Shown here: positions 1 through 64,000 of the stretch, piece by piece
How the letters are laid out: every line of letters starts with the position of its first letter
How positions within the stretch are numbered: the stretch's first letter is position 1
Origin: an uncultured Veillonellaceae bacterium
GTDB taxonomy: Bacteria > Bacillota > Negativicutes > UBA1444
NCBI GenBank assembly: GCA_964521625.1
Contig: CAZFSM010000018.1
Location: 10,479 to 74,478, forward strand
DNA length: 64,000 bases
Direction of reading: 5' to 3'
Notes under the pieces: generated by a model
The model's database searches: none
What the model saw: the letters and a program-made list of their open reading frames with translations, nothing else
What the model was told of the DNA's origin: nothing
Made by a program: the position numbers and the translations under genes

Positions 1-1155
1 GGCAATGAATATATCGATTACGTAGGCTCCTGGGGGCCGATGGTCTTGGGCCATGCCCATCCGAAAGTGACTGCGGCTTTGCAGTCGGCTTTGCTCCGAG
101 GAACCAGCTATGGTGCGCCAACGTTGCTGGAAACCGAACTGGCCAAGAAGGTCCGTCAGGCTGTGCCTGCGATGGAACTGGTGCGGATGGTCAATTCGGG
201 AACCGAAGCGACGATGAGCGCCTTGCGTCTGGCCCGCGCTTTTACCAAGCGGGACCGGATCGTCAAGTTTGACGGCTGTTACCACGGCCACCATGACAGT
301 CTGTTAGTCAAGGCCGGTTCCGGTGCCGCTACGTTCGGTGTGCCGGATAGTCCCGGTGTGCCGACTTCAGTGGCTCATACTTCGCTGACGCTGCCGTTCA
401 ATGACATTGCAGCGATGGAAGAATTGTTTGTGCAACAAGGCGAGTTAATTGCCGCAGTGATCATCGAACCAGTGCCCGGTAATATGGGGATGGTTTTGCC
501 GCATGACGGCTACCTGGCCAAAGTGCGGGAATTGACGGCCCATTACGGAATTCTGCTGATTTTTGACGAAGTGATGTCCGGTTTTCGGGTGGCGCTCGGC
601 GGGGCGCAGGCCCTTTTCGGCATCCTGCCGGACCTGGTCTGCCTGGGCAAGGTGATCGGCGGCGGATTGCCGGTCGGCGCTTACGGCGGTCGACACGACA
701 TCATGAGCTGTATTTCGCCGGCCGGTCCGGTCTACCAGGCGGGCACGCTGTCCGGCAATCCGCTGGCGATGACGGCAGGACTGGCGACACTGACTGAAAT
801 CATGGATAATCCAGATTTTTACCCGCAGCTGACAGCGAAAACCAATGCGTTGTGCGAAGGCATCAGCGCTGCGGCGCAGGCAGCCGGCGTGGCAATCCAG
901 TCGCATCAGCTGGGCAGTATGTTCGGCATGTTCTTCAATTCCAAACCGGTGACCGATTACGCCAGTGCTGCCACTTCGGACCAGGCGGCTTTCAAAATCT
1001 GGTTCCATACGATGCTCGAGCAGGGTGTCTATCTGGCGCCGTCGCAATTTGAAGCCGGGTTCATATCGGCAGCGCATAGTGACGCCGATATCGAAAAAAC
1101 GCTGCAAGCGTCTAAGGTCGCAATGCAGGCGGTGGCACTAAGTCAACAGCAGTAA
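1..1155 (+). CDS. hemL: Glutamate-1-semialdehyde 2,1-aminomutase (5' end outside window)
   Basis: Frame open from base 1 ([21 protein letters not shown]); motifs [59 protein letters not shown]. Confidence 0.97.
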
Positions 1156-1187
1156 CGGATTTACGCCGAGAAGCAAGGCAAAATAAT

Positions 1188-1238
1188 AAACCTCCTGGCG
1201 TTAGCTGGTTTCAGCTGCATCAGGAGGTTTTGGTTTTT
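1188..1238. terminator. Probable bidirectional intrinsic terminator
   Basis: AAACCTCCTG...CAGGAGGTTT inverted repeat with T-rich tail between convergent genes. Confidence 0.75.
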
Positions 1239-1274
1239 GTACGTTAGTCCTTGTATCGTAGTCAAATGGAGGGT

Positions 1275-2423
1275 TTATTTCGCATCGCGGGCGATGATCG
1301 CGATCGATGCCAGCGCCGTATCAATTTCAACTTCAGTTGTGAAGCGGCTCACACTGAAACGCACGGTTCCTTTGGCGAGAGTGCCGATACTGCGGTGGGC
1401 GGCTGGAGCGCAATGCAGGCCAGTACGGGTGAATATGCCGAACTGTTGCTCCAACCGGATCCCAACTTCGTCGCAGGGCATACCGGCGACATTGAGCGAA
1501 AGCACGCCGACCGATTCGGCCGGATCGACCGGGCCGTATACCTCAATATTTGTTAGCTCTCGCAAGCCGTCGCGGAACCGGCACATTAGTTTTTGTTCAT
1601 GCGGCAATACCTTGTCAACGCCAAAACTAGCCAGATTGGTAAGCGCGGCCCCCAGACCGGCCAAACCGATTGCATTCAGAGTGCCGCTTTCCAGTTTGTC
1701 CGGCAGAAATGCCGGCTGGAGTTCTGATTCGGAAGCGCTGCCGGTACCGCCGAACAGCAAGGGACGCAAGTCCACATCATTATCTAACGCCAACCCGCCG
1801 GTTCCCTGTGGGCCGCCGAGGCTTTTATGCCCGGTGAACGCCAAAAAGTCGATGGCGCTTTTTTGCATATCCAACGGGCAGACGCCGGCAGTCTGCGCAG
1901 CGTCGACGGCGAAACGGATACCGGCATCTCGGGCCAACAAGCCGATTTCGGCGATTGGCTGCAAGGTGCCGGTTACGTTGGAGGCATGGGTGATGACGAT
2001 CAAACGGGTTTGTGGCTTCAGCAGACGCCGGACTGAATCGGGATCAAGCCTGCCCTGTGCGTCGCAGGCGGCGACCGACAGGCTGACGCCGCAGGATTCT
2101 AAATGGCGTAGCGGCCGCATTACCGCGTTGTGTTCCACGGCGCTCGTTACGACATGATCTCCGGGGTTCAAAAAGCCGAAGAAGATCATATTCAAAGCCT
2201 CAGTGGCGTTTTTCGCAAATATGACTCGATCAGTTGAGGGGGCATTGAACAAAGTGGTCAGATGATTGCGGGCATCGTAAACCATGCGGGAAGAGGTCAA
2301 TGATTTGCCATGTCCGGCCCGCCCCGGGCTCCCGCCGCACTCGCAAAGATATTGCTGCATCGCGGCAAGAACTTGCGGGCATTTTGGCCAAGATGTAGCT
2401 GCATTATCCAAATATATAGACAA
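1275..2423 (-). CDS. Class V PLP aminotransferase, cysteine desulfurase/selenocysteine lyase-like
   Basis: YLDNAATSWPK, EHNAV, DAAQTAG, AFTGHK (PLP Lys), RTGLHCAP (catalytic Cys); AGGAGG SD upstream. Confidence 0.92.
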   Translation of the reverse strand: MSIYLDNAATSWPKCPQVLAAMQQYLCECGGSPGRAGHGKSLTSSRMVYDARNHLTTLFNAPSTDRVIFAKNATEALNMIFFGFLNPGDHVVTSAVEHNAVMRPLRHLESCGVSLSVAACDAQGRLDPDSVRRLLKPQTRLIVITHASNVTGTLQPIAEIGLLARDAGIRFAVDAAQTAGVCPLDMQKSAIDFLAFTGHKSLGGPQGTGGLALDNDVDLRPLLFGGTGSASESELQPAFLPDKLESGTLNAIGLAGLGAALTNLASFGVDKVLPHEQKLMCRFRDGLRELTNIEVYGPVDPAESVGVLSLNVAGMPCDEVGIRLEQQFGIFTRTGLHCAPAAHRSIGTLAKGTVRFSVSRFTTEVEIDTALASIAIIARDAK

Positions 2424-2658
2424 AAAGGATGCACCTCCTACAGTGCCGATTATATCACAGCTTAACTAGAATGGCAGATAGCGAATCTGGACGGGTTGGC
2501 GTCGATTGAAAGACTATAAAAAAAGGAGTATTTTGCTTTTTATCGAAATATCTGAAGACGAACTCTCTACGTTGTCGCTGAGGATTGGCTAAGCTTAAAG
2601 GTGGCAGCAATTGCCGAATTGTGCAGTAGTGTTGGAAACAACAGGAAAGTGAGAAAGT

Positions 2659-3558
2659 ATGCTTGACGTTCAACTGCAAATCTTCAAGACGGTTGTTGAG
2701 AAGAACAGTTTTTCCCTGGCTGCCCAGGAACTTCATATGACTCAATCGTCGGTGAGTCAACATATCCAGGCGCTGGAAATCTATTTTGGCGCTAAGCTTT
2801 TTGACCGTTTGCACCGCCGTATTTGTCTGACCGAAGCCGGGCGTGCCCTTTATCCTTACGCTGTAAGTCTGGAACGTCTTTATCAGGAAGCGGGCGATAC
2901 GATGTCGGGGCAACTTGACTTGGTTGCCGGTAGTTTGTCCATCGCCGCCAGCATGACGATTGGTGAATATTTGCTGCCCAAGCTGCTGGTTGAGTTTAAT
3001 CAGCTTTACCCGAAGGTCAGTATTACCATGGAGATCGAAAATACAGAACGAGTAATTGGCAAAACGGTCGAAGGCTCGGCTGATGTCGGGTTTGTTGAGG
3101 GATTATATAAACCGGTGTCTGATTTGGAGGGCGAGTGTTTTCGCGGCGATGACCTGGTTGTCATTAAGGCGGCTGGGCGCTGCCATTGCAGGGAAAAGCA
3201 GATTACGATAGCAGCGCTGCTTAATGAGCCGTGGGTTCTGCGCGAAACCGACTCAGGCACTCGCCGAGTGTTTGAAAATTTTTTAGTCCGCCATGATTTC
3301 TCGCCGGCTGCGCTGAACGTCAATATGAGTTTTAACAGCACGGAGGCGATAAAAAGCGCCGTCATGGCAGGGTCGGGATTGGGAATCATGTCGCGGCTGG
3401 CGGTGAGTGACGAAATCAAACGCGGTGAAATTTGTGTCATGCCACTTTGTGAGGGAACGATTGACCGCAACTTCTGGATGTTGCGAAACAAGGCAAAGTT
3501 TCAGACCAAAACTGTAAATAAATTTTGTGCCTTCTTCCTCGAACAGGTGGGCGGGTAA
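2659..3558 (+). CDS. LysR-family transcriptional regulator (CysL-like)
   Basis: N-terminal HTH SFSLAAQELHMTQSSVSQHIQALE; ASMTIGEYLLP, LRETDSGTR, STEAIKSAV substrate-binding motifs. Confidence 0.93.
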   Translation: MLDVQLQIFKTVVEKNSFSLAAQELHMTQSSVSQHIQALEIYFGAKLFDRLHRRICLTEAGRALYPYAVSLERLYQEAGDTMSGQLDLVAGSLSIAASMTIGEYLLPKLLVEFNQLYPKVSITMEIENTERVIGKTVEGSADVGFVEGLYKPVSDLEGECFRGDDLVVIKAAGRCHCREKQITIAALLNEPWVLRETDSGTRRVFENFLVRHDFSPAALNVNMSFNSTEAIKSAVMAGSGLGIMSRLAVSDEIKRGEICVMPLCEGTIDRNFWMLRNKAKFQTKTVNKFCAFFLEQVGG

Positions 3559-3596
3559 AATTAATGGTAGCATCAAGCGATGCTGCCATTAATTTT
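3557..3596 (+). terminator. Hairpin/terminator after LysR gene
   Basis: AAAATTAATGGTAGCATC-aagc-GATGCTGCCATTAATTTT near-perfect inverted repeat. Confidence 0.7.
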
Positions 3597-3687
3597 AGTG
3601 ATACATACTATTAATTTTTAGAATTTTACTAATAATGATTTCAGGCGTAAAATTAACTGAAGATATAAGCAATTAATGTGAGTTTGT

Positions 3688-3705
3688 GTGTGCTATTTTT
3701 CACAA
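3688..3705. promoter_or_regulatory. Candidate Rex operator upstream of fdx-dsrABC
   Basis: GTGTGCTATTTTTCACAA versus Rex consensus TTGTGAANNNNTTCACAA; right half perfect. Confidence 0.5.
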
Positions 3706-3766
3706 ATAACGAAAGCGAACTATTAGCGATACAGGGTAGCTTGCAAGGGAAAAGAGGTGATACAAA

Positions 3767-3955
3767 ATGTTCATGGTCGCGATCGAAGAAGAAAAATGCA
3801 TAGGCTGCGCGCAATGTACGCAAGGCTGTCCTGCGCAAATTCTGGGCATGGTGGGAGCGAAAGCCGAAGTAACCGGCGATGCTTCCGAATGTATGGGATG
3901 CCAGTCCTGTGTCATGACTTGTCCTGCAGAAGCCATTACCGTCACCGAGTATTAA
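3767..3955 (+). CDS. 2x[4Fe-4S] ferredoxin
   Basis: CIGCAQCTQGCP and CMGCQSCVMTCP; GAGGTG SD. Confidence 0.93.
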   Translation: MFMVAIEEEKCIGCAQCTQGCPAQILGMVGAKAEVTGDASECMGCQSCVMTCPAEAITVTEY

Positions 3956-3991
3956 GTCCGCGAACGCTAAATTAATAGAGAAAGGCGGGTA

Positions 3992-5200
3992 ATGTTCATG
4001 GATGTAGAAAAAAAGGTAGCGGCAACACCGTTGCTGGACGAACTGGAAAAAGGCGATTGGCCCAGTTTTGTCACCGAAATTAAAAAGGCGGCAAAAACCA
4101 GCAAAATGGCGCAGGGTCTGCTCGAGCAAGTTGAGGCTTCCTACGTTGAAAAAATTGGTCACTGGAAACACGGAGGCATTGTGGGAGTCAAGGGCTACGG
4201 CGGTGGTGTCGTCGGTCGTTATTCCGATGATCCCGAGCGGTTTCCGGACGCGCGCGAATTTCACACGATGCGTGTGAACCAGGTTCCCGGTTTTTTCTAT
4301 ACCAGTGAAAAACTCCGTGCCCTTGCAGATATTTGGGATAAATACGGCAGTGGACTGTACAACATGCATGGCTCAACTGGCGATATCATCCTGCTCGGCA
4401 CAACGACCGAAAATTTACAACCCTGTTTTGATGCCCTGGGCGAGATCGATTTCGACCTCGGCGGATCCGGCGGAGCGTTGCGGACCCTCAGCTGCTGTTG
4501 CGGCCAAGCTCGCTGCGAAAAATCCTGTATTGACGCTATGGATATGATGTATGATCTTACGATGCATTATCAGAATGAAATGCATCGTCCGGCCTGGCCC
4601 TATAAGTTCAAAATCAAGATTTCCGGTTGTCCCAATGACTGCGCGGCTGCTTCGGCCCGCTCCGACATGGCGCTGATTGGTACATGGCGCGATGCGATTC
4701 AGGTAAGTCAGGAAGAAGTGAGAAAATATGTTGCCGATGGAATGAGCATGGTGCATGTCTGCCGCAAATGTCCGACAGAGGCTCTAGATTGGGATGCGAA
4801 AACAGAAACCCTGTCAGTCAAGACCGAAGACTGCGTCCGTTGCATGCATTGCATCAACGTCATGCCAAAAGCCCTGCATATCGGCAAAGAGCGCGGCATC
4901 ACCATCCAGATCGGCGGCAAGGCTCCGGTTGTCAAAGGCGCCATGATCGGCTGGATTCTGGTTCCCTTTATGAAAGCGGAAGCGCCTTACACCGAAATCA
5001 AAGATCTGGTCGAAAAAATCACCGAGTTTTGGGCCGAAAATGGCAAAAATCGCGAGCGACTGGGTGAATTGGTCGAACGTCTCAGTCTGGCCACGTTTCT
5101 CGAAGGAATCGGCCTGAAGCCGCTGCCTCAGATGGTCAGCGCCCCGCGTGCGAATCCTTATATCTTCTGGAAGGAAGAGGAGGTTGTTAAGAATGGCTAG
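3992..5200 (+). CDS. dsrA: Dissimilatory sulfite reductase alpha subunit
   Basis: TPLLDELEKGDWPSFV, HWKHGGIVGVKGYGGGVVGRY, NMHGSTGD, CGQARC...GCPNDC siroheme-FeS motif, CVRCMHCIN. Confidence 0.97.
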   Translation: MFMDVEKKVAATPLLDELEKGDWPSFVTEIKKAAKTSKMAQGLLEQVEASYVEKIGHWKHGGIVGVKGYGGGVVGRYSDDPERFPDAREFHTMRVNQVPGFFYTSEKLRALADIWDKYGSGLYNMHGSTGDIILLGTTTENLQPCFDALGEIDFDLGGSGGALRTLSCCCGQARCEKSCIDAMDMMYDLTMHYQNEMHRPAWPYKFKIKISGCPNDCAAASARSDMALIGTWRDAIQVSQEEVRKYVADGMSMVHVCRKCPTEALDWDAKTETLSVKTEDCVRCMHCINVMPKALHIGKERGITIQIGGKAPVVKGAMIGWILVPFMKAEAPYTEIKDLVEKITEFWAENGKNRERLGELVERLSLATFLEGIGLKPLPQMVSAPRANPYIFWKEEEVVKNG

Positions 5201-6254
5201 AACAGATTTTGGCCCACCCAATTATAAGACGATGCTGCCGCCGATCATCACGCGCAATTACGGCAAGTGGCTCTATCATGAAGTGCCGAAACCAGGCGTA
5301 TTGCGGCACGTCAGCGAATCCGGCGAAGAACTTTTTTCGGTTCGTGTTGCCTCGGCCCGTCTGGTAAGCAGTGATTTTATCCGTGATATTTCCGATATCG
5401 CGGAAAAATATTGCGACGGATTCCTCCGCTTCACAACCCGTAACAATGTGGAGTTTTTGGTTTCAGACAAAGCTAAGCTGGAACCGTTGCTGAAAGAGCT
5501 CGACGACAAAGACTATCTGGTGGGCGGGGTTGGCCTCTCAATCAGCAACATCGTGCATACCCAGGGGTGGATTCACTGTAAGAGCGCCGTGACCGACGCT
5601 TCGGGCATAACCAAAAACATCATGGAAACCATGGTGGATTATTTCACAGGCAAAAAATCCGTACCGTCCCGTTGCCGTATTGCCGTAGCCTGCTGCGTCA
5701 ACATGTGCGGCGCCTGTCACTGTTCGGACATTGCCGTGGTAGGTATCCACCGGACAATTCCCCGCATCAATCATGAGTTGGCGTCTAAGATCTGTGAAAT
5801 CCCCAATACCATCGCATCCTGCCCCACCGGCGCGATCCGACCGAATCCAAAACTAAAGAGTATCGAAATCAATCATGATAAGTGCATGATGTGCGGTAAC
5901 TGTACTGTAGTCTGCCCGGCGATCAAGATCATGGACCCGGAAAATGACGGTGTATCGATCTGGGTCGGCGGCAAAGTGTCCAACGCCCGTTCGAAACCGA
6001 TGTTTTCCCGTCTGGCAATCCCCTTCATCCCCAACAACCCGCCGTTCTGGCCGGAAGTTACCACTGCTGTGACACATCTGGTGGAAGTCTGGGCCAGCAA
6101 TGCGCGCCCGGGCGAACGGATGGGCGAATGGATCGGACGAATCGGTTGGGAACGTTTCTTCGCAATTACCGATCTGCCGTTCACCGACAAGCACCTGGAT
6201 GACTTTACCCACGCCAACACTACGTTCCGTTCTACCACCCAGTTCAAATATTAA
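5193..6254 (+). CDS. dsrB: Dissimilatory sulfite reductase beta subunit (ATG 5193 overlaps dsrA stop)
   Basis: NYGKWLYHE, RFTTRNNVEF, HTQGWIHC, ACCVNMCG, CMMCGNC, GGKVSNAR, ERMGEWIGRIGWERFF; GAGGAGG SD. Confidence 0.97.
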   Translation: MARTDFGPPNYKTMLPPIITRNYGKWLYHEVPKPGVLRHVSESGEELFSVRVASARLVSSDFIRDISDIAEKYCDGFLRFTTRNNVEFLVSDKAKLEPLLKELDDKDYLVGGVGLSISNIVHTQGWIHCKSAVTDASGITKNIMETMVDYFTGKKSVPSRCRIAVACCVNMCGACHCSDIAVVGIHRTIPRINHELASKICEIPNTIASCPTGAIRPNPKLKSIEINHDKCMMCGNCTVVCPAIKIMDPENDGVSIWVGGKVSNARSKPMFSRLAIPFIPNNPPFWPEVTTAVTHLVEVWASNARPGERMGEWIGRIGWERFFAITDLPFTDKHLDDFTHANTTFRSTTQFKY

Positions 6255-6298
6255 TTCCCCGCGCAATGCGCTGAGGATAAACGAGAGGAGATATGTGT

Positions 6299-6616
6299 AT
6301 GTCATTCGTCGAAATCAAAGGACAACAAATCGAATTGGATGAAGACGGCTTCATCGTAGAGCCGGATCTGTGGAGCACGGAAATTGCTGAATATTTTGCA
6401 AAGGAGGAAGAAGTAGAGGAGTTAACCGAACAGCACTGGAAGATCATCAATTATCTAAAGGACTATTTCAAACAGTTCGGTATTGCGCCGATGGTCCGTA
6501 AGGTCTGCAAAGACAACAGCGTGACAATGCAAGAGCTGTATGCCTTGTTTCCGACCGGCCCGGCTAAGGGCGCCTGTAAAATCGCCGGACTGCCCAAACC
6601 AACAGGGTGCGTGTAA
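6299..6616 (+). CDS. dsrC: DsrC sulfur relay protein
   Basis: LDEDGFI, LTEQHWKII, LFPTGPAKGACKIAGLPKPTGCV with both C-terminal cysteines. Confidence 0.97.
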   Translation: MSFVEIKGQQIELDEDGFIVEPDLWSTEIAEYFAKEEEVEELTEQHWKIINYLKDYFKQFGIAPMVRKVCKDNSVTMQELYALFPTGPAKGACKIAGLPKPTGCV

Positions 6617-6694
6617 ACGCACCCTGGAGTTCCTGTGCTGCGCGTTCCCCATCCAATTGAGACGACTCATCAATTTGGAAAGAGGTGAAACAAT

Positions 6695-8182
6695 TTGAGT
6701 ACAGAAAGCAATCCCTCAGTATACCAAAGCAAGGCTATGTTTAAAAGCGAAGACTGGTGGGCAGTATGGCTCGGCCTGTTTATCTTCGCACTCGGTCTAG
6801 GGCCTATTTATGGCATGGATACTTTAGGTTGGCTGGCCAAACATAGTGTTTGGATTGACATCTCAAAAGCTGTCTCTCCGGCGACAAAAAACTATGCCGG
6901 GTTAGGATTCTTTGGCTCTGCCATAGCAACCTGGTTGTTCATGTTGGCCGTTACCACCTTTGGCGCAACAATCATGGGTTCCAAACCGGCTCGTTTTGCC
7001 GGCGGATTTTCCATTATCTACTGGTTGACCTTCATCTGTATCGTGCTCGGCAACAACGCCTATATCGGCGCCACGCCGAACCAACTGAAAGGTTTCAAGA
7101 TTGCCTGGGCACTCAGCTTGGGTGAAATGGGACTGATCTTTGCGATGCTTGTCGGCTTGTACATCGGCAATTTCATGCCTGGGCTGACCAAATATCTGCA
7201 TGACTCTGCCCGGCCGGAATGGTTTATTAAAACCGGCATCGTTATCCTTGGCATGGCGATCGGCATCAAAACCGTCAGCGCCATGGCGCTGGCCGGTACC
7301 GTCATCGTTCGCGGCGTATGTGCCGTGGTCGAGGCGTATCTGATCTACTGGCCGGTTACTTATTTCATCGCCCGCAAATACTTCAAATTCACGCCGGAAT
7401 GGGCCGCACCCCTGGCATCCGGCATCTCGATCTGCGGCGTGTCCGCCGCCATTGCGACCGGCGCCGCTATTCGCGCCCGTCCCCATATTCCGGTCATTCT
7501 CTCCGCCGTTATTATTGTTTTCGTGGCGGTCGAACTACTATTTCTGCCGTTTTTGGCAGCAGGGTTCCTAGTAGGTGAGCCGATGGTCGCCGGGGCCTGG
7601 ATGGGCCTGGCGGTTAAGAGTGACGGTGGGGCCGTCGCCAGCGGCGCGATCACCGATGCTCTCATCCGCTCCAAAGCCGAAGCCACCCTTGGCATCAAGT
7701 ATCAGGAAGGCTGGATGCTGATGGCGGCTACCACGACCAAGCTGTTCATCGATCTGTTCATTGGCGTTTGGGCATTCATTTTGGCAATCATCTGGAGCAT
7801 GTTCCGTCTCGACAGCTGCAACCCAGATAAAACTGCCGGAGAAGCCCGCAAGGTGTCGCCGATGGAAATTTGGAACCGTTTCCCAAAATTCGTGCTTGGC
7901 TTTATGTTCACATTTGCTGTTTTGCTAGTCATGGGCCTGAATAATCCCAAGATTGTCAAACTGGCTGACGAAGGAGCTGGCCAGGCAAATATCCTGCGCA
8001 GCATGTTCTTTGCGCTCTGCTTCTTCTCGATCGGCATCGTGACCAACGTCCGCAAACTTTGGGCGGCGGGCATGAGTCGAATCGTAGGTGTCTACGCGGT
8101 ATGTCTGTTTGGGTTCATCCTGTGGGTCGGGCTGGGGATTTCCTGGCTGTTCTATCACGGCGTTTATCCGCCCCTGATGTAA
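6695..8182 (+). CDS. YeiH/putative sulfate exporter family membrane protein
   Basis: Many TM segments; EDWWAVWLG, PEWFIKTGIVILG, GISICGVSAAIA, RFPKFVLGF; TTG start after GAGGTG. Confidence 0.85.
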   Translation: MSTESNPSVYQSKAMFKSEDWWAVWLGLFIFALGLGPIYGMDTLGWLAKHSVWIDISKAVSPATKNYAGLGFFGSAIATWLFMLAVTTFGATIMGSKPARFAGGFSIIYWLTFICIVLGNNAYIGATPNQLKGFKIAWALSLGEMGLIFAMLVGLYIGNFMPGLTKYLHDSARPEWFIKTGIVILGMAIGIKTVSAMALAGTVIVRGVCAVVEAYLIYWPVTYFIARKYFKFTPEWAAPLASGISICGVSAAIATGAAIRARPHIPVILSAVIIVFVAVELLFLPFLAAGFLVGEPMVAGAWMGLAVKSDGGAVASGAITDALIRSKAEATLGIKYQEGWMLMAATTTKLFIDLFIGVWAFILAIIWSMFRLDSCNPDKTAGEARKVSPMEIWNRFPKFVLGFMFTFAVLLVMGLNNPKIVKLADEGAGQANILRSMFFALCFFSIGIVTNVRKLWAAGMSRIVGVYAVCLFGFILWVGLGISWLFYHGVYPPLM

Positions 8183-8222
8183 TCCAGCAGCAATATTTGC
8201 ATAAAGAAGGAGGCGAGAAGGC

Positions 8223-8393
8223 ATGGCAGAAAACAAATGCTTAGTGGATCCTTCCGTAGAAGATGCGCAAAATGAGATGGAAGAACAATGGTTTCCTCTG
8301 CAGCCGATTGAGATTAAGATGCTTAGTATCACATTCGGTCTCGGGATGGTTCTGTTGGTAGTGTTCTTCTTCGTATTCGGAGTCCACATCTAA
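8223..8393 (+). CDS. 56-aa single-TM microprotein (absent from ORF track)
   Basis: AAGGAGG SD 9 nt before ATG; MAENKCLVDPSVEDAQNEMEEQWFPLQPIEIKMLSITFGLGMVLLVVFFFVFGVHI; acidic N-terminus plus one hydrophobic helix. Confidence 0.8.
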   Translation: MAENKCLVDPSVEDAQNEMEEQWFPLQPIEIKMLSITFGLGMVLLVVFFFVFGVHI

Positions 8394-8417
8394 ACGGTCA
8401 AAAGTTACTGACACCGG

Positions 8418-8453
8418 GGGGAAAAAAATCGTCGCAAGGTGGTTTTCTTCCCC
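8418..8453. terminator. Imperfect hairpin between convergent genes
   Basis: GGGGAAAAAAATC...GGTTTTCTTCCCC; weak U tails. Confidence 0.5.
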
Positions 8454-8468
8454 TGATTTGTAAAGCAA

Positions 8469-9467
8469 TCAAGAACAATTTTGGGAGAACAACTTGGGAC
8501 AGTCAATGCAAAGATCGTCGGGCTGATTGTTGCCAAATGAAGCGCGAAACTGCAGGTACTCATTACTCCACCAAGTTTTATCCAATCCTTCACGGCCCAA
8601 ACTGCCAAAACACCTGCGTTTGCGCCCGGTTGCCAAATCAGGCAGATTGGCGAATACACAGGGGTGAATTCCCCCATCGGCGGCAATGATCAACGCGCGG
8701 TCGACCCGTTCGCTACAGGTCGCGAAATGTTCCTGTGAAGTCGTAGTTTCGGCATCAAAAACCAATAGGGTTCCTGCTGCCGCCAGTCGGGTTTTAATTT
8801 CTGTCATTTTTTCTGTAACAGCAGCCCATTCTGGGCTATTCCGGACAATCACCTGACCTGCCAGCACCGGATGTGGGACATGGTCGAGCGTGCTGACCAC
8901 GATTTCATTCACCGCCAGGCCATCTAACAATTCGGGCAGATCGTCGATTTCGTCCACGCCGCCCTGCAGCAACATATAGGCAATATGAATGGCCGGGCCG
9001 TTTTTTCGGTTATAACCCTTGGCCGCCGCCAATGTCCGGATTCCTAGCAGTACCGCCGCCAGCGGTGCCCCCTGGCGAAACCTGTCGTGCGAAGCGCCGG
9101 CGCCGGTCAGGGAAAAGGCGACCAGATCAATTTCGGAATGAATGATTTTTTCAGCATTGGACTCATTTAGTAGAATACCGTTGGTTGTTGTACCGCAGCG
9201 GCAGCCATGCGCTTTAACCAGTTCGATCAGGTCGAAGAATTGCGGGTTGAGTAAAGGTTCGCCCCAGCCCTGTAGGTGCACGTACGGTACACTGGGCAGG
9301 TGGCGCAATAGTGGGCGCAGTGTCGCTGGTGTCATGTGGATATTGTTCCAACGTTGACCGGCTGTAGTGCGCGGGCAATAAGCGCAAAGGGCATTGCAGA
9401 ACGTGCTGACCTCCAGCTGGATGTGGTCCAGTTCCGGGTAGGGAGCAAACCAATGTTTCCACTGCAT
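8469..9467 (-). CDS. Radical SAM protein with C-terminal SPASM/twitch-like domain
   Basis: CNALCAYC, GWGEPLL, TTNG; C-terminal C...GGIHPC...CIDC; GGGAGG SD 8 nt before ATG 9467. Confidence 0.9.
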   Translation of the reverse strand: MQWKHWFAPYPELDHIQLEVSTFCNALCAYCPRTTAGQRWNNIHMTPATLRPLLRHLPSVPYVHLQGWGEPLLNPQFFDLIELVKAHGCRCGTTTNGILLNESNAEKIIHSEIDLVAFSLTGAGASHDRFRQGAPLAAVLLGIRTLAAAKGYNRKNGPAIHIAYMLLQGGVDEIDDLPELLDGLAVNEIVVSTLDHVPHPVLAGQVIVRNSPEWAAVTEKMTEIKTRLAAAGTLLVFDAETTTSQEHFATCSERVDRALIIAADGGIHPCVFANLPDLATGRKRRCFGSLGREGLDKTWWSNEYLQFRASFGNNQPDDLCIDCPKLFSQNCS

Positions 9468-9546
9468 CAAAGAGGCCTCCCTTATGTTAGCTGTTCCAGT
9501 TTATTGTAACGTATTCTGTCCATTCGCGGGGAAAGAGGAGTGAACC

Positions 9547-10497
9547 ATGAACGCAATCGGTTGGTTTGTCGGCGGTCCTTATTTATACATTTGCCTGCTG
9601 CTGTTTGTTGGGATTACGGCGTGGAAGGTTTATGGCTATGCCACCATGCCCCGCCATTTGCGCTGGGATCTTTACCCACTGCCGCACCGGGTCGGCGGCT
9701 CCAAGTATCAGAAAGTCGATTTTTACAAGCTGAAGCAAAAAACAAGCCTGCTTGATGAATTTAGCTATATGTTCATGGAAATCCTTTTCATCCGCAAGGC
9801 ATTTATTCATAATCCCAAAGTCTGGGCAGGTTCATTTCCCATGCACATGGGGCTTTATCTTTCGATACTGTGGCTGTTTTTGCTCGGGATTGGCATCGTT
9901 GCAGATAAAATGTTTCATTTGCCGGGGGTGCCGGTAAATGGCTGGTTCTGGATTACAGCGTTGTATGTTGTGACAGTCCTGGTTGGCAGCCTGGCCTTGG
10001 TGGCCGGCTTGACCGGCGCCTGTTGGCTGATGGTTCTGCGGCTTACCGACGAGGGGCTGCGCGATATGTCCGACATTCCGGCCTATTTTAATCTCAGCCT
10101 GCTCATCGGCATGTTCGGCTCAGGTCTGGCTGCCTGGTTCTTTGCTGATCCCGACTTTGTATTGCTCAGGGCGCAGCTCGGGTCATTGTTTGTCTTTTCA
10201 CCGACAGTACCCGCGCATTGGCTGATTACACTGGAAATCTTTTTCATGGGGCTATTCCTGGCCTATCTGCCGTTTAGCCGCATGAGTCATTATGCCGCAA
10301 AGTACTTTTTCTACCATGATATCATGTGGGACGATGAGCCGATGAAGGCCGGCAGTTCGCTGGAAAAAAACGTCGTTCACTCGCTTGGCGGCAAACTGTC
10401 CTGGTCTGCCTCCCATATCAAACAGGACCAGTCCTGGCTGGCGCAGGTATCGCCCGAAGAAGTCAAGGCCGGGAAGGAAGGGGCTGAAAAACAATGA
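9547..10497 (+). CDS. NarI/DsrM-like membrane cytochrome b (second copy, DsrM')
   Basis: About five TM helices; HLRWDLYPLPH, FPMHMG, YLPFSRMSH; coupled to a DsrK-like gene. Confidence 0.82.
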   Translation: MNAIGWFVGGPYLYICLLLFVGITAWKVYGYATMPRHLRWDLYPLPHRVGGSKYQKVDFYKLKQKTSLLDEFSYMFMEILFIRKAFIHNPKVWAGSFPMHMGLYLSILWLFLLGIGIVADKMFHLPGVPVNGWFWITALYVVTVLVGSLALVAGLTGACWLMVLRLTDEGLRDMSDIPAYFNLSLLIGMFGSGLAAWFFADPDFVLLRAQLGSLFVFSPTVPAHWLITLEIFFMGLFLAYLPFSRMSHYAAKYFFYHDIMWDDEPMKAGSSLEKNVVHSLGGKLSWSASHIKQDQSWLAQVSPEEVKAGKEGAEKQ

Positions 10498-12098
10498 AGA
10501 AGAAAGTGCTGATCCGCGATTTCGGTCAGGAAACACCAGTGCTGTGTCCGATCGACCCGGCGGACATTCCCCTGCTGCCTAGCGAAGACGCGATTGTTTT
10601 TAAAGATGTGAAACCGGCAATGAAGGAAAAGTACGATTTTTCGCTGGATGGATTCTCGGCGCTCAACTTGCCGATTCCCCAGACGCCGGAGCAAGAGGAA
10701 AAGATTGTCAACGATTTTCTCAAGGGGCTGGAAAAAGTCTTCAGCGAGGAAAATAACTGGGGCTTTTTGCAACCCACTACTCTCAGCACGAACTATTGCG
10801 TGCAATGCAACACTTGCAATGAGGCTTGTCCGGTCTATCCGGAAAGCGGCTATCAGGACATCTACCGGCCAAATTACCGGGCGGAGCTGCTCAGACGGAT
10901 TTATCGCCGCTATTTCACCACGGCAGGCAAATTGCTCGGCAAATGGGCCGGCGCCGATCTGGAACTGAACTGGCGGGTTGTTTACCGGCTGGCGGAACTG
11001 GTGTATCGCTGCAGCCTCTGCCGGCGCTGCGCCCAGACCTGTCCGGTAGGAGTCGACAATGCTTTGATCGCCAGGGAAATCCGCAAACTGTTCAGTCAGG
11101 AGATGGGGATCGCCCCGGAGGCGGTTCATAAGTCGGGCACGGTCAATCATTTGAAAACCGGCTCCACGACGGGGATGGGTACGGCTGCTTTTCTTGATAC
11201 GCTGGAAATGGTGGAAGACATTATCGAAGAAAAAATCGGTCGCCGGATCAATATTCCTGTCGACGTTAAAGGCGCCGACTTCTTGCTGATGCATAATGCC
11301 GGCGAATTTATGGCTTGGCCGGAAAACCCCGCCGCATTTGCGATATTGTTTGATGCTGCCGGGATCAACTGGACTCTGTCCTCGGAAACCATGGGTTATG
11401 AAGGTGTAAACTACGGCGTCTGGTACGATGACGTGCAGTTTTCCAAGATTCTGGTGGCCCAGGTTCAGGCTGCCAAACGGCTCGGTGTTGGCAAGATCGT
11501 CGTTGGTGAATGTGGACATGCAACAAAGGGCACGGTGACGATAGGAGACCGAATCTGTGTTGGCGATCTGGCGATTCCCCGCGAAAGCTGCCTGCCGATT
11601 CTGGCGGAGATTGTCACAAGCAAAAAAATCAAGTTCAACCCCGAACAGAACAATTTTCCGGTCACGATGCACGACCCCTGCAACATGGTCCGCTTGATGG
11701 GCATTATGAAACCGCAATGGACCATTCTGAAGTCGATCGTACCGAAGAAAATGATTTATCCGATGCCCAATGCCGGTGCTGAGAACTACTGCTGCGGCGG
11801 CGGCAGCGGTTTTGCGATCATGAATTCGCAGAACTTCCCGCAGTGGCGAACCCACTTGTCCAGCCGGCGCAAGGCAAGGCAGGTGCTGGAGGCCTTCAAG
11901 GACGTGTTGGATCCGTCGATTCCCAAATACTACTGCGCTCCCTGTTCCAACTGCAAAGGTTCGGCCCGCGATTCGATGATCGAGGCCTTTGGTTTCAAGG
12001 AGAAATACAATATGACTTATGGAGGGCTCGTCGAGCTGATGGTCAACGCCATGCCGGATCTGCCGAAGCCCTACATTTCCTGGGAAGATGAATTCTAA
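10494..12098 (+). CDS. DsrK/HdrD-like Fe-S oxidoreductase (second copy, DsrK')
   Basis: CVQCNTCNEAC, CSLCRRCAQTC, GECGH, HDPCN, CCGGGSG, CAPCSNC (CCG domain). Confidence 0.88.
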   Translation: MKKKVLIRDFGQETPVLCPIDPADIPLLPSEDAIVFKDVKPAMKEKYDFSLDGFSALNLPIPQTPEQEEKIVNDFLKGLEKVFSEENNWGFLQPTTLSTNYCVQCNTCNEACPVYPESGYQDIYRPNYRAELLRRIYRRYFTTAGKLLGKWAGADLELNWRVVYRLAELVYRCSLCRRCAQTCPVGVDNALIAREIRKLFSQEMGIAPEAVHKSGTVNHLKTGSTTGMGTAAFLDTLEMVEDIIEEKIGRRINIPVDVKGADFLLMHNAGEFMAWPENPAAFAILFDAAGINWTLSSETMGYEGVNYGVWYDDVQFSKILVAQVQAAKRLGVGKIVVGECGHATKGTVTIGDRICVGDLAIPRESCLPILAEIVTSKKIKFNPEQNNFPVTMHDPCNMVRLMGIMKPQWTILKSIVPKKMIYPMPNAGAENYCCGGGSGFAIMNSQNFPQWRTHLSSRRKARQVLEAFKDVLDPSIPKYYCAPCSNCKGSARDSMIEAFGFKEKYNMTYGGLVELMVNAMPDLPKPYISWEDEF

Positions 12099-12567
12099 GC
12101 AGCGGGGGGCTTTGTTAAAAGCCTGGTACGACACAACGATGAAAAGTTATTTTCCGGCAACGGACGAAGCATTCCGGCGCAACACCGGTTTTGCCAATCC
12201 GGTCGGGCAGGCCTTTCAGGAATCGATGGCGACGATACTGGACGGTCTGGTGGTAGGAAACTCTGTGTCGGATTATACCGCACCACTGGACCGCATCGTG
12301 CGGGTTCTGGCAGTACAGGGCTTGCCGGCCGGCGTCGCAATCCGGTTTTTGTCGGTGCTGCGCAATCTGCTGGAAAAAAACACGGAAATCGCGGTGGGCG
12401 AAAAAATGCAATGGCTGGCGCGGCTGGATGAACTAGCCGAATTGTCGATCGAAATTTGGTGTGAATGCCGCGAAACCCTTTCCCAACTTCGAATTAGTGA
12501 ACTCAGAAATCGCATCCAACAACTCGAAGCCGGTTCTACGCCCAGACAAAGAGGGGGGAACGACTGA
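12088..12567 (+). CDS. dsrT: DsrT (RsbRD N-terminal-domain protein)
   Basis: FANPVG motif, LDRIVRVLAVQ, CRETLSQLRISEL; lies immediately before dsrK. Confidence 0.85.
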   Translation: MNSKQRGALLKAWYDTTMKSYFPATDEAFRRNTGFANPVGQAFQESMATILDGLVVGNSVSDYTAPLDRIVRVLAVQGLPAGVAIRFLSVLRNLLEKNTEIAVGEKMQWLARLDELAELSIEIWCECRETLSQLRISELRNRIQQLEAGSTPRQRGGND

Positions 12568-14189
12568 TGGCCAAAATAGCAAAACCAGCGGAGTTGCTCA
12601 AAAACACCGGCTATGACAGCATGCCGGCTACCCATTGGATGGATACGCCGGTCGATTTTCGTCCGGGCACCTGGTTGTTTCCCGGTAAAGCGGAAAGCCT
12701 GATCGCTGTCGATCTGCCCAATCCGCGCAAGTGGTCGCCGGAGGACGCCGACTGGAAGCTGCCGCCAAACTGGAAAGAGATCATTCTGGACGGCATGCGG
12801 GAACGGCTGCAGCGGTATCGCTCATTCCGCGTATTCATGGATACCTGCGTGCGCTGCGGCGCCTGCGCTGATAAATGCCATTTTTACCTGGGGTCCGGCG
12901 ATCCGCGCAATATGCCGGTACTCAGGGCCGAACTGCTCCGCTCCGTCTATCTGTATTACTTTACGGCTACCGGTAAGACGCTGGGCCGTTTTGCCGGCGC
13001 CCGCGAGCTGACCGAAGACGTGATCAAGGAATGGTTCTATTATTTCCACCAGTGCACCGAATGTCGCCGCTGCTCCGTTTTCTGCCCTTACGGTATCGAT
13101 ACGGCGGAGATTACGATGATCGGGCGGGAACTCTTGAACCTGATCGGCTGCAATATTGACTGGATCGTTACACCAGTCGCCAACTGCTACATGAAGGGAA
13201 ACCATCTGGGCATCCAGCCGCATGGACTGGTCGACTCGATGGACTTTCTGGTTGAAAACATCCAGGATATCACCGGCGTCAAAATTGAGCCGACCTTCAA
13301 CCGTAAAGGGGCGGAAATCCTTTATGTGCCACCGTCCGGCGACATTTTTGCCGATCCCGGCACTTACTCGCTGATGGGGCAGTTGATGCTGTTCCATGAG
13401 ACCGGTATCGACTATACCCTTAGCACCTATGCTTCCGAGGGCGGCAACTTCGGCAGCTTTACATCGATGGAGATGGCCAAGCGCCTGAATGCCAAAATTT
13501 ACGCCGAGGCCCGGCGTCTAGGCGTGAAGTGGATTCTGGGCGGTGAATGCGGCCACATGTGGCGGGTGATTCACCAGTTCATGGATACGATGAACGGACC
13601 CGGCGATTTCCTGGAGACGCCGGTCAATCCCTTGACAGGGACCCGGTTTGAACATGCCAAGGCTACCGGTATGATTCATGTAACCGAATTCACTGCCGAC
13701 CTGATTCACGAAGGAAAAATCAAACTGGATCCGTCACGCAACGATAATGTGAAGGTCACCTTCCACGATTCCTGCAACCCGTCGAGGGGCATGGGCCTGT
13801 TGGAAGAACCTCGCTATATCCTGAACAAGGTCTGCAATAATTTCTTTGAGATGCCGGAAGAAACGATCCGCGAAAAGACCTTCTGCTGCGGCGGCGGCAG
13901 CGGGCTGGGCGCTGACGAAAACATGGAGATGCGGATGCGCGGCGGCTTGCCGCGGGCCAATGCCGTGCGCTATGTGCATGAAAAATTTGGCGTCAACATG
14001 CTGTCCTGTGTTTGTGCGATTGACCGCGCTACATTGCCCCCCCTGATGCATTATTGGGTACCCAAGGTCGCGGTTTGCGGCGTTCACGAACTGGTTGGCA
14101 ATGCGCTGATTATGAAGGGCGAGATGAAACGGACGCAGAACCTTCGATTTGAAGAACTGCCTGCGGCAAAGGAGGATGGCAATGAATAA
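12567..14189 (+). CDS. dsrK: DsrK catalytic subunit of DsrMKJOP
   Basis: CVRCGACADKC, CTECRRCSVFCPYGIDTAE, GECGHMWR, FHDSCN, CCGGGSGL, CVCAIDR. Confidence 0.94.
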   Translation: MAKIAKPAELLKNTGYDSMPATHWMDTPVDFRPGTWLFPGKAESLIAVDLPNPRKWSPEDADWKLPPNWKEIILDGMRERLQRYRSFRVFMDTCVRCGACADKCHFYLGSGDPRNMPVLRAELLRSVYLYYFTATGKTLGRFAGARELTEDVIKEWFYYFHQCTECRRCSVFCPYGIDTAEITMIGRELLNLIGCNIDWIVTPVANCYMKGNHLGIQPHGLVDSMDFLVENIQDITGVKIEPTFNRKGAEILYVPPSGDIFADPGTYSLMGQLMLFHETGIDYTLSTYASEGGNFGSFTSMEMAKRLNAKIYAEARRLGVKWILGGECGHMWRVIHQFMDTMNGPGDFLETPVNPLTGTRFEHAKATGMIHVTEFTADLIHEGKIKLDPSRNDNVKVTFHDSCNPSRGMGLLEEPRYILNKVCNNFFEMPEETIREKTFCCGGGSGLGADENMEMRMRGGLPRANAVRYVHEKFGVNMLSCVCAIDRATLPPLMHYWVPKVAVCGVHELVGNALIMKGEMKRTQNLRFEELPAAKEDGNE

Positions 14190-14580
14190 GAACCGCCTGG
14201 TAGCGCTGGGATTGATCCTGTTTGTGTTGCTGTTCACCTTTCCGGTGCTGATGAATTTAGGCAAGTCTGCTGCGAAAACACAGCCGCCGTCGCTGTTGCA
14301 GGATGAGAAGGCGATGCAGGAGCTGGCCGACAAACTTGGGGTGAAGAATATCGATGAGTTTCGCGAACGGCACAAGCAGGTTCTGGCCGAATGGAAAGAC
14401 TCGGTGGTGCGGGACGGCAAACGGATCTACGTCACCAAGGACGGGCGCGAAATCCCGATCAGTCTGCAGAACCTGGCCAGTCAGCCACAATACTGCAATG
14501 CCTGCCACGATTATGTCGGTATTGAAAAACCAAACTGCTGGACCTGCCATGTCGAGCCGAAAGGAGGCGACGGTAAATGA
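14182..14580 (+). CDS. dsrJ: DsrJ c-type cytochrome (only two CXXCH motifs)
   Basis: N-terminal TM anchor, WKDSVVRDGKR, SLQN, CNACH and CWTCH; GGAGG SD; sits between dsrK and dsrO. Confidence 0.88.
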   Translation: MNKNRLVALGLILFVLLFTFPVLMNLGKSAAKTQPPSLLQDEKAMQELADKLGVKNIDEFRERHKQVLAEWKDSVVRDGKRIYVTKDGREIPISLQNLASQPQYCNACHDYVGIEKPNCWTCHVEPKGGDGK

Positions 14581-15341
14581 AAAAGCCACTCAACATAAGC
14601 CGTCGGACTCTATTAAAAGCAACTGGCGCCGCAGCCATTGGCCTCATACCGGCCGGTACGCTATTGGTGAGAGCGGCCGGAAAACCGCATCCTAAGGCAC
14701 TGCAGGCCAAGAGTTGGGCGATGGTCATCAATGCGAAACTTTGTCCGCCCGGTTGCCGCATCTGCAGCGAGGCCTGTCACAAGGCCCATAACGTGCCGAA
14801 CATGCCGGACGCCAAACAGGATGTGAAATGGATCTGGCAGGAGTCATACAACTCGGCGTTTCCTTACGAAGCACATTCTTATCCGGATGACGCCAATGCC
14901 AAACGGCCTTATCCAGTATTGTGCAATCATTGTGAAAATCCTTCCTGTGTCCGGGTATGCCCGACCCAGGCGACCTTCAAGCGGCCTGACGGCGTGGTGA
15001 TGATGGATTACCACCGTTGTATCGGTTGCCGTTTCTGTATGGCGGCCTGCCCTTATGGCGCCCGCAGTTTCAACTTCAAGGACCCGCGGCCGCATATTCC
15101 GACGCTAAACCAGGCTTATCCCACCCGAACTCCCGGCGTGGTCGAGAAATGCAATTTCTGCGATGAACGACTGGCGGTCGGGCAGATGCCTGTCTGTATG
15201 GAGGCTTGTCCGGCCAAGGCGATCCTGTTCGGCGACCTGGGCGACCCTGCTTCGACAGTTCGGCAGGCTCTGGCGTCGAACGTGACTTTACAGCGGAAGA
15301 CCAAACTCGGCACCCGGCCGAAGGTCTTCTACATCGTTTGA
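14577..15341 (+). CDS. dsrO: DsrO Tat-exported Fe-S protein
   Basis: SRRTLLK Tat motif; CRICSEAC, CNHCENPSCVRVCP, CIGCRFCMAACPY, KCNFC...CMEACP. Confidence 0.93.
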   Translation: MKKPLNISRRTLLKATGAAAIGLIPAGTLLVRAAGKPHPKALQAKSWAMVINAKLCPPGCRICSEACHKAHNVPNMPDAKQDVKWIWQESYNSAFPYEAHSYPDDANAKRPYPVLCNHCENPSCVRVCPTQATFKRPDGVVMMDYHRCIGCRFCMAACPYGARSFNFKDPRPHIPTLNQAYPTRTPGVVEKCNFCDERLAVGQMPVCMEACPAKAILFGDLGDPASTVRQALASNVTLQRKTKLGTRPKVFYIV

Positions 15342-15357
15342 AGGGAGGAGAACAGCA

Positions 15358-16527
15358 ATGCTTGAACACGCATGGAATGAAACCGGACCCCGGTTCAAGG
15401 CCTGGTTGGCGGCGCTACTGCTCCTGATCGGCGTCGGCGGTTTCTGTTACTCCATCCAGCTCGGAACCGGCCTCGGTGTCACCGGCATGAGCAGGGATGT
15501 ATCCTGGGGGCTATATATAGGCCAATTCACCTTCTTTGTCGGGGTTGCCGCCTCGGCCGTCATGGTCGTTTTGCCCTATTATCTGCATGATGTGAAAGTG
15601 TTCGGTCGCATTACCGTCGTCGGTGAATTTCTGGCGGTTACCGCAGTCATCATGTGCATATTGTTCATCCTGGTTGACCTGGGGATGCCGTCCCGCCTGC
15701 TTAATATCATGCTGTATCCGTCGCCGGGTTCAGTCCTGTTTTGGGACATGGTCGTGCTGAATGGTTATTTTTTCCTCAACCTGTTGACCGGCTGGAAAGT
15801 GCTCGAAGCCGAGTATACCGGAATCAAAGCGCCTGACTGGGTGAAACCGCTCATCTACATCGCGATTCCCTGGGCGTTCAGCATTCACACGGTTACAGCC
15901 TTCATCTATTCGGGGATACCAGGCCGCGACTTCTGGCTGACTGCCCTGACCGCGCCCAAATTCCTCGCTTCGGCGTTTGCCACCGGCCCGGCGCTCCTGA
16001 TCCTGATCAGTCTAGCCCTGCGGCGCTTCACCGGTTTTGATGCCGGACAGGAGGCGATCCGTCGACTGTCAATCATCGTCACCTATGCGATGTCGATTAC
16101 CGTGTTCATGATCATGGCCGAGTTCTTCACCGCCTTTTACAGTCAGGTGCCCAGCCATATGTATGCACTGAAATACTTTTTTGTCGGACTCTATGGCGGC
16201 AATTCGTTTGTCGTGATTTCCTGGATTTTCGCCGGACTTTGCCTGCTGGCGCTGATCCTGCTGCTCAACCCCGCGACCCGTCAGAATGAAAAATGGCTGA
16301 CCATCGCCTGTGCCTCGACATTTATCGCACTGGCGATTGAAAAGGGTATATCTTTCACGGTGGGGGGGTTCATCACCAATCCGTTCGGCCGGGTAACCGA
16401 ATACTGGCCGACAGCAATCGAACTGGGGATTGTCCTTGGCATCTGGGCGCTCGGCGCTTTTCTGCTGAGCCTGTTCTACAGCCTGTTCGTTACCGTCAAA
16501 CGTCGCTCCGAAAGGGGGCTTGCCTGA
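15358..16527 (+). CDS. dsrP: DsrP, NrfD/PsrC-family membrane subunit
   Basis: TGMSRDVSWGLYIGQFTFFVGVAASA, SIHTVTAF, PKFLASAF; about ten TM helices. Confidence 0.93.
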   Translation: MLEHAWNETGPRFKAWLAALLLLIGVGGFCYSIQLGTGLGVTGMSRDVSWGLYIGQFTFFVGVAASAVMVVLPYYLHDVKVFGRITVVGEFLAVTAVIMCILFILVDLGMPSRLLNIMLYPSPGSVLFWDMVVLNGYFFLNLLTGWKVLEAEYTGIKAPDWVKPLIYIAIPWAFSIHTVTAFIYSGIPGRDFWLTALTAPKFLASAFATGPALLILISLALRRFTGFDAGQEAIRRLSIIVTYAMSITVFMIMAEFFTAFYSQVPSHMYALKYFFVGLYGGNSFVVISWIFAGLCLLALILLLNPATRQNEKWLTIACASTFIALAIEKGISFTVGGFITNPFGRVTEYWPTAIELGIVLGIWALGAFLLSLFYSLFVTVKRRSERGLA

Positions 16528-17519
16528 TGCAAATGCTGATTGCGTTCGCCGTGGTCGCGACCATTGCTGCCGCCGGTTATATCGGAGGAGCCATGCCGGG
16601 GCTACAGTTTATCTTCGGCGTTGTTCTGCCACTACTAGCCATCATTGTGTTTTTGGTCGGTTTCGTGCGAAAAATCTGGAACTGGGCCCAAACGCCGGTA
16701 CCTTTCTGTATCGCTACCACTGTTGGTCAGCAAAAATCCCTGCCCTGGATTACCCAGGACAAGGTAGGCAATCCATCGGATACGTCCGGTGTTGTCCGTC
16801 GGATGGCCGGCGAGATTTTCCTGTTTCGCTCGCTGTTCCGCAATGTGAAGGCGGAAATCGGCCCGGACGGCTGGATTGGCTACCAGTTCGAAAAATGGCT
16901 CTGGCTATTTGCCGTTTTGTTTCATTGGTCATTCCTGTTCGTCGTGATCCGCCATCTGCGATTTTTCTTCGTACCGACGCCGGCACTGGTCATGGGGCTG
17001 GAGCATATAGATGGCTTTCTGTTACTCGACCTGCAGCCGCTGTTCTTGTCAGGCATCTTGCTGCTGTTTGGCGTGAGTGCCCTGTACCTGCGCCGGATGG
17101 TGATTCCTCAAGTGCGGTACATCTCTCATGGCATTGATTTTGTACCGCTGTTTCTGATTGGCGGGATTGCCCTTAGCGGGATCCTGCTGCGTTATGTTTG
17201 GCCGACCGACGTTGTGGCCGTAAAGTCGATGACGATGGGCTGGGTTACATTGAATCCTGTATTGCCGGCCAACATCAGCCCACTGTTTTTCGCCCACCTT
17301 ACGCTGGTTTCGGCACTGTTGGCCTGGTTCCCCTTCAGCAAGCTGATGCACATGGGCGGCGTTTTTCTCAGCCCCACCCGCAACCAACGGGCCAATTCAC
17401 GTGAAGTTCGCCATATCAACCCCTGGAACTACCCGGTCCATACCCATACCTATGCAGAGTACGAAGATGAATTCCGTGATAAAATGAAAGGGTGCGGGCT
17501 ACCGGTCGACAAACAGTAA
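16527..17519 (+). CDS. dsrM: DsrM diheme cytochrome b
   Basis: FCIATTVGQQKSLPW, LFHWSFLFVVIRHLR, FAHL...FPFSKLMHMGGVFLSPTRN, RHINPWN; four His ligands. Confidence 0.94.
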   Translation: MQMLIAFAVVATIAAAGYIGGAMPGLQFIFGVVLPLLAIIVFLVGFVRKIWNWAQTPVPFCIATTVGQQKSLPWITQDKVGNPSDTSGVVRRMAGEIFLFRSLFRNVKAEIGPDGWIGYQFEKWLWLFAVLFHWSFLFVVIRHLRFFFVPTPALVMGLEHIDGFLLLDLQPLFLSGILLLFGVSALYLRRMVIPQVRYISHGIDFVPLFLIGGIALSGILLRYVWPTDVVAVKSMTMGWVTLNPVLPANISPLFFAHLTLVSALLAWFPFSKLMHMGGVFLSPTRNQRANSREVRHINPWNYPVHTHTYAEYEDEFRDKMKGCGLPVDKQ

Positions 17520-17549
17520 GTTTGGACAGCCAGGCAAAGCAGTTTGCAT

Positions 17550-17595
17550 GCCGGCGTGCTGTCGGTCGGTGAAATCCGACACGGCAGTCGCCGGC
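17550..17595 (+). other. GC-rich intergenic stem-loop without U tail
   Basis: GCCGGCG-TGCTGT-cg-GTCGG-tgaaat-CCGAC-ACGGCA-gt-CGCCGGC. Confidence 0.55.
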
Positions 17596-17613
17596 TGTTC
17601 GCGTTAAATCGGT

Positions 17614-18603
17614 TTGAGCGGGAAAGAGAGGCGATTTATTGTTATGCTGGCTGCACTGCTTACTATTGGATTGATTCTGGCAGCTGCTCTATTTGGTGGC
17701 ATAGTGCCGCAGGGGCTGCCAGCGGAAGCTTATCTGGACCGCTTTGGCAAATCGTTCGGTCGGATTTTTTTAACGCTGGGTCTGGATGATATTTACCGCA
17801 CCAAGGGCTTTTTGCTATTGGGGCTGCTGTTATTCGCCCAGTTGGCGGTTTGTACCGGCAAACGGATTTCACTGCTGCGCGGCGGCGTTAAAACCTGGCT
17901 GATTGGTTCTGTACTGATGCATGTCGGACTACTGGTTTTTCTGGTTTCCACCGGGATCAGTCTTTGGTGGGGGCACAACATGATGGTGGAGATTCCCGAA
18001 GGGAAAACCATGTCGCTGACCCAGCAGGGAGTTCCCTTTGATATCCGCCTGGACCGATTTACAATCGACTACTATCCGGACAGCCATGCCGTACGGCAGT
18101 ACCGCAGCGACGTGGTACTGACCCGGGCAGGCCAGGAACTGAGACGCGGCAGTCTGGAAGTGAATGAACCGCTCAGCCATGAAGGGGCGAAAATTTTTCA
18201 GATGAGTTATGGCTGGTTGGTAGAAGGGTCGGTGCGACAATTGCCGGACGGCAAAGCAGAACCGTTCTCGCTTGCCAATGGGGGTTGGCTCGATTCGCTT
18301 GGACCGGACAAAGACCGGCTGCGGGCCGTGATTGTAGCAGACCCGGCTAAACAGTCCGCCCGCCCGCCTGAAGTTGTTTTTGTTTTGCTGAAGGAATCGG
18401 GGGCGCGGCAGACGGCGGTTGTTACGCAGGGTGGCTCGATTAAGGACGCGAAAGTGGAAATTCGTTTTGAGCGGCTGCGGCGATATTCTGGCCTGCAGGT
18501 GAAGCAAGATCCCGGTGTAAGCGGCATTTTCGGCGGACTGACGCTGGCGCTGCTCGGGTTATTGCTCCGCTATGCGCCGCTGGGAGGAAACAAAACAGTA
18601 TGA
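17614..18603 (+). CDS. ResB-like cytochrome c biogenesis protein (system II); start uncertain
   Basis: LGLDDIYRT, LMHVGLL, RQYRSDV, LEVNEPL, FQMSYG, YSGLQVKQDPGV. Confidence 0.87.
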   Translation: MSGKERRFIVMLAALLTIGLILAAALFGGIVPQGLPAEAYLDRFGKSFGRIFLTLGLDDIYRTKGFLLLGLLLFAQLAVCTGKRISLLRGGVKTWLIGSVLMHVGLLVFLVSTGISLWWGHNMMVEIPEGKTMSLTQQGVPFDIRLDRFTIDYYPDSHAVRQYRSDVVLTRAGQELRRGSLEVNEPLSHEGAKIFQMSYGWLVEGSVRQLPDGKAEPFSLANGGWLDSLGPDKDRLRAVIVADPAKQSARPPEVVFVLLKESGARQTAVVTQGGSIKDAKVEIRFERLRRYSGLQVKQDPGVSGIFGGLTLALLGLLLRYAPLGGNKTV

Positions 18604-19433
18604 TTCAATGGGAAACGATGTTGTTGCTATTCGTATTTGTGGTCTATGCCGTCGCCACGATCAGCTTTTCACTCCGCTACTGGCTGCGCAACAACCGGCT
18701 GGTTGCAGCGGGAATGTTGATGCTTGGCGGGGCCTTTTCCCTGCACAGCGGGCTGCTGTTGGTGCGCGGGATTGCCGCCGGACGGCTGCCATTCAGCAAT
18801 CTGTATGAATTCACCCTGGTTTTTGCCTGGATCACGACGCTATTGTTTCTTTGCTGCGCGGTCCGGTTTCGCCTGTTAGCGGCAGCGCCGCTGGCAATGT
18901 CGCTGACGACCCTGCTGGTTGGCATTGCCGCAATGATGCCGCGGGATATCCGTCCGCTAATGCCGGCTTTGCGCAGTGGCTGGCTGCAGTCGCATGTGGC
19001 TGCGGGAGTTCTGGCATACGGGGCGCTGGCTGTTTCCGCCGTGCTTGCTGTTGTCCTGTTGACCCGGGCGGAGCAGCAGGAAGCAACCGACTCTGCTGAC
19101 TGGCTGGAAAAATATTGGCGGATGCCATCGGTGGCGGAGTTGGAACGCTACGTTCATGGACTGATTCTGTTCGGATTTTTCTTTCTGTCGGTGCTGCTGG
19201 TGACAGGAGCCGTGTGGGCCGAGGAAACATGGGGGCGCTGGTGGGGCTGGGACCCCAAAGAAATCTGGGCGCTGATCACCTGGCTGATTTATCTCGTCTA
19301 TTTGCATGGCCGCAGCCGGTTAGGCTGGACCGGACAGGCAACCGCCTGGTTCTCGGCATTCGGTTTTATTGCGGTGATGTTCACTTTGTTTGGTGTCACC
19401 TATCTGTTACCGGGGTTGCACAGCTATAAATAA
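18600..19433 (+). CDS. ccsA: Cytochrome c biogenesis protein CcsA/ResC
   Basis: PFSNLYE, PALRSGWLQSH, WWD motif GAVWAEETWGRWWGWDPKEIW, YLH, GLHSY. Confidence 0.94.
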   Translation: MIQWETMLLLFVFVVYAVATISFSLRYWLRNNRLVAAGMLMLGGAFSLHSGLLLVRGIAAGRLPFSNLYEFTLVFAWITTLLFLCCAVRFRLLAAAPLAMSLTTLLVGIAAMMPRDIRPLMPALRSGWLQSHVAAGVLAYGALAVSAVLAVVLLTRAEQQEATDSADWLEKYWRMPSVAELERYVHGLILFGFFFLSVLLVTGAVWAEETWGRWWGWDPKEIWALITWLIYLVYLHGRSRLGWTGQATAWFSAFGFIAVMFTLFGVTYLLPGLHSYK

Positions 19434-19440
19434 CAACACG

Positions 19441-19470
19441 AAAAAAGGCCGTCCCGATTGGGGCGGCCTT
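19441..19470. terminator. Intrinsic terminator between convergent genes
   Basis: AAAAAAGGCCGTCCC-gatt-GGGGCGGCCTT. Confidence 0.75.
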
Positions 19471-19531
19471 AACGATACAGCGGATGGACTGACGGAGCCT
19501 GCGTCCGCGACGTGCCTCGCTGGGTTAAGAC

Positions 19532-19837
19532 TTATCGACCGAAGCCGCGAGTCTTTTGGAAGCAGTCCCGGCAATAAACCGGACGGTCGCTACGCGGGGC
19601 AAACGGAACCTGAGTTTCACAGCCGCACTCGGCGCAGACTGCAGGGTGCATTTGACGCTCGCCGCCTTGGCTATTTCCGCCGCCAAAGTTACCGCGTTGT
19701 TTACGAGCGGAGCGGCAGGTGGGGCAACGGCCCGGCTCGTTTTGGAATCCTTTTTCAGCATAGAACTCTTGTTCACGCGCGGTGAATTCGAAGTCGACGC
19801 CGCAATCTCTACATTTCAGAACTTTGTCTTCCATCAT
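19532..19837 (-). CDS. Zinc-ribbon protein with CxxC-x17-CxxC domain
   Basis: MMEDKVLKCRDCG..F.FTAREQEFYAEKGF..P.RCPTCR, then CAECG...VPFAP...VYCRDCF; AGGAGGA SD. Confidence 0.9.
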   Translation of the reverse strand: MMEDKVLKCRDCGVDFEFTAREQEFYAEKGFQNEPGRCPTCRSARKQRGNFGGGNSQGGERQMHPAVCAECGCETQVPFAPRSDRPVYCRDCFQKTRGFGR

Positions 19838-19989
19838 GAATAATCCTCCTCTGTCTCCCTGCACAGCGGACTCGGACGGCGTGGCTTTTCGACCTCTCCG
19901 GCAGGCAAACGAGAAGAGGGGAATGGGCACGGGTCACGGGAACGAATATTGGGCAGGTACGCACGAAAGTATAGTAGTGCGCAATAATA

Positions 19990-20018
19990 ACTATAGCAAA
20001 ATCAAAATGGAACGTCAA
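19990..20018 (-). promoter_or_regulatory. SigmaA-type promoter of the zinc-ribbon gene
   Basis: Minus strand TTGACG-17 nt-TATAGT with extended -10 TG. Confidence 0.7.
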
Positions 20019-20068
20019 TGAATTTTCAATAAATTTGCAGAACCGCTACACTGGCAGAATCGCGCCAT

Positions 20069-20749
20069 TTAATTGCTGTTTTTGCTATAACGGAACACGG
20101 GGCGCCCGACGGCGCCATAGGAGGCCTCTTTGCTGAGATGCCCGATGTCGCAGAAATAATCAAGATATTTGCGGACGCTCACGCGGGAAATGCCGACCTG
20201 TCGTGAAAGCTCGTCGGTTGTAAAAGGGGCGGTCAGCTCCTGGAGACAGGAGTTTATCATCGCCAGAGTATGTCGATCAAGTCCCTTGGGCAACTGTCCT
20301 GCTTCGATTTCAGCAGGCTCTTTGCTCAGGATGCGGTTATCCAGATCCTGTTGAGTGAGTTTTTCATGATTTTTCAGCAGATTGGACCGCTGGCCGTAAC
20401 TTTGCAGTGCATGCCGCAAGCGTTCAAAATCGAAAGGTTTGATCAGGTAGTCAACTGCGCCGTTGCGTAGTGCCAACTGGATGCTATTGCTGTCGCGTGC
20501 GGCGGAAACGACGAGGACATCAACCGGACAGCGAAGCTCGCGCACTTTGGCCAGCATTTCCAGCCCATTCATTCCCGGCATGTAAATATCGAGCAGCATG
20601 AGATCAATATTGCCTTTTTCTAAAAAACCGAGGGCTTCTTTGGCATCGTTGGCAATGCCGGCGACCGTGAAATCGGCCATGCTCTGAATTAGGCGACTGT
20701 TCAAACTGGCTACCATCGGATCGTCTTCGACGATTAAAATGCGGATCAT
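20069..20749 (-). CDS. CitB/DctR/MalR-family response regulator
   Basis: ILIVEDD, LLDIYMP, DYLIKPF; C-terminal HTH ISRVSVRKYL and YGAVGRP. Confidence 0.93.
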   Translation of the reverse strand: MIRILIVEDDPMVASLNSRLIQSMADFTVAGIANDAKEALGFLEKGNIDLMLLDIYMPGMNGLEMLAKVRELRCPVDVLVVSAARDSNSIQLALRNGAVDYLIKPFDFERLRHALQSYGQRSNLLKNHEKLTQQDLDNRILSKEPAEIEAGQLPKGLDRHTLAMINSCLQELTAPFTTDELSRQVGISRVSVRKYLDYFCDIGHLSKEASYGAVGRPVFRYSKNSN

Positions 20750-22440
20750 GGTACTTCATCACCTCGGTATTCGTTCATATGATAAGGGATTGTAACACGG
20801 AAAACGGTGCCATGTACTGGCGATGAGTCCAGCGTGATCAGGCCGTTGCGGCGAGCCAGAACCTTTTTTACGAGAGCCAGGCCAAAACCGCGATTGGCGG
20901 CTTTGGTGGAAAATCCTTTTTCAAAAATGGATGCCTGTATGTCTGGCGGAATGCCAAATCCTTCATCCTGTACCACAATAAAAAGTTGGTTATTGTCAAA
21001 TGTCAGGTTGAGTGTAACCTGTTTTCGGTTTGCGGCTGGCAGGGCCTCCATCGCGTTATCTACCAGGTTGCCGATCAAAGTAACCAGGTCGTTGGTGAAA
21101 TCGATGTTTTCCAGATTGGGGACAAAAGAATCTGCCTGCAGCCGCAGATAGACGCCCAACTCACGGGCGCGGCTGAGTTTGCCAATCCAGAAGCCAGCCA
21201 GAATGGGATCTTTGATGCGCTGGGCGACAAAATCGGTTTCTTCCTCCTGTTCCGAGGAAATCCGGGCAATATATTCCAACAGATCGTCATAGCATTTCAG
21301 GCGCACCATGCCCATGATGACATGGAGTTTATTCATGAAATCGTGAGTTTGTGAACGGAGCGCTTCGACATAGTTTTTGACGCCGGTAAGTTCTTCCGCC
21401 ATCTGTTTGATTTCGGAGCGGTCACGGAAAGCAGCGATGGCAGCAACTGTTTTACTCTCAACGTTGACAGGAACCCGGTTCATCACAACCGCAGTGCCGT
21501 TGAGTATTTCTTCCCTATCGTATTCAGCCGACCGGCTTTTGATTACGTCCAGCAAATGAGTGTTGGGCATAACGGTCTCAACTGCCTGATTCAACAGTTT
21601 TTCGCGTTGCCCATCCATATCGAGGATTCGCAGTGCTTCTTCATTGACCAACGTAATATTGCCGGTGTTGTCGATCGCGACGATACCTTCGCGGACGGAA
21701 TGGAGCATGGCATCTCGTTCCTGCAGCAGTCGCGCAATGGCGAAAGGTTCAAGACCAAACAAGGTGTCCTTAATGTTTTTGGCAAGGAACAGTGCTCCAA
21801 TCATGCCCAAAATCAGTCCGAAACAACTGGCGAAGATGACAGTGAATCGACTTTCGCCGAGGGCTTCGGCCACACTTTCAGCAGCGAGGCCCACGGCGAC
21901 TGTGCCGATGGCAGCGCCGTCCGTTCCGATAATTGGGCTGGTTGATCGCAGAAAATATCCTTTGGATACGTGCTGGATAAAAATATAATCCTTGGTGTTC
22001 AGGGGAAGACCGGCATCGTCCCAGATTGCCTGTTCAAGCAAAGTTTGCGGTGAAGAACGGTAACGGATCCTGCCCTGAATATCATAGACGATAAAATCGG
22101 CTTTGGCCACGTTGCCCAGCAATACTGTCCAATTGGCTATTTCCGGTAAGTGGTCCTGTGTCGACAAAGCCCCAACGATTGACGGAGAGTGGGCGACAAT
22201 CTGGGCAATCCGTGCGGCATTTTCTCCCATAACTTCTTCGACGATTTCGTAGACTTTGTCGGAAATCAAAACATAAGTCGCGAATAAAGATGACGCTACA
22301 ACGACCCAAACCAACAAGATGATTTTGGACTCCAGTGTCAACAGCTTTCGCCCTGGCGTAGCGATCCGACTGCCAGGCATTGATAAAGCCGAATTGGTCA
22401 GTTTGGCAGAATTCGGTTTGCGGCCAAATAAAAAATTCAT
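20746..22440 (-). CDS. CitA/DcuS/MalK-family sensor histidine kinase (start uncertain)
   Basis: Two TMs, GLEP, PAS region, ALRSQTHDFMNKLH, GNLVDNA, DEGFGI, FEKGFSTK, GFGL. Confidence 0.93.
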   Translation of the reverse strand: MNFLFGRKPNSAKLTNSALSMPGSRIATPGRKLLTLESKIILLVWVVVASSLFATYVLISDKVYEIVEEVMGENAARIAQIVAHSPSIVGALSTQDHLPEIANWTVLLGNVAKADFIVYDIQGRIRYRSSPQTLLEQAIWDDAGLPLNTKDYIFIQHVSKGYFLRSTSPIIGTDGAAIGTVAVGLAAESVAEALGESRFTVIFASCFGLILGMIGALFLAKNIKDTLFGLEPFAIARLLQERDAMLHSVREGIVAIDNTGNITLVNEEALRILDMDGQREKLLNQAVETVMPNTHLLDVIKSRSAEYDREEILNGTAVVMNRVPVNVESKTVAAIAAFRDRSEIKQMAEELTGVKNYVEALRSQTHDFMNKLHVIMGMVRLKCYDDLLEYIARISSEQEEETDFVAQRIKDPILAGFWIGKLSRARELGVYLRLQADSFVPNLENIDFTNDLVTLIGNLVDNAMEALPAANRKQVTLNLTFDNNQLFIVVQDEGFGIPPDIQASIFEKGFSTKAANRGFGLALVKKVLARRNGLITLDSSPVHGTVFRVTIPYHMNEYRGDEVP

Positions 22441-22452
22441 AATATCAGCAGA

Positions 22453-22479
22453 ATTCGCTACGCATCAAGGGAATCCTGC
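22453..22479 (-). promoter_or_regulatory. SigmaH-like promoter (one of several copies)
   Basis: Minus strand GCAGGA-17 nt-GAAT. Confidence 0.5.
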
Positions 22480-22649
22480 AAAGCGGTCGAACGGCTGGCG
22501 GTAAAAGACGTTGTAAAATGCAAATGAACAGAAGGATTCTAAGAAGATTTTTCGAACCTTTATATTATTGAAAGCAATGACGGAATATTGCTACATTGCT
22601 GAAAAGCGGAATGCTGCGACCGAAACGAACGATGCGAGGGGGATCTTTC

Positions 22650-23735
22650 ATGAAACTGCTGACTCGTTGCGGGCTTGTCCTTATAATTTTAGTATTGCTA
22701 GGGCTGTCAGGATTCGGCTGCGGCAAAAAACTGCCGACCGATGAATCGCCATTGGTGGTGCAAGCGGAGACAATCCAGGCGGGGCTGCAGACAGCTTCGT
22801 TTACTTATGCCGGCGATGTACGGGGCCGCTACGAAAGCCAGTTCGCGTTTCAGGCCGGCGGCCGGATCAATGAACGTCTGGTCAACAATGGAGATAAGGT
22901 GGCCGCCGGTCAGGCGCTGATGAGGATTGACCTGGCCGATCTGAAGACGCAGCTTGATCGGAGCAAGGCAGATCTAGTGGCTGCCCAGGCAGATTATCAT
23001 TTGAGCGAACTTAACTATAATCGCTATAAGGAACTATCCAAAAGGGATGTCATCAGTAAAGGGGAATTTGACAGCTATACGGCGCAATTCCAGGTAGCCA
23101 CGGCCAAGTTGCGGGCGGCGGAAGCTGCCTATCGACAAACCGGGCAGCTCTATGGTTATGGTACGCTGGTTGCGGATGCCGATGGTGTGATTGCCGATAT
23201 CAAAGTTGAAGCCGGGCAGGTTGTTTCGGCCGGACAGGCGGCGCTGACCCTGGTGCGCGCCGGTGAAATGGAAGTGCAGATTAATGTGCCGGAACAGCGG
23301 GTCGACGAAATCCGCAAGGCGCACAAGATTCGGGTCGGTTTTTGGGCGATGCCGACGCTCGAAGTAGACGGGGTGATTCGTGAAGTGGCCGCCCTAGCCG
23401 ACTCATCAACTCGCACGTATATGGTCAGGGTAGGCATTCCGCAAATGGATATCGTGAAGTTTGGCATGTCGGCAACAGTCAAGGTCTGGGCGGGAGATAC
23501 TGCAACCAAGATGATCCTGCCGATGGCAGCGGTTTATCAGACCGGCAACAAACCCAATCTCTGGCTGGTTGAAAATGGGGTATTACGGTTGCAGCCGGTA
23601 GAACTGGGCGATTTTCTGTCAGATGGCATTGTAATCCGCTCGGGGCTAAAACCGGGTGACATGGTAGTGACCGCTGGGGTGCAGAAGTTGCGGGAAGGAC
23701 AGAAAGTAAAGGTCTGGGATGGTGCCAAGCTATGA
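22650..23735 (+). CDS. RND efflux periplasmic adaptor (MFP) lipoprotein
   Basis: Signal peptide with Cys, FQAGGRI, coiled coil, LVADADGVI, GMSATV, SGLKPGDMVV. Confidence 0.92.
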   Translation: MKLLTRCGLVLIILVLLGLSGFGCGKKLPTDESPLVVQAETIQAGLQTASFTYAGDVRGRYESQFAFQAGGRINERLVNNGDKVAAGQALMRIDLADLKTQLDRSKADLVAAQADYHLSELNYNRYKELSKRDVISKGEFDSYTAQFQVATAKLRAAEAAYRQTGQLYGYGTLVADADGVIADIKVEAGQVVSAGQAALTLVRAGEMEVQINVPEQRVDEIRKAHKIRVGFWAMPTLEVDGVIREVAALADSSTRTYMVRVGIPQMDIVKFGMSATVKVWAGDTATKMILPMAAVYQTGNKPNLWLVENGVLRLQPVELGDFLSDGIVIRSGLKPGDMVVTAGVQKLREGQKVKVWDGAKL

Positions 23736-26700
23736 AGGAACAGGGTTTCAACCTTAGTGCATGGGCCCTGAATCACCGGTCCCTGATGCTTTTTGTGATG
23801 GTACTGGTCTTTGTTACCGGTGTGATGTCCTATTTCCGGTTGGGGCGCGAAGAAGACCCTGGTTTTGTAATTCGCACGATGGTGGTGCAGGCTCAGTGGC
23901 CAGGGGCCTCGGCCAAAGAAGTCGAAGAGCAGGTTACTGACAAAATCGAGAAGAAAATTCAGGAACTGTCCGGCCTGGATAACGTCACGAGTTATTCCCA
24001 ACCGGGCAGGGCAACCATCTTTGTTAATTTGCGCGACCAGGTGACGGCAAAAGAAGTCTGGCCGTCCTGGGTCAAAGTGAGGAATCTGATCAAGGATATT
24101 ACCCCCTCTTTACCGGAAGGGGTCGTGGGGCCTTTTTTTAATGATACGTTCGGTGACGTGTACGGATCGATCTATGCCCTGACTGGAGACGGGTTTTCCC
24201 TAGCCCAACTGGAACGGCAGGCCGACTCGATCCGGCTGTTACTGCTCAATGTGCCGCAAGTCAGCAAGGTCGATCTGATCGGAGTTCAGCCCCAACGAAT
24301 TTATGTTGAAGTCGAGAACAGTAAACTGGCCACGCTTGGGCTTGATCCCGATACAGTCATCGCGGCTCTGCAACGACAAAATGCGATGAAAGCATCAGGC
24401 CGCATCGAAACGACCAGTGATAACATTTACCTGCGAGTGACCGGCATTTTTTCCACCGTAGATAATATCCGCAATATTGCCATCCAGAAAAATGGCCGGT
24501 TGTTCCGGCTCGGCGACATTGCCAGCGTGACCCGGGGCTATCCGGATCCACCGCAGCCGATGTTCTATTTTAACGGCAAACCAGCGATTGCGGTCACGGT
24601 GGCGATGGAAACCGGCGGCAACGTGCTGGAGTTGGGCGAAGGACTCAAAAAGGCTATTGGTCGAATAAACCGGGAAATTCCGGCGGGGATGCAAATCAGC
24701 CAGGTATCAGACCAACCCAAAGTGGTCGAAGAATCGATCGGTGAGTTTACCCAGTCTTTAGGTGAGGCGGTAATCATCGTGTTGGCGGTTTGCTTCCTGA
24801 GCCTGGGTGTGCGAGCGGGACTGGTCGTACTGGTCAGCATGCCGCTCGTGCTGTGCGCCGTTTTTTTAGCCATGGAAGCAATGGGCATCACCTTGCAGAA
24901 GATATCACTGGGAGCGCTGATTATAGCACTCGGCTTGCTTGTTGACGATGCGATGATCGCCGTGGAAATGATGGAATGCAAACTGGAAGAAGGCTGGGCC
25001 AAAGATAAGGCCGCCGAGTTTGCCTATACCGCTACTGCGTTTCCGATGCTGACCGGCACATTGGTTACGGCGGCAGGTTTTATGCCGGTGGCATTTTCGG
25101 CTGGCGGCGCCTCTGAATACTGCGGTTCGATGTTCTGGGTCATCACTATTGCCTTGGTGTCTTCCTGGTTGGTGGCGGTAACCGTGATTCCGTTGGTGGG
25201 ACAGTGGCTGTTGAAAGCTCGTCAGCATCTGGCGGTACAAGAAGGAGCGGAAAAACCGCCAGATTCCAAATTCGTGAAACGTTTTCGGCTTTTATTGGAT
25301 AAATCATTGCATCATCGCTGGTTGGTCATTGGGACAACCATCGGCGTTTTTGTCATCGCGTTGTTAGGCATGGTGCTGGTGCGCAAGGAATTTTTTCCGC
25401 CATCGACCCGACCAGAGCTGATTGTTGAACTGACATTGCCGACCGGCGCTTCGATCCACGCAACCGATAAGGAAATGAAGCGGATTACGGATTTGCTGAA
25501 ACAGGAGCCGGATGTTCTGAATGTCTCCGGTTATGTGGCCCAGTCGGCGCCCCGGTTTGTATTGGTGCAGGATAGTTCGATGGCAGCCGACAATTATGGC
25601 CAGTTGATCGTTTTGACGGATGGAGCGGCAGGACGGGATCGCCTGCGAAAAAAAGTCGAGACGGATTGGTCTGCTCAGTTTCCCAATGTGCGGCTAAATA
25701 CCAAAGTCTTATCAAACGGACCGCCGTCACCATTTCCGGTGATGCTGAGGGTGGTCGGCGAAAAACACGAGCTGGTGCAAAATCTGGCTGATCAAGTCAG
25801 GCAGACACTGACCAGGAATCCGGCGGTTACCGGAGTGGTATTCGACTGGTTTGAAAAAAGTCCGGTAGCCGTGCTGGAAGTCGACCAGGATAAAGCCCGG
25901 GCGTTGGGCATGGACAATGCTACATTGGCGACCAGCCTGCAGGCCAGTTTGTCCGGAATCACCGTGTCTGAATTCCGCGAACGCGACAAAACCATCCCAA
26001 TCATCGTCCGCAACGACACCAGCCGCTGGAAGCAGGTCGACAATTTGCGCAACTTGTATGTCAATGTCGATGCGGCTGCCGGTAAATATGTTCCGTTGGA
26101 GCAAGTTGCTCATGTTCGCTATGCGCAGGAACACGAACTGATCTGGCGGCGCAATGTACTGCCGACGATCACTGTCCAGGCTTCAATCCGGCCGGGGTTG
26201 CTCGGGAATGACGTCGCGATGGCCGTGCTAAAAGAGCTGGAACCGCTGAACGAATCTCTGCCGCCCGGCTATCGAATTGAAGCAGCTGGCGACTTGGAGG
26301 CCAGTGAAAAATCCGGCAAGGAACTGGCGGGAGTTTACCCGATGTTGCTCGGTGTAGTCATGTTGTTGCTGATGTTCCAACTGCAGAGCATATCCCGGAT
26401 GGTGCTGGTTCTCTTGACGGCGCCGCTTGGCATGATCGGAGTCAGCATTTTCCTGCTGCTGTTACAGCGCCCGCTGGGGTTTGTCACGCAACTGGGGATC
26501 ATCGCCCTGTCCGGTATGATCATTCGTAATTCGGTTATCTTGATCGACCAGATCGAGAAGCATATTGCCGAAGGTGAAAAACCATGGGATGCGATTGTCG
26601 ATTCGGCGATCATCCGGTTCCGGCCGATCATGTTGACGGCGGCAGCGGCGATTTTGGCAATGATCCCGCTGATTGGCAGCACGTTCTGGGGGCCCATGGC

Positions 26701-26800
26701 AGTGGCAATCATGGGAGGCCTTCTTGTCGCCACTGTTCTTACCCTGATCTACCTGCCAGCGGCTTATGCTGCCTGGTTCAAGGTGCAGCGGTTAGATTAA
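23732..26800 (+). CDS. RND efflux permease (AcrB family)
   Basis: 1022 aa; REEDP, WPGAS, GLLVDDAMI, GMIIRNSVIL, RFRPIMLT. Confidence 0.95.
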   Translation: MKEQGFNLSAWALNHRSLMLFVMVLVFVTGVMSYFRLGREEDPGFVIRTMVVQAQWPGASAKEVEEQVTDKIEKKIQELSGLDNVTSYSQPGRATIFVNLRDQVTAKEVWPSWVKVRNLIKDITPSLPEGVVGPFFNDTFGDVYGSIYALTGDGFSLAQLERQADSIRLLLLNVPQVSKVDLIGVQPQRIYVEVENSKLATLGLDPDTVIAALQRQNAMKASGRIETTSDNIYLRVTGIFSTVDNIRNIAIQKNGRLFRLGDIASVTRGYPDPPQPMFYFNGKPAIAVTVAMETGGNVLELGEGLKKAIGRINREIPAGMQISQVSDQPKVVEESIGEFTQSLGEAVIIVLAVCFLSLGVRAGLVVLVSMPLVLCAVFLAMEAMGITLQKISLGALIIALGLLVDDAMIAVEMMECKLEEGWAKDKAAEFAYTATAFPMLTGTLVTAAGFMPVAFSAGGASEYCGSMFWVITIALVSSWLVAVTVIPLVGQWLLKARQHLAVQEGAEKPPDSKFVKRFRLLLDKSLHHRWLVIGTTIGVFVIALLGMVLVRKEFFPPSTRPELIVELTLPTGASIHATDKEMKRITDLLKQEPDVLNVSGYVAQSAPRFVLVQDSSMAADNYGQLIVLTDGAAGRDRLRKKVETDWSAQFPNVRLNTKVLSNGPPSPFPVMLRVVGEKHELVQNLADQVRQTLTRNPAVTGVVFDWFEKSPVAVLEVDQDKARALGMDNATLATSLQASLSGITVSEFRERDKTIPIIVRNDTSRWKQVDNLRNLYVNVDAAAGKYVPLEQVAHVRYAQEHELIWRRNVLPTITVQASIRPGLLGNDVAMAVLKELEPLNESLPPGYRIEAAGDLEASEKSGKELAGVYPMLLGVVMLLLMFQLQSISRMVLVLLTAPLGMIGVSIFLLLLQRPLGFVTQLGIIALSGMIIRNSVILIDQIEKHIAEGEKPWDAIVDSAIIRFRPIMLTAAAAILAMIPLIGSTFWGPMAVAIMGGLLVATVLTLIYLPAAYAAWFKVQRLD

Positions 26801-27276
26801 GGGATGAAAGTTAATTCGCGAAACAAATTAATCACGAATGATGGATAAAGGCTAATTTTTCGCTACAAAGTTGCTTTTTGCATGAAAGCAGTGTCGGTTT
26901 TTCTTTCGTGACTATAAAATGCAAAAAACGTTGGACTCTTTGAGTAGGGGTGTGCGCGGAAAACCAATAACAAGAATAATGAGGGATTTTCATGCAAGTG
27001 TTTTTGAGAAATACAATAACTGTTCATTCCGTCCTGCAGGGATTTTGTCACAACAGAGCGAAAATAAGAAAAATTAGTCGTCACACCCGGATCAGGCGGT
27101 TTTCCGTTTTCCCCATTGTTTTTTGCTGAAACTCGTTATATTATGACAGTTTTTGTGCGCAGAACTTTGGCAGGGTGAGTCAAGATGCAGGAGGGGTGCT
27201 TGCAAACAAAGTTAAATCACATGCATTCATGCAACCATTGGAACAAAATTAGAAATGAAGAAGGAGGATTTTGCAT

Positions 27277-27933
27277 ATGTCGGAAGAAAAAAAAGAATCC
27301 TGTGACACTCCGTCTGTAAAAGTTCCCTGGACAGGCTACATCGCATTGGTTTTTGCGGTAGTGTTTTTTTCGGGATTGCTGGCCAGTCAGAAAGGCTGGA
27401 TTACGGCGTTTGACTTTAACGCACTAGCTGGGAAATTCGGTGTTATGAAAGATGCTGCCAAAGCCACGTTCCAAGGGCAAGAAGGCTTTGGCGCCCGTGA
27501 CGGGTTCATGTTCGGTTTCGGTTTATTGCCGTCGGTCATGCTGGCGCTGGGCATGGTGGAAATCATTGACCATCTTGGCGGGCTCAAAGCAGCAGAAAAG
27601 CTGCTGACGCCAATTTTACGCCCGTTGCTAGGAATTCCGGGAATAGCCGGTTTGGCGATGGTCACCAGTTTTCAGAGTACTGATGCTGGAGCAGGTATGA
27701 CTCGGATGCTCAGGGAAACTGGTTGTATTACCGAAAATGAAAAAACCGTATTTTGCGCCTTTCAATTTTCCGCCGGCGGAACCGTGACCAACTATTTGGC
27801 GTCCGGCGCTGCGTTGTTTGGGTTTGTAACCGTGCCGATCGTACTGCCGCTGGTCCTTATTTTTGTTTTGAAGATTTTTGGCGCCAATTTGGTAAGAATC
27901 TATCTGAACCGGTTTGAGAAGGAGAGTGTCTAA
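27277..27933 (+). CDS. YjiH-like nucleoside-recognition (Gate) membrane protein
   Basis: Hydrophobic; LLTPILRPLLGIPG, SFQSTDAGA, KIFGANLVR; AGGAGG SD. Confidence 0.8.
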   Translation: MSEEKKESCDTPSVKVPWTGYIALVFAVVFFSGLLASQKGWITAFDFNALAGKFGVMKDAAKATFQGQEGFGARDGFMFGFGLLPSVMLALGMVEIIDHLGGLKAAEKLLTPILRPLLGIPGIAGLAMVTSFQSTDAGAGMTRMLRETGCITENEKTVFCAFQFSAGGTVTNYLASGAALFGFVTVPIVLPLVLIFVLKIFGANLVRIYLNRFEKESV

Positions 27934-27935
27934 CG

Positions 27936-28397
27936 ATGGCCGCTGAACAGAAAAAGACTTTGCCTGATATTTTTGTCGAAGGGGCCAAAAAGGGCTGGAA
28001 TGTTGGGATTGGCAGCATAATTCCCAACGTGTTGATGGCTTTTGTTTTGATTCATGCCCTGCGTTTAAGCGGACTGCTGGACATGCTGGGGACGCTTTTC
28101 AATCCAGTAATGGGCTTGTTTGGTTTGCCAGGACAGGCTGTTATGGTGCTTGTCGGCGCCTGGATGTCGATGGGTGGCGGCGTTGGAGTTGCAGCTAGCC
28201 TGTATGCGGCCAAAATTCTTAACCCGACCCACGTCACGATTTTATTACCGGCCATTTTTCTGATGGGAGCGCAGATCCAATATATGGGTCGCCTGTTGGG
28301 AACGGCCGGGATTCAGGGGCGGTACTATCCGATGATGTTTGGTATAAGCATTTTGAATGCCGTAATTTCGATGCTTATCATGCGGTTCTTTGCGTAA
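27936..28397 (+). CDS. YjiG-family membrane protein
   Basis: DIFVEGAKKGW, PNVLMAF, GLPGQA, SMGGGVG, MGAQIQYMGR. Confidence 0.85.
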   Translation: MAAEQKKTLPDIFVEGAKKGWNVGIGSIIPNVLMAFVLIHALRLSGLLDMLGTLFNPVMGLFGLPGQAVMVLVGAWMSMGGGVGVAASLYAAKILNPTHVTILLPAIFLMGAQIQYMGRLLGTAGIQGRYYPMMFGISILNAVISMLIMRFFA

Positions 28398-28432
28398 GCG
28401 GCGTGGTGAAAGCGATAGGAGGCTTAAACAGA

Positions 28433-29542
28433 ATGAGTAACAAAGAAGCAAGAATTCAGGAAACTTATGCTGCATTGCATGCCATGCCGGAAGTTGGGTT
28501 TGAGGAAGTAAAAACCTCGGCCTGGCTGGCCGAAAAAATTAAGGCAGCAGGATTTGCCGTGACAACGGCTGTCGGCGGAACCGGCATCGTTGCCGTTCTG
28601 AATGGCAAAGAGCCCGGGCCGGTCGTCGCGGTGCGAGCCGACATGGACGCTTTGGCGCATGTTGTTGACGGACAAGACGTTTGCGTGCATTCCTGTGGAC
28701 ATGACGCTCACTGCACGATGGTGCTCACGGCAGCGGAAGAACTGGCTGCTGCAGGGATTGCCCGCGGCACACTGAAGATTCTGTTTCAACCTGCTGAAGA
28801 AAAGCTGTTCGGCGCGACCAGCATGATTGAAGCCGGTGTGCTGGATGACGTGGACATTGTTCTGGGCATCCACTTGCGGCCGATTCAGGAGGCCAAATCA
28901 GGCCAGGCTACACCAGCATTGTACCACGGGTCCAGTTATATCATGGAAGCGACGATTAGCGGGCAAACGGCTCATGGCGCCAGGCCGCATCTCGGGGTTA
29001 ACGCAATCGACGCAGCAGCGGCGGTGATCAATGCGATCAATGCGATCCATATCAACCCGGTGATCCCGGCAACTTGCAAAGTAACCCGGCTGCAGGCCGG
29101 AGGGGCGACTCTCAATCAAATTCCAGACCGCGCAGAGCTGGCGCTGGATTTGCGGGCGCAGCAAAATGATGCGATGAAGGATTTGCTGGTTAAAGCGGAA
29201 AATGCTGTAAAAACTGGTGCGGCAACGGTTGGCGCTACGGCGGTTACTGTTGTCAAGGGCGGCGTTCCTGCCGCGGAGTATCATCCGGAAGTCATTGATC
29301 TGGCGCGGGAAGCGATTCTTGCCGTCCTCGGTGAAGCAGGGCTTCTGGCTCCAATCGTGACGCCGGGCGGCGAAGATTTCCACAATTTCGTTCAGGCCAA
29401 ACCTTCGTTGAAGGCCGGGTATATTGGACTTGGTTGTGATTTAACTCCCGGATTGCACGATCCGTCGATGAAGTTCGATCGTTCGGCAATGATTAATGGC
29501 GTTGAGATTCTTGAGTATATGGTCGGTAAATTACTGAGATAG
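28433..29542 (+). CDS. M20-family amidohydrolase
   Basis: LHAMPEVGFEE, RADMDAL, HSCGHDAH, FQPAEE, GEDF, LHDP. Confidence 0.93.
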   Translation: MSNKEARIQETYAALHAMPEVGFEEVKTSAWLAEKIKAAGFAVTTAVGGTGIVAVLNGKEPGPVVAVRADMDALAHVVDGQDVCVHSCGHDAHCTMVLTAAEELAAAGIARGTLKILFQPAEEKLFGATSMIEAGVLDDVDIVLGIHLRPIQEAKSGQATPALYHGSSYIMEATISGQTAHGARPHLGVNAIDAAAAVINAINAIHINPVIPATCKVTRLQAGGATLNQIPDRAELALDLRAQQNDAMKDLLVKAENAVKTGAATVGATAVTVVKGGVPAAEYHPEVIDLAREAILAVLGEAGLLAPIVTPGGEDFHNFVQAKPSLKAGYIGLGCDLTPGLHDPSMKFDRSAMINGVEILEYMVGKLLR

Positions 29543-29565
29543 CAAATTGCAACTTAACACCAATC

Positions 29566-29594
29566 GCCCCGGTTTTTGCCGGGGCCATTTTTTT
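29566..29594 (+). terminator. Intrinsic terminator
   Basis: GCCCCGG-tttttg-CCGGGGC followed by T7. Confidence 0.8.
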
Positions 29595-29673
29595 GCAGGG
29601 CTTTGCTTTGCTTTCACAGAATATAAATAAAATATAGTTGCGGCTTCGGACTGCAACAACTGAAGGAGGGGTA

Positions 29674-30315
29674 ATGATGGCAAGAACAAGGTTGCAGAAG
29701 TGGTTGCTTGGATGCCTGACAGTTCTGTTCCTGGTTTCATCAATCCTAGTGGCGGAAGCTGCCGTACTCCAAAATAACGCCAGTTATTACATTGACACCA
29801 AACACAGTCTGTCGGCGGCTTTCAAAGCGGGCACGTCAGCATCATTCCGGCCGGACGGCAGTGTATCTTCCGGCACGATTTTGCACAATACCAGCTTGTA
29901 TATCAGTGAGAATCGAAGCTTGTCGGCTGCTTTCAAAGCAGGGACGGCGACCTCGTTCAGCCCGGCGGGGAGTGTGACGACTGGAACATTGCAGTACAAT
30001 ACCAGTTTGTATATCAGCGCGAACGGGAGTCTGTCGGCGGCTTTTATGGCAGAGAAAGAAACGTCGTTTAGTCCGGCGGGAAGTGTGACGACTGGAACAT
30101 TGCAGTACAATACCAGCCTGTACATTAGCACGAATCGGAGCCTGTCGGCGGCTTTCAAGGCGGGAGAACCGGTTTCGTTCCGTGAAGAAGGAAGTGTATT
30201 GAGCGGCACGTTGCAGTACAATACCAGCCTGTATACGAATACAGCACATTCCCAATCGGCTTCATTCCGGGCGGGGACAGTAGTGACGTTCCGACCGGAC
30301 GGCAGCGTTCAGTAA
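29674..30315 (+). CDS. Secreted protein made of five 37-aa tandem repeats
   Basis: Signal peptide ending AEA; unit LQYNTSLYISxNxSLSAAFKAGxxxSFxPxGSVxxGT; AGGAGG SD. Confidence 0.85.
   Translation: MMARTRLQKWLLGCLTVLFLVSSILVAEAAVLQNNASYYIDTKHSLSAAFKAGTSASFRPDGSVSSGTILHNTSLYISENRSLSAAFKAGTATSFSPAGSVTTGTLQYNTSLYISANGSLSAAFMAEKETSFSPAGSVTTGTLQYNTSLYISTNRSLSAAFKAGEPVSFREEGSVLSGTLQYNTSLYTNTAHSQSASFRAGTVVTFRPDGSVQ
29767..30312 (+). repeat. 111-bp coding tandem repeat, about five copies
   Basis: AATACCAGyyTGTA and TGTCGGCkGCTTT recur at 111-nt intervals. Confidence 0.9.
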
Positions 30316-30345
30316 AGTTTTCGCAGACAGACAATAGTGGCTATT

Positions 30346-30383
30346 AAAGGGGCTGTCTCCATTGAAGTGGAGGCAGCCCCTTT
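30346..30383. terminator. Bidirectional terminator
   Basis: AAAGGGGCTGTCTCCA-ttgaag-TGGAGGCAGCCCCTTT between convergent genes. Confidence 0.8.
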
Positions 30384-30434
30384 CAAATTTGGCGATGGAT
30401 TAAAGACTGCGGACAGCACTGGACGGGAGCTGTG

Positions 30435-31151
30435 CTAATTGAAAATGCGAATGGCATGCGAAAGCTGGCGGCGATACCAGCCGGTGAAGTGGCGAATAGC
30501 AACCTGCCCGTCGGTGGAGTCAATAATATGCCCATCATCAATGAAAATGATTGCATGGACAATTTCGGTTTTTTGCGGATTGGCGATATAGATGATATCT
30601 CCTGCCATAAAAGGACCTTCGGCGCCAATTTTGTGCATGCCTGGATGCACGGCAAATCCAGGCCGCGGTTTCATAGCGGCCTGGCTGGCTACGTCGCTGT
30701 TTAGAATAACGCCAAAGCCGAAATTATAGACCCAGGCAGTAAAATTGCTGCAGTCCAGACCGGGACCGGTCAAGCCATGCTGATCGGTCGATTCCGGCGA
30801 CCAGGCCGGGATGTGGTGGTGCCGGTAAGGCAGGCCGATATAGTGTTTGGCGATGGCAACCACCCGGTCGCGTTTCCATTGAGTCAAGTCGGTTCCATGC
30901 GGCAAGGATTCCAGCGTTTCTTCGATACCGGGATATTTGGCCGGCATCGGTCCCCACAACGAGGCCAACATTCTTGAACCATACCACTGGGACTTGGGCA
31001 CATCGGTTTGCGGTAGCATAGAACGGTGAGAAAAGTCGCGTAGTAAAGAAGCTTCGTATTCAGGCGTTCCCCGCTGCAAACCGGCTGCGTCGCCAGGCAA
31101 AGTGGATACGAAAAGACACAGTAAAATCAGCGCAAAGACAGTTTTTTTCAT
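30435..31151 (-). CDS. Secreted NlpC/P60 (C40) cysteine peptidase
   Basis: Signal peptide; AKHYIGLPY, GLDCSNFTAWVY, GDIIY, VHAII, IDST. Confidence 0.88.
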   Translation of the reverse strand: MKKTVFALILLCLFVSTLPGDAAGLQRGTPEYEASLLRDFSHRSMLPQTDVPKSQWYGSRMLASLWGPMPAKYPGIEETLESLPHGTDLTQWKRDRVVAIAKHYIGLPYRHHHIPAWSPESTDQHGLTGPGLDCSNFTAWVYNFGFGVILNSDVASQAAMKPRPGFAVHPGMHKIGAEGPFMAGDIIYIANPQKTEIVHAIIFIDDGHIIDSTDGQVAIRHFTGWYRRQLSHAIRIFN

Positions 31152-31200
31152 AGTGGCAGCACTCCTCTAGCCAAGTTAATCAAGGCGATGTTATATTGTT

Positions 31201-32289
31201 CTATTCGATGGAAATGATCCAATAAACGGACATGAACTCGTCCAGAGGCATTGTAAAGACTCCATGCTTGCGTGCGTAGCCGTTTTGGATGCCAGGAGGG
31301 CCCTTGGGCGTGAATTCATCACCCCATGGATTCCAGATAGTAAGCATGTCCGAAGTTTTATCAAATCCTAAGATGGCGTAGACATGATCGCCGGCAATGC
31401 TGTGGGCGATTGAATGCGCAGGAGTAAGCGCCTGGGACATCAGCTTGCGCTCCTGCATCCGAATCAGGGCATCGCGGACTTCGTGCCGTGCTGGTTTCCG
31501 ATTCAGGTAGATAACCGTAGGCGTCGCACCGGTCCAAATCGCTTCGATTCTTGCAGGTCCGCCGCCGAGTGCGATGTTGTACGCTGTCTCGACATGGTTG
31601 TCTACTCTTTTTGTGTAGTTGGGCAATATGGCACCGACAGCTTTTTCAAGCACCGTTACCCATAGCCCGTCAGTGATGGTAACGGCAGAATTGAAAAACA
31701 AGATTTCCGCATCGGTTGGCTCAGTGACCACGGTTTGCGATCCATTGGGAAATTTCACCCGATATTGTCCATTTGGTTCTGCAACAATCGACTGCTGGAT
31801 AACTTGCGGACGATACTCCGCCAACCAACCGATACCGGAAAAGAAAAAACAATCGCCGATAGGGCCTTGTTTTAATGCAGAAAAATTCGGTTTGCCTGTT
31901 GCATAAAGGCTGCGGCTTAATTGCGGCAAACTGTCGATAAAGTGAGCATACTGCGTTTGCAGCGTATTGTTGTTGGCGGCCATATCGAGTGCTTGCGCCC
32001 GGGATAGTTGTCCGCTGAAGTGACTGGAGCGCATAGTGCGCGCCAATGCTGCCAGAGCAGCTGCGTCGGTTTCTTTATAGGCAGAGTTGGCCAGTTCGTC
32101 AATCAGATTGTGGTAGCTGACTGTTTCCTGGCCTTGCGACCACGAGGTCCAATTGCGGGAAATTGCGTCCGACAGTGGAGTTGCCGCTTCAGCAGTGCTG
32201 GTTATAGAAAATGCTCCAGGCGCTGACAGGAAATTGCAAAAGAGACATAGTGCCAAACAGGATCGAAGTAATGCTTTCATCAACGCCAC
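31201..32289 (-). CDS. Secreted calpain-like (peptidase C2) cysteine protease
   Basis: QGPIGDCFF (Cys), WVTVLEKA, DHVYAIL (His), IWNPWG (Asn); signal peptide. Confidence 0.88.
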   Translation of the reverse strand: MALMKALLRSCLALCLFCNFLSAPGAFSITSTAEAATPLSDAISRNWTSWSQGQETVSYHNLIDELANSAYKETDAAALAALARTMRSSHFSGQLSRAQALDMAANNNTLQTQYAHFIDSLPQLSRSLYATGKPNFSALKQGPIGDCFFFSGIGWLAEYRPQVIQQSIVAEPNGQYRVKFPNGSQTVVTEPTDAEILFFNSAVTITDGLWVTVLEKAVGAILPNYTKRVDNHVETAYNIALGGGPARIEAIWTGATPTVIYLNRKPARHEVRDALIRMQERKLMSQALTPAHSIAHSIAGDHVYAILGFDKTSDMLTIWNPWGDEFTPKGPPGIQNGYARKHGVFTMPLDEFMSVYWIISIE

Positions 32290-33042
32290 CTATGGTTGCT
32301 TGCCTTTTGGCATGTTTTTCATCATCGCATTCATGTCCTGGATTTTAGCACCGGCCGGCAGTTTGAACAGATCGGCCGATTGGGCGCCGATTTTCATGTT
32401 TTTGTATTCAATCGTCATCTTTTCGCCTTTCTTGCTGATGATTTCCTGCTTCATCGGCAGGCCATAATCTTCACGCAACCACATTTTGGCGGTAGCGCCG
32501 TCCTCCTTGTCGGTAAAAGACACGACGCGGCATTTGACGCCTTCATACATGACCGTTTCAATGACTTTGATCGAATCCTTGACCATCTGATCCTCATAGT
32601 TGGTCGGGTTTTCCGGCTTGCCTTCCATGCCTTGCGGCAGGTCCTTGCCAGAGAACTTCATCGCAGTGTCCGATTCGGGGTCGTACATGTAAGTGGTGTC
32701 GCCATCGACAATCGTAATCACTTTTTTGCCTTCGAACGAATTTTCCACACGCATTTTATCTTTGCTGCTCCACAGCTTGCTGGTATTGGAGAAGCCGGGT
32801 GCAGTCATGACCATGTCGTAAGAAAAGCCGGGCGCCTGTTTTGCTTTCATCATGACTGCCGCGAGAGTTTCTTCGGCGGCGGGGGACGGAGTGGCCGGTG
32901 CCGCAGCCGGAGTGGCCGGTGCCGCAGCCGGAGTGGCCGGTTTGTCGGCTGCTTTCTTATCACCGCCGCAGCCAGCCAGAAGTCCGGTTACAAGAGTCAG
33001 CGTCAGCAAGACAATAAGCAGTAGTGGCTTGTTTTTCATCAT
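32290..33042 (-). CDS. Lipoprotein with LolA-like/DUF4412-like beta domain and Pro/Ala linker
   Basis: Lipobox LAGC; PAAAPAT repeats; KMRVE, MWL..DYGLPMK, DLFKLPAG. Confidence 0.75.
   Translation of the reverse strand: MMKNKPLLLIVLLTLTLVTGLLAGCGGDKKAADKPATPAAAPATPAAAPATPSPAAEETLAAVMMKAKQAPGFSYDMVMTAPGFSNTSKLWSSKDKMRVENSFEGKKVITIVDGDTTYMYDPESDTAMKFSGKDLPQGMEGKPENPTNYEDQMVKDSIKVIETVMYEGVKCRVVSFTDKEDGATAKMWLREDYGLPMKQEIISKKGEKMTIEYKNMKIGAQSADLFKLPAGAKIQDMNAMMKNMPKGKQP
32887..32941 (-). repeat. 21-bp tandem repeat encoding PATPAAA linker
   Basis: CGGAGTGGCCGGTGCCGCAGC about 2.6 copies. Confidence 0.85.
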
Positions 33043-33349
33043 ACAACAGCTCCTTTAAAGATAGAATCGTAGTACATCCCGGTTTTTCCTCCGATAAATG
33101 GAATTTATTTGTATATTCGCCATAAACATTGCTATTCCTTTGATTTGTTGATGATGAGTACAGATGCTTGTAAAAAAGGCCGAGGTAAAAATGATAGATA
33201 TAAAACAAACCGAAAAAATTGTAAAATAATACAATAATAAAGGAAAATGTGATATAGTATTTTCGTATTCGTTTCCTAGTCATGACTAAACAAAGAGCGG
33301 ATGCCTGAACAGGAGACACTCAGCGAAAGCACAGAATTGAATTGTGTTA

Positions 33350-33437
33350 GGGATCGTATCGGCAAACCTGCTAAAAAGTAGGGACGCAAAGCCTTGGGTC
33401 TAAGGGTGGTGACACCTATGATTGCCAGGTTGCAGGA
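33350..33437 (+). ncRNA. c-di-GMP-I (GEMM) riboswitch aptamer
   Basis: GGCAAACCTGCT-aaaa-AGTAGGGACGCAAAGCCTTGGGTCTAAGG...TATGATTGCCAGGTTGC matches the GEMM layout; G at the Vc2 G20-equivalent position. Confidence 0.9.
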
Positions 33438-33445
33438 CTTCTTGG

Positions 33446-33480
33446 CAGGGATGGATTGCAATCTGTCCCTCTGTTTTTTT
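33446..33480 (+). terminator. Riboswitch expression-platform terminator
   Basis: AGGGATGGAT-tgca-ATCTGTCCCT followed by T7 just before the downstream SD. Confidence 0.75.
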
Positions 33481-33507
33481 ATTAACCAAAATTTAGGTGG
33501 TGTGGTT

Positions 33508-34365
33508 TTGAGAAAAAGGCTCTATTGTTGTTTTGGTGCGGTTATATTGTTGTTGAGTGTTGGTTGTGGGCAAAACATAAAAGAACAGCAACGGCAGGGC
33601 GGCCCAATTGACTCGAACCGTTTGCTGATAGCCGGTTCCGGATCGAATCTTTCGTTGACGCGGGCTTTGGCATCAGAGTATTTCCGTCAATCCGGCAATA
33701 AACTCGAAATTCCCGGCAGCATTGGCACGACAGGGGCAGTGAAGGCAACCAGTGAAGGCGCCATAATGTTGGGACTAGCCTCGCGGGCGCTTACGCCGGA
33801 TGAAACGGCGCAAGGATTGAAGCAAATACACTATGCATCAATTGGACTAGCGATTGCCGTAAACTCATCTGTTCCGGATATGGATTTGGATAATCATGCA
33901 TTAGTTCAAATATATGCGGGAGAAAAAACGGCGTGGAGTAATGGTGCGGGAGTCGTTGCATTATGCATGTACGAGGCGGATTCAACCAATGATATCTTGC
34001 GAAAACAGGTACCAGGGTTTTCGTCTGTTTTGAAAATAGCCCTGGCGAGAAATGACTGGCGAACTTTGTATAGTGATGGCGCCATGTTGGAAACACTGAC
34101 CAAGACGCCCAATGCAATCGGCTTTGTTGATGCAGCGACTTTGGCAGAAAAAACGGGATTTGTGAAAGCGTTAAAAATGAATGGCATAGAAATGAATTTT
34201 GAGAATCTAAGTTCTGGACGTTACCCATTGAAAAAGGAGTTGTTCTTCATTTATCGGGAAAAACTGTCGGATGAAGCAAAACGTTTTATCGAGTTTTGTT
34301 TTTCTGATGTAGGTCGCCAAATTATGGTTGCGCATGGGGCAATTCCTGCGCGGCGCAAAGAGTAA
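33508..34365 (+). CDS. PstS-like substrate-binding lipoprotein
   Basis: Lipobox SVGC; IAGSGS, SIGTTGAV, GLASRAL, PNAIGFV, GRYPL; TTG start after AGGTGG. Confidence 0.85.
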   Translation: MRKRLYCCFGAVILLLSVGCGQNIKEQQRQGGPIDSNRLLIAGSGSNLSLTRALASEYFRQSGNKLEIPGSIGTTGAVKATSEGAIMLGLASRALTPDETAQGLKQIHYASIGLAIAVNSSVPDMDLDNHALVQIYAGEKTAWSNGAGVVALCMYEADSTNDILRKQVPGFSSVLKIALARNDWRTLYSDGAMLETLTKTPNAIGFVDAATLAEKTGFVKALKMNGIEMNFENLSSGRYPLKKELFFIYREKLSDEAKRFIEFCFSDVGRQIMVAHGAIPARRKE

Positions 34366-34368
34366 CTA

Positions 34369-36132
34369 ATGCAGGCGACGAAGCTGAAGACATGTCCGCG
34401 GATGCGAATTAAACTCATTGCTTTTATTGTAGCCGCAGTGTTTGCCGTGGCGCCGGCGAGCCTCTATTTTCTTCATGAAATGCAGCATGCTCAAGAGATG
34501 TCTTTGCAGTACAACCAGTTGCTTAGCGAACGTTTGCAACAGGCGATAGCAGAGAACCCAATGCTATGGCAATACTCTGTGCCCAAATTTGTTGAAATTG
34601 ACCGGCATCGCCAATGGTTCCCCGACATCACTGATATTGCAGTCTATGACAGAGATTTTCGGTTGATTCATGCAGAGGTTTCGCACACCCTCGTCGCTGT
34701 TACGGCAATTCCAACCCAGCATAAATTTTTCTATCACGACGAACATTATGGATTTATTCAGACAAAGAGCCGGTTAGACTCAGCATTGCTATGGACGGCG
34801 ATACTATTTTTAATTGGCGGCGCCGTTGGCGGAGCGCTGGGCTATGGCATTTGGGTTTGTTCCAAACGGATGATGCAAGAGGTCGAACGGTCGACGCATG
34901 AACTTTTGCAGGACATGGAAATTCACGACGCAGCAACAGGTGTTTATACCATCGCGTATGTCGGTAAACTGATGATGCATTTGTTTGCCAAGCCGGTAAA
35001 GTTGGTGTCGGTTCTACTAATAGATATTGATTTTTTTCGCAATTACAATGAACTGCACGGCCATGAACAAGGCAATCGGGTATTGCTGGAAGTCAGTCAG
35101 GTGTTGCGGCGCTATTTGCGTGAACATGATATTGCCGGTCGTTTTGGCGGGGAAGAGTTTATTGTTGTTTTACCGGATACACCCATAAAAGACGCTACAA
35201 GTCTGGCTAATCAGATTCGTACCGCAGTAGAAACCTATGATTTTTCCGGTGCTGAGTATCAGCCCCAAGGACGATTGACGGTGAGTATTGGGGTGGCCTC
35301 CAGTGAATCTGCAGCAACCTGCCAGGAGCTCTTCCGACATCTTGACGAGGCGATATACAAAGCAAAGAGTGCAGGTCGAAATTTTGTTTATGCATTTTCC
35401 GCGACAGAGACCGCAAAAAAGCCAGTGGATTATTCCAGCCAATCTCCCGGAATGAAAGCTGAAGTAACACGGAAATTTATTGACCGTTTTTTTCATGGAT
35501 CGGAACAAAGCCTGTCTCAGTTGCATGAACCGACAATAAGGGCATTTTTGAAAGCGCTGGAAATTTGGGACCCGGGGACGGTTCAGCACTGCCTGCGTGT
35601 CAACCGGATCGCTATGGAAATCGCCCATGCCATGGATTTGCCGAAAGCGGATAGCTTAATTCTCAATCTGGGTACGTTATTACACGACATCGGGAAATTG
35701 ACCATCGGGGACACCATTCTGGCGAAACCAGGACCGCTGAGCGAAGCTGAATATGAATTGATGAAAAACCATCCACAGATAGGATTTGATCTGATCAAAA
35801 ATGACCCTGCCCTTCGCAAGGCGGCGGATATTATTGTTATGCATCATGAGCGGTTTGATGGAACCGGCTACCCATTGCAGCTTACCGGTAAACAGATTCC
35901 CTTATTGGCGAGAATTTGCGCCGTGGCTGATGCGATGGATGCTATGCTAACAGACAGGCCATACAGCAAAGGAAGAACAGTGGAAGAAGTTCGTTGGGAG
36001 ATTTTCCGCAACAAAGGCGGGCAATTTGATCCTGAAATTGTTGATGTAGTGCTGGCGGTTGACTGGAATATCTTTCACCATTTATCTGCTATGCCCTGGA
36101 GACAGCTGACAACAGCTTCAGAGAAGGCATGA
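34369..36132 (+). CDS. Membrane-anchored GGDEF plus HD-GYP protein
   Basis: Two TMs; IDIDFF, RFGGEEF, TVSIG; LLHDIGK, HHERFDGTGYP. Confidence 0.93.
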   Translation: MQATKLKTCPRMRIKLIAFIVAAVFAVAPASLYFLHEMQHAQEMSLQYNQLLSERLQQAIAENPMLWQYSVPKFVEIDRHRQWFPDITDIAVYDRDFRLIHAEVSHTLVAVTAIPTQHKFFYHDEHYGFIQTKSRLDSALLWTAILFLIGGAVGGALGYGIWVCSKRMMQEVERSTHELLQDMEIHDAATGVYTIAYVGKLMMHLFAKPVKLVSVLLIDIDFFRNYNELHGHEQGNRVLLEVSQVLRRYLREHDIAGRFGGEEFIVVLPDTPIKDATSLANQIRTAVETYDFSGAEYQPQGRLTVSIGVASSESAATCQELFRHLDEAIYKAKSAGRNFVYAFSATETAKKPVDYSSQSPGMKAEVTRKFIDRFFHGSEQSLSQLHEPTIRAFLKALEIWDPGTVQHCLRVNRIAMEIAHAMDLPKADSLILNLGTLLHDIGKLTIGDTILAKPGPLSEAEYELMKNHPQIGFDLIKNDPALRKAADIIVMHHERFDGTGYPLQLTGKQIPLLARICAVADAMDAMLTDRPYSKGRTVEEVRWEIFRNKGGQFDPEIVDVVLAVDWNIFHHLSAMPWRQLTTASEKA

Positions 36133-36242
36133 TTTTGCGTGGTTTGCTGGAGCAGGATTTTTAAATCATTTGCCGAAAAATATTTTATGGGCAGAAAAGA
36201 GTTATCTTTGCTCAAATTGATTCAGAGAAAGGAGTTTTTGCC

Positions 36243-36812
36243 ATGAACATAAAGCGAACGCTTAAAGTGATAATGCTGGGGATTTTGCTGGTGGGGATCT
36301 TCGCTTCGGTTGCCGGTGCAGCCGGTTTGGAAGAAAAGCGGCAGCACATCCGGGATATTTCGAACAAGACGCTGTTAAAGCTCTACAGCCTGCAGCCAGC
36401 GGCCAGAGGGTATGTGGAAAATGCAGCCGGCTATGCTGTGTTTGGCAACTGGGGTGTAAAACTGGTGTTTATTGGCGGCGGGACAGGCAAAGGCATGGCC
36501 GTAAACAACAGCAACAACAACGAAGTATTCATGGATATGATTACCGGTACGGCTGGATTTGGCCTGGGCGCCAAAACTTATAATGTTGTGTTCATCTTCG
36601 AAAATGAAAAAGCGTTGAATGATTTTACAACCAATGGTTGGCAGTTTGGCGGCCAGGTAACGGCGGCTGCGACCGATAGTGTGTCGGGAGCTGCCTATCA
36701 GGGAGCATTTTCCGTGTCGCCAGGCGTGTGGATGTATGAACTCACCGACAAAGGGCTGGCGCTTGAAATTACGCTCAAAGGCGCAAAATATTCGAAGAAC
36801 GACTTGAACTAA
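36243..36812 (+). CDS. Ysc84/SYLF-like exported lipid-binding protein
   Basis: Signal peptide; AAGYAVF, GGGTGKG, GFGLGAK, WQFGGQVTAAA. Confidence 0.8.
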   Translation: MNIKRTLKVIMLGILLVGIFASVAGAAGLEEKRQHIRDISNKTLLKLYSLQPAARGYVENAAGYAVFGNWGVKLVFIGGGTGKGMAVNNSNNNEVFMDMITGTAGFGLGAKTYNVVFIFENEKALNDFTTNGWQFGGQVTAAATDSVSGAAYQGAFSVSPGVWMYELTDKGLALEITLKGAKYSKNDLN

Positions 36813-36827
36813 CTGCGGATGGTTTCG

Positions 36828-36862
36828 GCAACCCCTCTGAATGATGCAGAGGGGTTGTTTTT
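36828..36862 (+). terminator. Intrinsic terminator
   Basis: GCAACCCCTCTG...CAGAGGGGTTGT plus T tract. Confidence 0.8.
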
Positions 36863-36975
36863 GCGCAGGCTGCAATTTGCGTAATGCCGCACAGCAGGAG
36901 TTTCTGCTTGCAAAAGAGAAGAACATCCCATTAAAGATGATTGGGTCAATAAAGCAATCTGAACAGAGGTGTTAC

Positions 36976-38028
36976 ATGCAATTGATGGCAGAAAAACTGC
37001 GTGCAGCTGTCGACGCAGGAATTATTACGGCTACCCAGGCAGAACAGCTGCGATTACTGTGGCGGGAGGATGCAGCTGAAGCAATACTGCCAGCCGAAGC
37101 AAAAGGGAGCGGGTTTAGTAATTTCCTTTATTATTTGGGAACACTTATCGTGATCAGTGCGATGGGCTGGCTGATGAATACCGCGTGGGAAGCTTTCCGG
37201 GGAATCGGCCTGTTTCTGATTGCTGCCGGTTATGCAGCGGTGTTTTGTTTGGTGGCGAGATCCTGGCGCCAAAAATCGACAGTGCTCAGTGGCCTGTTTG
37301 TAGTGATGGCGGTATGCATGACGCCGCTGGCGGTGTTTGGCGTCCAATCGGAGTGGGGAATATGGTTTTTCGATGAACCGGGGCGGTATCGCAGTTTTTA
37401 TCATTACATCAAAGGCGGCTGGTTTCCGATGGAGATTGCTACACTGGCTGCAGGCGCCATTTCGCTGCGGTTTAGCAAAATCCCATTTGCTATGGCGCCA
37501 ATTGCTTTTACGCTCTGGTTTATGTCGATGGATATCGCGCCGTTGCTTACCAACGCGGTCGTGGCTACCGACCTTAGGCAGAAAGTTTCCATCCTGTTCG
37601 GCTTGTGTATGCTCGCCTCTGCACTCTGGGTAGACCGGCAGGCTAAAATTGATTATGCAAAATGGCTCTATATTTTTGGTGCGATTACGTTCTGGGCCGG
37701 CTTGACGATGTTGCGATCAGGCTCCGAACTGTCGAAGTTTTTGTACTGCATGGTCAATGTGGGACTGATGTTTGTCGGGGTGCTGCTGGAACGTAGAGTG
37801 TTTGTGGTGCTTGGCGGCGTTGGCTTTTTCGGCTATCTCGGCCATTTATCGTGGTCCGTTTTTGCCAACTCTTTCGCTTTCCCGTTTGTGTTGACCGCAT
37901 TGGGATTGCTGGTGGTTTATACCGGTTGGATTTATCACCGGAAATATGCGACGGTACAGCGATGGGTAGATATGTTGACACCAGAAGCAATTCGTCGGCT
38001 TTTGCCGCAAAACCGAAAAGCAGACTGA
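36976..38028 (+). CDS. DUF2157-like multi-pass membrane protein
   Basis: N-terminal AVDAGIITATQAEQL followed by about 11 TM segments. Confidence 0.75.
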   Translation: MQLMAEKLRAAVDAGIITATQAEQLRLLWREDAAEAILPAEAKGSGFSNFLYYLGTLIVISAMGWLMNTAWEAFRGIGLFLIAAGYAAVFCLVARSWRQKSTVLSGLFVVMAVCMTPLAVFGVQSEWGIWFFDEPGRYRSFYHYIKGGWFPMEIATLAAGAISLRFSKIPFAMAPIAFTLWFMSMDIAPLLTNAVVATDLRQKVSILFGLCMLASALWVDRQAKIDYAKWLYIFGAITFWAGLTMLRSGSELSKFLYCMVNVGLMFVGVLLERRVFVVLGGVGFFGYLGHLSWSVFANSFAFPFVLTALGLLVVYTGWIYHRKYATVQRWVDMLTPEAIRRLLPQNRKAD

Positions 38029-38320
38029 TCAGAACATACAACTATAGAATGTAAAAATACGATGATATATAGGACTGTCTCAAGCAGGTTGTTAAATTTG
38101 TTTTGAGACAATCCCTTTTTCTTTTCTGAAACTCTAAATTTCTCCATTAAAGGCGATTGGCGGAAAAGAAAGGAAATTGAAAACTCGTAGCGAACAATAC
38201 CTCTTAATGGTATGGCATGGACAAGAATGAAGTAGAGTCGGCAAAATGCTTTCAGGTGTTTTGGTGCTTCTCCTGATTGTCGCGCGAAGAGCAAAGGTCG
38301 TAACAAGGTGGTTGAACAGA

Positions 38321-41266
38321 ATGACAAAGTTTGTAGATTTGAAGACTCGTTTTTCCGGCGTTCATGACCTGATTAAATTCCGTGTAACGGAAATTTTGTT
38401 GATTTCGACCGCCTATGACGGGTTTGTGCTAGAGGAAGACGGACAGTTAACTGAACAGATTTACAATCAGTTCGCCGACCTGAGCATACCCTACATTCCG
38501 AGGATACATAGGGTATCCCGCCAGGAAGAAGCTCTTGACGCCCTGGCGACCCGGACCTTTCATCTGATTATCACTATGTCTCGGATCAGTGACATGGAAT
38601 CGTTTGCGTTTGAAAACGCGATTAACGAAGCTCATCCGGATATTCCCATTGTAATGCTTTCCTATGACCGCCTGACGCCGGAGATGATTGCCCAAATCCG
38701 CGAAAATTCGTGTATAAACCGGGTGTTTCACTGGTCCGGTGACAGCAAAATCCTGCTGGCTATCATCAAATATGTCGAAGACCAGCGCAATGTGGAAGCT
38801 GATAGCCGTCAGGGAGTGCAGGCAATCCTGCTGGTCGAAGATTCGCCGATTTACTATTCGCGTATCCTGCCGATCATTTATACGGAGATTTTGACCCAAA
38901 CGCGTTACCTGGTGCAGCATGCGATGAACATCAGTCACGGCTTGCTGCGGGTCCGCCTGCGCCCCAAAATTTTGCTGGCGGAAACCTATGAAGAAGCAAT
39001 GATGATCATCACCAAGTATCGATATAATTTGCTCGGCGTCATTTCTGACGTCCGGTTTCCCCACGACGGCCAGATCAATCCTGATGCAGGATTCGAACTG
39101 GCCCAGAGAGTACGTGACATGATTACAGATTTCCCTTTTTTACTTCAGTCGGAGGAAACCGAGAACGCGGTCAAAGCACAGGCGATGAAAGTACATTTTT
39201 TGAACAAGAATTCACCGAACCTGTTACATGAACTGCGAACCTTCATCCTGGAGAACTATGGCTTCGGCTCGTTCGTTTTCAAATACCCGGACGGGCGGAT
39301 TATTGCCGAGGCAACCGACATCACGAACCTTGAACGGATCGTCCGTGAACTGCCGGACGAAAGTTTGCACTACCATGCGGTCAACAACCATTTTTCCCGT
39401 TGGTTCCGGGCCCGGACCGAATTCGATGTGGCGGATCGACTGCGGTTTGTTGATGCGGACGATGTTTTTAATGTCGCAGACATCCGTGCCTACATTCTGG
39501 AAGTCTTAAATGCATATTTTAAACGCTACCAATCGGGTGTGATTCTGGATTTTGAGGGCCTGGCCAAAAAAGACATGGAGAATGCCTTCATCAAACTGGG
39601 GACCGGATCACTGGGCGGGAAAGCCCGCGGGATTGCTTTCATCAACTCGATGATCGCCAAAGCGATGCTTGCCGACAAGTACGAAGGTATTACAGTGAAG
39701 GTGCCGCGATCATTTGTAATTTGCAGTGATGTGTTCGAACGTTTCATTGAAGATAATAGTATCTATGCTTTTTTGGCCGATGCTCCTGACGAGGTGGCAA
39801 TCGCGCAAAAGTTCATGTCAGCAGAGTTGCCGGCAGCGATTGCGGAAAACCTGCGTGTCTTGACCCAATATGTCAAATGCCCTTTGGCAGTCAGGTCGTC
39901 AAGTATTTTGGAGGATTCGCGGGTATTGCCGTTCGCCGGTATTTATAAGACTTATGTCGTGCCGAACAGTCATGAAAATCCGGCAATTCGCTACAAACAG
40001 CTTTCCGATGCGGTAAAGTTGGTTTATGCCTCTGTTTTTTACGCCTCACCGGTGCAATATGCCAAGAACGCTGACATTCGGATCGAAGAAGAAAAAATGG
40101 CAGTGCTGATTCAGGAACTGGTCGGCGACCGTTTTGGCGATCTCTACTATCCGGTGATTTCCGGGGTGGCCCAGTCGTACAATTTTTATCCGTATTATCC
40201 GATGCAGCCGGAAGAGGGGACGGTCAGTCTGGCCCTCGGTCTGGGCAAAGCGATTGTGGACGGTGAGCGGGTGTACCGCTTTTCACCGGCACATCCCAAG
40301 ATGAACCCTTTGTTTGCCAGTCCGAAAGATTACCTGAACAAGTCGCAGAATGCGTTCTACGCCATCAATCTCAAAACGGCAGCTGATATCGAATTGCGGG
40401 CCGATGAAGACTACACTTATGAAAAACTGCCGATATCCCAGGCGGATGCAGATCAGTCGCTGGAATTGGTCGGTAGCACATATTCGGGCGAAAATGACTG
40501 TATCTATGACAACGTATTTCAACAGGGCCCCAAACTGATCACTTTTGCGCCGATTCTCAAGTACAATCGACTGCCATTGACCCATATCGTCAAAGACCTG
40601 ATGAATTTGGGCAAACAAGCTTTTGGCGCCAATGTTGAGATTGAGTTTGCAGTCAATATTCCCAAAGATAAAAACAAGCCCAATGAATTCTATTTTTTAC
40701 AGATCCGGCCGATGGTTGTCGGACGGGAAGCTATCCAGGTCAAGGCGGATGATCGGCAGGAAGCTTGGTGCTTCAGTCAACGCACGATTGGCAACGGTTA
40801 TTTTCAGATGATCCATGACATAATCTTTGTAGACCCAACCAGTTTTGATCTGTCGCACAGCGTGCAAATCGCCACCGAGATCGGCGAACTGAATGCCCTG
40901 TTGAGTCAGGAAGGGAGACGCTGCATCCTGATAGGGTTTGGTCGCATGGGAACTTCGGACCGCTGGCTAGGCATCCCTCTGACGTGGGCGCAGATGTCGC
41001 AGGCACATGTGATTGTGGAAGTTGACCGCAAAGATTTGCGACCGGAACCTTCACTCGGCAGCCATTTTTTTCACAATCTGACTGCGACCAACATGGGCTA
41101 TTTTCATATCCAATATAATAACGAATCGGAGGCAAGGCTCGACTGGGACTGGCTTTTGGCGCAGCCTGTTTTGCGTCGAACGGAGTATGTGAAACTGATT
41201 CGTCGCGAAACACCATTCCCGGTTAAAGTGGATGGCAGAAGTTTTAACGGTGTCATATACAAGTGA
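38321..41266 (+). CDS. Receiver-like domains fused to a PEP-synthase/PPDK nucleotide-binding domain
   Basis: ILLVEDSP, GVISDVRFP; LGGKARG, AVRSSSILED, FAGIYKT, MAVLIQE, EIEFA, LQIRP; C-terminal SLGSHFFHNL. Confidence 0.85.
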   Translation: MTKFVDLKTRFSGVHDLIKFRVTEILLISTAYDGFVLEEDGQLTEQIYNQFADLSIPYIPRIHRVSRQEEALDALATRTFHLIITMSRISDMESFAFENAINEAHPDIPIVMLSYDRLTPEMIAQIRENSCINRVFHWSGDSKILLAIIKYVEDQRNVEADSRQGVQAILLVEDSPIYYSRILPIIYTEILTQTRYLVQHAMNISHGLLRVRLRPKILLAETYEEAMMIITKYRYNLLGVISDVRFPHDGQINPDAGFELAQRVRDMITDFPFLLQSEETENAVKAQAMKVHFLNKNSPNLLHELRTFILENYGFGSFVFKYPDGRIIAEATDITNLERIVRELPDESLHYHAVNNHFSRWFRARTEFDVADRLRFVDADDVFNVADIRAYILEVLNAYFKRYQSGVILDFEGLAKKDMENAFIKLGTGSLGGKARGIAFINSMIAKAMLADKYEGITVKVPRSFVICSDVFERFIEDNSIYAFLADAPDEVAIAQKFMSAELPAAIAENLRVLTQYVKCPLAVRSSSILEDSRVLPFAGIYKTYVVPNSHENPAIRYKQLSDAVKLVYASVFYASPVQYAKNADIRIEEEKMAVLIQELVGDRFGDLYYPVISGVAQSYNFYPYYPMQPEEGTVSLALGLGKAIVDGERVYRFSPAHPKMNPLFASPKDYLNKSQNAFYAINLKTAADIELRADEDYTYEKLPISQADADQSLELVGSTYSGENDCIYDNVFQQGPKLITFAPILKYNRLPLTHIVKDLMNLGKQAFGANVEIEFAVNIPKDKNKPNEFYFLQIRPMVVGREAIQVKADDRQEAWCFSQRTIGNGYFQMIHDIIFVDPTSFDLSHSVQIATEIGELNALLSQEGRRCILIGFGRMGTSDRWLGIPLTWAQMSQAHVIVEVDRKDLRPEPSLGSHFFHNLTATNMGYFHIQYNNESEARLDWDWLLAQPVLRRTEYVKLIRRETPFPVKVDGRSFNGVIYK

Positions 41267-41453
41267 AAACAGGAAAAACGCCCCCCCAAGTGTAATCTTT
41301 TTTCGGTGACCAAGTATATCCAGACAAGTCCGCCGCAATAATCAAAAAGCTTGTAACAATATCAGAAAATTTTGTTATAAAATGTATACAAAATCCTAAG
41401 TGCGTTGTAAAATATGAGTAGAATGGTGCGATGAGAAGTTGCACCTGAAATGA

Positions 41454-42824
<1,371 letters not shown>

Positions 42825-42864
42825 GCTAGCGCAGTCTGTGTAAGGACAGCGTGAAGAAACAGAG

Positions 42865-42904
42865 AAAGACCCCGCTGAAAACTCGCGTTTTCAGCGGGGT
42901 CTTT
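42865..42904. terminator. Bidirectional terminator
   Basis: AAAGACCCCGCTGAAAAC-tcgc-GTTTTCAGCGGGGTCTTT. Confidence 0.88.
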
Positions 42905-42931
42905 GCGTTTGTTGCCGCAAAAGGGGGGGCG

Positions 42932-44644
42932 CTACATTCCGTGTGGCGATAATTTAAATTTCTCAACCAGTTCTTTCAACTCTAATCCTTTGGCGGCGGT
43001 TTCACCAGCTCCGGAAGCTACCGTATGCATGGTGGCGGACATTTCTTCGGCCGCCGCAGCGACTTCTTCCGCGCTGGCTGCATTGCTGTCGTTGATTCCG
43101 GCGATGCTCTCAATCAGCGACACAATTTGCTCCGAAGTTGCAACTTCCGATTTAGTGATGTCCAGAATCCGGTCGGAATCGGCAACCGTTTCGGTGACCG
43201 ACTGTACGATTTTATTAAGAGCCATGCCGGCATCTTTGACCAGAGAAACTCCCTGCTCCACTTCCCCCCGGCTTTGCTGCGTCGTGGCGACAGCGGCCGC
43301 GGTGCTGGCCGAAACTTTGCGAATCAGTCCGGCGACTTCCTCCGCGCCCTGATTGGACTGTTCAGCCAGTTTGCGCACCTCTTCAGCGACTACAGCGAAT
43401 CCACGCCCGGCTTCGCCGGCTCTGGCGGCTTCGATGGCGGCGTTCAGCGCCAGCAAGTTGGTTTGGCCGGCAATATTGGTGATGGTATCGGCAATCAACT
43501 CGATTTGCTTCGAATACGCTTCCAGTTCATTAATGCCTTTTTCAGTCAAGGCAGTTTGTGCACGGATATTGTCCATGCGTTGGATGGTTTCGTTTACCGT
43601 ACTTTCCCCCTGCTTAGCGGCGCTCAGGGCCATCGCTGCATTGGACTGGGCTGTGACGGCTCGCTCCTTGGCGATTTGAATCAGTGAAGATAGCTGAACC
43701 AAGACTTTGGATGTATTGATTACGGATTCTTTGCCATGAATCGTGTTGGCGGCTAGATGAGTCATGTTGGTCGCCACTTCTTCGGTGGTGGAGGTGACTT
43801 CCTGTGAGGAGGCTGCCATCTGTTGCGATGCTGCCGCCAGTTCATCCGACGAGCTTCTAACTATAAACATAATTCTGTTTTGCTCTTTGGCCATATTGTT
43901 AAACTCGGCAATCATCTGGCCGATTTCATCTTTTGAGTGGACCTTCCCCTGTACGGTAAGGTCTCCTTTGGCCATCAGCCGCATCAGCGCCTGCATTTCT
44001 TTCACCGGTCGGGTAATGCCGCGGGCAACAAATATGCCGGCCAGAATGCCAACAAGCAGGGAAACCAAGCTGGCAATAATCACCATTGTGATTGTTTTGT
44101 TGCCCATGTCGCCAGTTTCTTTCATCACGCGTGAAATATCATTCTTTTGCAGATCTCGCAGTTCGGTCAACTTTTTCAAAAAAGCGCCGACGTCGCGGAC
44201 CACGTCGGGTCGCCGGGCGTAATCAACGGCTTCTTTGTCTTTTCCTGCCTGTTTGATAGCGATTACCTCATCGCCAATCTCCGCGTAGCGCTTGTTCAAA
44301 GCCTGTACTTCCTGGGTCGTTTTGCGGATCTGTTCATTTGTCGTTTTGGCTTCCAGGGCAGCAATCAATTCGGCATTTTGTTTGTACAAGTTGCGGAAAT
44401 TATTAAGGGCATTTGAGTCGCCGGTCAACAAATAGCCGCGCAACTGCGCTACCTGTTCCAAGGCCTTTGCATTCATATCGGCCATGCTGAGCAGCATCGG
44501 CAGATTAGTTTCTTCGAGCGAGTGCACACTTTGATTCATGTTGCTGACCAGAAAAAAGGTAATTCCGGAAGATACCAGGCCAATCAGGCAAACAAGTAAG
44601 AACCCAGCCAACAGTTTAGCCATCAGGGAATTAAACTTTATCAT
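42932..44644 (-). CDS. Methyl-accepting chemotaxis protein
   Basis: TM-sensor-TM-HAMP; [38 protein letters not shown]. Confidence 0.96.
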
Positions 44645-44673
44645 GGATGCGATACCTCCCTGCTTATTTTTGA

Positions 44674-44979
44674 CTATGGTTGGATCGTGAAAACATCGTA
44701 CAGGCGAGTACGTTCGAACAGGGTTTTTACGCGCCCGGATAGTCCTTTCAAGACCATTTTTCCATGCTTGCCCTTCAACTCTTCGTCAAGGTAAATGAAC
44801 AGACCTAAGCCGGTGCTGTCCATGTAGTCAATTGCCGAAAGGTCAAACAGGAAGCTTTTATTGTCTTTTTTTATCAGATCCTGGATTGCATCACGCAAGG
44901 ATGCTGCATCAACGGCATACATACTGCCACCTAGTTTTACCGTGACCTGATTTCCCGCTGTTTTTATTTCCTGTAACAC
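44674..44979 (-). CDS. STAS anti-sigma-factor antagonist
   Basis: [15 protein letters not shown] phospho-Ser motif; 101 aa. Confidence 0.92.
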
Positions 44980-45000
44980 CTGACCTCTCCCCTTTCCTTT

Positions 45001-47064
45001 TTATAAGCTTTTACGAAGTTTCTTCAATAACAGGACTTCGTTGCCAACCAGGCTGTAGTACACTTTATCCATGCACTCGAGCATGATCGAGATGCCGCGT
45101 CCACTATAGGCATGGAGATTGTAGCTGTCCCGGTGAGTTTTGCTCAGATAAGTCTGGCTGTCAAAGCCGCGTCCCGAATCTTTGATTCGGATCGACATAT
45201 AACCATTGTATTTCTGAATTCTGACGAAGACAGGGCGGCTATCCGATCCATGCCGCAAGGCATTGCCGGCTGCTTCGTGAAAGGCAAGCAGAATATCATC
45301 GGCATCGGCAGAAAAATGCCGTTCCACGAAATCTGTCACTTGCAGGCGGGCGGTGTGAAATTCGTCAAAGCCAACGAAATGCAGTTGCAACTCAGGCCGC
45401 AAATTCGGCTTTGCCTTTTTGTCAGGTTTTAACTGGATGCCAACCCCGGCCATGTCGTCCCAGGCAAGGGATGACATTCGCATTTTTTCCAACAGTTCAC
45501 ACGTTTCGATGAAGCTTTCACACGGGAACGTTTCAGGGTCGAGTTGTTCGGCAAAGCCGTCGGTCAAGAAATAAAAGCAGTCGCCATCGTGGGCTGGGAA
45601 GATGCGTTCCTCAAAAACCGGTGTTCGTTTCAGTCCCATCAGGGAGCCGGTCAATTGGACCCGCCCGGTGAAATAGCGTGTTTTCATAAAGAATTCATAT
45701 AATCCGCCGCAGACGACTTTCAATTCCCTGTGTCGCAGGTCCAGTTCGAAGCAAATGGCGGCAAAATAAGCCCCTTCAGAAAAATACCCCAGTGAATTAC
45801 CGTGCACCCATTTCATTTTTTCGATCAACGGTAACGCTAACTGGGCTGCTTCACGAAACATCGCCGACAAGGCGGAGGTCCGAAGGCCGGCAGTTACGCC
45901 GTGCCCGGTGACATCTGCCACATACCCGAATAGGGTGTCGCCTTTCAGGCCCCAGAAGTAATCGTACAGATCGCCGCTTACCGTGTGCAGCGGCTGGAAA
46001 AACGTCTTAATCTTAAGGCGAGGGTCATCGTAATGGAAAGGCAAATACGCTTGTTGCACTTCGGCTGCCAGAGCAATATCGCGGGTAAAGTCTTCATCGC
46101 GTTTTACTAGGGCATTTAACAAGTAGACATTTTCAGAAACCATCGCCGCCAGGTTGGCGAATTGTTGCAGCATCGATTTTTCCGAGGGCGAGATGGTGCG
46201 GTCAATATCGGCGAAGCCCAGACAAATGATGCCGATCATTTTATTCAGATAGTAGAGCGGTAAAAAAGCAATCGTTCCCACGTTATCCAACCAGGGTAGG
46301 CGGACACGGTTTCCCCAGTTGGCATAATCGTGGATGACCGTGAATTTGCCGGTTGTCCAGACGAGTCCGGCGCCGCCCTGGCCCTGCCGCAGCGAGATTC
46401 CGAGGACACTGGGATCGACATTGGGGCCGATGAATTTCATTTCCATCAAATTCAGTCGCTCATTTAATAGATAGATGCTGGCAAAGTTCGCTTCTAATAT
46501 GTTTTGGGCATGAGTCAGGATGGTATTCATCAACCGGGCATAATCCTTTTGTTTGACAATGTCCAGAGATATTTTGTACAGGCTGTTGAGGAAACTGTTT
46601 TGCCGCTCCAGACGACGGGCAATTTTTTCGTGCCGGCGTAGCTGCAGTTTTTGTTTCTTCTCGACATTCCACTTCGACAGTGCCATGGCCAAGAGATCCA
46701 ATTCGGCAGATAAGTCTGGCAACTGAGCTTCGGCGGATCCGTTGCCATTCCCGATTTCCAGGAGAAGGATTCCAAGCAAAGTACCTTCTTTTTTAATCGG
46801 CAGTTCGATCGTTTTTGCGTGGCAAAGAACAGAGGAAACGCTTTTTTGTTCCCAGTCCGGCAATGAAATGAGGCGCTTGCTTTTGCCACTGCCTGAAGCA
46901 GGTGAGAAGATGGCAGCCTTGGCAGTAGCCATCGTCATTGCAATATGGCGGAGCATCAGCTGTACTGTTGCTTCGCCATTGTTTGTTTCCGAAAAAGATC
47001 GCAAGATGTCCAGACACATAACGGGAGAACAACAGGATAATCCCGGCAAGGATGGAAAACTCAT
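45001..47064 (-). CDS. GAF - SpoIIE/PP2C phosphatase - RsbW-type kinase fusion
   Basis: SGDLYD, DVTGHG, TDG, WDDM; C-terminal EAAGNALRHG, DSGRGFD, SGRGI. Confidence 0.88.
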   Translation of the reverse strand: MSFPSLPGLSCCSPVMCLDILRSFSETNNGEATVQLMLRHIAMTMATAKAAIFSPASGSGKSKRLISLPDWEQKSVSSVLCHAKTIELPIKKEGTLLGILLLEIGNGNGSAEAQLPDLSAELDLLAMALSKWNVEKKQKLQLRRHEKIARRLERQNSFLNSLYKISLDIVKQKDYARLMNTILTHAQNILEANFASIYLLNERLNLMEMKFIGPNVDPSVLGISLRQGQGGAGLVWTTGKFTVIHDYANWGNRVRLPWLDNVGTIAFLPLYYLNKMIGIICLGFADIDRTISPSEKSMLQQFANLAAMVSENVYLLNALVKRDEDFTRDIALAAEVQQAYLPFHYDDPRLKIKTFFQPLHTVSGDLYDYFWGLKGDTLFGYVADVTGHGVTAGLRTSALSAMFREAAQLALPLIEKMKWVHGNSLGYFSEGAYFAAICFELDLRHRELKVVCGGLYEFFMKTRYFTGRVQLTGSLMGLKRTPVFEERIFPAHDGDCFYFLTDGFAEQLDPETFPCESFIETCELLEKMRMSSLAWDDMAGVGIQLKPDKKAKPNLRPELQLHFVGFDEFHTARLQVTDFVERHFSADADDILLAFHEAAGNALRHGSDSRPVFVRIQKYNGYMSIRIKDSGRGFDSQTYLSKTHRDSYNLHAYSGRGISIMLECMDKVYYSLVGNEVLLLKKLRKSL

Positions 47065-47160
47065 TTTGTCCCGCCTTCAATTAATGTCGTTGTAATTGTT
47101 CTACTTCGCCAAGGCTGACATGGTTCCTGCAAAATTCTGAAAAATTAATTTAATCCTCTA

Positions 47161-47589
47161 TTATTGTAGTGTCGGAACATGGGTCTTGAAGATGTAATTC
47201 CAGACCAGTTCGTTGATCGAATCCGGCGGAACTCGCTGGTATTCGCAGGCAAGGGTGTTGCGCATACGCGTACCATCAGCGTATATATACCATATTTCTT
47301 TCACACAGTACTGTTTGTTATTGCGATATTGCGTGAAGTACAGCGTTTCAGGTACGTCTCGGGTATTGATTACCCGAGGCGGGGAATAACTCCATTTCTC
47401 CCAGATTTCAAACTTATCCAGCGAGGTGAAGATAGCCGGGACTTCCCGTAGGGATTCCTTATCGATGTACCCGACGATGACAGCGCCATCTCTGGCCTGG
47501 CCGATTTTCGTCCAGGTCGCGGCCTCACTGCTGCTGTGTAGCAGGGAAAACAGAATGAAGGCAAAACAAATTTTTTTCAGCCAGGACAT
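47161..47589 (-). CDS. Exported hypothetical protein (surface-adhesin E-like)
   Basis: Signal peptide, YIDKESL, VPPDSINE; GGAGG SD. Confidence 0.65.
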   Translation of the reverse strand: MSWLKKICFAFILFSLLHSSSEAATWTKIGQARDGAVIVGYIDKESLREVPAIFTSLDKFEIWEKWSYSPPRVINTRDVPETLYFTQYRNNKQYCVKEIWYIYADGTRMRNTLACEYQRVPPDSINELVWNYIFKTHVPTLQ

Positions 47590-47630
47590 TTGATGTTCCT
47601 CCCCATGCAGAGCTGCGCTTTTGGTGTACT

Positions 47631-48179
47631 TTACTCAACCGGTTTGACTCTGCCCATGATGGCTAATATTTGCCAGACCGCACATTCTACAGTACCGGTA
47701 TTTTTCACGACGTAATCGGCGATACGCCAGTTGTCATATTCACCGTTGGCTTCGGCAAGATCAATCCGGGCTTTTACGTCTTCCAATTTATCGCCGTGCA
47801 TCATAAAGCGGCTGAAAATTGTTTCTTTGTCGACCAGGATGAAGATCGACTCCAGTCGGTCGCCGAGAAGCTTCTTTAATTGCTCCAGGCCACTACGGTC
47901 GATGTCCACGGTACAGGCGGGGTATTGGTTCATTTTTTGCGTGACTTCTTCTTTGGTCAGGCCAAACTGGTGACCGCCAAAGTGGACCCGCTCGAACGGG
48001 CGTGCCTTGGCAAACCCGTCATTATCAACGAAATAATAGTCGATGCCCTCTTGCTCACCAGGCTTGGCGGGTCTGGTTGTGTGACTGACCAACATAGGAA
48101 CTCCCTGGCGGCGAAGCTCCTTAACCAAAGCGGACTTGCCTGAGCCAGCCGGACCGATCAACGCATATACTTTACTAAT
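47631..48179 (-). CDS. Guanylate-kinase-like protein; probable ATT start
   Basis: P-loop GPAGSGKS, VSHTTRP..PGEQEGIDYYFV; AGGAGG 8 nt before in-frame ATT. Confidence 0.85.
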   Translation of the reverse strand: MSKVYALIGPAGSGKSALVKELRRQGVPMLVSHTTRPAKPGEQEGIDYYFVDNDGFAKARPFERVHFGGHQFGLTKEEVTQKMNQYPACTVDIDRSGLEQLKKLLGDRLESIFILVDKETIFSRFMMHGDKLEDVKARIDLAEANGEYDNWRIADYVVKNTGTVECAVWQILAIMGRVKPVE

Positions 48180-48355
48180 TGCATTCCCCTCCTTTTTGTT
48201 CTATAGCAGGAGTTTTCTGCTTTGTGTTGAATTGAAAAAACGTTGTTGTTAATGGTAATCTTCGCTTTCGATAGGGAGTTATTCCTGCCTGCATTGCAGG
48301 ATCTGTCAAATAAAGTACACTGATTATGATTCAAGATAAAATGGGTGAGGCATGA

Positions 48356-48982
48356 ATGATGATTGCACTTTCTGTACAGGCGCCGGAATGTTTGCAAATC
48401 GCCGGTGAAATTGATCAGGATGCTTGTTATGGCTGCAACCAGGAATGGTATGGAACCGAGTGGCAGCGACGCGCCGGCTGCGGACCGACTGTTGCCGCGA
48501 CGTTGTTCTATTACCTGTTTCGGCCGGATAACCTTTGCTATAGCAAACAAGAGTGGCTGGACCGGATGGAAGAAGTCTGGAACTATGTGACGCCGACAGA
48601 GCGAGGCATGCCAACCACTCAACGATTTTATCAGTCGGTGCTGGCTTATGCGGCAGCAAAACAACACCCGGTGGACTATTTCTGTTGCGATGTGCCGGAA
48701 GAGCGCGCCGACCGACCTAGGCTGCCCCAACTAGTGGGGTTTCTGGCCGAGGGATTGCGCCGTGATGCGGCGATTGCATTTCTGAATTTATGCAATGGCG
48801 CAGAGCAAAATCTGCACCGCTGGCATTGGGTGACAATTATTGCATTGGAGCATCTGCCGGATGGTTCACGTGCGTTGCTGAAAATTCTTGACGAAGGCAG
48901 GGTCAAGACGGTCGATCTTGGCTTATGGATGGAAACATCAGCACTGGGTGGCGGCTTCGTCTACTTTCAATCTCAGAAATAG
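48356..48982 (+). CDS. Hypothetical protein with papain/C39-like Cys-His motifs
   Basis: NQEWY, AGCGPTVAA, WHWVTII, ILDEG. Confidence 0.7.
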   Translation: MMIALSVQAPECLQIAGEIDQDACYGCNQEWYGTEWQRRAGCGPTVAATLFYYLFRPDNLCYSKQEWLDRMEEVWNYVTPTERGMPTTQRFYQSVLAYAAAKQHPVDYFCCDVPEERADRPRLPQLVGFLAEGLRRDAAIAFLNLCNGAEQNLHRWHWVTIIALEHLPDGSRALLKILDEGRVKTVDLGLWMETSALGGGFVYFQSQK

Positions 48983-49013
48983 CGCTGGTTTTATGACAAA
49001 TCAATGAAATACC

Positions 49014-49061
49014 AGGGGGCTTGTCGCAAACTTTTCTGATTTGCGGCAAGCCCCCTATTTT
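49014..49061. terminator. Terminator between convergent genes
   Basis: GGGGGCTTGTCGCAAA...TTTGCGGCAAGCCCCC. Confidence 0.8.
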
Positions 49062-49079
49062 GAAGTTGGATTGAATCGG

Positions 49080-52000
49080 TTAATTGCATTGGGCATGACG
49101 GTCACCGGCTACGGCCAGCATCAGTTTGATCCGGTTCAGTTGATTGACTTCGCTGGCGCCCGGGTCATAGTCGATCGGCACGATGTTAGCATTGGGGTAG
49201 TTGCGCCGTAGTTCACCAAGGATGCCTTTGCCTGTGATGTGGTTGGGAAGACAGGCGAATGGTTGCATACAAATGATATTGGTTACACCGGAGTCGATCA
49301 GTTCGATCATTTCAGCAGTTAGCAGCCAGCCTTCACCGGCGACATTGCCGAGTGACACATGTCGGGCAGCCAACTTGGCCAATTGCTCAATCGCCAGCGG
49401 CGTTGAAAAACGATGACTGGCGGCCAACGCCTGACGGACCGGGCGGCGATAATACTCCGCGAGTTTGATAAACATTGAGCCTTTCCATTTGCCAAGCAGA
49501 GTTCCGGCCAAAAAATCGTATTCCACCTTACCGTCGTAAGCGCAGTAGAGTAAGAAATCCATCAGGTCAGGAACGACGACTTCCGCGCCTTCGGTTTCCA
49601 ATAGTTCAACTAGATTGTTGTTGGCGACCGGATGATATTTTACCAGAATTTCACCAACCAAGCCGACACGGGGCTTGGCGGGACCGGTCAGTTCCAGCGC
49701 GTCAAACTCGCGAACCATTGCCCGCACATTTTCGCTGAAGTGATCACTGCCGCCACGGGCCAGATCATGGGTGCATTTGACTGACCAAATATCATGCAGG
49801 GCCTGGGCGGAACCGGGGGTTTTTTCATAGGGACGTACCCGATACAATAATCTCATCAGCAAGTCACCATACAATGTGCCGATAATCAGATTGCGCAGCA
49901 GAGACCAGCTGCCAGTCAGTTGCGAAGGTTGCTGCTGACCAAATATCAGTATCGGAACTTGAGGAAATCCGGCATCCTGTAAAGCTTTTCGGGCCAGTGC
50001 CGCATAATTGCTGGCGCGGCAACATCCGCCCGTTTGCGACAGCAACACTGAGGTACGGTCCGGTGGATATTGTCCAGACTGCAATGCCCGCAAGAGCTGC
50101 CCAATAGCCAAGATGGCGGGATAGCATGCATCGTTGTTTACATATTTCAGGCCTTCATTAATTGCTGATTTATCAGGCAACGGTGCAACGACCAACTGGA
50201 ACCCGACTTGGGCAAAAGCGGCTGACAAAAATTGAAAATGTACCGGTGACAATTGCGGAGCCAGTAGTATACGTTTTGGCTCTGCAGAAGGAATGACCGC
50301 GCGTGAAGTAGTATTGTGAATATTCCGTTCCAGCACTATTGACTGCGGTCGCCGCTCATTTTGCGTGGCCAAGAGTGAGCGGATCCTGATTTTTGCGGTG
50401 CCAAGATTGTTGATCTCATCCAATTTGATTGTGGTGTATATTTTTTGTTGTGTTTCGAGAATTTCCCTGACCTGGTCCATGGTTACTGCATCCAGGCCAC
50501 AGCCGAAGGAGTTGATCTGGATGAATTCAAGATTGGGTTGGCTGAGGCAATAATAGGCGGCGGCATAGAGCCGCGAATGATAGACCCACTGGTCGACAAC
50601 GCGTAGCGGTTGCTCTATCTTGCCAAGATGGCAGATGGAGTCCTCCGATAAAATGACCAATCCCAGCGATTGCACCAGTTCGGGCAACCCATGATGGATT
50701 TCCGGGTCAATATGATAGGGGCGTCCAGCCAGGATGACGCCCTTGGCATTTGTCTTCTGCATATAGTAGAGGGCCGCCTGTCCGGCATGACGTATATCTT
50801 CTTTGTAACGATTGAGTTCCTTATACGCGACATCGACGGCGGTGCTCAGCTCATGGAGGGTGATTTTTTCGGCGACGAGTTCCTGACGCAGTCGTTTGAT
50901 AAGCGGCGTCCGTTGTGGCAATGGCAGGAACGGATGATAAAATATGACCGCCGGATCACGCAGCCCAGCCAGATTAGCCCTGACCGTTTCCGGATACGAA
51001 GTGACGATAGGACAGTTATAGCAGTTGACGGCTTGCGGTTGCTCCTGCGTATTGTAGGGAACACAAGGGTAAAATATCTTATGAACACCGCGATTCAATA
51101 AATCCTGGATATGCCCGTGAGCCAGTTTGGCTGGATAACAGAGTGAGTCGGAAGCGATCGAGTCCATTCCCTGTTCAAATAAACTGCGGGAAGACGGTGC
51201 AGACAGGATAACCCGATAGCCGAGCTGGCTGAAGAAGGTGAACCAGAACGGATAATCTTCATACATGTTGAGGACCCGCGGCAGACCAATCGTTCCCCGC
51301 CAGGCTGCAGCTTCCGGAAGTGGTTCATAGTGGAACAAACGTTTATATTTATAGGCATAAAGGTTTGGCAATTCTTCGGTAGTCTTGCTTTTGCCGATGC
51401 CGCGTTCGCAGCGGTTGCCGACATGATATTTTTTTCCATTGGAAAACAGCTGACTGGTGATTAGACAATGGTTACCGCACCATTTGCAGCGGTGACTGCT
51501 GCTTCGGGAACTGAATTTGTCCAGCGCTTCCTGCGAGAGCAAGCTGGTCTTTGTACCTGCGCCGTTTGTAAATTGTTCTCTGGCAATCAATGCGGCGCCA
51601 AACGCGCCCATCAATCCGGCAATGTCGGGCCGGATCACTTCGCGTCCCAAAATCTGTTCAGTTGCCCGCAGCACCGAGTCATTATAGAAAGTGCCACCCT
51701 GCACCACAATTGTTTCACCGAGTTCAGATGCATTTTTCAGCCGGATCACCTTGAACAAAGCGTTCTTTACAATGGAAAACGAAATTCCGGCCGAGATATC
51801 GCTGACCGAGGCGCCTTCCTTCTGCGCCTGCTTGACTTTTGAGTTCATAAACACCGTGCAGCGTGTCCCCAAATCGACCGGTTGTTTTGCCTCTAGACCC
51901 AATCGGGCGAATTCGTCGATTGACATGTCGATGGCATGAGCGAAGGTTTCGATGAATGATCCGCAGCCAGAGGAACACGCCTCGTTGAGCACGATGGAGT

Positions 52001-53306
52001 CAATAACACCGTTATGCACGCAGAAACTCTTCATATCCTGACCGCCGATATCCAGCACCGCTGTCACAGACGGAGCAAATTGACGGGCTGCCCTGAGGTG
52101 TGCGATGGTTTCGACTTCGCCGATATCAACTCCCAGAGCGGCTTTGATATAGTGTTCACCATAGCCGGTGACCGCCGAGCTGGCAATTTTCACTTTAGGC
52201 GGCAGTTGCCTATAAAGTTGTTTCAATGAGGTAATGGCAGCTTCGAGTGGTTTTCCCTGGTTGCTGCCGTAGCTGGAATATAGCAGACGCCCATGTTCAT
52301 CAATCAGCACCAGTTTCATGGTTGTCGAACCAGCATCGATGCCAAGGAACGCCTCACCACAGTAATTGTTCAAATCGGTGCGAGGAACCCGACTGGCCTG
52401 ATGCCGCCGGATAAACTCCTGATAATCTTCAGGGTGCTGGAACAACGGGGGCAGTGAACCCTCACGGATAAGCGAGGTAACTGTTCGGGGCACGGTTTTT
52501 TTGCGTAACAGTTCGTATGGAACGGGATCGGGATGCGGCGCCATCGCAGCGCCAAGCGCAACAAAATAGGCAGCCGAATCCGGCGCCAGCACCTGATCGG
52601 GCGTCAGCCCCAACGTTTCGACGAAGCGGCGGCGCAATTCGGACAGAAAATGCAACGGACCACCCAGCATGGCTACTTTCCCGCTGATCGTCCGTCCCTG
52701 AGCCAAGCTGCCGATCGTCTGATTAACGACTGCCTGCAGGATGGAGGCGGCAATGTCTGCTTTGGCGGCGCCGTCATTCATCAACGCCTGAACATCGGTT
52801 TTGGCAAAAACGCCACAGCGGGAAGCAATGGGATGGATGGTTCTGAATTTCTTGGCCAGTTCATTTAATCCCAGCGGATCGGTGCTCAACAAATCCGCCA
52901 TGTGATCGATGAATGCGCCGGTGCCGCCTGCACAGATGCCATTCATTCGTTGTTCGACCGTGCCGTTGAAGTAGGTGATTTTGGCATCTTCGCCGCCAAG
53001 CTCGATTGCGGTATCGGCGTAGGGGATGATGTTTTTTATTGCGGTAGAGGCCGCGATCACTTCCTGGACAAAAGGCAACCCCAATGACTGGGAAATACCG
53101 ATTCCAGCCGAACCGGTAACCATGACGGACATCAGTTTCTGTTTCAAGACCCGCTGCGCTTTACCGACCATGCTTTGCAGCGCCGCAGTGATATCGGAAA
53201 AATGACGTGCGTATTGCTGGAATACAATTTTGCTGTGTTCGTCAAGAACAACAATTTTGATTGTGGTCGAACCAATGTCGATTCCGACTCGAAGACTGCC
53301 AGGCAT
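49080..53306 (-). CDS. 2-hydroxyacyl-CoA dehydratase activase-related multidomain protein
   Basis: Two ASKHA ATPase domains (GIDIGSTT, CAGGTG; GIDAGSTT, CSSGCG), CYPAK, CYPA, QPFACLPNH. Confidence 0.92.
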   Translation of the reverse strand: MPGSLRVGIDIGSTTIKIVVLDEHSKIVFQQYARHFSDITAALQSMVGKAQRVLKQKLMSVMVTGSAGIGISQSLGLPFVQEVIAASTAIKNIIPYADTAIELGGEDAKITYFNGTVEQRMNGICAGGTGAFIDHMADLLSTDPLGLNELAKKFRTIHPIASRCGVFAKTDVQALMNDGAAKADIAASILQAVVNQTIGSLAQGRTISGKVAMLGGPLHFLSELRRRFVETLGLTPDQVLAPDSAAYFVALGAAMAPHPDPVPYELLRKKTVPRTVTSLIREGSLPPLFQHPEDYQEFIRRHQASRVPRTDLNNYCGEAFLGIDAGSTTMKLVLIDEHGRLLYSSYGSNQGKPLEAAITSLKQLYRQLPPKVKIASSAVTGYGEHYIKAALGVDIGEVETIAHLRAARQFAPSVTAVLDIGGQDMKSFCVHNGVIDSIVLNEACSSGCGSFIETFAHAIDMSIDEFARLGLEAKQPVDLGTRCTVFMNSKVKQAQKEGASVSDISAGISFSIVKNALFKVIRLKNASELGETIVVQGGTFYNDSVLRATEQILGREVIRPDIAGLMGAFGAALIAREQFTNGAGTKTSLLSQEALDKFSSRSSSHRCKWCGNHCLITSQLFSNGKKYHVGNRCERGIGKSKTTEELPNLYAYKYKRLFHYEPLPEAAAWRGTIGLPRVLNMYEDYPFWFTFFSQLGYRVILSAPSSRSLFEQGMDSIASDSLCYPAKLAHGHIQDLLNRGVHKIFYPCVPYNTQEQPQAVNCYNCPIVTSYPETVRANLAGLRDPAVIFYHPFLPLPQRTPLIKRLRQELVAEKITLHELSTAVDVAYKELNRYKEDIRHAGQAALYYMQKTNAKGVILAGRPYHIDPEIHHGLPELVQSLGLVILSEDSICHLGKIEQPLRVVDQWVYHSRLYAAAYYCLSQPNLEFIQINSFGCGLDAVTMDQVREILETQQKIYTTIKLDEINNLGTAKIRIRSLLATQNERRPQSIVLERNIHNTTSRAVIPSAEPKRILLAPQLSPVHFQFLSAAFAQVGFQLVVAPLPDKSAINEGLKYVNNDACYPAILAIGQLLRALQSGQYPPDRTSVLLSQTGGCCRASNYAALARKALQDAGFPQVPILIFGQQQPSQLTGSWSLLRNLIIGTLYGDLLMRLLYRVRPYEKTPGSAQALHDIWSVKCTHDLARGGSDHFSENVRAMVREFDALELTGPAKPRVGLVGEILVKYHPVANNNLVELLETEGAEVVVPDLMDFLLYCAYDGKVEYDFLAGTLLGKWKGSMFIKLAEYYRRPVRQALAASHRFSTPLAIEQLAKLAARHVSLGNVAGEGWLLTAEMIELIDSGVTNIICMQPFACLPNHITGKGILGELRRNYPNANIVPIDYDPGASEVNQLNRIKLMLAVAGDRHAQCN

Positions 53307-53510
53307 GAGTTCACGTTCACTCCTGTCATGAATTTTAGACTCACATAAAGACAAGGGAAATTTATACTATACTACCAGTATTGCTTCGCCCTTCGCTAAT
53401 TTTGTAAATATTAAAATAATTAAGAAAGTAGAAGATGCAACGAGGGGGAGAACTGTTAAGCGGCGTGCACACGAGTTCCTAATCAGGCATGGCAATGCTC
53501 TGATCCGACG

Positions 53511-53580
53511 AAAAAGAAAAAGCACCAATAGTTTACATAGGGAGGTGTAAACTGTCGGCGCTTTAAAAGTTTTTTGTTTT
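53511..53580. terminator. Terminator-like hairpin between divergent genes
   Basis: AAAGCACCAATAGTTTACA-tagggagg-TGTAAACTGTCGGCGCTTT flanked by A and T tracts. Confidence 0.6.
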
Positions 53581-53583
53581 TGT

Positions 53584-53650
53584 CCTGTTACCATGAAAAA
53601 CAACCCTGTTACCCAATATTCGTGTATTTCTCCGTCGAGTTCGCTATAAT
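53584..53650 (+). promoter_or_regulatory. LytTR-type direct repeats plus -10 box
   Basis: CCTGTTACC-12 nt-CCTGTTACC (53584-53613); TATAAT at 53645; poor -35. Confidence 0.75.
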
Positions 53651-53693
53651 CAAACCATAAGAAACCGAATTACAGTTGAAGGGTGTTTTAGCA

Positions 53694-54242
53694 ATGCAAA
53701 TCAACCTGCGCTGTTCTGACTCGCTGCAGAAAGTCATCACTGCGGTTCTTGAAGCGAATGGGATGCAACATAGTCCGGCGGCATCGCTAAGCTTGCTGGA
53801 AAAAGGGTTCGCACTGCCACCACAAGGAATCGCCATCGTGTTTGATCCCCAGGCGCTGGGGGAACTGACCGATTTCTTAGAAACGCTGGGCCGCAAGCCG
53901 GATGCAGGCAAAACAATGATTGTCGGGCGGCAGATGGACTCAGAAGCCTATGAAATTATTTCCCTGGAGGAAATCAGCCTGTTTGAAGCCGAGGGCAACT
54001 ACATTTACTGCCTGACAGGCGGACGCAAGTTGCGGGTAAAAAACAAAATATACGAACTGGAAGTCAGTTTGCTGGAACAGGGGTTTATTCGAATCGGCAA
54101 GTCTCTGATCGTCAACATCATGCAGGTAGCCGAAATCACGCCCTGGTTTGGTTCGCGTCTGCTGCTGAAACTGAAAAGCGGCCAGGAAATCGAAGTAGCG
54201 CGAAACTATGTCAAAGGGTTCAAGGAATTTTTGGAGCTGTAA
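53694..54242 (+). CDS. LytTR-domain transcriptional regulator without a canonical receiver
   Basis: FEAEGNY, YELE, GFIRIGKSLIVN, VARNYV. Confidence 0.9.
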   Translation: MQINLRCSDSLQKVITAVLEANGMQHSPAASLSLLEKGFALPPQGIAIVFDPQALGELTDFLETLGRKPDAGKTMIVGRQMDSEAYEIISLEEISLFEAEGNYIYCLTGGRKLRVKNKIYELEVSLLEQGFIRIGKSLIVNIMQVAEITPWFGSRLLLKLKSGQEIEVARNYVKGFKEFLEL

Positions 54243-54271
54243 ACAACGCCGCGGGGCTGGAAGAGAGAGGG

Positions 54272-54703
54272 ATGAATGTGCTGCAAACTATGATGGTACT
54301 AATCGTGAATACGCTAATATATGCCTGTATTGGCATGCTCGTCGGAGTTGCCATTGCCTATTGCAAGGGGCTGGATGCTCAACTGTTTTCTTTGCTATGG
54401 CGCGGCGCACTAACGGGGGTCGTCATTGGTACGATCACAAAACTGTCCGTTGTTTTTTTGCACCGCAATAGAAACCTTGGTCTCTGGGGCTTGTATGGCC
54501 TGATGCTGGTGATCGCCGGCGGACTGACGTTGGTCGTGTCCTACTCACTCGATTTTGCAACCCAACTGACAGTTTTGTCGATTGTAGAACCGCTGGCATT
54601 GCTCACCATGTATTTGAATATCCGGTATTCTCGCCAGCTTAACGAAGGTCTGAAACGCAAACAGTCGGCGCTGGCGCAAAAATCAGCCGCCAGGATGTCA
54701 TGA
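54272..54703 (+). CDS. Small 4-TM membrane protein (candidate LytTR inhibitor)
   Basis: Four hydrophobic segments; C-terminal YSRQLNEGLKRKQ. Confidence 0.7.
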   Translation: MNVLQTMMVLIVNTLIYACIGMLVGVAIAYCKGLDAQLFSLLWRGALTGVVIGTITKLSVVFLHRNRNLGLWGLYGLMLVIAGGLTLVVSYSLDFATQLTVLSIVEPLALLTMYLNIRYSRQLNEGLKRKQSALAQKSAARMS

Positions 54704-55341
54704 TGTTGCAAGGCTTTTTGCTCGGCCTGTCCACCGGCGTAACCTGTTTGGCCTATTGCTCGCCAGTACTTGTTCCCTACCTGCTCGGCGAGGGGAAATC
54801 GATCCGGCAAACCAGCGGGACCTTGAGCCAGTTTCTGCTGGGCCGTCTGCTGGGGTATCTACTGTTTGCCGTGTTTGCCTGGCTGGCCAGCTACTATCTG
54901 AGCACACTGACTGATCGCCGCGAACTGCTGACCGGGGTCGTTTATATCCTGCTTGCATTGCTTATGCTCTGGTATGGGATGTTGCAGCCCGCCGCTCCCT
55001 GCGCCGGCAGGTCATTGCGCGACCGCGCCATGCAGCTGAAACAAAGCCAGCCGGCACTTTTGCCCCTATTGATGGGCCTGTTTACCGGCCTGAATCTCTG
55101 CCCGCCATTTCTGCTGGCCTTCGCCGCCGCAGGTGAAAATCCGACATTGGGGTATAGCCTGTTATTTTTTTTGTCTTTTTTTGGCGGAACAGCCTTGTTT
55201 TTTCTGCCTGTACCGCTGCTTGGTGGCTGTAAAAATGTTCCGCAGCTAAAAACTATCGGCCGGCTCGCCGCTGCCGTGATGTCCGTTTATTATTTCTACA
55301 CCGGAATGCTGCTGCTATTGGGAGGGATTTTCACACCATGA
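54700..55341 (+). CDS. DsbD_2/TauE-like membrane protein with two TM cysteine motifs
   Basis: TCLAYCSP, GRLLGY, GLNLCPP. Confidence 0.75.
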   Translation: MMLQGFLLGLSTGVTCLAYCSPVLVPYLLGEGKSIRQTSGTLSQFLLGRLLGYLLFAVFAWLASYYLSTLTDRRELLTGVVYILLALLMLWYGMLQPAAPCAGRSLRDRAMQLKQSQPALLPLLMGLFTGLNLCPPFLLAFAAAGENPTLGYSLLFFLSFFGGTALFFLPVPLLGGCKNVPQLKTIGRLAAAVMSVYYFYTGMLLLLGGIFTP

Positions 55342-56492
55342 CTGGATTCACTGGGAACATCGGTTGGCGAAAAGCGGGACTGCTTAGTCTGCCGATGCTA
55401 TTCATTACAGCAATGTTGTTCCTGTACGGCAAACCGCTCGCCAATCCGGGCAAACTCCTGCCTGCCGCCATCACATACCTTTTCGTCAACGTCACTTTTT
55501 TCTGCATGATTTACACCGGGCAGACCGATAAGTACCGTTCCCGGTTTTTTATCCTGGTTTCCCTGTTGTTCGTCGTCTCATTCATCGCCAATCTGATCGA
55601 AGTCCGGGGAACGATGGAACTGTCGACCGCCAATATGCTGGACGGCGAAACGCCGCTTTGCCCGTTGGTCATTCCGATGCTGATCATACCGGCTGCCCTG
55701 ACCAATACGATTATTTTTCCCGGATCATTTTTTGCCGCGCATGCCGGGATTGCGCCAATGCTTGTTCTTTGGCTGGGTTTTTCTGTCGCGGTGGGACGGG
55801 GCTGGTGTAGCTGGATCTGCTTTTTTGGCGGTATGGATGAAGGCTTTTCTCGCCTCTGTCGTAAGCCGAGAATCAGTGCTATCGATAAAAAATGGACGGC
55901 GCTGCCCTGGGCCGTCTTGCTGGGGATCGTATTGACTTCGGCAATTACATTGTCGCCAACCTACTGTTCCTGGCTGTGTCCTTTCAAAACAGTCACCGAG
56001 TTTCCCGCGATCGAGTCGGTAAAAACGGCGCTGCAGGCGTTAATTTTTAGCTCTTTGTTCATCGTCCTGGTCGTCGTTCTGCCGTTCCTGACCGGACGGC
56101 GGACTCAGTGCGGACTGTTCTGTCCCTTCGGCGCTTTTCAGTCGATCTTTAACAAAGTGAATATCTTTGCAGTGCGGATTGACCGGGCCGCGTGCGTGGA
56201 TTGCAAACTGTGCCTGAAACAATGTCCAACGTTCAGCATCGATGAGCATAGCCTGCAAGCAGGAAAAACGCTGCTTTCCTGCAGCAAATGCGGCAAATGC
56301 ATCGATCGCTGTCCCCGGCAAGCCATCTCGTTTCACATCAAGGGAACGCCGCTTCATGTAAACCGGCTTACGGCGCGAATCCTGTTTCTCTATCCCGCTT
56401 TTACCTTTGCCGCGGTGATCGGCGGCGGTTGCATTTATGGCGGATTAGAAAGGATTTTCCGGCTACTGCTCACTGGCAGTATGATCAATTAA
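55338..56492 (+). CDS. NapH/MauN-type membrane polyferredoxin
   Basis: GRGWCSWIC, CSWLCP, CGLFCPFG, CVDCKLCLKQCP, CSKCGKCIDRCP; several TMs. Confidence 0.88.
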   Translation: MTGFTGNIGWRKAGLLSLPMLFITAMLFLYGKPLANPGKLLPAAITYLFVNVTFFCMIYTGQTDKYRSRFFILVSLLFVVSFIANLIEVRGTMELSTANMLDGETPLCPLVIPMLIIPAALTNTIIFPGSFFAAHAGIAPMLVLWLGFSVAVGRGWCSWICFFGGMDEGFSRLCRKPRISAIDKKWTALPWAVLLGIVLTSAITLSPTYCSWLCPFKTVTEFPAIESVKTALQALIFSSLFIVLVVVLPFLTGRRTQCGLFCPFGAFQSIFNKVNIFAVRIDRAACVDCKLCLKQCPTFSIDEHSLQAGKTLLSCSKCGKCIDRCPRQAISFHIKGTPLHVNRLTARILFLYPAFTFAAVIGGGCIYGGLERIFRLLLTGSMIN

Positions 56493-56510
56493 GAACAGGA
56501 GGAACTTCAC

Positions 56511-56963
56511 ATGCGCCTGCAGACTTTTTTGGGCTATACCGCCGCCGTGCTGATGCTGATTGTTGCCGTGGGCACGTTCCTTGGCATGAATTCTTTTTCC
56601 CACAAGCTGGTCAGTTCAACCGGCCTGCAAATTTCTCCCTGGTTCAGCGGCGGTAAAATCGTCAGAACGATTGACCACGGGGCTTATAAAACGTTGCAGC
56701 ACCGAGCCGTCTTTGATGCGCTCATCGGCCAAAGAGCCGAAGGCTTCGTGCAGATTGACTTTTCACCGCCAGCTGCTTTGCCGGATAAAATCAACGAAAA
56801 AATCGATTTTGACCTAGACGGCAAAATCGATTTCTATCTGGAATATGATGTTGCTAACAATACCGCTGTGATTACGGCCTATAATCCTCGGGTGACTGAG
56901 CTGGCAGGCTGCTACGTGCTGAAAGAGCGGCGCGCTGTGAGGGTTCACCTGCGGAATGAATAA
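56511..56963 (+). CDS. Hypothetical membrane-anchored protein
   Basis: AGGAGG SD; N-terminal TM; DFDLDGKIDF Dx[DN]xDG-like loop. Confidence 0.7.
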   Translation: MRLQTFLGYTAAVLMLIVAVGTFLGMNSFSHKLVSSTGLQISPWFSGGKIVRTIDHGAYKTLQHRAVFDALIGQRAEGFVQIDFSPPAALPDKINEKIDFDLDGKIDFYLEYDVANNTAVITAYNPRVTELAGCYVLKERRAVRVHLRNE

Positions 56964-56970
56964 ATATAGT

Positions 56971-57016
56971 TGGTGACCCGCCGGGGACTCGAACCCCGAA
57001 CCTATTGATTAAGAGT
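56971..57016 (-). mobile_element. 3' fragment of tRNA-Lys(CTT), a probable attachment site
   Basis: Minus strand ACTCTTAATCAATAGGTTCGGGGTTCGAGTCCCCGGCGGGTCACCA (anticodon loop, T arm, CCA); 5' half with D arm absent. Confidence 0.88.
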
Positions 57017-57234
57017 AGTTCATTGGCGCATTACCATGTAACACTATCCAGTAATACCGGGCTGTTTCACGCATGGAGTACTACAGAAAAATATAGCAAA
57101 TTTTGCAAGAAGACTACCAAATGACTACCACAACAAGTTATGAATATATTAATATAATTATCCTACTCTTATATATAGACCAAAATGCGCACAAGCTTCA
57201 TTAGATAGTTTCAAGCAGACCTGCTTTCCCGTCA

Positions 57235-57277
57235 CATACAAAAGACTTCAGTCGTTTTGACTGAAGTCTTTTGTATG
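57235..57277. terminator. Intrinsic terminator
   Basis: CATACAAAAGACTTCAGTC-gtttt-GACTGAAGTCTTTTGTATG perfect inverted repeat. Confidence 0.85.
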
Positions 57278-57291
57278 GATGCGACAACCGA

Positions 57292-58137
57292 CTATTGTGG
57301 TTTGCTCCGCTTGAGTTCAGCGAACACCTTGTCCATTTCCTCGGCAAAAACAAATTGAGGTCTGCGGAATATGGCTTCAAACGCTACCGCCGGTTGAAGC
57401 CCGTTATTTAGCAGACGGTAATATTGAAGAACCGGTTCAAACTTTTCTTCCTTTGTAAGATAATAAAGCATGATGAGGGACATCTGATAGACGGGGAACC
57501 CCTGGCGAGAAAGAGCGATAAATGCTGTATATTCAGTGTTCATCAGTTGCCGGACGCTCGGAAGGCTGTTTGCAGTGTAAATTGCCTGGGCTTCTGCGTC
57601 AATTAAAGTATCAACAGTATTGAAACCTGCACGATCTTGCGCAAGAATCCGGAAGAGTTCCGGTGCAGCTTCTGTCATCCATGGCGCCGAGCGGGTGCGC
57701 CCAAATTGAGATTGAATCTGATGAAACAATTCGTGAGGAAGCACTCTGAAGACTTCTCGTGGGTTTGAGTGCAGGGCCGTGCTGCCCTTAAGAAGAATGA
57801 TGGCTCTGTTGTTCAGGCTGACTCCGGCAGAGGTTTCTGCAGTCAATCTCGCTGATTCCACTGAGTATCCATAAAAAACTAGGGCTTTTAGGTATGACTC
57901 TTTGTCAGCCGTGACTACAACTGTCACTTTGTCCTTCAGCGGCAGTTTATAACCGGTCAGCATGTCTGCGATTACATTCAAAGCGACTTCAACGTTTTGT
58001 TTGGTCTGTGCCGATACTTCAGGATCATAATGGATAGAAACCCAAGATCGGTCTGCCGACCACGCCGTTGAGCAAACGGATGCAAATAACAATAGCAGTA
58101 TGAGTGACCCCTTTAGAATGAAATGGCGATAAACCAC
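57292..58137 (-). CDS. Exported HExxH metallopeptidase-like protein
   Basis: Signal peptide; PHELFHQIQ and PWMTEAAPE. Confidence 0.72.
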   Translation of the reverse strand: MVYRHFILKGSLILLLLFASVCSTAWSADRSWVSIHYDPEVSAQTKQNVEVALNVIADMLTGYKLPLKDKVTVVVTADKESYLKALVFYGYSVESARLTAETSAGVSLNNRAIILLKGSTALHSNPREVFRVLPHELFHQIQSQFGRTRSAPWMTEAAPELFRILAQDRAGFNTVDTLIDAEAQAIYTANSLPSVRQLMNTEYTAFIALSRQGFPVYQMSLIMLYYLTKEEKFEPVLQYYRLLNNGLQPAVAFEAIFRRPQFVFAEEMDKVFAELKRSKPQ

Positions 58138-58162
58138 GGTTCATTCCCCCTACTTGCGGAAA

Positions 58163-59269
58163 TTATAAGTCGTTTTTTGTCGATGTCGAGTTGGCCTGTA
58201 CTTTATCCACCATCTTCCGTTGCGCGTAATCGACCCTTAAATCGAAAGGCTTTCCGGGGAAATTAAACTTAGATTTGTTTATAACCATTTGAATGTCGTT
58301 TCCATCATTGAAAATCCAACTGACATGCACATCAAGGTATTTGCCGTCCTCCCGGTTTGGTTTTCCGTAACGTTCGGTCAACTGATTTTTGATTGTGTCG
58401 AATTTGCTCAAAATCTCTTGCTCAGAGCAATTGAAAATCAGCCTTCCTAAAACCAGTTTATCTTCATAGAACCAAACGATGATTTGCGCCGGTTCATTAT
58501 TGACCTTTCCTGCGACCCAGTAATACCGTCCATTCATAGGCGCAGGAAAATTAGCGCCTGTCCCGCAAACTTTTGAAAAAAGAACAGTTGAACAGTTGGT
58601 TCCCTGTCGATTGTTCAGGGTCTCTTCCACCTTAGCCCGGCTTGTTCCCCATGGCATCTCCAAAAAACCGGTAAGGCTCCGGTTACTGCCAGGGTCATCA
58701 GCACGCAGATCATTGACCCATTCCCCCTGATAACCGACTTTGCCGGTTTTGTCTTTCAACGTGCCGTATCCGTGCCGTTTGTTATTCAGAAAATCCCCTT
58801 CATAACTGGATCCATCGGGATATCGATATATTCCTTTGCCTTCGAAATCACCATTCTTGAAGTCGCCCTCGTAAACCGCGCCGTCACTATAACGCATTGT
58901 GCCCGACTTGCGCTCGCCGTCAGCATATTCTCCTGCAAAAGAAGCTCCATCGCTCCAACGCAATGAAGCCTTCCCATGCGCCAGCCCATGTTTCATCGCA
59001 ATTATGCCTGAGGCTTCGAACTTTGTTTTGTCTGAATATACAACGGTGAACTTAATCGTACCCTCACCTTCGGCAAAGCCGCCCACGCAAGGCCCCTCCC
59101 AGGCGGCTTCAAATTTTTCATAAGCAAAATAAAGTGGCCAGCTGAATTTACACGCGTCTTTTTTATTCGTGACCACGACCTGCTCGGCAGTCGTGGTCGA
59201 AGAACAGAGAAACAGGAACGAACATGCGATTCCGATTGCCAAAGAACAAATTTTCTTTCGCGCCATCAT
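58163..59269 (-). CDS. Exported MORN-repeat protein
   Basis: Repeated YEGDFKNGDFEGKGIYRYPDG-type units; signal peptide. Confidence 0.85.
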   Translation of the reverse strand: MMARKKICSLAIGIACSFLFLCSSTTTAEQVVVTNKKDACKFSWPLYFAYEKFEAAWEGPCVGGFAEGEGTIKFTVVYSDKTKFEASGIIAMKHGLAHGKASLRWSDGASFAGEYADGERKSGTMRYSDGAVYEGDFKNGDFEGKGIYRYPDGSSYEGDFLNNKRHGYGTLKDKTGKVGYQGEWVNDLRADDPGSNRSLTGFLEMPWGTSRAKVEETLNNRQGTNCSTVLFSKVCGTGANFPAPMNGRYYWVAGKVNNEPAQIIVWFYEDKLVLGRLIFNCSEQEILSKFDTIKNQLTERYGKPNREDGKYLDVHVSWIFNDGNDIQMVINKSKFNFPGKPFDLRVDYAQRKMVDKVQANSTSTKNDL

Positions 59270-59347
59270 TTTCCCGTCCTTTCGCTTTGTTCGGCAATAT
59301 TTCAAGCCTCCCATGCCATTCGGTTGGACAAAAGCCAGCTGTGATGT

Positions 59348-61045
59348 TCATACAAACTTTCCGCCGACCATTACTCGCTCCGGCGCAAGCGACGGCATCG
59401 CCGCCAACGTCATGGAATAAAGGTCGTGGGACCAAATCACCAAATCTGCTAATTTTCCTTCTTCCAATGATCCGACGATCTTCTCATCAAAACCAGCATA
59501 AGCCGACCCCATCGTATGCATCCGCAGCGCTTCCCTTATTGTGAGCTGTTCAGCCGGATTCGGCGTATACCTGCTGTTGGTCGTTCGCCCCACAGCCCCG
59601 ATAAATGCCCATTTTGGTTCCAACGCAATCGTTGCTGGCACGTCACATCCGAACGCTACAGGAATCCTCATGTTTAGCATCGTCTTTAACGGCAGAAACC
59701 GCTGCATGGTTTTCTCATCCGTCATCCCTTTATATCCATCAGAGTGGAACCGGATCCATTGCGGCGACACCGATACAACAATCCCCAGCTGCTTTATGCG
59801 TTCCAGCGCTTTTTCCGTCGGAAACATGCAATGCTCGATGCGATGGCGATGATTGGCCCGAGGTACCGCCTGCAACGCATCTTCGATGGCGTTGACCGCC
59901 ATGTCGATCGCTCTGTCACCCATCGCATGGAAGGCTACCTGGTGGCCTGCAGAGTGAAACATGCGGGTCATCCGGTTCAACACCGCTTGATCATGATAGA
60001 CATAGGAAAGTTTTGCCGCTTCCAGATTCGTATCATACATCAGCATTGTTTTGGGTGCCGGTCCACCGTCCACGGCCAGCTTATACCCCCCTGTCACGAG
60101 CATCGGGTTAGTGCTGGATTCGCGCTTGCGAAGAACTTCCTCTGCTTCTTTTTCGTTGCTGACATATTCCATTAGCTGGATTCGCATTGTCAGCCGGTTA
60201 TCCTTGGCTGCAGCATAATATCCAGCAATCCTCTGGGGGGGGACAATAACATCCTGGCCGCTGGTATAACCTGCAGCCAGGCACCTCAGCTGTCCTCTCT
60301 CCACATCCCCGACAAGGCTAGCTGTGTCGAGATCGGAAATTCCCTGAGCCACTCTGTTCACCAAATTTTCGGCCGGATAATGGAATAGCAAGCCATTTGG
60401 TTCCATCGTTCCGGCTTTTCTGCCGATCTTCCCCGAATAAGGATCGGCAGAATTGGCCGTTATGCCAGCCAATTCTAGCGCCAAACTGTTGGCAGTCGAA
60501 TGTTGGCCCGAATTGTGTCTCAATAGAACCGGATTTCGCGGCGCCACTTCATCAAGCTCCCAACGAGTCGGCGTATGTTCCAGTCCTAGGGTAAAGCCCT
60601 GGTTTCCTACAATCCACTCACCCGGGTTTGCTGTTTTCGCCCGATCGGCTACCAGTTGCATCAAGGCCGCTTTGGTTGGAGTCAGCGGAAACCTAATATT
60701 CAGGAACTGCGGGCGATACTGCATCCCATAAACCATGACATGAACATGGGAGTCCACCAAGCCAGGAGTTACCGTTTTTCCCTTCAAATCGATGATCTCT
60801 GTCCGATTGCCTATCCAAGACTTAACTTCTTCGTTGCTGCCGACTTTGACTATTTTGCCATTATTCACGGCCATAGCTTGAGCTACCTTATCTTTGGCGT
60901 CCACAGTAATGATGTTCCCATTGAACAATACTATGTCGGCTGCCTCAAACGCCATCGCCACCCGCGGCAATCCATCCAATGCTGACAGAGCTCCAATCCC
61001 TAAAGCTGTAGTCTGAATAAATTCTCTGCGCGATATCGTTCTCAT
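59348..61045 (-). CDS. Tat-exported YtcJ-like amidohydrolase
   Basis: SRREFI Tat motif; PGLVDSHVH, FHAMGDRA, RHRIEH, GSLEEGKLADLVI; GGAGG SD. Confidence 0.9.
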   Translation of the reverse strand: MRTISRREFIQTTALGIGALSALDGLPRVAMAFEAADIVLFNGNIITVDAKDKVAQAMAVNNGKIVKVGSNEEVKSWIGNRTEIIDLKGKTVTPGLVDSHVHVMVYGMQYRPQFLNIRFPLTPTKAALMQLVADRAKTANPGEWIVGNQGFTLGLEHTPTRWELDEVAPRNPVLLRHNSGQHSTANSLALELAGITANSADPYSGKIGRKAGTMEPNGLLFHYPAENLVNRVAQGISDLDTASLVGDVERGQLRCLAAGYTSGQDVIVPPQRIAGYYAAAKDNRLTMRIQLMEYVSNEKEAEEVLRKRESSTNPMLVTGGYKLAVDGGPAPKTMLMYDTNLEAAKLSYVYHDQAVLNRMTRMFHSAGHQVAFHAMGDRAIDMAVNAIEDALQAVPRANHRHRIEHCMFPTEKALERIKQLGIVVSVSPQWIRFHSDGYKGMTDEKTMQRFLPLKTMLNMRIPVAFGCDVPATIALEPKWAFIGAVGRTTNSRYTPNPAEQLTIREALRMHTMGSAYAGFDEKIVGSLEEGKLADLVIWSHDLYSMTLAAMPSLAPERVMVGGKFV

Positions 61046-61137
61046 CACAAAAACCTCCAATCCCATTTTTTCATGGACAGGTATTTGCCAGTGAGTCATT
61101 TTTATTGCGAAGGTATTTATCCGATATTCAAGTAATA

Positions 61138-61389
61138 TTATCGATTTTGTTTCTTCGTTTTCACGTAAATTCCTTCTAAGCTGGCGGCCAAATCCTTCTG
61201 CATTTCCTCGCGTACGTGGGAGTATATCGACAGAGTAACGGTCACGTTGAAATGCCCCAGCCTTTCCTGCACAGCCCTTGCCGACCATCCCGCCTGCATC
61301 AAGTCCGTTGCGTGAGCGTGGCGAAGGTCATGCATCCGAAATTTCGCCTTAAAATCCTTTGTAGGATTGCCGTCTTTGTCGAGTGTCAA
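61138..61389 (-). pseudogene. C-terminal remnant of a tyrosine integrase
   Basis: HDLRHAHAT, VQERLGH, TLSIYSH catalytic motifs; N-terminal domains absent. Confidence 0.85.
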
Positions 61390-61450
61390 CGCTAATGATA
61401 AAATGCAAAATCACATTGGCGTTGACACGCAAACGAAGACATATTTTATC

Positions 61451-61497
61451 AAAGCAGAGTAGCAGATTTCCAAATGGAAAACTTGCTACTCTGCTTT
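61451..61497 (-). terminator. Terminator after GGDEF-EAL gene
   Basis: AAAGCAGAGTAGCAG...CTTGCTACTCTGCTTT. Confidence 0.75.
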
Positions 61498-61521
61498 GTT
61501 TGAATCATAGTACTACTCGAT

Positions 61522-64000
61522 TCACTGTTCTGCTTTGTGAATGGAAAAACGCAGGGCTTCACCCGGAGGAATCGGTTTACTGAAAATATAGCCCTGCACG
61601 AAGTCGCAACCAAATTGCACCAGATTTTTCAGTTGCACCTCGGATTCCACGCCTTCTGCCGTGACCTGCAGACCGATCGTATGCGCCATATCGATGATGG
61701 AGCGGACAAAATCCTTTTGTACACGATCCTCCAATATTTTGTCGATGAAAGATTTGTCAATCTTTAGTGTTTCCACCGGCAGATTTCGCAAATAGGTCAG
61801 CGAAGAAAAACCTGTGCCAAAGTCGTCGAGGGCGAGTCTTACGCCCATCTCCTTCAATTGGCCGAGTTTTCTTGTACTGTCTTCCAACGAATCGATCAGG
61901 ACATTCTCGGTAATTTCCACTTCCAGTTGTTTTGGTTGGATGCCTGTCCCTTCGATTGTGAGACGAACCATCTCGACAAAATCCTCTGAAGCCAATTGCC
62001 GTGGGGAAATGTTAACCGCGACGTGCAGATTCTCCCTGCCGCTGTCCGCCAACTTACGAGCAAATCGGCAGGCTTCTTCAACCACCCAGGTGCCGATGGG
62101 TAAAATCAGTCCGCTATTTTCCGCCAATGGAATAAACCGCGCCGGTGACACCATCCCGTGTTCCGGGCTGTTCCAACGCAGTAAAGCCTCAAACCCAATC
62201 ACTTTATTGTCACTGAGCGCAATTTGTGGTTGGTAGTGCAGGGTAAGCTCGTTGCGCTCCAAAGCATGCCGCAGGCTTTGCGTCAAAGACCACTTGAAGT
62301 AAGCATCTTTAAGCATTTCGGGCTCAAAAAAGCGCCAGCAGTTTCGTCCGGCTGCTTTGGCTGCGTACATGGCACTGTCTGCATTTTTCAGGATTTCTTC
62401 GGCGTCGTTTCCATCACCGGGGTAAATTGTCACTCCGACACTGGCCGACATATGGATGCTGCGACCGCCCACTTGGTACTCCCGCTGGGAAGCGCTGACA
62501 AGACGATTGGCGATTTGGGCAATCGTTTTCAAGCGGTCTTCACCGAACAGGATTACGATAAACTCATCCCCGCCGACCCGCGCAACAAAAGCTTCCGGGC
62601 CTACCGTATCAGCAATCTGGCTGGCAGCCGCTTTGATGACATCGTCGCCGCAGGAGTGGCCAAAACTATCGTTGACTGTTTTTAGATCATCAAGGTCAAT
62701 ATAAAATACGGCGCCCGCTGCCGCTCCCGATCGGGCTTTTCGCATTTCTTCATCTAGGCGGTTATTCAAAAACGCACGGTTGGGCAGATCGGTCAGAGGA
62801 TCGTGAAGGGCTTGATGATGGGTTTTTTGATGGGCCATTGCGTTTTTTACCGCAATCGTTGCCACCGTGGCCATCTGTTCAAATACGGCAAGTTTCGCCT
62901 GGTCGAATACAAAGGGTTCGCCAAACGAGGATAACCCAATGCAGCCCGTAATCTTTCCATTGATGATTAACGGGGCCTGCATTTGCGCAGTCATTGTATC
63001 GGTAAATGCGCCCCCCAGCGACCGGGCCAGTTGGCGTAATTGTGGACAACGACCGTTTTGCCGGTTCGCAGGACTTCTCCATAGATTCCCTTTCCGTCAA
63101 AGAATGAGGACTTGCCGACCCGTTCCTCATAGCGACCCAAACCACACTGAATGGTGGCATGGCATCCATCCGGCTCAAAAAAAGAAATGAATCCATGCGG
63201 AAGATTCATAAAGGCGGCAGCCTGCGTCAGAATATTTTGCAGAGATTTGACAAGATCCAGTTCATTCACCAGGATGGCTGTCATGTCCGCCAGCCGCTGC
63301 AACAGATCTTTCTGATACGTGAGTTGCTGCCTGGTTTGTGATTTTTCCAACGCGATGGAAGCCAACCTGCTGAATTGGCGCAAAACTTCCTGATCCTCAT
63401 TGGTCACCCGGTGGACCTCATCGCGCCAGTTGGCGGTCAGGGCGCCCTGTACTTTTCCGTCAATCAGCAGCGGCACCATGATGACGGTTGTCGAATGGGC
63501 AAGATTGGCATCGGTCAAACGAGGGGCATATTGGCGATAGTCTTCTACGAACAGCATTTCACCCGATCTAAATACTTCGCCCAATATTCCGGAGTCTATC
63601 GGGCGGGGCGGCAAAAGCATTTCGGGGGCATAGCCGACCGCGTGGCGTACCACAAAATTATTGCCGTGCTCTTCCTGCAAACCGATGGACCCGCCAGGAG
63701 CGCCGACTAGACTAATGGCATCCCGCAAAATGATTTTTATCAGTTCATCAAAATCTTCATTGGGATGGGTCAACAGATCGGTTGTAGCCTGATACTGCTT
63801 TCCGCGCAAAAACAACTCCTGTTCCTTTTGCCGGCGGAATTCGATTTCTTCGCTAAGTAGCCGATTCGCTTCCAGAAGCGACTCGTTCATGGCTGTCATT
63901 TCTTCGTTCATCGCCGTCAGTTCCTGATTGGCGGCTGCAAGCTCCTGCGTGCGCGTATCGACCAGTTCTTGCAGCTTTTGCGTATGAAGATGAAGTTCTT
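61522..64000 (-). pseudogene. GAF-GAF-GGDEF-EAL protein split by a 1-nt frameshift (5' end outside window)
   Basis: Upstream frame is open from the window edge to 62991; downstream frame has HDPLTDLPNR, GGDEF, EALLRW, DDFGTGFSSL; the break falls inside the second GAF at a G6 run (63011-63016). Confidence 0.8.

Follow-up and report, generated by a model that had tools for sequence, protein, structure and literature searches.

The question raised by the present locus is which sulfur compound is reduced, and to what end, by a dsr gene cluster that apparently carries two DsrMK-type modules. The source, a metagenome-assembled genome of 3.70 Mb in 70 contigs, is rated at a completeness of 100 and a contamination of 1.91. 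The window, i.e., the whole stretch of 64,000 nucleotides that was analysed, contains at positions 3767-19433 the succession fdx-dsrA-dsrB-dsrC-PF03601 permease-small ORF-(antisense rSAM/SPASM)-dsrM2-dsrK2-dsrT-dsrK-dsrJ-dsrO-dsrP-dsrM-resB-ccsA (Table 1). All the genes of the cluster named in a previous sequence-only reading were recovered at the positions and on the strands it had given them, and in profile searches DsrA, B, C, K, O, P, M and CcsB all exceeded the curated cut-offs. From dsrM2 to dsrM the genes are tightly packed (spacing of -14 to +16 nt) and, judged by this packing, would form one operon.

Table 1. Features of the dsr locus and its upstream neighbours (positions in the window).
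Feature	Position	Strand	Remarks
hemL	1-1155	+	558.7 bits; 5' end cut by window
cysteine desulfurase	1275-2423	-	TIGR01977, 455.9 bits (cut-off 377)
LysR-family regulator	2659-3558	+	NF040786 245 bits (cut-off 250); YeiE 202 bits
fdx	3767-3955	+	62-aa 2x[4Fe-4S] ferredoxin
dsrA	3992-5200	+	559.4 bits (cut-off 392.85)
dsrB	about 5193-6254	+	476.4 bits (cut-off 341.5)
dsrC	6293-6616	+	both conserved C-terminal cysteines, Cys95 and Cys106
PF03601/YeiH-like permease	6695-8182	+	495 aa; PF03601 69.6 bits
small ORF	8223-8393	+	56 aa, one helix
radical-SAM/SPASM gene	8469-9470	-	TIGR04317 140.5 bits (cut-off 380); AhbD 45 bits
dsrM2	9547-10497	+	divergent dsrM, 38.4 bits (cut-off 300)
dsrK2	10494-12098	+	divergent dsrK, 309.3 bits (cut-off 400)
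dsrT-like gene	12088-12567	+	weak RsbRD_N match, 23.1 bits (cut-off 24.3)
dsrK	12567-14189	+	726.8 bits
dsrJ	14149-14580	+	94.1 bits (cut-off 100)
dsrO	14577-15341	+	307.6 bits
dsrP	15358-16527	+	418.9 bits
dsrM	16527-17519	+	462.4 bits; moved to end of complex genes
ResB-like gene, short	17614-18603	+	
ccsA/ccsB	18600-19433	+	226.6 bits (cut-off 187.6)

The hemL gene closes a tetrapyrrole/sirohaem operon (sirC-hemA-hemC-cobA/hemD-hemB-hemL) located just upstream of the window (C18:1-10600). The regulator appears to resemble YeiE and the 'selenium-metabolism LysR', and its homologues adjoin dsrAB in Sporomusaceae loci (72-94% identity), in G070 (53%) and in Desulfosporosinus (34-36%). The small ferredoxin, named fdxD in the Desulfosporosinus literature as far as available (PMC6372793), accompanies dsrA in 20 of the 80 loci assembled around dsrK2 and is the predicted electron donor to DsrAB. 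The single dsrA of the genome belongs to a DsrAB placed by itself on a long branch, amid relatives of the reductive type that bear DsrD; both C-terminal cysteines are kept in 20 of 21 aligned DsrC, and a palindromic hairpin (6603-6626) occurs at dsrC. The permease, of a type found in 8 of the 80 K2-anchored loci, may carry sulfite or another sulfur anion in either direction. Two related loci (L009/L128) keep both permease (85% identity) and small ORF (68%). Two others (L006/L008) harbor at the same spot, on the + strand, another rSAM/SPASM gene (26-28% identity) and another PF03601 permease, and L009 is devoid of any rSAM/SPASM gene there; the rSAM/SPASM gene is part of a cassette variable among close relatives.

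With respect to the compound reduced, sat gave no match across the whole genome, aprA reached 90 bits at best against a cut-off of 641.75, a purpose-built HMM for DsrD found none (best E 0.38), and a whole-genome search for DsrH was equally negative. Because all four are absent from a genome rated 100% complete, sulfite and not sulfate would be reduced, as the sequence-only reading had proposed; moreover, aprA exceeds the cut-off in none of the 26 other dsrA-bearing Negativicutes genomes. Of the genes it had listed as missing, sat, aprA and DsrH are thus absent genome-wide; dsrN is absent from the cluster, and the genome contains a single CbiA-family gene (C2:7243-8688; 36-38% identity to DsrN of relatives). 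We regard it as likely that the locus encodes the terminal reductase of sulfite respiration in a Sporomusaceae-type diderm Firmicute devoid of sulfate activation.

What is observed here is which genes are present or absent, how far they are conserved, with which others they co-occur and in what state their motifs are; the following account of substrates, electron path, direction and the way in which the two modules share the work is inferred. Sulfite would mainly be cut from organosulfonates by a HpsG/HpsH-type glycyl-radical sulfite-lyase, and might further be taken up from outside or be derived from thiosulfate or polysulfide by a PhsA/PsrA-like molybdoenzyme, a PhsA-like enzyme being encoded with an FeS subunit, a rhodanese protein and a NrfD-like subunit at C8:41033-46681. 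DsrAB, reduced by the adjacent ferredoxin, would put the sulfite sulfur on DsrC as a trisulfide, and DsrC would be recycled at DsrK by electrons flowing from menaquinol through DsrP, DsrO, DsrJ and DsrM, by analogy with the path drawn from the Archaeoglobus structure in the available part of a preprint (bioRxiv 10.64898/2026.08.25.746951). DsrK2, supplied by the DsrM2 cytochrome, would provide a second recycling site. MenA homologues score above the cut-off. DsrJ and the NrfHA-like cytochromes would receive their haem from ResB/CcsA, and the upstream sirohaem/haem operon would deliver the cofactors. The ResB-like and CcsA/CcsB proteins, which represent system II cytochrome c maturation, had been considered as the cluster's own; this proved too narrow, since resB and ccsA are each single-copy in the genome and must also serve the NrfH/NrfA-like cytochromes encoded on contig C5. 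They occur at the corresponding position in L007, L008 and L009, but not in G070 or Desulfitispora, and none follows dsrM in the Desulfitispora locus or the Acetonema table row examined.

The divergent MK pair reported in front of the canonical complex is indeed present, and would consist of a membrane cytochrome b and a HdrD-like iron-sulfur protein, i.e., a second DsrMK-type module. However, it is not new, and the locus cannot be called an undescribed system on its account: it belongs to the widespread dsrM2/dsrK2 family, already named and described in the available text as "not uncommon upstream of dsrAB" (PMC6018796, PMC6372793). The K2 clade (82 rows, support 100) includes the MAG where dsrM2K2 was named (L045), and the family occurs in 80 loci from Firmicutes, Deltaproteobacteria-type MAGs and Chloroflexi. 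The CCG cysteines are kept in 82/82 DsrK2. A DsrK2-DsrC complex model scored 0.73 in the median of three runs (0.73, 0.63 and 0.73), against 0.00 for the best control. This mark was attained by 116 of 157 solved complexes, as compared with 2 of 215 mismatched pairs, in a test that paralogs of a true partner can also pass. Contact agreement between the runs is at least 74%, and the pLDDT of the partner at least 82. In the model, the DsrC arm (103-107) contacts K2 residues 441-446 and 485-489; a PDB search returned no DsrK chain. Given the full CCG set and this model, the two parallel routes for reducing the DsrC trisulfide previously suggested are plausible.

It is nevertheless conceivable, if somewhat unlikely, that DsrM2K2 handles another disulfide or persulfide carrier, or plays another role around DsrAB, and that DsrKJOPM alone recycles DsrC. 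The K2 sequences form a clade set apart by a branch 1.31 changes per column in length, and all 82 possess a Hdr-like Cys at the 'supernumerary' position where canonical DsrK, including the present one, has Asp (16/16), a residue which the 2026 preprint, in its available part, ties to an oxygenated sulfur intermediate (bioRxiv 10.64898/2026.08.25.746951). The same Cys, however, occurs in the two Gram-positive MK-only DsrK examined (L124, L026), the first of which stands in fdx-dsrM-dsrK-dsrC; the Cys matching the strictly conserved Cys329 is kept in 82/82 DsrK2, and the model places the DsrC arm in the K2 pocket. Of the 80 loci, 49 contain no dsrA, dsrB or dsrC inside the sequence stretch examined, whereas dsrAB or dsrC adjoins M2K2 in the other 31. 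That the pair shares a packed operon with the canonical module argues against plain redundancy and also favors a distinct role. So does the cytochrome: DsrM2 keeps His100/His248 in 73/73 sequences, but, with distal-haem positions mapped by NarI analogy, a His occurs at the Leu110 position in 8/73 and at the Glu230 position in 34/73, so that most DsrM2 would be devoid of the distal pair and the present one would have neither. The MK-only-type DsrM of L022, L026 and L124 all possess this pair. Its absence from the present DsrM2 makes electron uptake from quinol hard to explain, which counts against sulfite respiration as outlined above.

The canonical complex is organized differently from the usual scheme. 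Its dsrT-like gene precedes dsrK instead of dsrM; it corresponds by position to the dsrT found before dsrMK(JOP) in relatives (23-35% identity), and a gene so placed before dsrK is labelled DsrT in Table S1 of PMC10504309. The order T-K-J-O-P-M, once regarded as novel, is listed there for Acetonema longum DSM 6540 (Supplementary Table 1, 2023) and was also found, by locus comparison, in cultured Desulfitispora alkaliphila DSM 22410. In DsrJ, the first CXXCH, the Cys ligand and both Met are missing from 4/4 loci of the host family and from 0/12 other loci, which leaves two haem sites instead of three and no Cys ligand. Such a loss might break the O-J-M wire, a point against the pathway outlined above. 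It is decidedly unlikely, though, that the DsrJOP branch is a decaying remnant cut off from DsrP, with DsrM2K2 or DsrMK working alone. The subthreshold DsrJ scores (about 93 in four relatives) and the separation of dsrM from dsrK would agree with decay, but in public data 15/15 fetched sequences (of 29 matches), ranging in identity from 96% to 67%, have a two-haem DsrJ whose two other CXXCH motifs are unbroken, G070, Desulfitispora and L122 combine the K-J-O-P-M order with an ordinary three-haem DsrJ, the DsrO, P, K and M scores lie far above their cut-offs, and resB/ccsA are retained directly behind the cluster. In addition, canonical DsrM, with its four His in place, keeps the loop insertion absent from DsrM2 and should therefore depend on DsrJOP; according to the available text of the Archaeoglobus preprint, this insertion is tied to a blocked quinol site and the DsrJ interface, and the DsrJ Cys ligand is dispensable (bioRxiv 10.64898/2026.08.25.746951).

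Sulfite respiration fed by sulfonates finds a concrete basis on contig C5, which encodes matches to HpsG (1542.6 bits, NF048011, cut-off 1000) and HpsH (473.2 bits, NF048010, cut-off 430), although the NF048011 profile may fail to tell HpsG and isethionate lyase apart, the two being 60.6% identical in Bilophila according to the portion available of PMC8397734. Microcompartment-shell genes (PduT-like, below cut-off) adjoin the lyase. Among 13 family genomes, HpsG exceeds the cut-off in five, all of them among the six with dsrA (5/6, against 0/7 without). In two relatives (G010 and G014), lysR-fdx-dsrABC is directly adjoined, in divergent orientation, by hpsG and hpsH together with genes for a TRAP transporter and a sigma-54 regulator. 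The sulfonate idea of the earlier reading thereby gains support. The source genome carries hpsGH on a different contig from the dsr cluster, which counts against the preferred explanation, and its best matches to the TRAP binding protein of these relatives are no close orthologs (34-37% identity). Another reading is a system that detoxifies sulfite, the alternative offered earlier, or assimilates it, during fermentative or acetogenic growth and without energy conservation; the patchy distribution of dsrA, the missing DsrD activator and the additional NrfA-like enzyme would suit it. We hold it very unlikely, since an entire membrane complex, a further MK module and dedicated cytochrome maturation would be a high price for detoxification, and since the cluster is linked to a lyase that produces sulfite and has a transporter and a regulator of its own, a layout of organosulfonate respiration in what is available of PMC8397734. 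DsrD is reported as a near-universal companion of reductive bacterial DsrAB in the accessible part of another preprint (bioRxiv 10.1101/2023.06.27.546762), and its absence counts against sulfite respiration. Operation in reverse or in disproportionation, as in sulfur oxidisers equally devoid of DsrD, is scarcely credible given the lack of DsrH and of aprA and sat for sulfite oxidation, and a DsrAB branching among DsrD-bearing reductive-type relatives.

A close functional counterpart described in the available text of PMC8397734 is Bilophila wadsworthia (HpsGH or IslAB with DsrAB-DsrC and DsrMKJOP), where sulfite from HpsG is respired by DsrAB. Both share a glycyl-radical sulfite-lyase with its activase, microcompartment-shell genes adjoining the lyase, and the passage of sulfite to DsrAB-DsrC without sulfate activation. 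The present host differs in belonging to the Negativicutes instead of the Desulfovibrionaceae, in the extra dsrM2K2 module, the K-J-O-P-M order, the two-haem-site DsrJ and the missing DsrD; the lyase operon is physically joined to the dsr cluster in two relatives, and the substrate is predicted from genes. Desulfosporosinus, with dsrM2-dsrK2-fdxD-dsrABDN and a separate dsrT-MKJOP-dsrC on different contigs (PMC6372793, available part), shares the dsrM2K2 family and the small ferredoxin (54-59% identity), has neighbouring genes in common (LysR, cysteine desulfurase, treble-clef zinc finger) and is likewise a Firmicute with a DsrMKJOP-type complex. Unlike the present host, these carriers reduce sulfate, sat and aprBA having been reported for the SbF1 MAG. 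Their genes include DsrD-like and DsrN-like ones, M-K-J-O-P stands in the normal order, and DsrJ has three haem sites.

Desulfitispora reduces sulfite and is not known to reduce sulfate. Its locus (L121) unites fdx-dsrABC and dsrM2K2 with dsrT-K-J-O-P-M, dsrM being last as in the Acetonema longum row, but the two blocks are swapped, T-KJOPM coming first, and DsrD, DsrN and a three-haem DsrJ with Cys are kept. For Acetonema longum, DsrT-K-J-O-P-M and DsrA-B-C are listed without DsrD (PMC10504309 Table S1). The Archaeoglobus fulgidus complex solved by cryo-EM, as far as described in the available preprint (bioRxiv 10.64898/2026.08.25.746951), has in common the five subunits, the DsrK Asp at the supernumerary position with a conserved extra Cys, and the DsrM loop insertion, whereas the present DsrJ has one haem site fewer and no Cys ligand. 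In the DsrM-1/DsrM-2 distinction of that preprint, which in its available part covered only genomes with one of the two configurations and left out co-resident pairs, DsrM2 resembles DsrM-1 by its missing loop insertion.

The building blocks of this locus are accordingly of known kinds, several of them rearranged and trimmed in this lineage. New are the co-occurrence of HpsG with dsrA, the two-haem DsrJ, the absence of DsrD and of a dsrN within the cluster, the His pattern of DsrM2 and the DsrK2-DsrC model. For the organism, the sulfite to be respired would probably be supplied by the cleavage of organic sulfonates.

The dsr cluster at positions 3767..19433 of the window consists, behind a ferredoxin gene (fdx), of dsrA, dsrB, dsrC, a permease gene, a 56-aa ORF, an antisense radical-SAM/SPASM gene, dsrM2, dsrK2, a dsrT-like gene, dsrK, dsrJ, dsrO, dsrP, dsrM, a short resB-like gene and ccsA, and the ORF listing and profile searches performed on the window bore out at their coordinates all the genes, and their order, listed by the sequence-only reading. 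Matches above the NCBIfam curated cut-offs were obtained for DsrA (559.4 bits for a cut-off of 392.85) and DsrB (476.4 bits for 341.5), both with equivalog models, as well as for DsrC, DsrK (726.8 bits), DsrO (307.6 bits), DsrP (418.9 bits), DsrM (462.4 bits) and CcsB, DsrJ (94.1 bits) falling under its cut-off of 100. The divergent pair DsrM2 and DsrK2 reached 38.4 bits against the DsrM cut-off of 300 and 309.3 bits against the DsrK cut-off of 400, respectively. DsrC ends in ...GACKIAGLPKPTGCV and possesses its two functional C-terminal cysteines, both kept in 20 of the 21 aligned relatives. From dsrM2 to dsrM, neighbouring genes either overlap or are separated by at most 16 nt, a spacing which indicates that both MK modules are almost certainly borne by one transcript. 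A perfect palindromic hairpin with a 10-bp stem, which overlaps the dsrC stop codon ahead of the permease gene, may act as a transcript-stabilising or attenuating element separating dsrABC from the downstream genes. Upstream of the window, on the same contig, a sirC-like gene, hemA, hemC, cobA/hemD and hemB run into hemL.

Coordinates of the features discussed, in the window unless a contig (C) of its genome G000 or another locus (L) is named.
Feature	Position	Strand	Remark
fdx	3767-3955		cluster start
Hairpin at dsrC	6603-6626
PF03601/YeiH-family permease			495 aa, between dsrC and the 56-aa ORF
Radical-SAM/SPASM gene		minus	between the 56-aa ORF and dsrM2
dsrC-dsrM2 interval, window	6695-9470
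dsrC-dsrM2 interval, L006	L006:5182-8939	plus	all genes on this strand
dsrC-dsrM2 interval, L008	L008:4273-8033	plus	all genes on this strand
ccsA	ends 19433		last cluster gene, behind the resB-like gene
Zinc-finger protein	19532-19930	minus	132 aa
BcrAD/BadFG-DUF2229 fusion	49080-53354	minus	1424 aa
Group with DsbD_2/CcdA-like gene	54272-56492	plus	DsbD_2/CcdA-like at 54700-55341
hpsGH-type lyase locus	G000:C5:150460-161334
NrdD	G000:C6:146690-150205	minus	single 1172-aa frame
PhsA/PsrA-like group	G000:C8:41033-46681	minus
Hydrogenase genes of G070	L126:10272-14350		behind dsrM
Oxidoreductase-rhodanese fusion	L121:6441-8177	minus	between dsrC and dsrN

The order T-K-J-O-P-M is encountered in the window, in three loci of same-family relatives (L007, L008 and L009), in G070 (a genome from another Negativicutes family), in Desulfitispora alkaliphila DSM 22410 (L121) and in a Bacillota MAG (L122), and ten other loci display M-K-J-O-P. 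Its association with an M2K2 pair, for which the sequence-only reading had proposed a synteny search, recurs among these relatives, with the blocks swapped in L121 and L122 (T-KJOPM-fdx-dsrAB(D)C-...-M2K2). In G070, the contig ends suggest a layout made of lysR-fdx-dsrABC / PF03601-M2K2-T-KJOPM, followed by HydABC-type hydrogenase genes. This order is already on record, as the Acetonema longum DSM 6540 row in the accessible part of Supplementary Table 1 of PMC10504309 reads 'DsrT-DsrK-DsrJ-DsrO-DsrP-DsrM' and 'DsrA-DsrB-DsrC'; no discussion of it was found in the accessible portion of the main text. Among the neighbouring genes, those of G070 encode NuoE-like, NuoF-like and HydA proteins (HydABC-type [FeFe] hydrogenase) in place of ResB and CcsA, and L121 harbours a pyridine-nucleotide disulfide oxidoreductase-rhodanese fusion of the CoA-disulfide/persulfide-reductase type, followed by a sigma-70 family gene ahead of dsrM2K2.

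The interval between dsrC and dsrM2 differs among close relatives, the dsr genes of which are 92-98% identical. In the window it comprises the PF03601 permease, the 56-aa ORF and the antisense rSAM/SPASM gene; in the same-family loci L006 and L008 it contains another rSAM/SPASM gene, a 209-aa ORF, another PF03601 permease (26-28% identical) and a 93-aa ORF, and in L009 the window-type permease and small ORF occur without any rSAM gene. As judged from these gene contents, the stretch appears to behave like a replaceable cassette. The identification of the rSAM gene as AhbD/NirJ was ruled out (45-50 bits for cut-offs of at least 500).

The divergent MK pair is, according to its position in the DsrK-family tree, the dsrM2K2 paralog. 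This tree of 100 rows, from which L074 and L085 (duplicates of L121 and L122) and rows of less than 75% coverage were left out, consists of three clades, namely the canonical JOP-linked DsrK (16 rows), an MK-only clade (L026, L124) and the K2 clade (82 rows, support 100, stem of 1.31 changes per column), which includes both the window and L045, the Desulfosporosinus SbF1 MAG in which dsrM2K2 was named, so that the pair is not the novelty it had been taken for. The canonical DsrK of the family groups with those of Desulfitispora, L122 and Desulfosporosinus in a subclade of Firmicutes (support 98), and the family K2 stands beside two Chloroflexi K2 (support 98). The accessible parts of PMC6018796 and PMC6372793 name the pair, the former describing paralogs of this kind, located ahead of dsrAB, as 'not uncommon in SRM', and PMC10861901, in its accessible part, mentions DsrMK as 'sometimes [present] with multiple copies'; the two-module design is already in print, as gene content only. 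With the pair named and the gene order contained in the accessible part of the PMC10504309 table, the parts of the cluster are known, and its description as an undescribed system finds no support.

The scan of species-representative genomes with the DsrK2 query yielded 120 relatives, the best 80 of which were analysed. Among these best 80 of 120, the loci closest to the window occur in MAGs labelled Sporomusaceae, Negativicutes or 'uncultured Veillonellaceae'; M2 adjoins K2 in 76 loci, dsrA, dsrB or dsrC lies within the examined stretch in 31, a second, non-K2 dsrK is present in the same locus in 14, and dsrJ as well in 12. Depending on the lineage, the layout is dsrAB(DN)C-M2K2-(T)MKJOP in Syntrophobacterales, Smithella and other delta-type MAGs, with Chloroflexi variants too, or cysteine desulfurase(-) / M2-K2-fdx-dsrAB...lysR / zinc-finger gene(-) in Desulfosporosinus. 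A second dsrAB beside M2K2 was ruled out in Desulfosporosinus, the dsrA found there being their only one. A 132-aa double treble-clef zinc-finger protein (PF13451 + PF23477), encoded next to ccsA in the window, is 63-68% identical to the product of a gene that borders the dsrAB locus of Desulfosporosinus on the corresponding side, and has two paralogs in G000 on C29 and C12.

We know of no experimental test of the role of dsrM2K2, the literature search having turned up its naming only. In all of the 82 K2 rows, both ferredoxin motifs, the CCG-motif cysteines and a Cys at the place of the 'strictly conserved' Cys329 in Archaeoglobus fulgidus DsrK are kept. The 'supernumerary' ligand position, which is that of Asp500 in the accessible part of the 2026 cryo-EM preprint on A. 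fulgidus DsrMKJOP (bioRxiv 10.64898/2026.08.25.746951), is occupied by Cys in K2 (82/82) and in MK-only DsrK (2/2) and by Asp in canonical DsrK (16/16). The canonical DsrK of the window exhibits C403, C440/C441, C481, C483, D486 and C328, which comprise the CCG cysteines, the supernumerary Asp and the extra conserved Cys. Complex prediction of DsrK2 with DsrC from custom alignments (44 K2 rows, 21 DsrC rows) gave 0.73, 0.63 and 0.73 in three runs (median 0.73), the best of three controls giving 0.00; a score this high was obtained with 116 solved complexes out of 157 and with 2 mismatched pairs out of 215. The runs have at least 74% of their contacts in common, with a partner pLDDT of at least 82, and in the model residues 103-107 of DsrC, the arm with Cys106, contact K2 at 441-446 and 485-489, beside the cluster ligands. 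A search of PDB sequences returned no chain matching DsrK at E 1e-5, and the model is therefore unlikely to recall a solved complex. Since proteins paralogous to the real partner may also pass such a test, the model lends support to, and is not proof of, the binding of DsrC by DsrK2. Of the two parallel routes to the DsrC trisulfide initially proposed, the second thus gains credit from the catalytic cysteines of K2 and from the modelled arm, within the limits of a model.

With respect to the membrane subunit, DsrM2 is devoid of a ~17-residue insertion that canonical DsrM possesses ahead of its His-bearing helix, and which would correspond to the TMH3 loop said in the accessible part of the preprint to block the quinol site in JOP-linked DsrM. 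All four His occur in canonical and MK-only DsrM (20/20 rows). In DsrM2, His100 and His248 are kept in 73/73, the second helix-II His in 8/73 and the first helix-V His in 34/73, the window having Leu110 and Glu230 at these places. By the NarI ligand scheme, the lost pair presumably provides the ligands of the distal, outer-face haem. Since the histidines of DsrM 'remain highly conserved' according to the accessible part of PMC10504309, and the preprint, as far as accessible, analysed only genomes with one of two configurations, this loss is possibly unreported, and, as a family-wide character, may so far have escaped notice.

The DsrJ of the window and of L007-L009 (4/4) contains two CXXCH motifs, the first CXXCH having been removed by a deletion of six residues; GVK stands in place of C[VIL][EA], so that the conserved Cys is lost, and neither Met of the FMxxNHM motif is present. 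This two-haem state occurs in 0/12 other loci; in those 12 and in G070 the Cys is retained along with three haem sites, with CXXXCH in one case. DsrJ was found in 5 of the 26 other dsrA-bearing Negativicutes, namely four family genomes (~93 bits) and G070 (151.7 bits). A database search with DsrJ gave 29 matches, and all 15 of those examined (67-96% identical) are two-haem proteins without the Cys, which argues for a stable variant and not a wreck. According to the accessible part of the preprint, mutation of the Cys ligand of DsrJ leaves growth unaffected and deletion of dsrJ affects it, a result that fits a lineage deprived of the Cys/His haem yet retaining DsrJ. The literature search on a diheme DsrJ brought up no such protein in the paper examined, PMC10861901, where 'diheme' refers to DsrM.

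The resB and ccsA genes, of the putative system II type of cytochrome c maturation, are located directly behind dsrM in the window and in L007-L009, and represent the only copies in G000 (CcsB 226.6 bits for a cut-off of 187.6; ResB Pfam 152.9 bits for a short protein of 329 aa without NCBIfam match). Only three ORFs of G000 contain at least two CXXCH, namely DsrJ and an NrfH-like/NrfA-like pair on C5, so that these maturation genes, formerly ascribed to the cluster as its own, are common to the dsr system and the Nrf-like pair. Some 35 kb from resB/ccsA, a DsbD_2/CcdA-like membrane protein, the gene of which is flanked by an ORF of 143 aa and a Fer4_5 gene, may serve as the thiol-reducing arm of cytochrome c maturation.

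The genome G000 (3.70 Mb, 70 contigs, completeness 100%, contamination 1.91%) has a single dsrA. A genome-wide profile search revealed no sat and no aprA over the cut-off (best 90 bits against 641.75), in agreement with the earlier proposal of a sulfite-respiring and not sulfate-respiring organism. DsrH was not found in G000 either, and neither Xsc nor AsrC exceeded its cut-off there, MenA homologues being over theirs. The PF08679 search of the genome was set aside because it was silent in every control and in 5/5 dsr-bearing genomes, and the Desulfosporosinus-type DsrD-like ORF is missed by Pfam. A custom HMM was built from DsrD-like ORFs following dsrB in relatives at 25 distinct places (one seed matching PF08679 at 60.8 bits), and detected no DsrD in G000 (best E 0.38), in L006, L008 and L009, or in the G070 loci. 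The gene dsrN is absent from the cluster, and the sole CbiA-family gene of G000 shares 36-38% identity with the DsrN of relatives, compared with 41-53% between those DsrN themselves.

Among 401 sampled Negativicutes genomes, 27 contain dsrA (E 1e-60 or better), distributed in 15 of 110 genera. In the 26 others, aprA over the cut-off is found in none (0/26), canonical DsrK (~725-741 bits) in five and a ~403-418-bit DsrK close to dsrA in 18. A second DsrK-family match of 306-343 bits, in the score range of the window K2 and assigned by score and not by tree, occurs in 21/26, so that two DsrK-type modules are the rule among the sampled dsr-bearing Negativicutes. The DsrAB tree, restricted to loci in which dsrA and dsrB are both covered to at least 80% (27 rows), places the family on a long branch of its own (0.37). 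Our literature searches found neither a description of a Sporomusaceae dsrAB system nor anything on the dsrMKJOP of Desulfitispora.

As to the origin of sulfite, G000 encodes a glycyl-radical enzyme that matches the HpsG model NF048011 with 1542.6 bits, for a cut-off of 1000, along with its activase (473.2 bits for 430). The NCBIfam label of NF048011 reads 'dehydratase'; in the accessible text of PMC8397734, HpsG is the DHPS sulfite-lyase, 60.6% identical to the isethionate lyase IslA, from which NF048011 may not separate it, and the sulfite it releases is respired by Bilophila through DsrAB-DsrC. The lyase locus lies on C5, apart from the contig of the dsr cluster, with a sigma-54 regulator nearby, and a transketolase split in two halves upstream; its downstream side holds genes for an amidohydrolase, an RnfC-like protein and PduT/EutQ-like proteins. 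These neighbours hint at sulfosugar-derived substrates and a microcompartment. In the family relatives G010 and G014, the genes for a sigma-54 regulator, a TRAP binding protein, a fused DctQM, hpsG, hpsH and an amidohydrolase form a divergent group adjoining lysR-fdx-dsrABC; no close ortholog of their TRAP binding protein was found in G000 (best 34-37% identity). Within the 13 species genomes of the GTDB family, dsrA occurs in six, and HpsG exceeds its cut-off in 5/6 genomes with dsrA (the remaining one being 87% complete) and in 0/7 without, a count which is not a statistical test because the relatives are not independent. Among the papers listed by the literature search on sulfite-lyases in Negativicutes, the term was met only in one general review. 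A second supply could come from thiosulfate, as C8 encodes a PhsA/PsrA-like molybdoenzyme (379 bits, below cut-off), an FeS subunit, a 324-aa double-rhodanese protein and an NrfD-like membrane subunit, together a candidate thiosulfate or polysulfide reductase.

The two remaining glycyl-radical matches of G000 correspond to a HypD-type fragment, located where a contig ends, and to NrdD. The latter matches its models in two parts (about residues 20-271 and 756-1171), and the ~480 middle residues left unexplained may represent an intein or an inserted domain. The window also encodes a protein in which a double BcrAD/BadFG ATPase is fused to DUF2229, the activase of an enzyme of the 2-hydroxyacyl-CoA-dehydratase/benzoyl-CoA-reductase type.

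Taken as a whole, the gene content is best accounted for by sulfite respiration fed by sulfonate cleavage, and perhaps also by thiosulfate, in which DsrC would be recycled by a canonical, re-ordered and trimmed DsrKJOPM and probably by DsrM2K2 as well. Against this reading stand the missing DsrD, the possibility that a two-haem DsrJ might not bridge DsrO and DsrM, and the difficulty of seeing how electrons enter a DsrM2 devoid of the outer His pair. A bolder proposal, which we hold to be rather unlikely, is that of a two-gear terminal reductase encoded by one operon. Besides a DsrKJOPM the DsrJ of which has lost the Cys/His haem, DsrM2K2 would act as a one-haem, all-Cys (Hdr-like) DsrC reductase which, without an outer-face haem, would oxidise quinol or another donor without building a proton-motive force, and would serve as a relief valve for surges of sulfite released by sulfonate cleavage. 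On this view, the absent distal His pair would be a family-wide trait of DsrM2 overlooked so far, and the DsrJ of this lineage would be a natural experiment showing that the Cys/His haem can be dispensed with. The elements that are still new, and that together make up a coherent variant proper to this lineage, are the sulfonate lyase linked to dsr, the K-J-O-P-M order with ccs genes, the two-haem DsrJ, the lack of DsrD, a cluster without dsrN and the apparently unnoticed His loss of DsrM2.

Sulfite respiration of the organosulfonate type would thereby be placed in an uncultured Sporomusaceae lineage, the nearest DNA of which comes from rock and groundwater metagenomes, with no RNA data set among the 20 runs listed. 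Owing to the consistent lack of aprA in the other dsrA-bearing genomes, dsrAB surveys should not count dsr-bearing Negativicutes as sulfate reducers. In addition, the lineage offers natural variants for the questions raised by the Dsr membrane complexes, namely a conserved DsrJ that has dropped the Cys/His haem, a reductive-type DsrAB lacking its DsrD activator, and a DsrM2K2, in all likelihood co-transcribed, without the expected outer-haem His pair.

Follow-up and report, generated by a model that had tools for sequence, protein, structure and literature searches.

The window, i.e. the whole stretch of 64 000 nucleotides that was analysed, carries a dsr gene cluster in which the genes of the DsrMKJOP complex lie in the order dsrT-K-J-O-P-M-resB-ccsA (Table 1). 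All five DsrMKJOP genes are intact, and DsrK, DsrO, DsrP and DsrM each score above the cut-off of their own profile. According to the accessible part of the supplement to PMC10504309, a DsrT gene is found ahead of dsrK/dsrM in related clusters. The dsr cluster is interrupted by a radical SAM gene at 8469-9470 on the reverse strand, the best match of which, under the cut-off, is a tungsten-cofactor oxidoreductase maturase.

Table 1. Genes, motifs and residues of the dsr cluster, in window coordinates
Feature	Position	Strand	Evidence or remark
dsrA, dsrB, dsrC of the same cluster	3992..6616	+	Profiles for dsrB and dsrC; dsrA found separately
Second, divergent dsrM-dsrK pair, upstream of dsrJ	9547..12098	+	DsrM 38 bits, DsrK 309 bits, both under cut-off
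dsrT-like gene, RsbRD_N domain	12088..12567	+	PF14361, E 1e-4, just under cut-off
dsrK, DsrMKJOP type; overlaps dsrJ start	12567..14189	+	NF045796, 726.8 bits
dsrJ orthologue, diheme form, 132 aa	14182..14580	+	NF038038 profile, alignment; single copy in genome
N-terminal hydrophobic helix, residues 3-25, predicted membrane anchor	14188..14256	+	Sequence, predicted model
Gly53, replacing axial-ligand Cys of triheme DsrJ	14338..14340	+	Alignment; Gly in 25/25 lineage sequences
Phe60, replacing conserved Met	14359..14361	+	Phe/Tyr in 25/25 lineage sequences
His64, invariant; putative distal ligand for one remaining heme	14371..14373	+	Alignments
Leu98-Ala99 junction, where a five-residue deletion removed the first CxxCH	14473..14478	+	Alignments
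CNACH, family heme-binding motif 2	14494..14508	+	Translation, alignment
CWTCH, family heme-binding motif 3	14536..14550	+	Translation, alignment
dsrO, 16 Cys, TAT signal	14577..15341	+	Profile 307.6 bits; dsrJ end overlaps its start
DsrO His146	15012-15014	+	With Arg152, putative equivalents of A. fulgidus His148/Arg154
dsrP; Asp107 and Phe128 putatively equivalent to quinol-site Asp107 and Phe127	15358..16527	+	Profile 418.9 bits
dsrM, DsrM-2 type	16527..17519	+	Profile 462.4 bits
resB and ccsA/ccsB, system II cytochrome c maturation	17614..19433	+	Profiles

The diheme DsrJ protein and its partner subunits

The whole translation of dsrJ contains four Cys residues, all of which lie inside CNACH (residues 105-109) and CWTCH (residues 119-123), as the original prediction had stated; the SLQN-LASQPQY and FRERHK sequences that it quoted also read as claimed. 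The sole NCBIfam match of the gene is NF038038 (DsrJ), matched over the full profile with 94.4 bits against a cut-off of 100; two relatives from the lineage score 89 and 94 bits, and a Pfam search gave no family above its cut-off. Since this Negativicutes diheme form falls below the NCBIfam cut-off, annotation pipelines may call dsrJ missing. When aligned with the nearest triheme relatives, the first CxxCH corresponds to a clean five-residue gap, Gly53 stands in place of the conserved Cys, Phe60 in place of the Met that precedes the conserved His by four residues and Lys65 in place of the Met after that His. The axial Cys lies 11 residues before the His in 110 of the 122 representatives with at least three motifs, and Gly53 occupies this position. 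His64 and Trp71 are invariant in the lineage alignment, and Arg77 is nearly so. The Cys/Met axial-ligand segment had been predicted to be lost; instead, it is substituted, aligning with triheme DsrJ without a gap around the invariant His64, and the loss of the first Met is specific to the lineage.

In the AlphaFold2 model (mean pLDDT of 85, compared with 90.5 for a triheme relative), the anchor (helix 3-25), the long helix 57-78 and the hairpin of the triheme relative are retained, while the region of the Cys loop is modelled as a longer helix (H42-52, compared with H42-45 in the triheme relative). Searches of the PDB by sequence and by fold matched no DsrJ or DsrK structure. No second, triheme dsrJ was found in the genome, the weak second match covering 35 positions with an E value of 0.04.

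Judged by descent and position, the gene is a dsrJ orthologue, and its diheme product probably works like DsrJ. With the canonical triheme protein (NF038038, and as described in the accessible text of 10.64898/2026.08.25.746951 and PMC10861901) it shares the N-terminal anchor, the His64-Trp71-Arg77 helix, motifs 2 and 3, the location between dsrK and dsrO, partners that retain their key residues and a position nested in the DsrJ tree, where its neighbour is a triheme Negativicutes sequence. It differs in that it has two rather than three CxxCH motifs, lacks the axial Cys and scores below the NF038038 cut-off, and on these three sequence features it is classed as a diheme variant; around the His, it also differs in the replacement of Met by Phe and of Met by Lys/Arg.

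The cryo-EM structure of DsrMKJOP from A. fulgidus, as presented in the accessible part of a preprint (10.64898/2026.08.25.746951), has a DsrJ with two bis-His hemes and one Cys/His heme, one of the heme ligands being His148 of DsrO; the His/Met heme assumed in the original prediction finds no counterpart in this structure. Residues of DsrO, DsrP and DsrM were equated with those of A. fulgidus from their numbering and spacing. DsrO His146 lies six residues before Arg152, the same spacing as that of His148 and Arg154, and is invariant in all 58 aligned DsrO sequences, including those of all ten diheme operons; three divergent DsrO loci, one of which sits in the 58-sequence alignment, lack the His/Arg pattern. 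In DsrM, the four putative heme His residues (His133, His143, His257 and His275), Arg142 and Arg145 are invariant in all 24 aligned sequences, and Arg142 and Arg145 may correspond to the pair of conserved arginines that the preprint describes at the blocked quinol site. With the DsrP quinol-site residues and these DsrM-2 arginines kept, DsrM shows no visible return to an open quinol site.

The second DsrM (9547-10497) has one His pair left (His100 and His257); both of the outer-heme His residues are replaced, one of them by Glu. The outer-heme His pair is likewise missing from the second DsrM in L006, in L007 and in the triheme-DsrJ locus L118, and DsrM paralogues of the Desulfosporosinus type in L197 and L199 retain one of the two outer-heme His residues. 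Judging from these residues, the second divergent DsrM is possibly a one-heme DsrM.

Searches of this genome, which is rated 100% complete, gave no Sat match, no AprA over the cut-off and no DsrD match, so that the pathway here would serve sulfite. Two PhsA-like molybdoenzyme genes are present, at L201:4436-6664 (-) and L202:3555-5762 (+), with thiosulfate reductase PhsA as the best match, under the cut-off; downstream of the L202 gene come an Fe-S gene and one for a NiFeSe-like hydrogenase small subunit. From their sequences, these molybdoenzymes could supply sulfite in this organism.

Relatives, genomes and selection

A sequence search with the diheme DsrJ gave 29 matches, comprising 25 full-length sequences (67-96% identical) and four fragments. 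Motif 1 and the Cys are absent from all 25 full-length relatives, none of which has three motifs, and motifs 2 and 3 are both present in 24 of them, the remaining one having CxxCQ at motif 2. At the sequence level, the predicted coordinated loss giving a diheme DsrJ is upheld. According to their records, the nearest loci come from Negativicutes, Veillonellaceae and Sporomusaceae. Within the family, dsrJ occurs in six of 13 genomes (this genome and five others) and is diheme in all of them; dsrA also occurs in six of the 13, five of which are shared with the dsrJ-bearing set. The dsr cluster (3992-19433) is patchy within the genus, with dsrJ in four and dsrA in four of 11 other genomes, and one 99% complete genome of the genus gave no dsr cluster match.

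Run X6, from a separate study, gave a contig over 14295-14544 that has 15 substitutions and is gap-free across the deletion site; near-identical sequencing runs, from which this DNA may itself derive, were left out as independent evidence. The dN/dS of dsrJ is 0.028 (Nei-Gojobori, six operons, with ten of 15 pairs usable and the rest saturated), and the values for its operon partners are 0.020 for dsrK, 0.049 for dsrO, 0.030 for dsrP and 0.067 for dsrM. The diheme dsrJ is under purifying selection. An assembly deletion, the alternative that the original prediction had itself named, or a decaying gene might be suspected from the NF038038 score just below the cut-off (94.4 versus 100), but the 25 full-length relatives, the five other genomes, the gap-free contig across the site and the dN/dS of 0.028 rule this explanation out for practical purposes.

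Co-loss of the first motif and the Cys, and its recurrence

The first census took the best 150 of 329 DsrJ representatives, from which one unrelated protein of 1063 residues was dropped; the 149 examined comprise 19 fragments, five unclassified sequences and 125 complete ones. At least three motifs and the Cys are present in 115 of the complete sequences, seven have three motifs without the Cys (one of these was mis-anchored and dropped, leaving six), three have two motifs without the Cys and none has two motifs with the Cys. The association between motif-1 loss and Cys loss gives a Fisher p value of 2.7e-4 across the 125 representatives, related members of which do not count as independent. 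One of the three two-motif representatives, P0033, is Desor_1700 of Desulfosporosinus orientis DSM 765, and its 113 matches consist of 19 diheme sequences, all without the Cys (15 classed by script and four by eye), 92 triheme sequences with the Cys and two fragments. The 133 distinct DsrJ ORFs from genome loci divide into 119 triheme with the Cys (five classed by eye), two triheme without it, 12 diheme without it and none diheme with it.

Across the 48 diheme sequences compared, from which P0007 was left out, every one lacks the Cys and retains the His together with motifs 2 and 3. The first Met (the Phe60 site) is kept in 23 of 23 dihemes of other lineages and is lost only in the present one, so that Met loss is not part of the pattern; the second Met is lost in this lineage (24/25) and in Desulfosporosinus. 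As read from these sequences, in a census that barely samples oxidative-type and archaeal DsrJ, Cys loss alone occurs, whereas motif-1 loss is never seen without Cys loss. Among the sequences compared, motifs 2 and 3 show no conserved loss, and no diheme DsrJ was found in the 35 genomes read from the Desulfobacterota sample (of 157 with a match among 301 searched).

The census also turned up several other forms. The axial Cys is replaced, e.g. by Ser, Pro or Thr, in triheme DsrJ from P0047, P0085, P0105, P0123, P0146 and P0177 and from loci L032 and L033; by sequence, these are natural counterparts of engineered C45 variants. Motif 1 reads CxxxCH in eight of the 122 complete representatives with at least three motifs (P0045, P0050, P0060, P0161 and P0170 among them), and the motif-1 heme site therefore varies in more than one way. 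A fourth CxxCH is found in the DsrJ-like P0117, P0146 and P0130, which is N-terminal in two of them and in the other lies within a fused C-terminal domain. In the Desulfobacterota sample, one dsrJ (L194/L196, G1013:C61) is split over two reading frames, with the three motifs all in the second frame. Many genomes of genus g97 (family f39; L066, L087-L104 and L119) have several dsrJ-like genes outside dsr operons, one of those of L119 lying near resB/ccsA.

The diheme relatives of P0033 include P0201 (D. meridiei) and P0206 (Desulfosporosinus sp. I2). Two single-contig genomes, G797 (DsrJ 100% identical to P0033) and G793 (92% identical), have one dsrJ each, which is diheme and lies in a T-M-K-J-O-P-C operon with the DsrO His kept; further DsrK-like matches number four in G797 and three in G793, and extra DsrK paralogues are also present in this genome. 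In the accessible part of the PMC10504309 supplement, D. orientis and D. meridiei are both entered with the T-M-K-J-O-P-C operon, D. orientis also with QmoAB, Sat and AprBA. The Desulfosporosinus proteins (P0033, P0201 and P0206), which carry the annotation DsrJ or hypothetical, resemble the present one in the absence of motif 1 and the Cys, in the retained His and motifs 2 and 3 and in lying within a complete dsrMKJOP operon whose DsrO has the His. They differ in their independent origin, in the replacement of the Cys by Ser, in keeping the first Met, in the T-M-K-J-O-P-C order and in passing the NCBIfam cut-off (125-129 bits). The triheme DsrJ of the sister operons of the Desulfosporosinus dihemes (P0032 and P0247; L116, L117 and L120) has a long low-complexity insertion right after motif 1.

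In a tree of DsrK, DsrO, DsrP and DsrM from 20 operons, the six Negativicutes diheme operons stand beside the triheme operon of G052 (support 99), and the four Desulfosporosinus-type diheme operons lie inside the triheme operons of their own family (support 100); a single diheme clade is rejected (AU p 7e-5). The DsrJ tree computed without the trait columns (58 rows), in which the present lineage is nested as sister to L024 (98/84), needs four changes and also rejects one clade (AU p 0.0017). One origin for all dihemes is rejected by both trees. Two further diheme lineages are weak, namely the P0307 type, an orphan outside a dsr operon, and P0034, without known context; joining them with the Desulfosporosinus lineage is not rejected (p 0.26 for the orphan lineage and 0.06 for P0034). 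On the basis of these trees, motif 1 and the Cys have been lost independently in at least two lineages, two origins being the firm ones.

An orphan diheme dsrJ paralogue with the Cys replaced by Asp lies at L113:9039-9428 (-). Close to it, at L113:11080-12322, are a short gene resembling dsrM and a paralogous triheme dsrJ, and no dsrK, dsrO or dsrP was found near the orphan.

Probable electron transfer through a two-heme DsrJ

The literature surveyed describes DsrJ as triheme throughout. The original papers for the His/His, His/Met as well as His/Cys assignment are reportedly those of Grein (2010) and Pires (2006). This older ligation scheme is stated as a proposal in the accessible text of PMC10861901. 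A literature search in which most subscription papers were out of reach gave no report of a diheme DsrJ; the accessible parts of PMC10504309, PMC11492766, PMC8477390 and PMC6372793 do not mention one, and the conservation analysis in the accessible part of the A. fulgidus preprint (10.64898/2026.08.25.746951) covers DsrC, P, O, M and K, not DsrJ. The same preprint text reports that in N. vulgaris deletion of dsrJ abolished growth and that the DsrJ variants C45A, C45H and C45S were unimpaired on sulfate and sulfite. As in these variants, the Cys ligand is absent from the present protein; unlike in the variants, which have all three motifs, the heme attachment site itself is gone. The diheme form had been called a natural test of the His/Cys heme, and as such it is useful, although the normally growing C45 variants have partly pre-empted it. 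In a survey of multiheme cytochromes, loss of an N-terminal heme motif, as seen here, was the commonest event, by deletion or point mutation; in its accessible text, the survey began from PDB structures with at least three hemes and named DsrJ once, as an example of Cys ligation (10.1101/2025.05.29.656830). With the Cys already reported to be dispensable and N-terminal motif loss a known trend, a diheme DsrJ is less surprising; what is new is the loss of an entire heme, the recurrence of this loss and the suggested pairing of the Cys with motif 1.

In the path proposed in the preprint (10.64898/2026.08.25.746951, accessible part), quinol is oxidized at DsrP and the electrons pass along DsrP-DsrO-DsrJ-DsrM-DsrK. 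Each of the three hemes in DsrJ would require a distal ligand, these being the Cys, the long-helix His and the His of DsrO, of which the Cys is the only one gone here. As two motifs and two distal His residues are left, the most economical interpretation places the Cys/His heme on motif 1, which was lost together with the Cys, and His64 and DsrO His146 would cap the two remaining hemes. Electrons are predicted to pass from DsrO through the diheme DsrJ to DsrM in a sulfite-reducing DsrMKJOP complex. We consider it probable, from the residues conserved, that both hemes left have bis-His ligation and continue to pass electrons on from DsrO to DsrM, the Cys/His heme being off the obligatory path or bypassable. 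The presence of a single dsrJ in this genome, in G797 and in G793, the intact operon and the low dN/dS support this two-heme wire. Against it, the pairing of the Cys with motif 1 is deduced from co-loss and the place of the Cys/His heme in the chain is presumed, and the preprint (accessible text) has all cofactors placed for efficient transfer, so that the Cys/His heme could lie in line. With extra DsrK paralogues in this genome and in both Desulfosporosinus genomes, growth on sulfite is not necessarily proof of a working diheme wire.

A different role for the protein would be that of a scaffold between DsrM and DsrO/P in which the wire is broken, with electrons reaching DsrC via the second DsrMK or another route. 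The second dsrM-dsrK pair in the same cluster and the further DsrK-like matches in G797 and G793 are compatible with such a detour, and the lining of the structural menaquinone site in DsrM by DsrJ, described in the accessible part of the preprint (10.64898/2026.08.25.746951), would keep DsrJ under selection. However, the two motifs left are invariant, as are His64 and the DsrO His, the 16 Cys of DsrO and the quinol residues of DsrP are kept, cytochrome c maturation genes lie downstream of the operon, and the local second DsrM, lacking both outer-heme His residues, would make a poor quinol-oxidizing bypass here; we regard the scaffold as unlikely. It appears decidedly unlikely that a heme other than the Cys-ligated one was lost, or that a third heme is still held non-covalently, the ligands having been reshuffled after the loss. 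Such reshuffling is suggested by the derivation of the Cys-motif 1 pairing from co-loss and by the six representatives (among the best 150 of 329) and two genome ORFs that have lost the Cys with all three motifs kept, in which the Cys-ligated heme would tolerate other ligands. However, the His of motif 1 is gone along with its cysteines, so that a third heme would have no ligand; the same rearrangement would have to recur in two to four lineages; and the longer helix modelled in place of the Cys loop fits a filled pocket.

There is very little to favour a repurposing of the complex in the diheme lineages, to another direction or another partner, with the heme loss going with that change. The Sat, AprA and DsrD matches not found in this genome and the reordering of the operon to K-J-O-P-M would be in keeping with it, but the triheme sister operon in G052 has the identical K-J-O-P-M order, D. 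orientis has a diheme DsrJ together with QmoAB, Sat and AprBA (PMC10504309, accessible part), and DsrK scores 727 bits against the DsrK model.

Returning to the two-heme wire, a further step may be proposed tentatively, with slightly less than an even chance of being right: the Cys/His heme would be the motif-1 heme and a side branch, i.e. an optional port or a low-potential spur rather than the link between DsrO and DsrM, and Bacillota would have discarded it on at least two, and perhaps four, occasions; what is left would be a minimal complex with two hemes, the sole DsrMKJOP in sulfate reducers available in culture, e.g. D. orientis and D. meridiei.

In conclusion, the purpose of the rare Cys/His heme of DsrJ has long been debated, and, as the sequences indicate, this heme can be lost in its entirety, more than once and under strong selection, with the rest of the complex conserved. 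The diheme forms predict which heme the Cys caps and would define a minimal electron path in the terminal complex of sulfite/sulfate respiration. Cultured diheme and triheme Desulfosporosinus species allow a direct comparison and, if the Cys/His heme is indeed a side branch, sister species with and without it would show its purpose.
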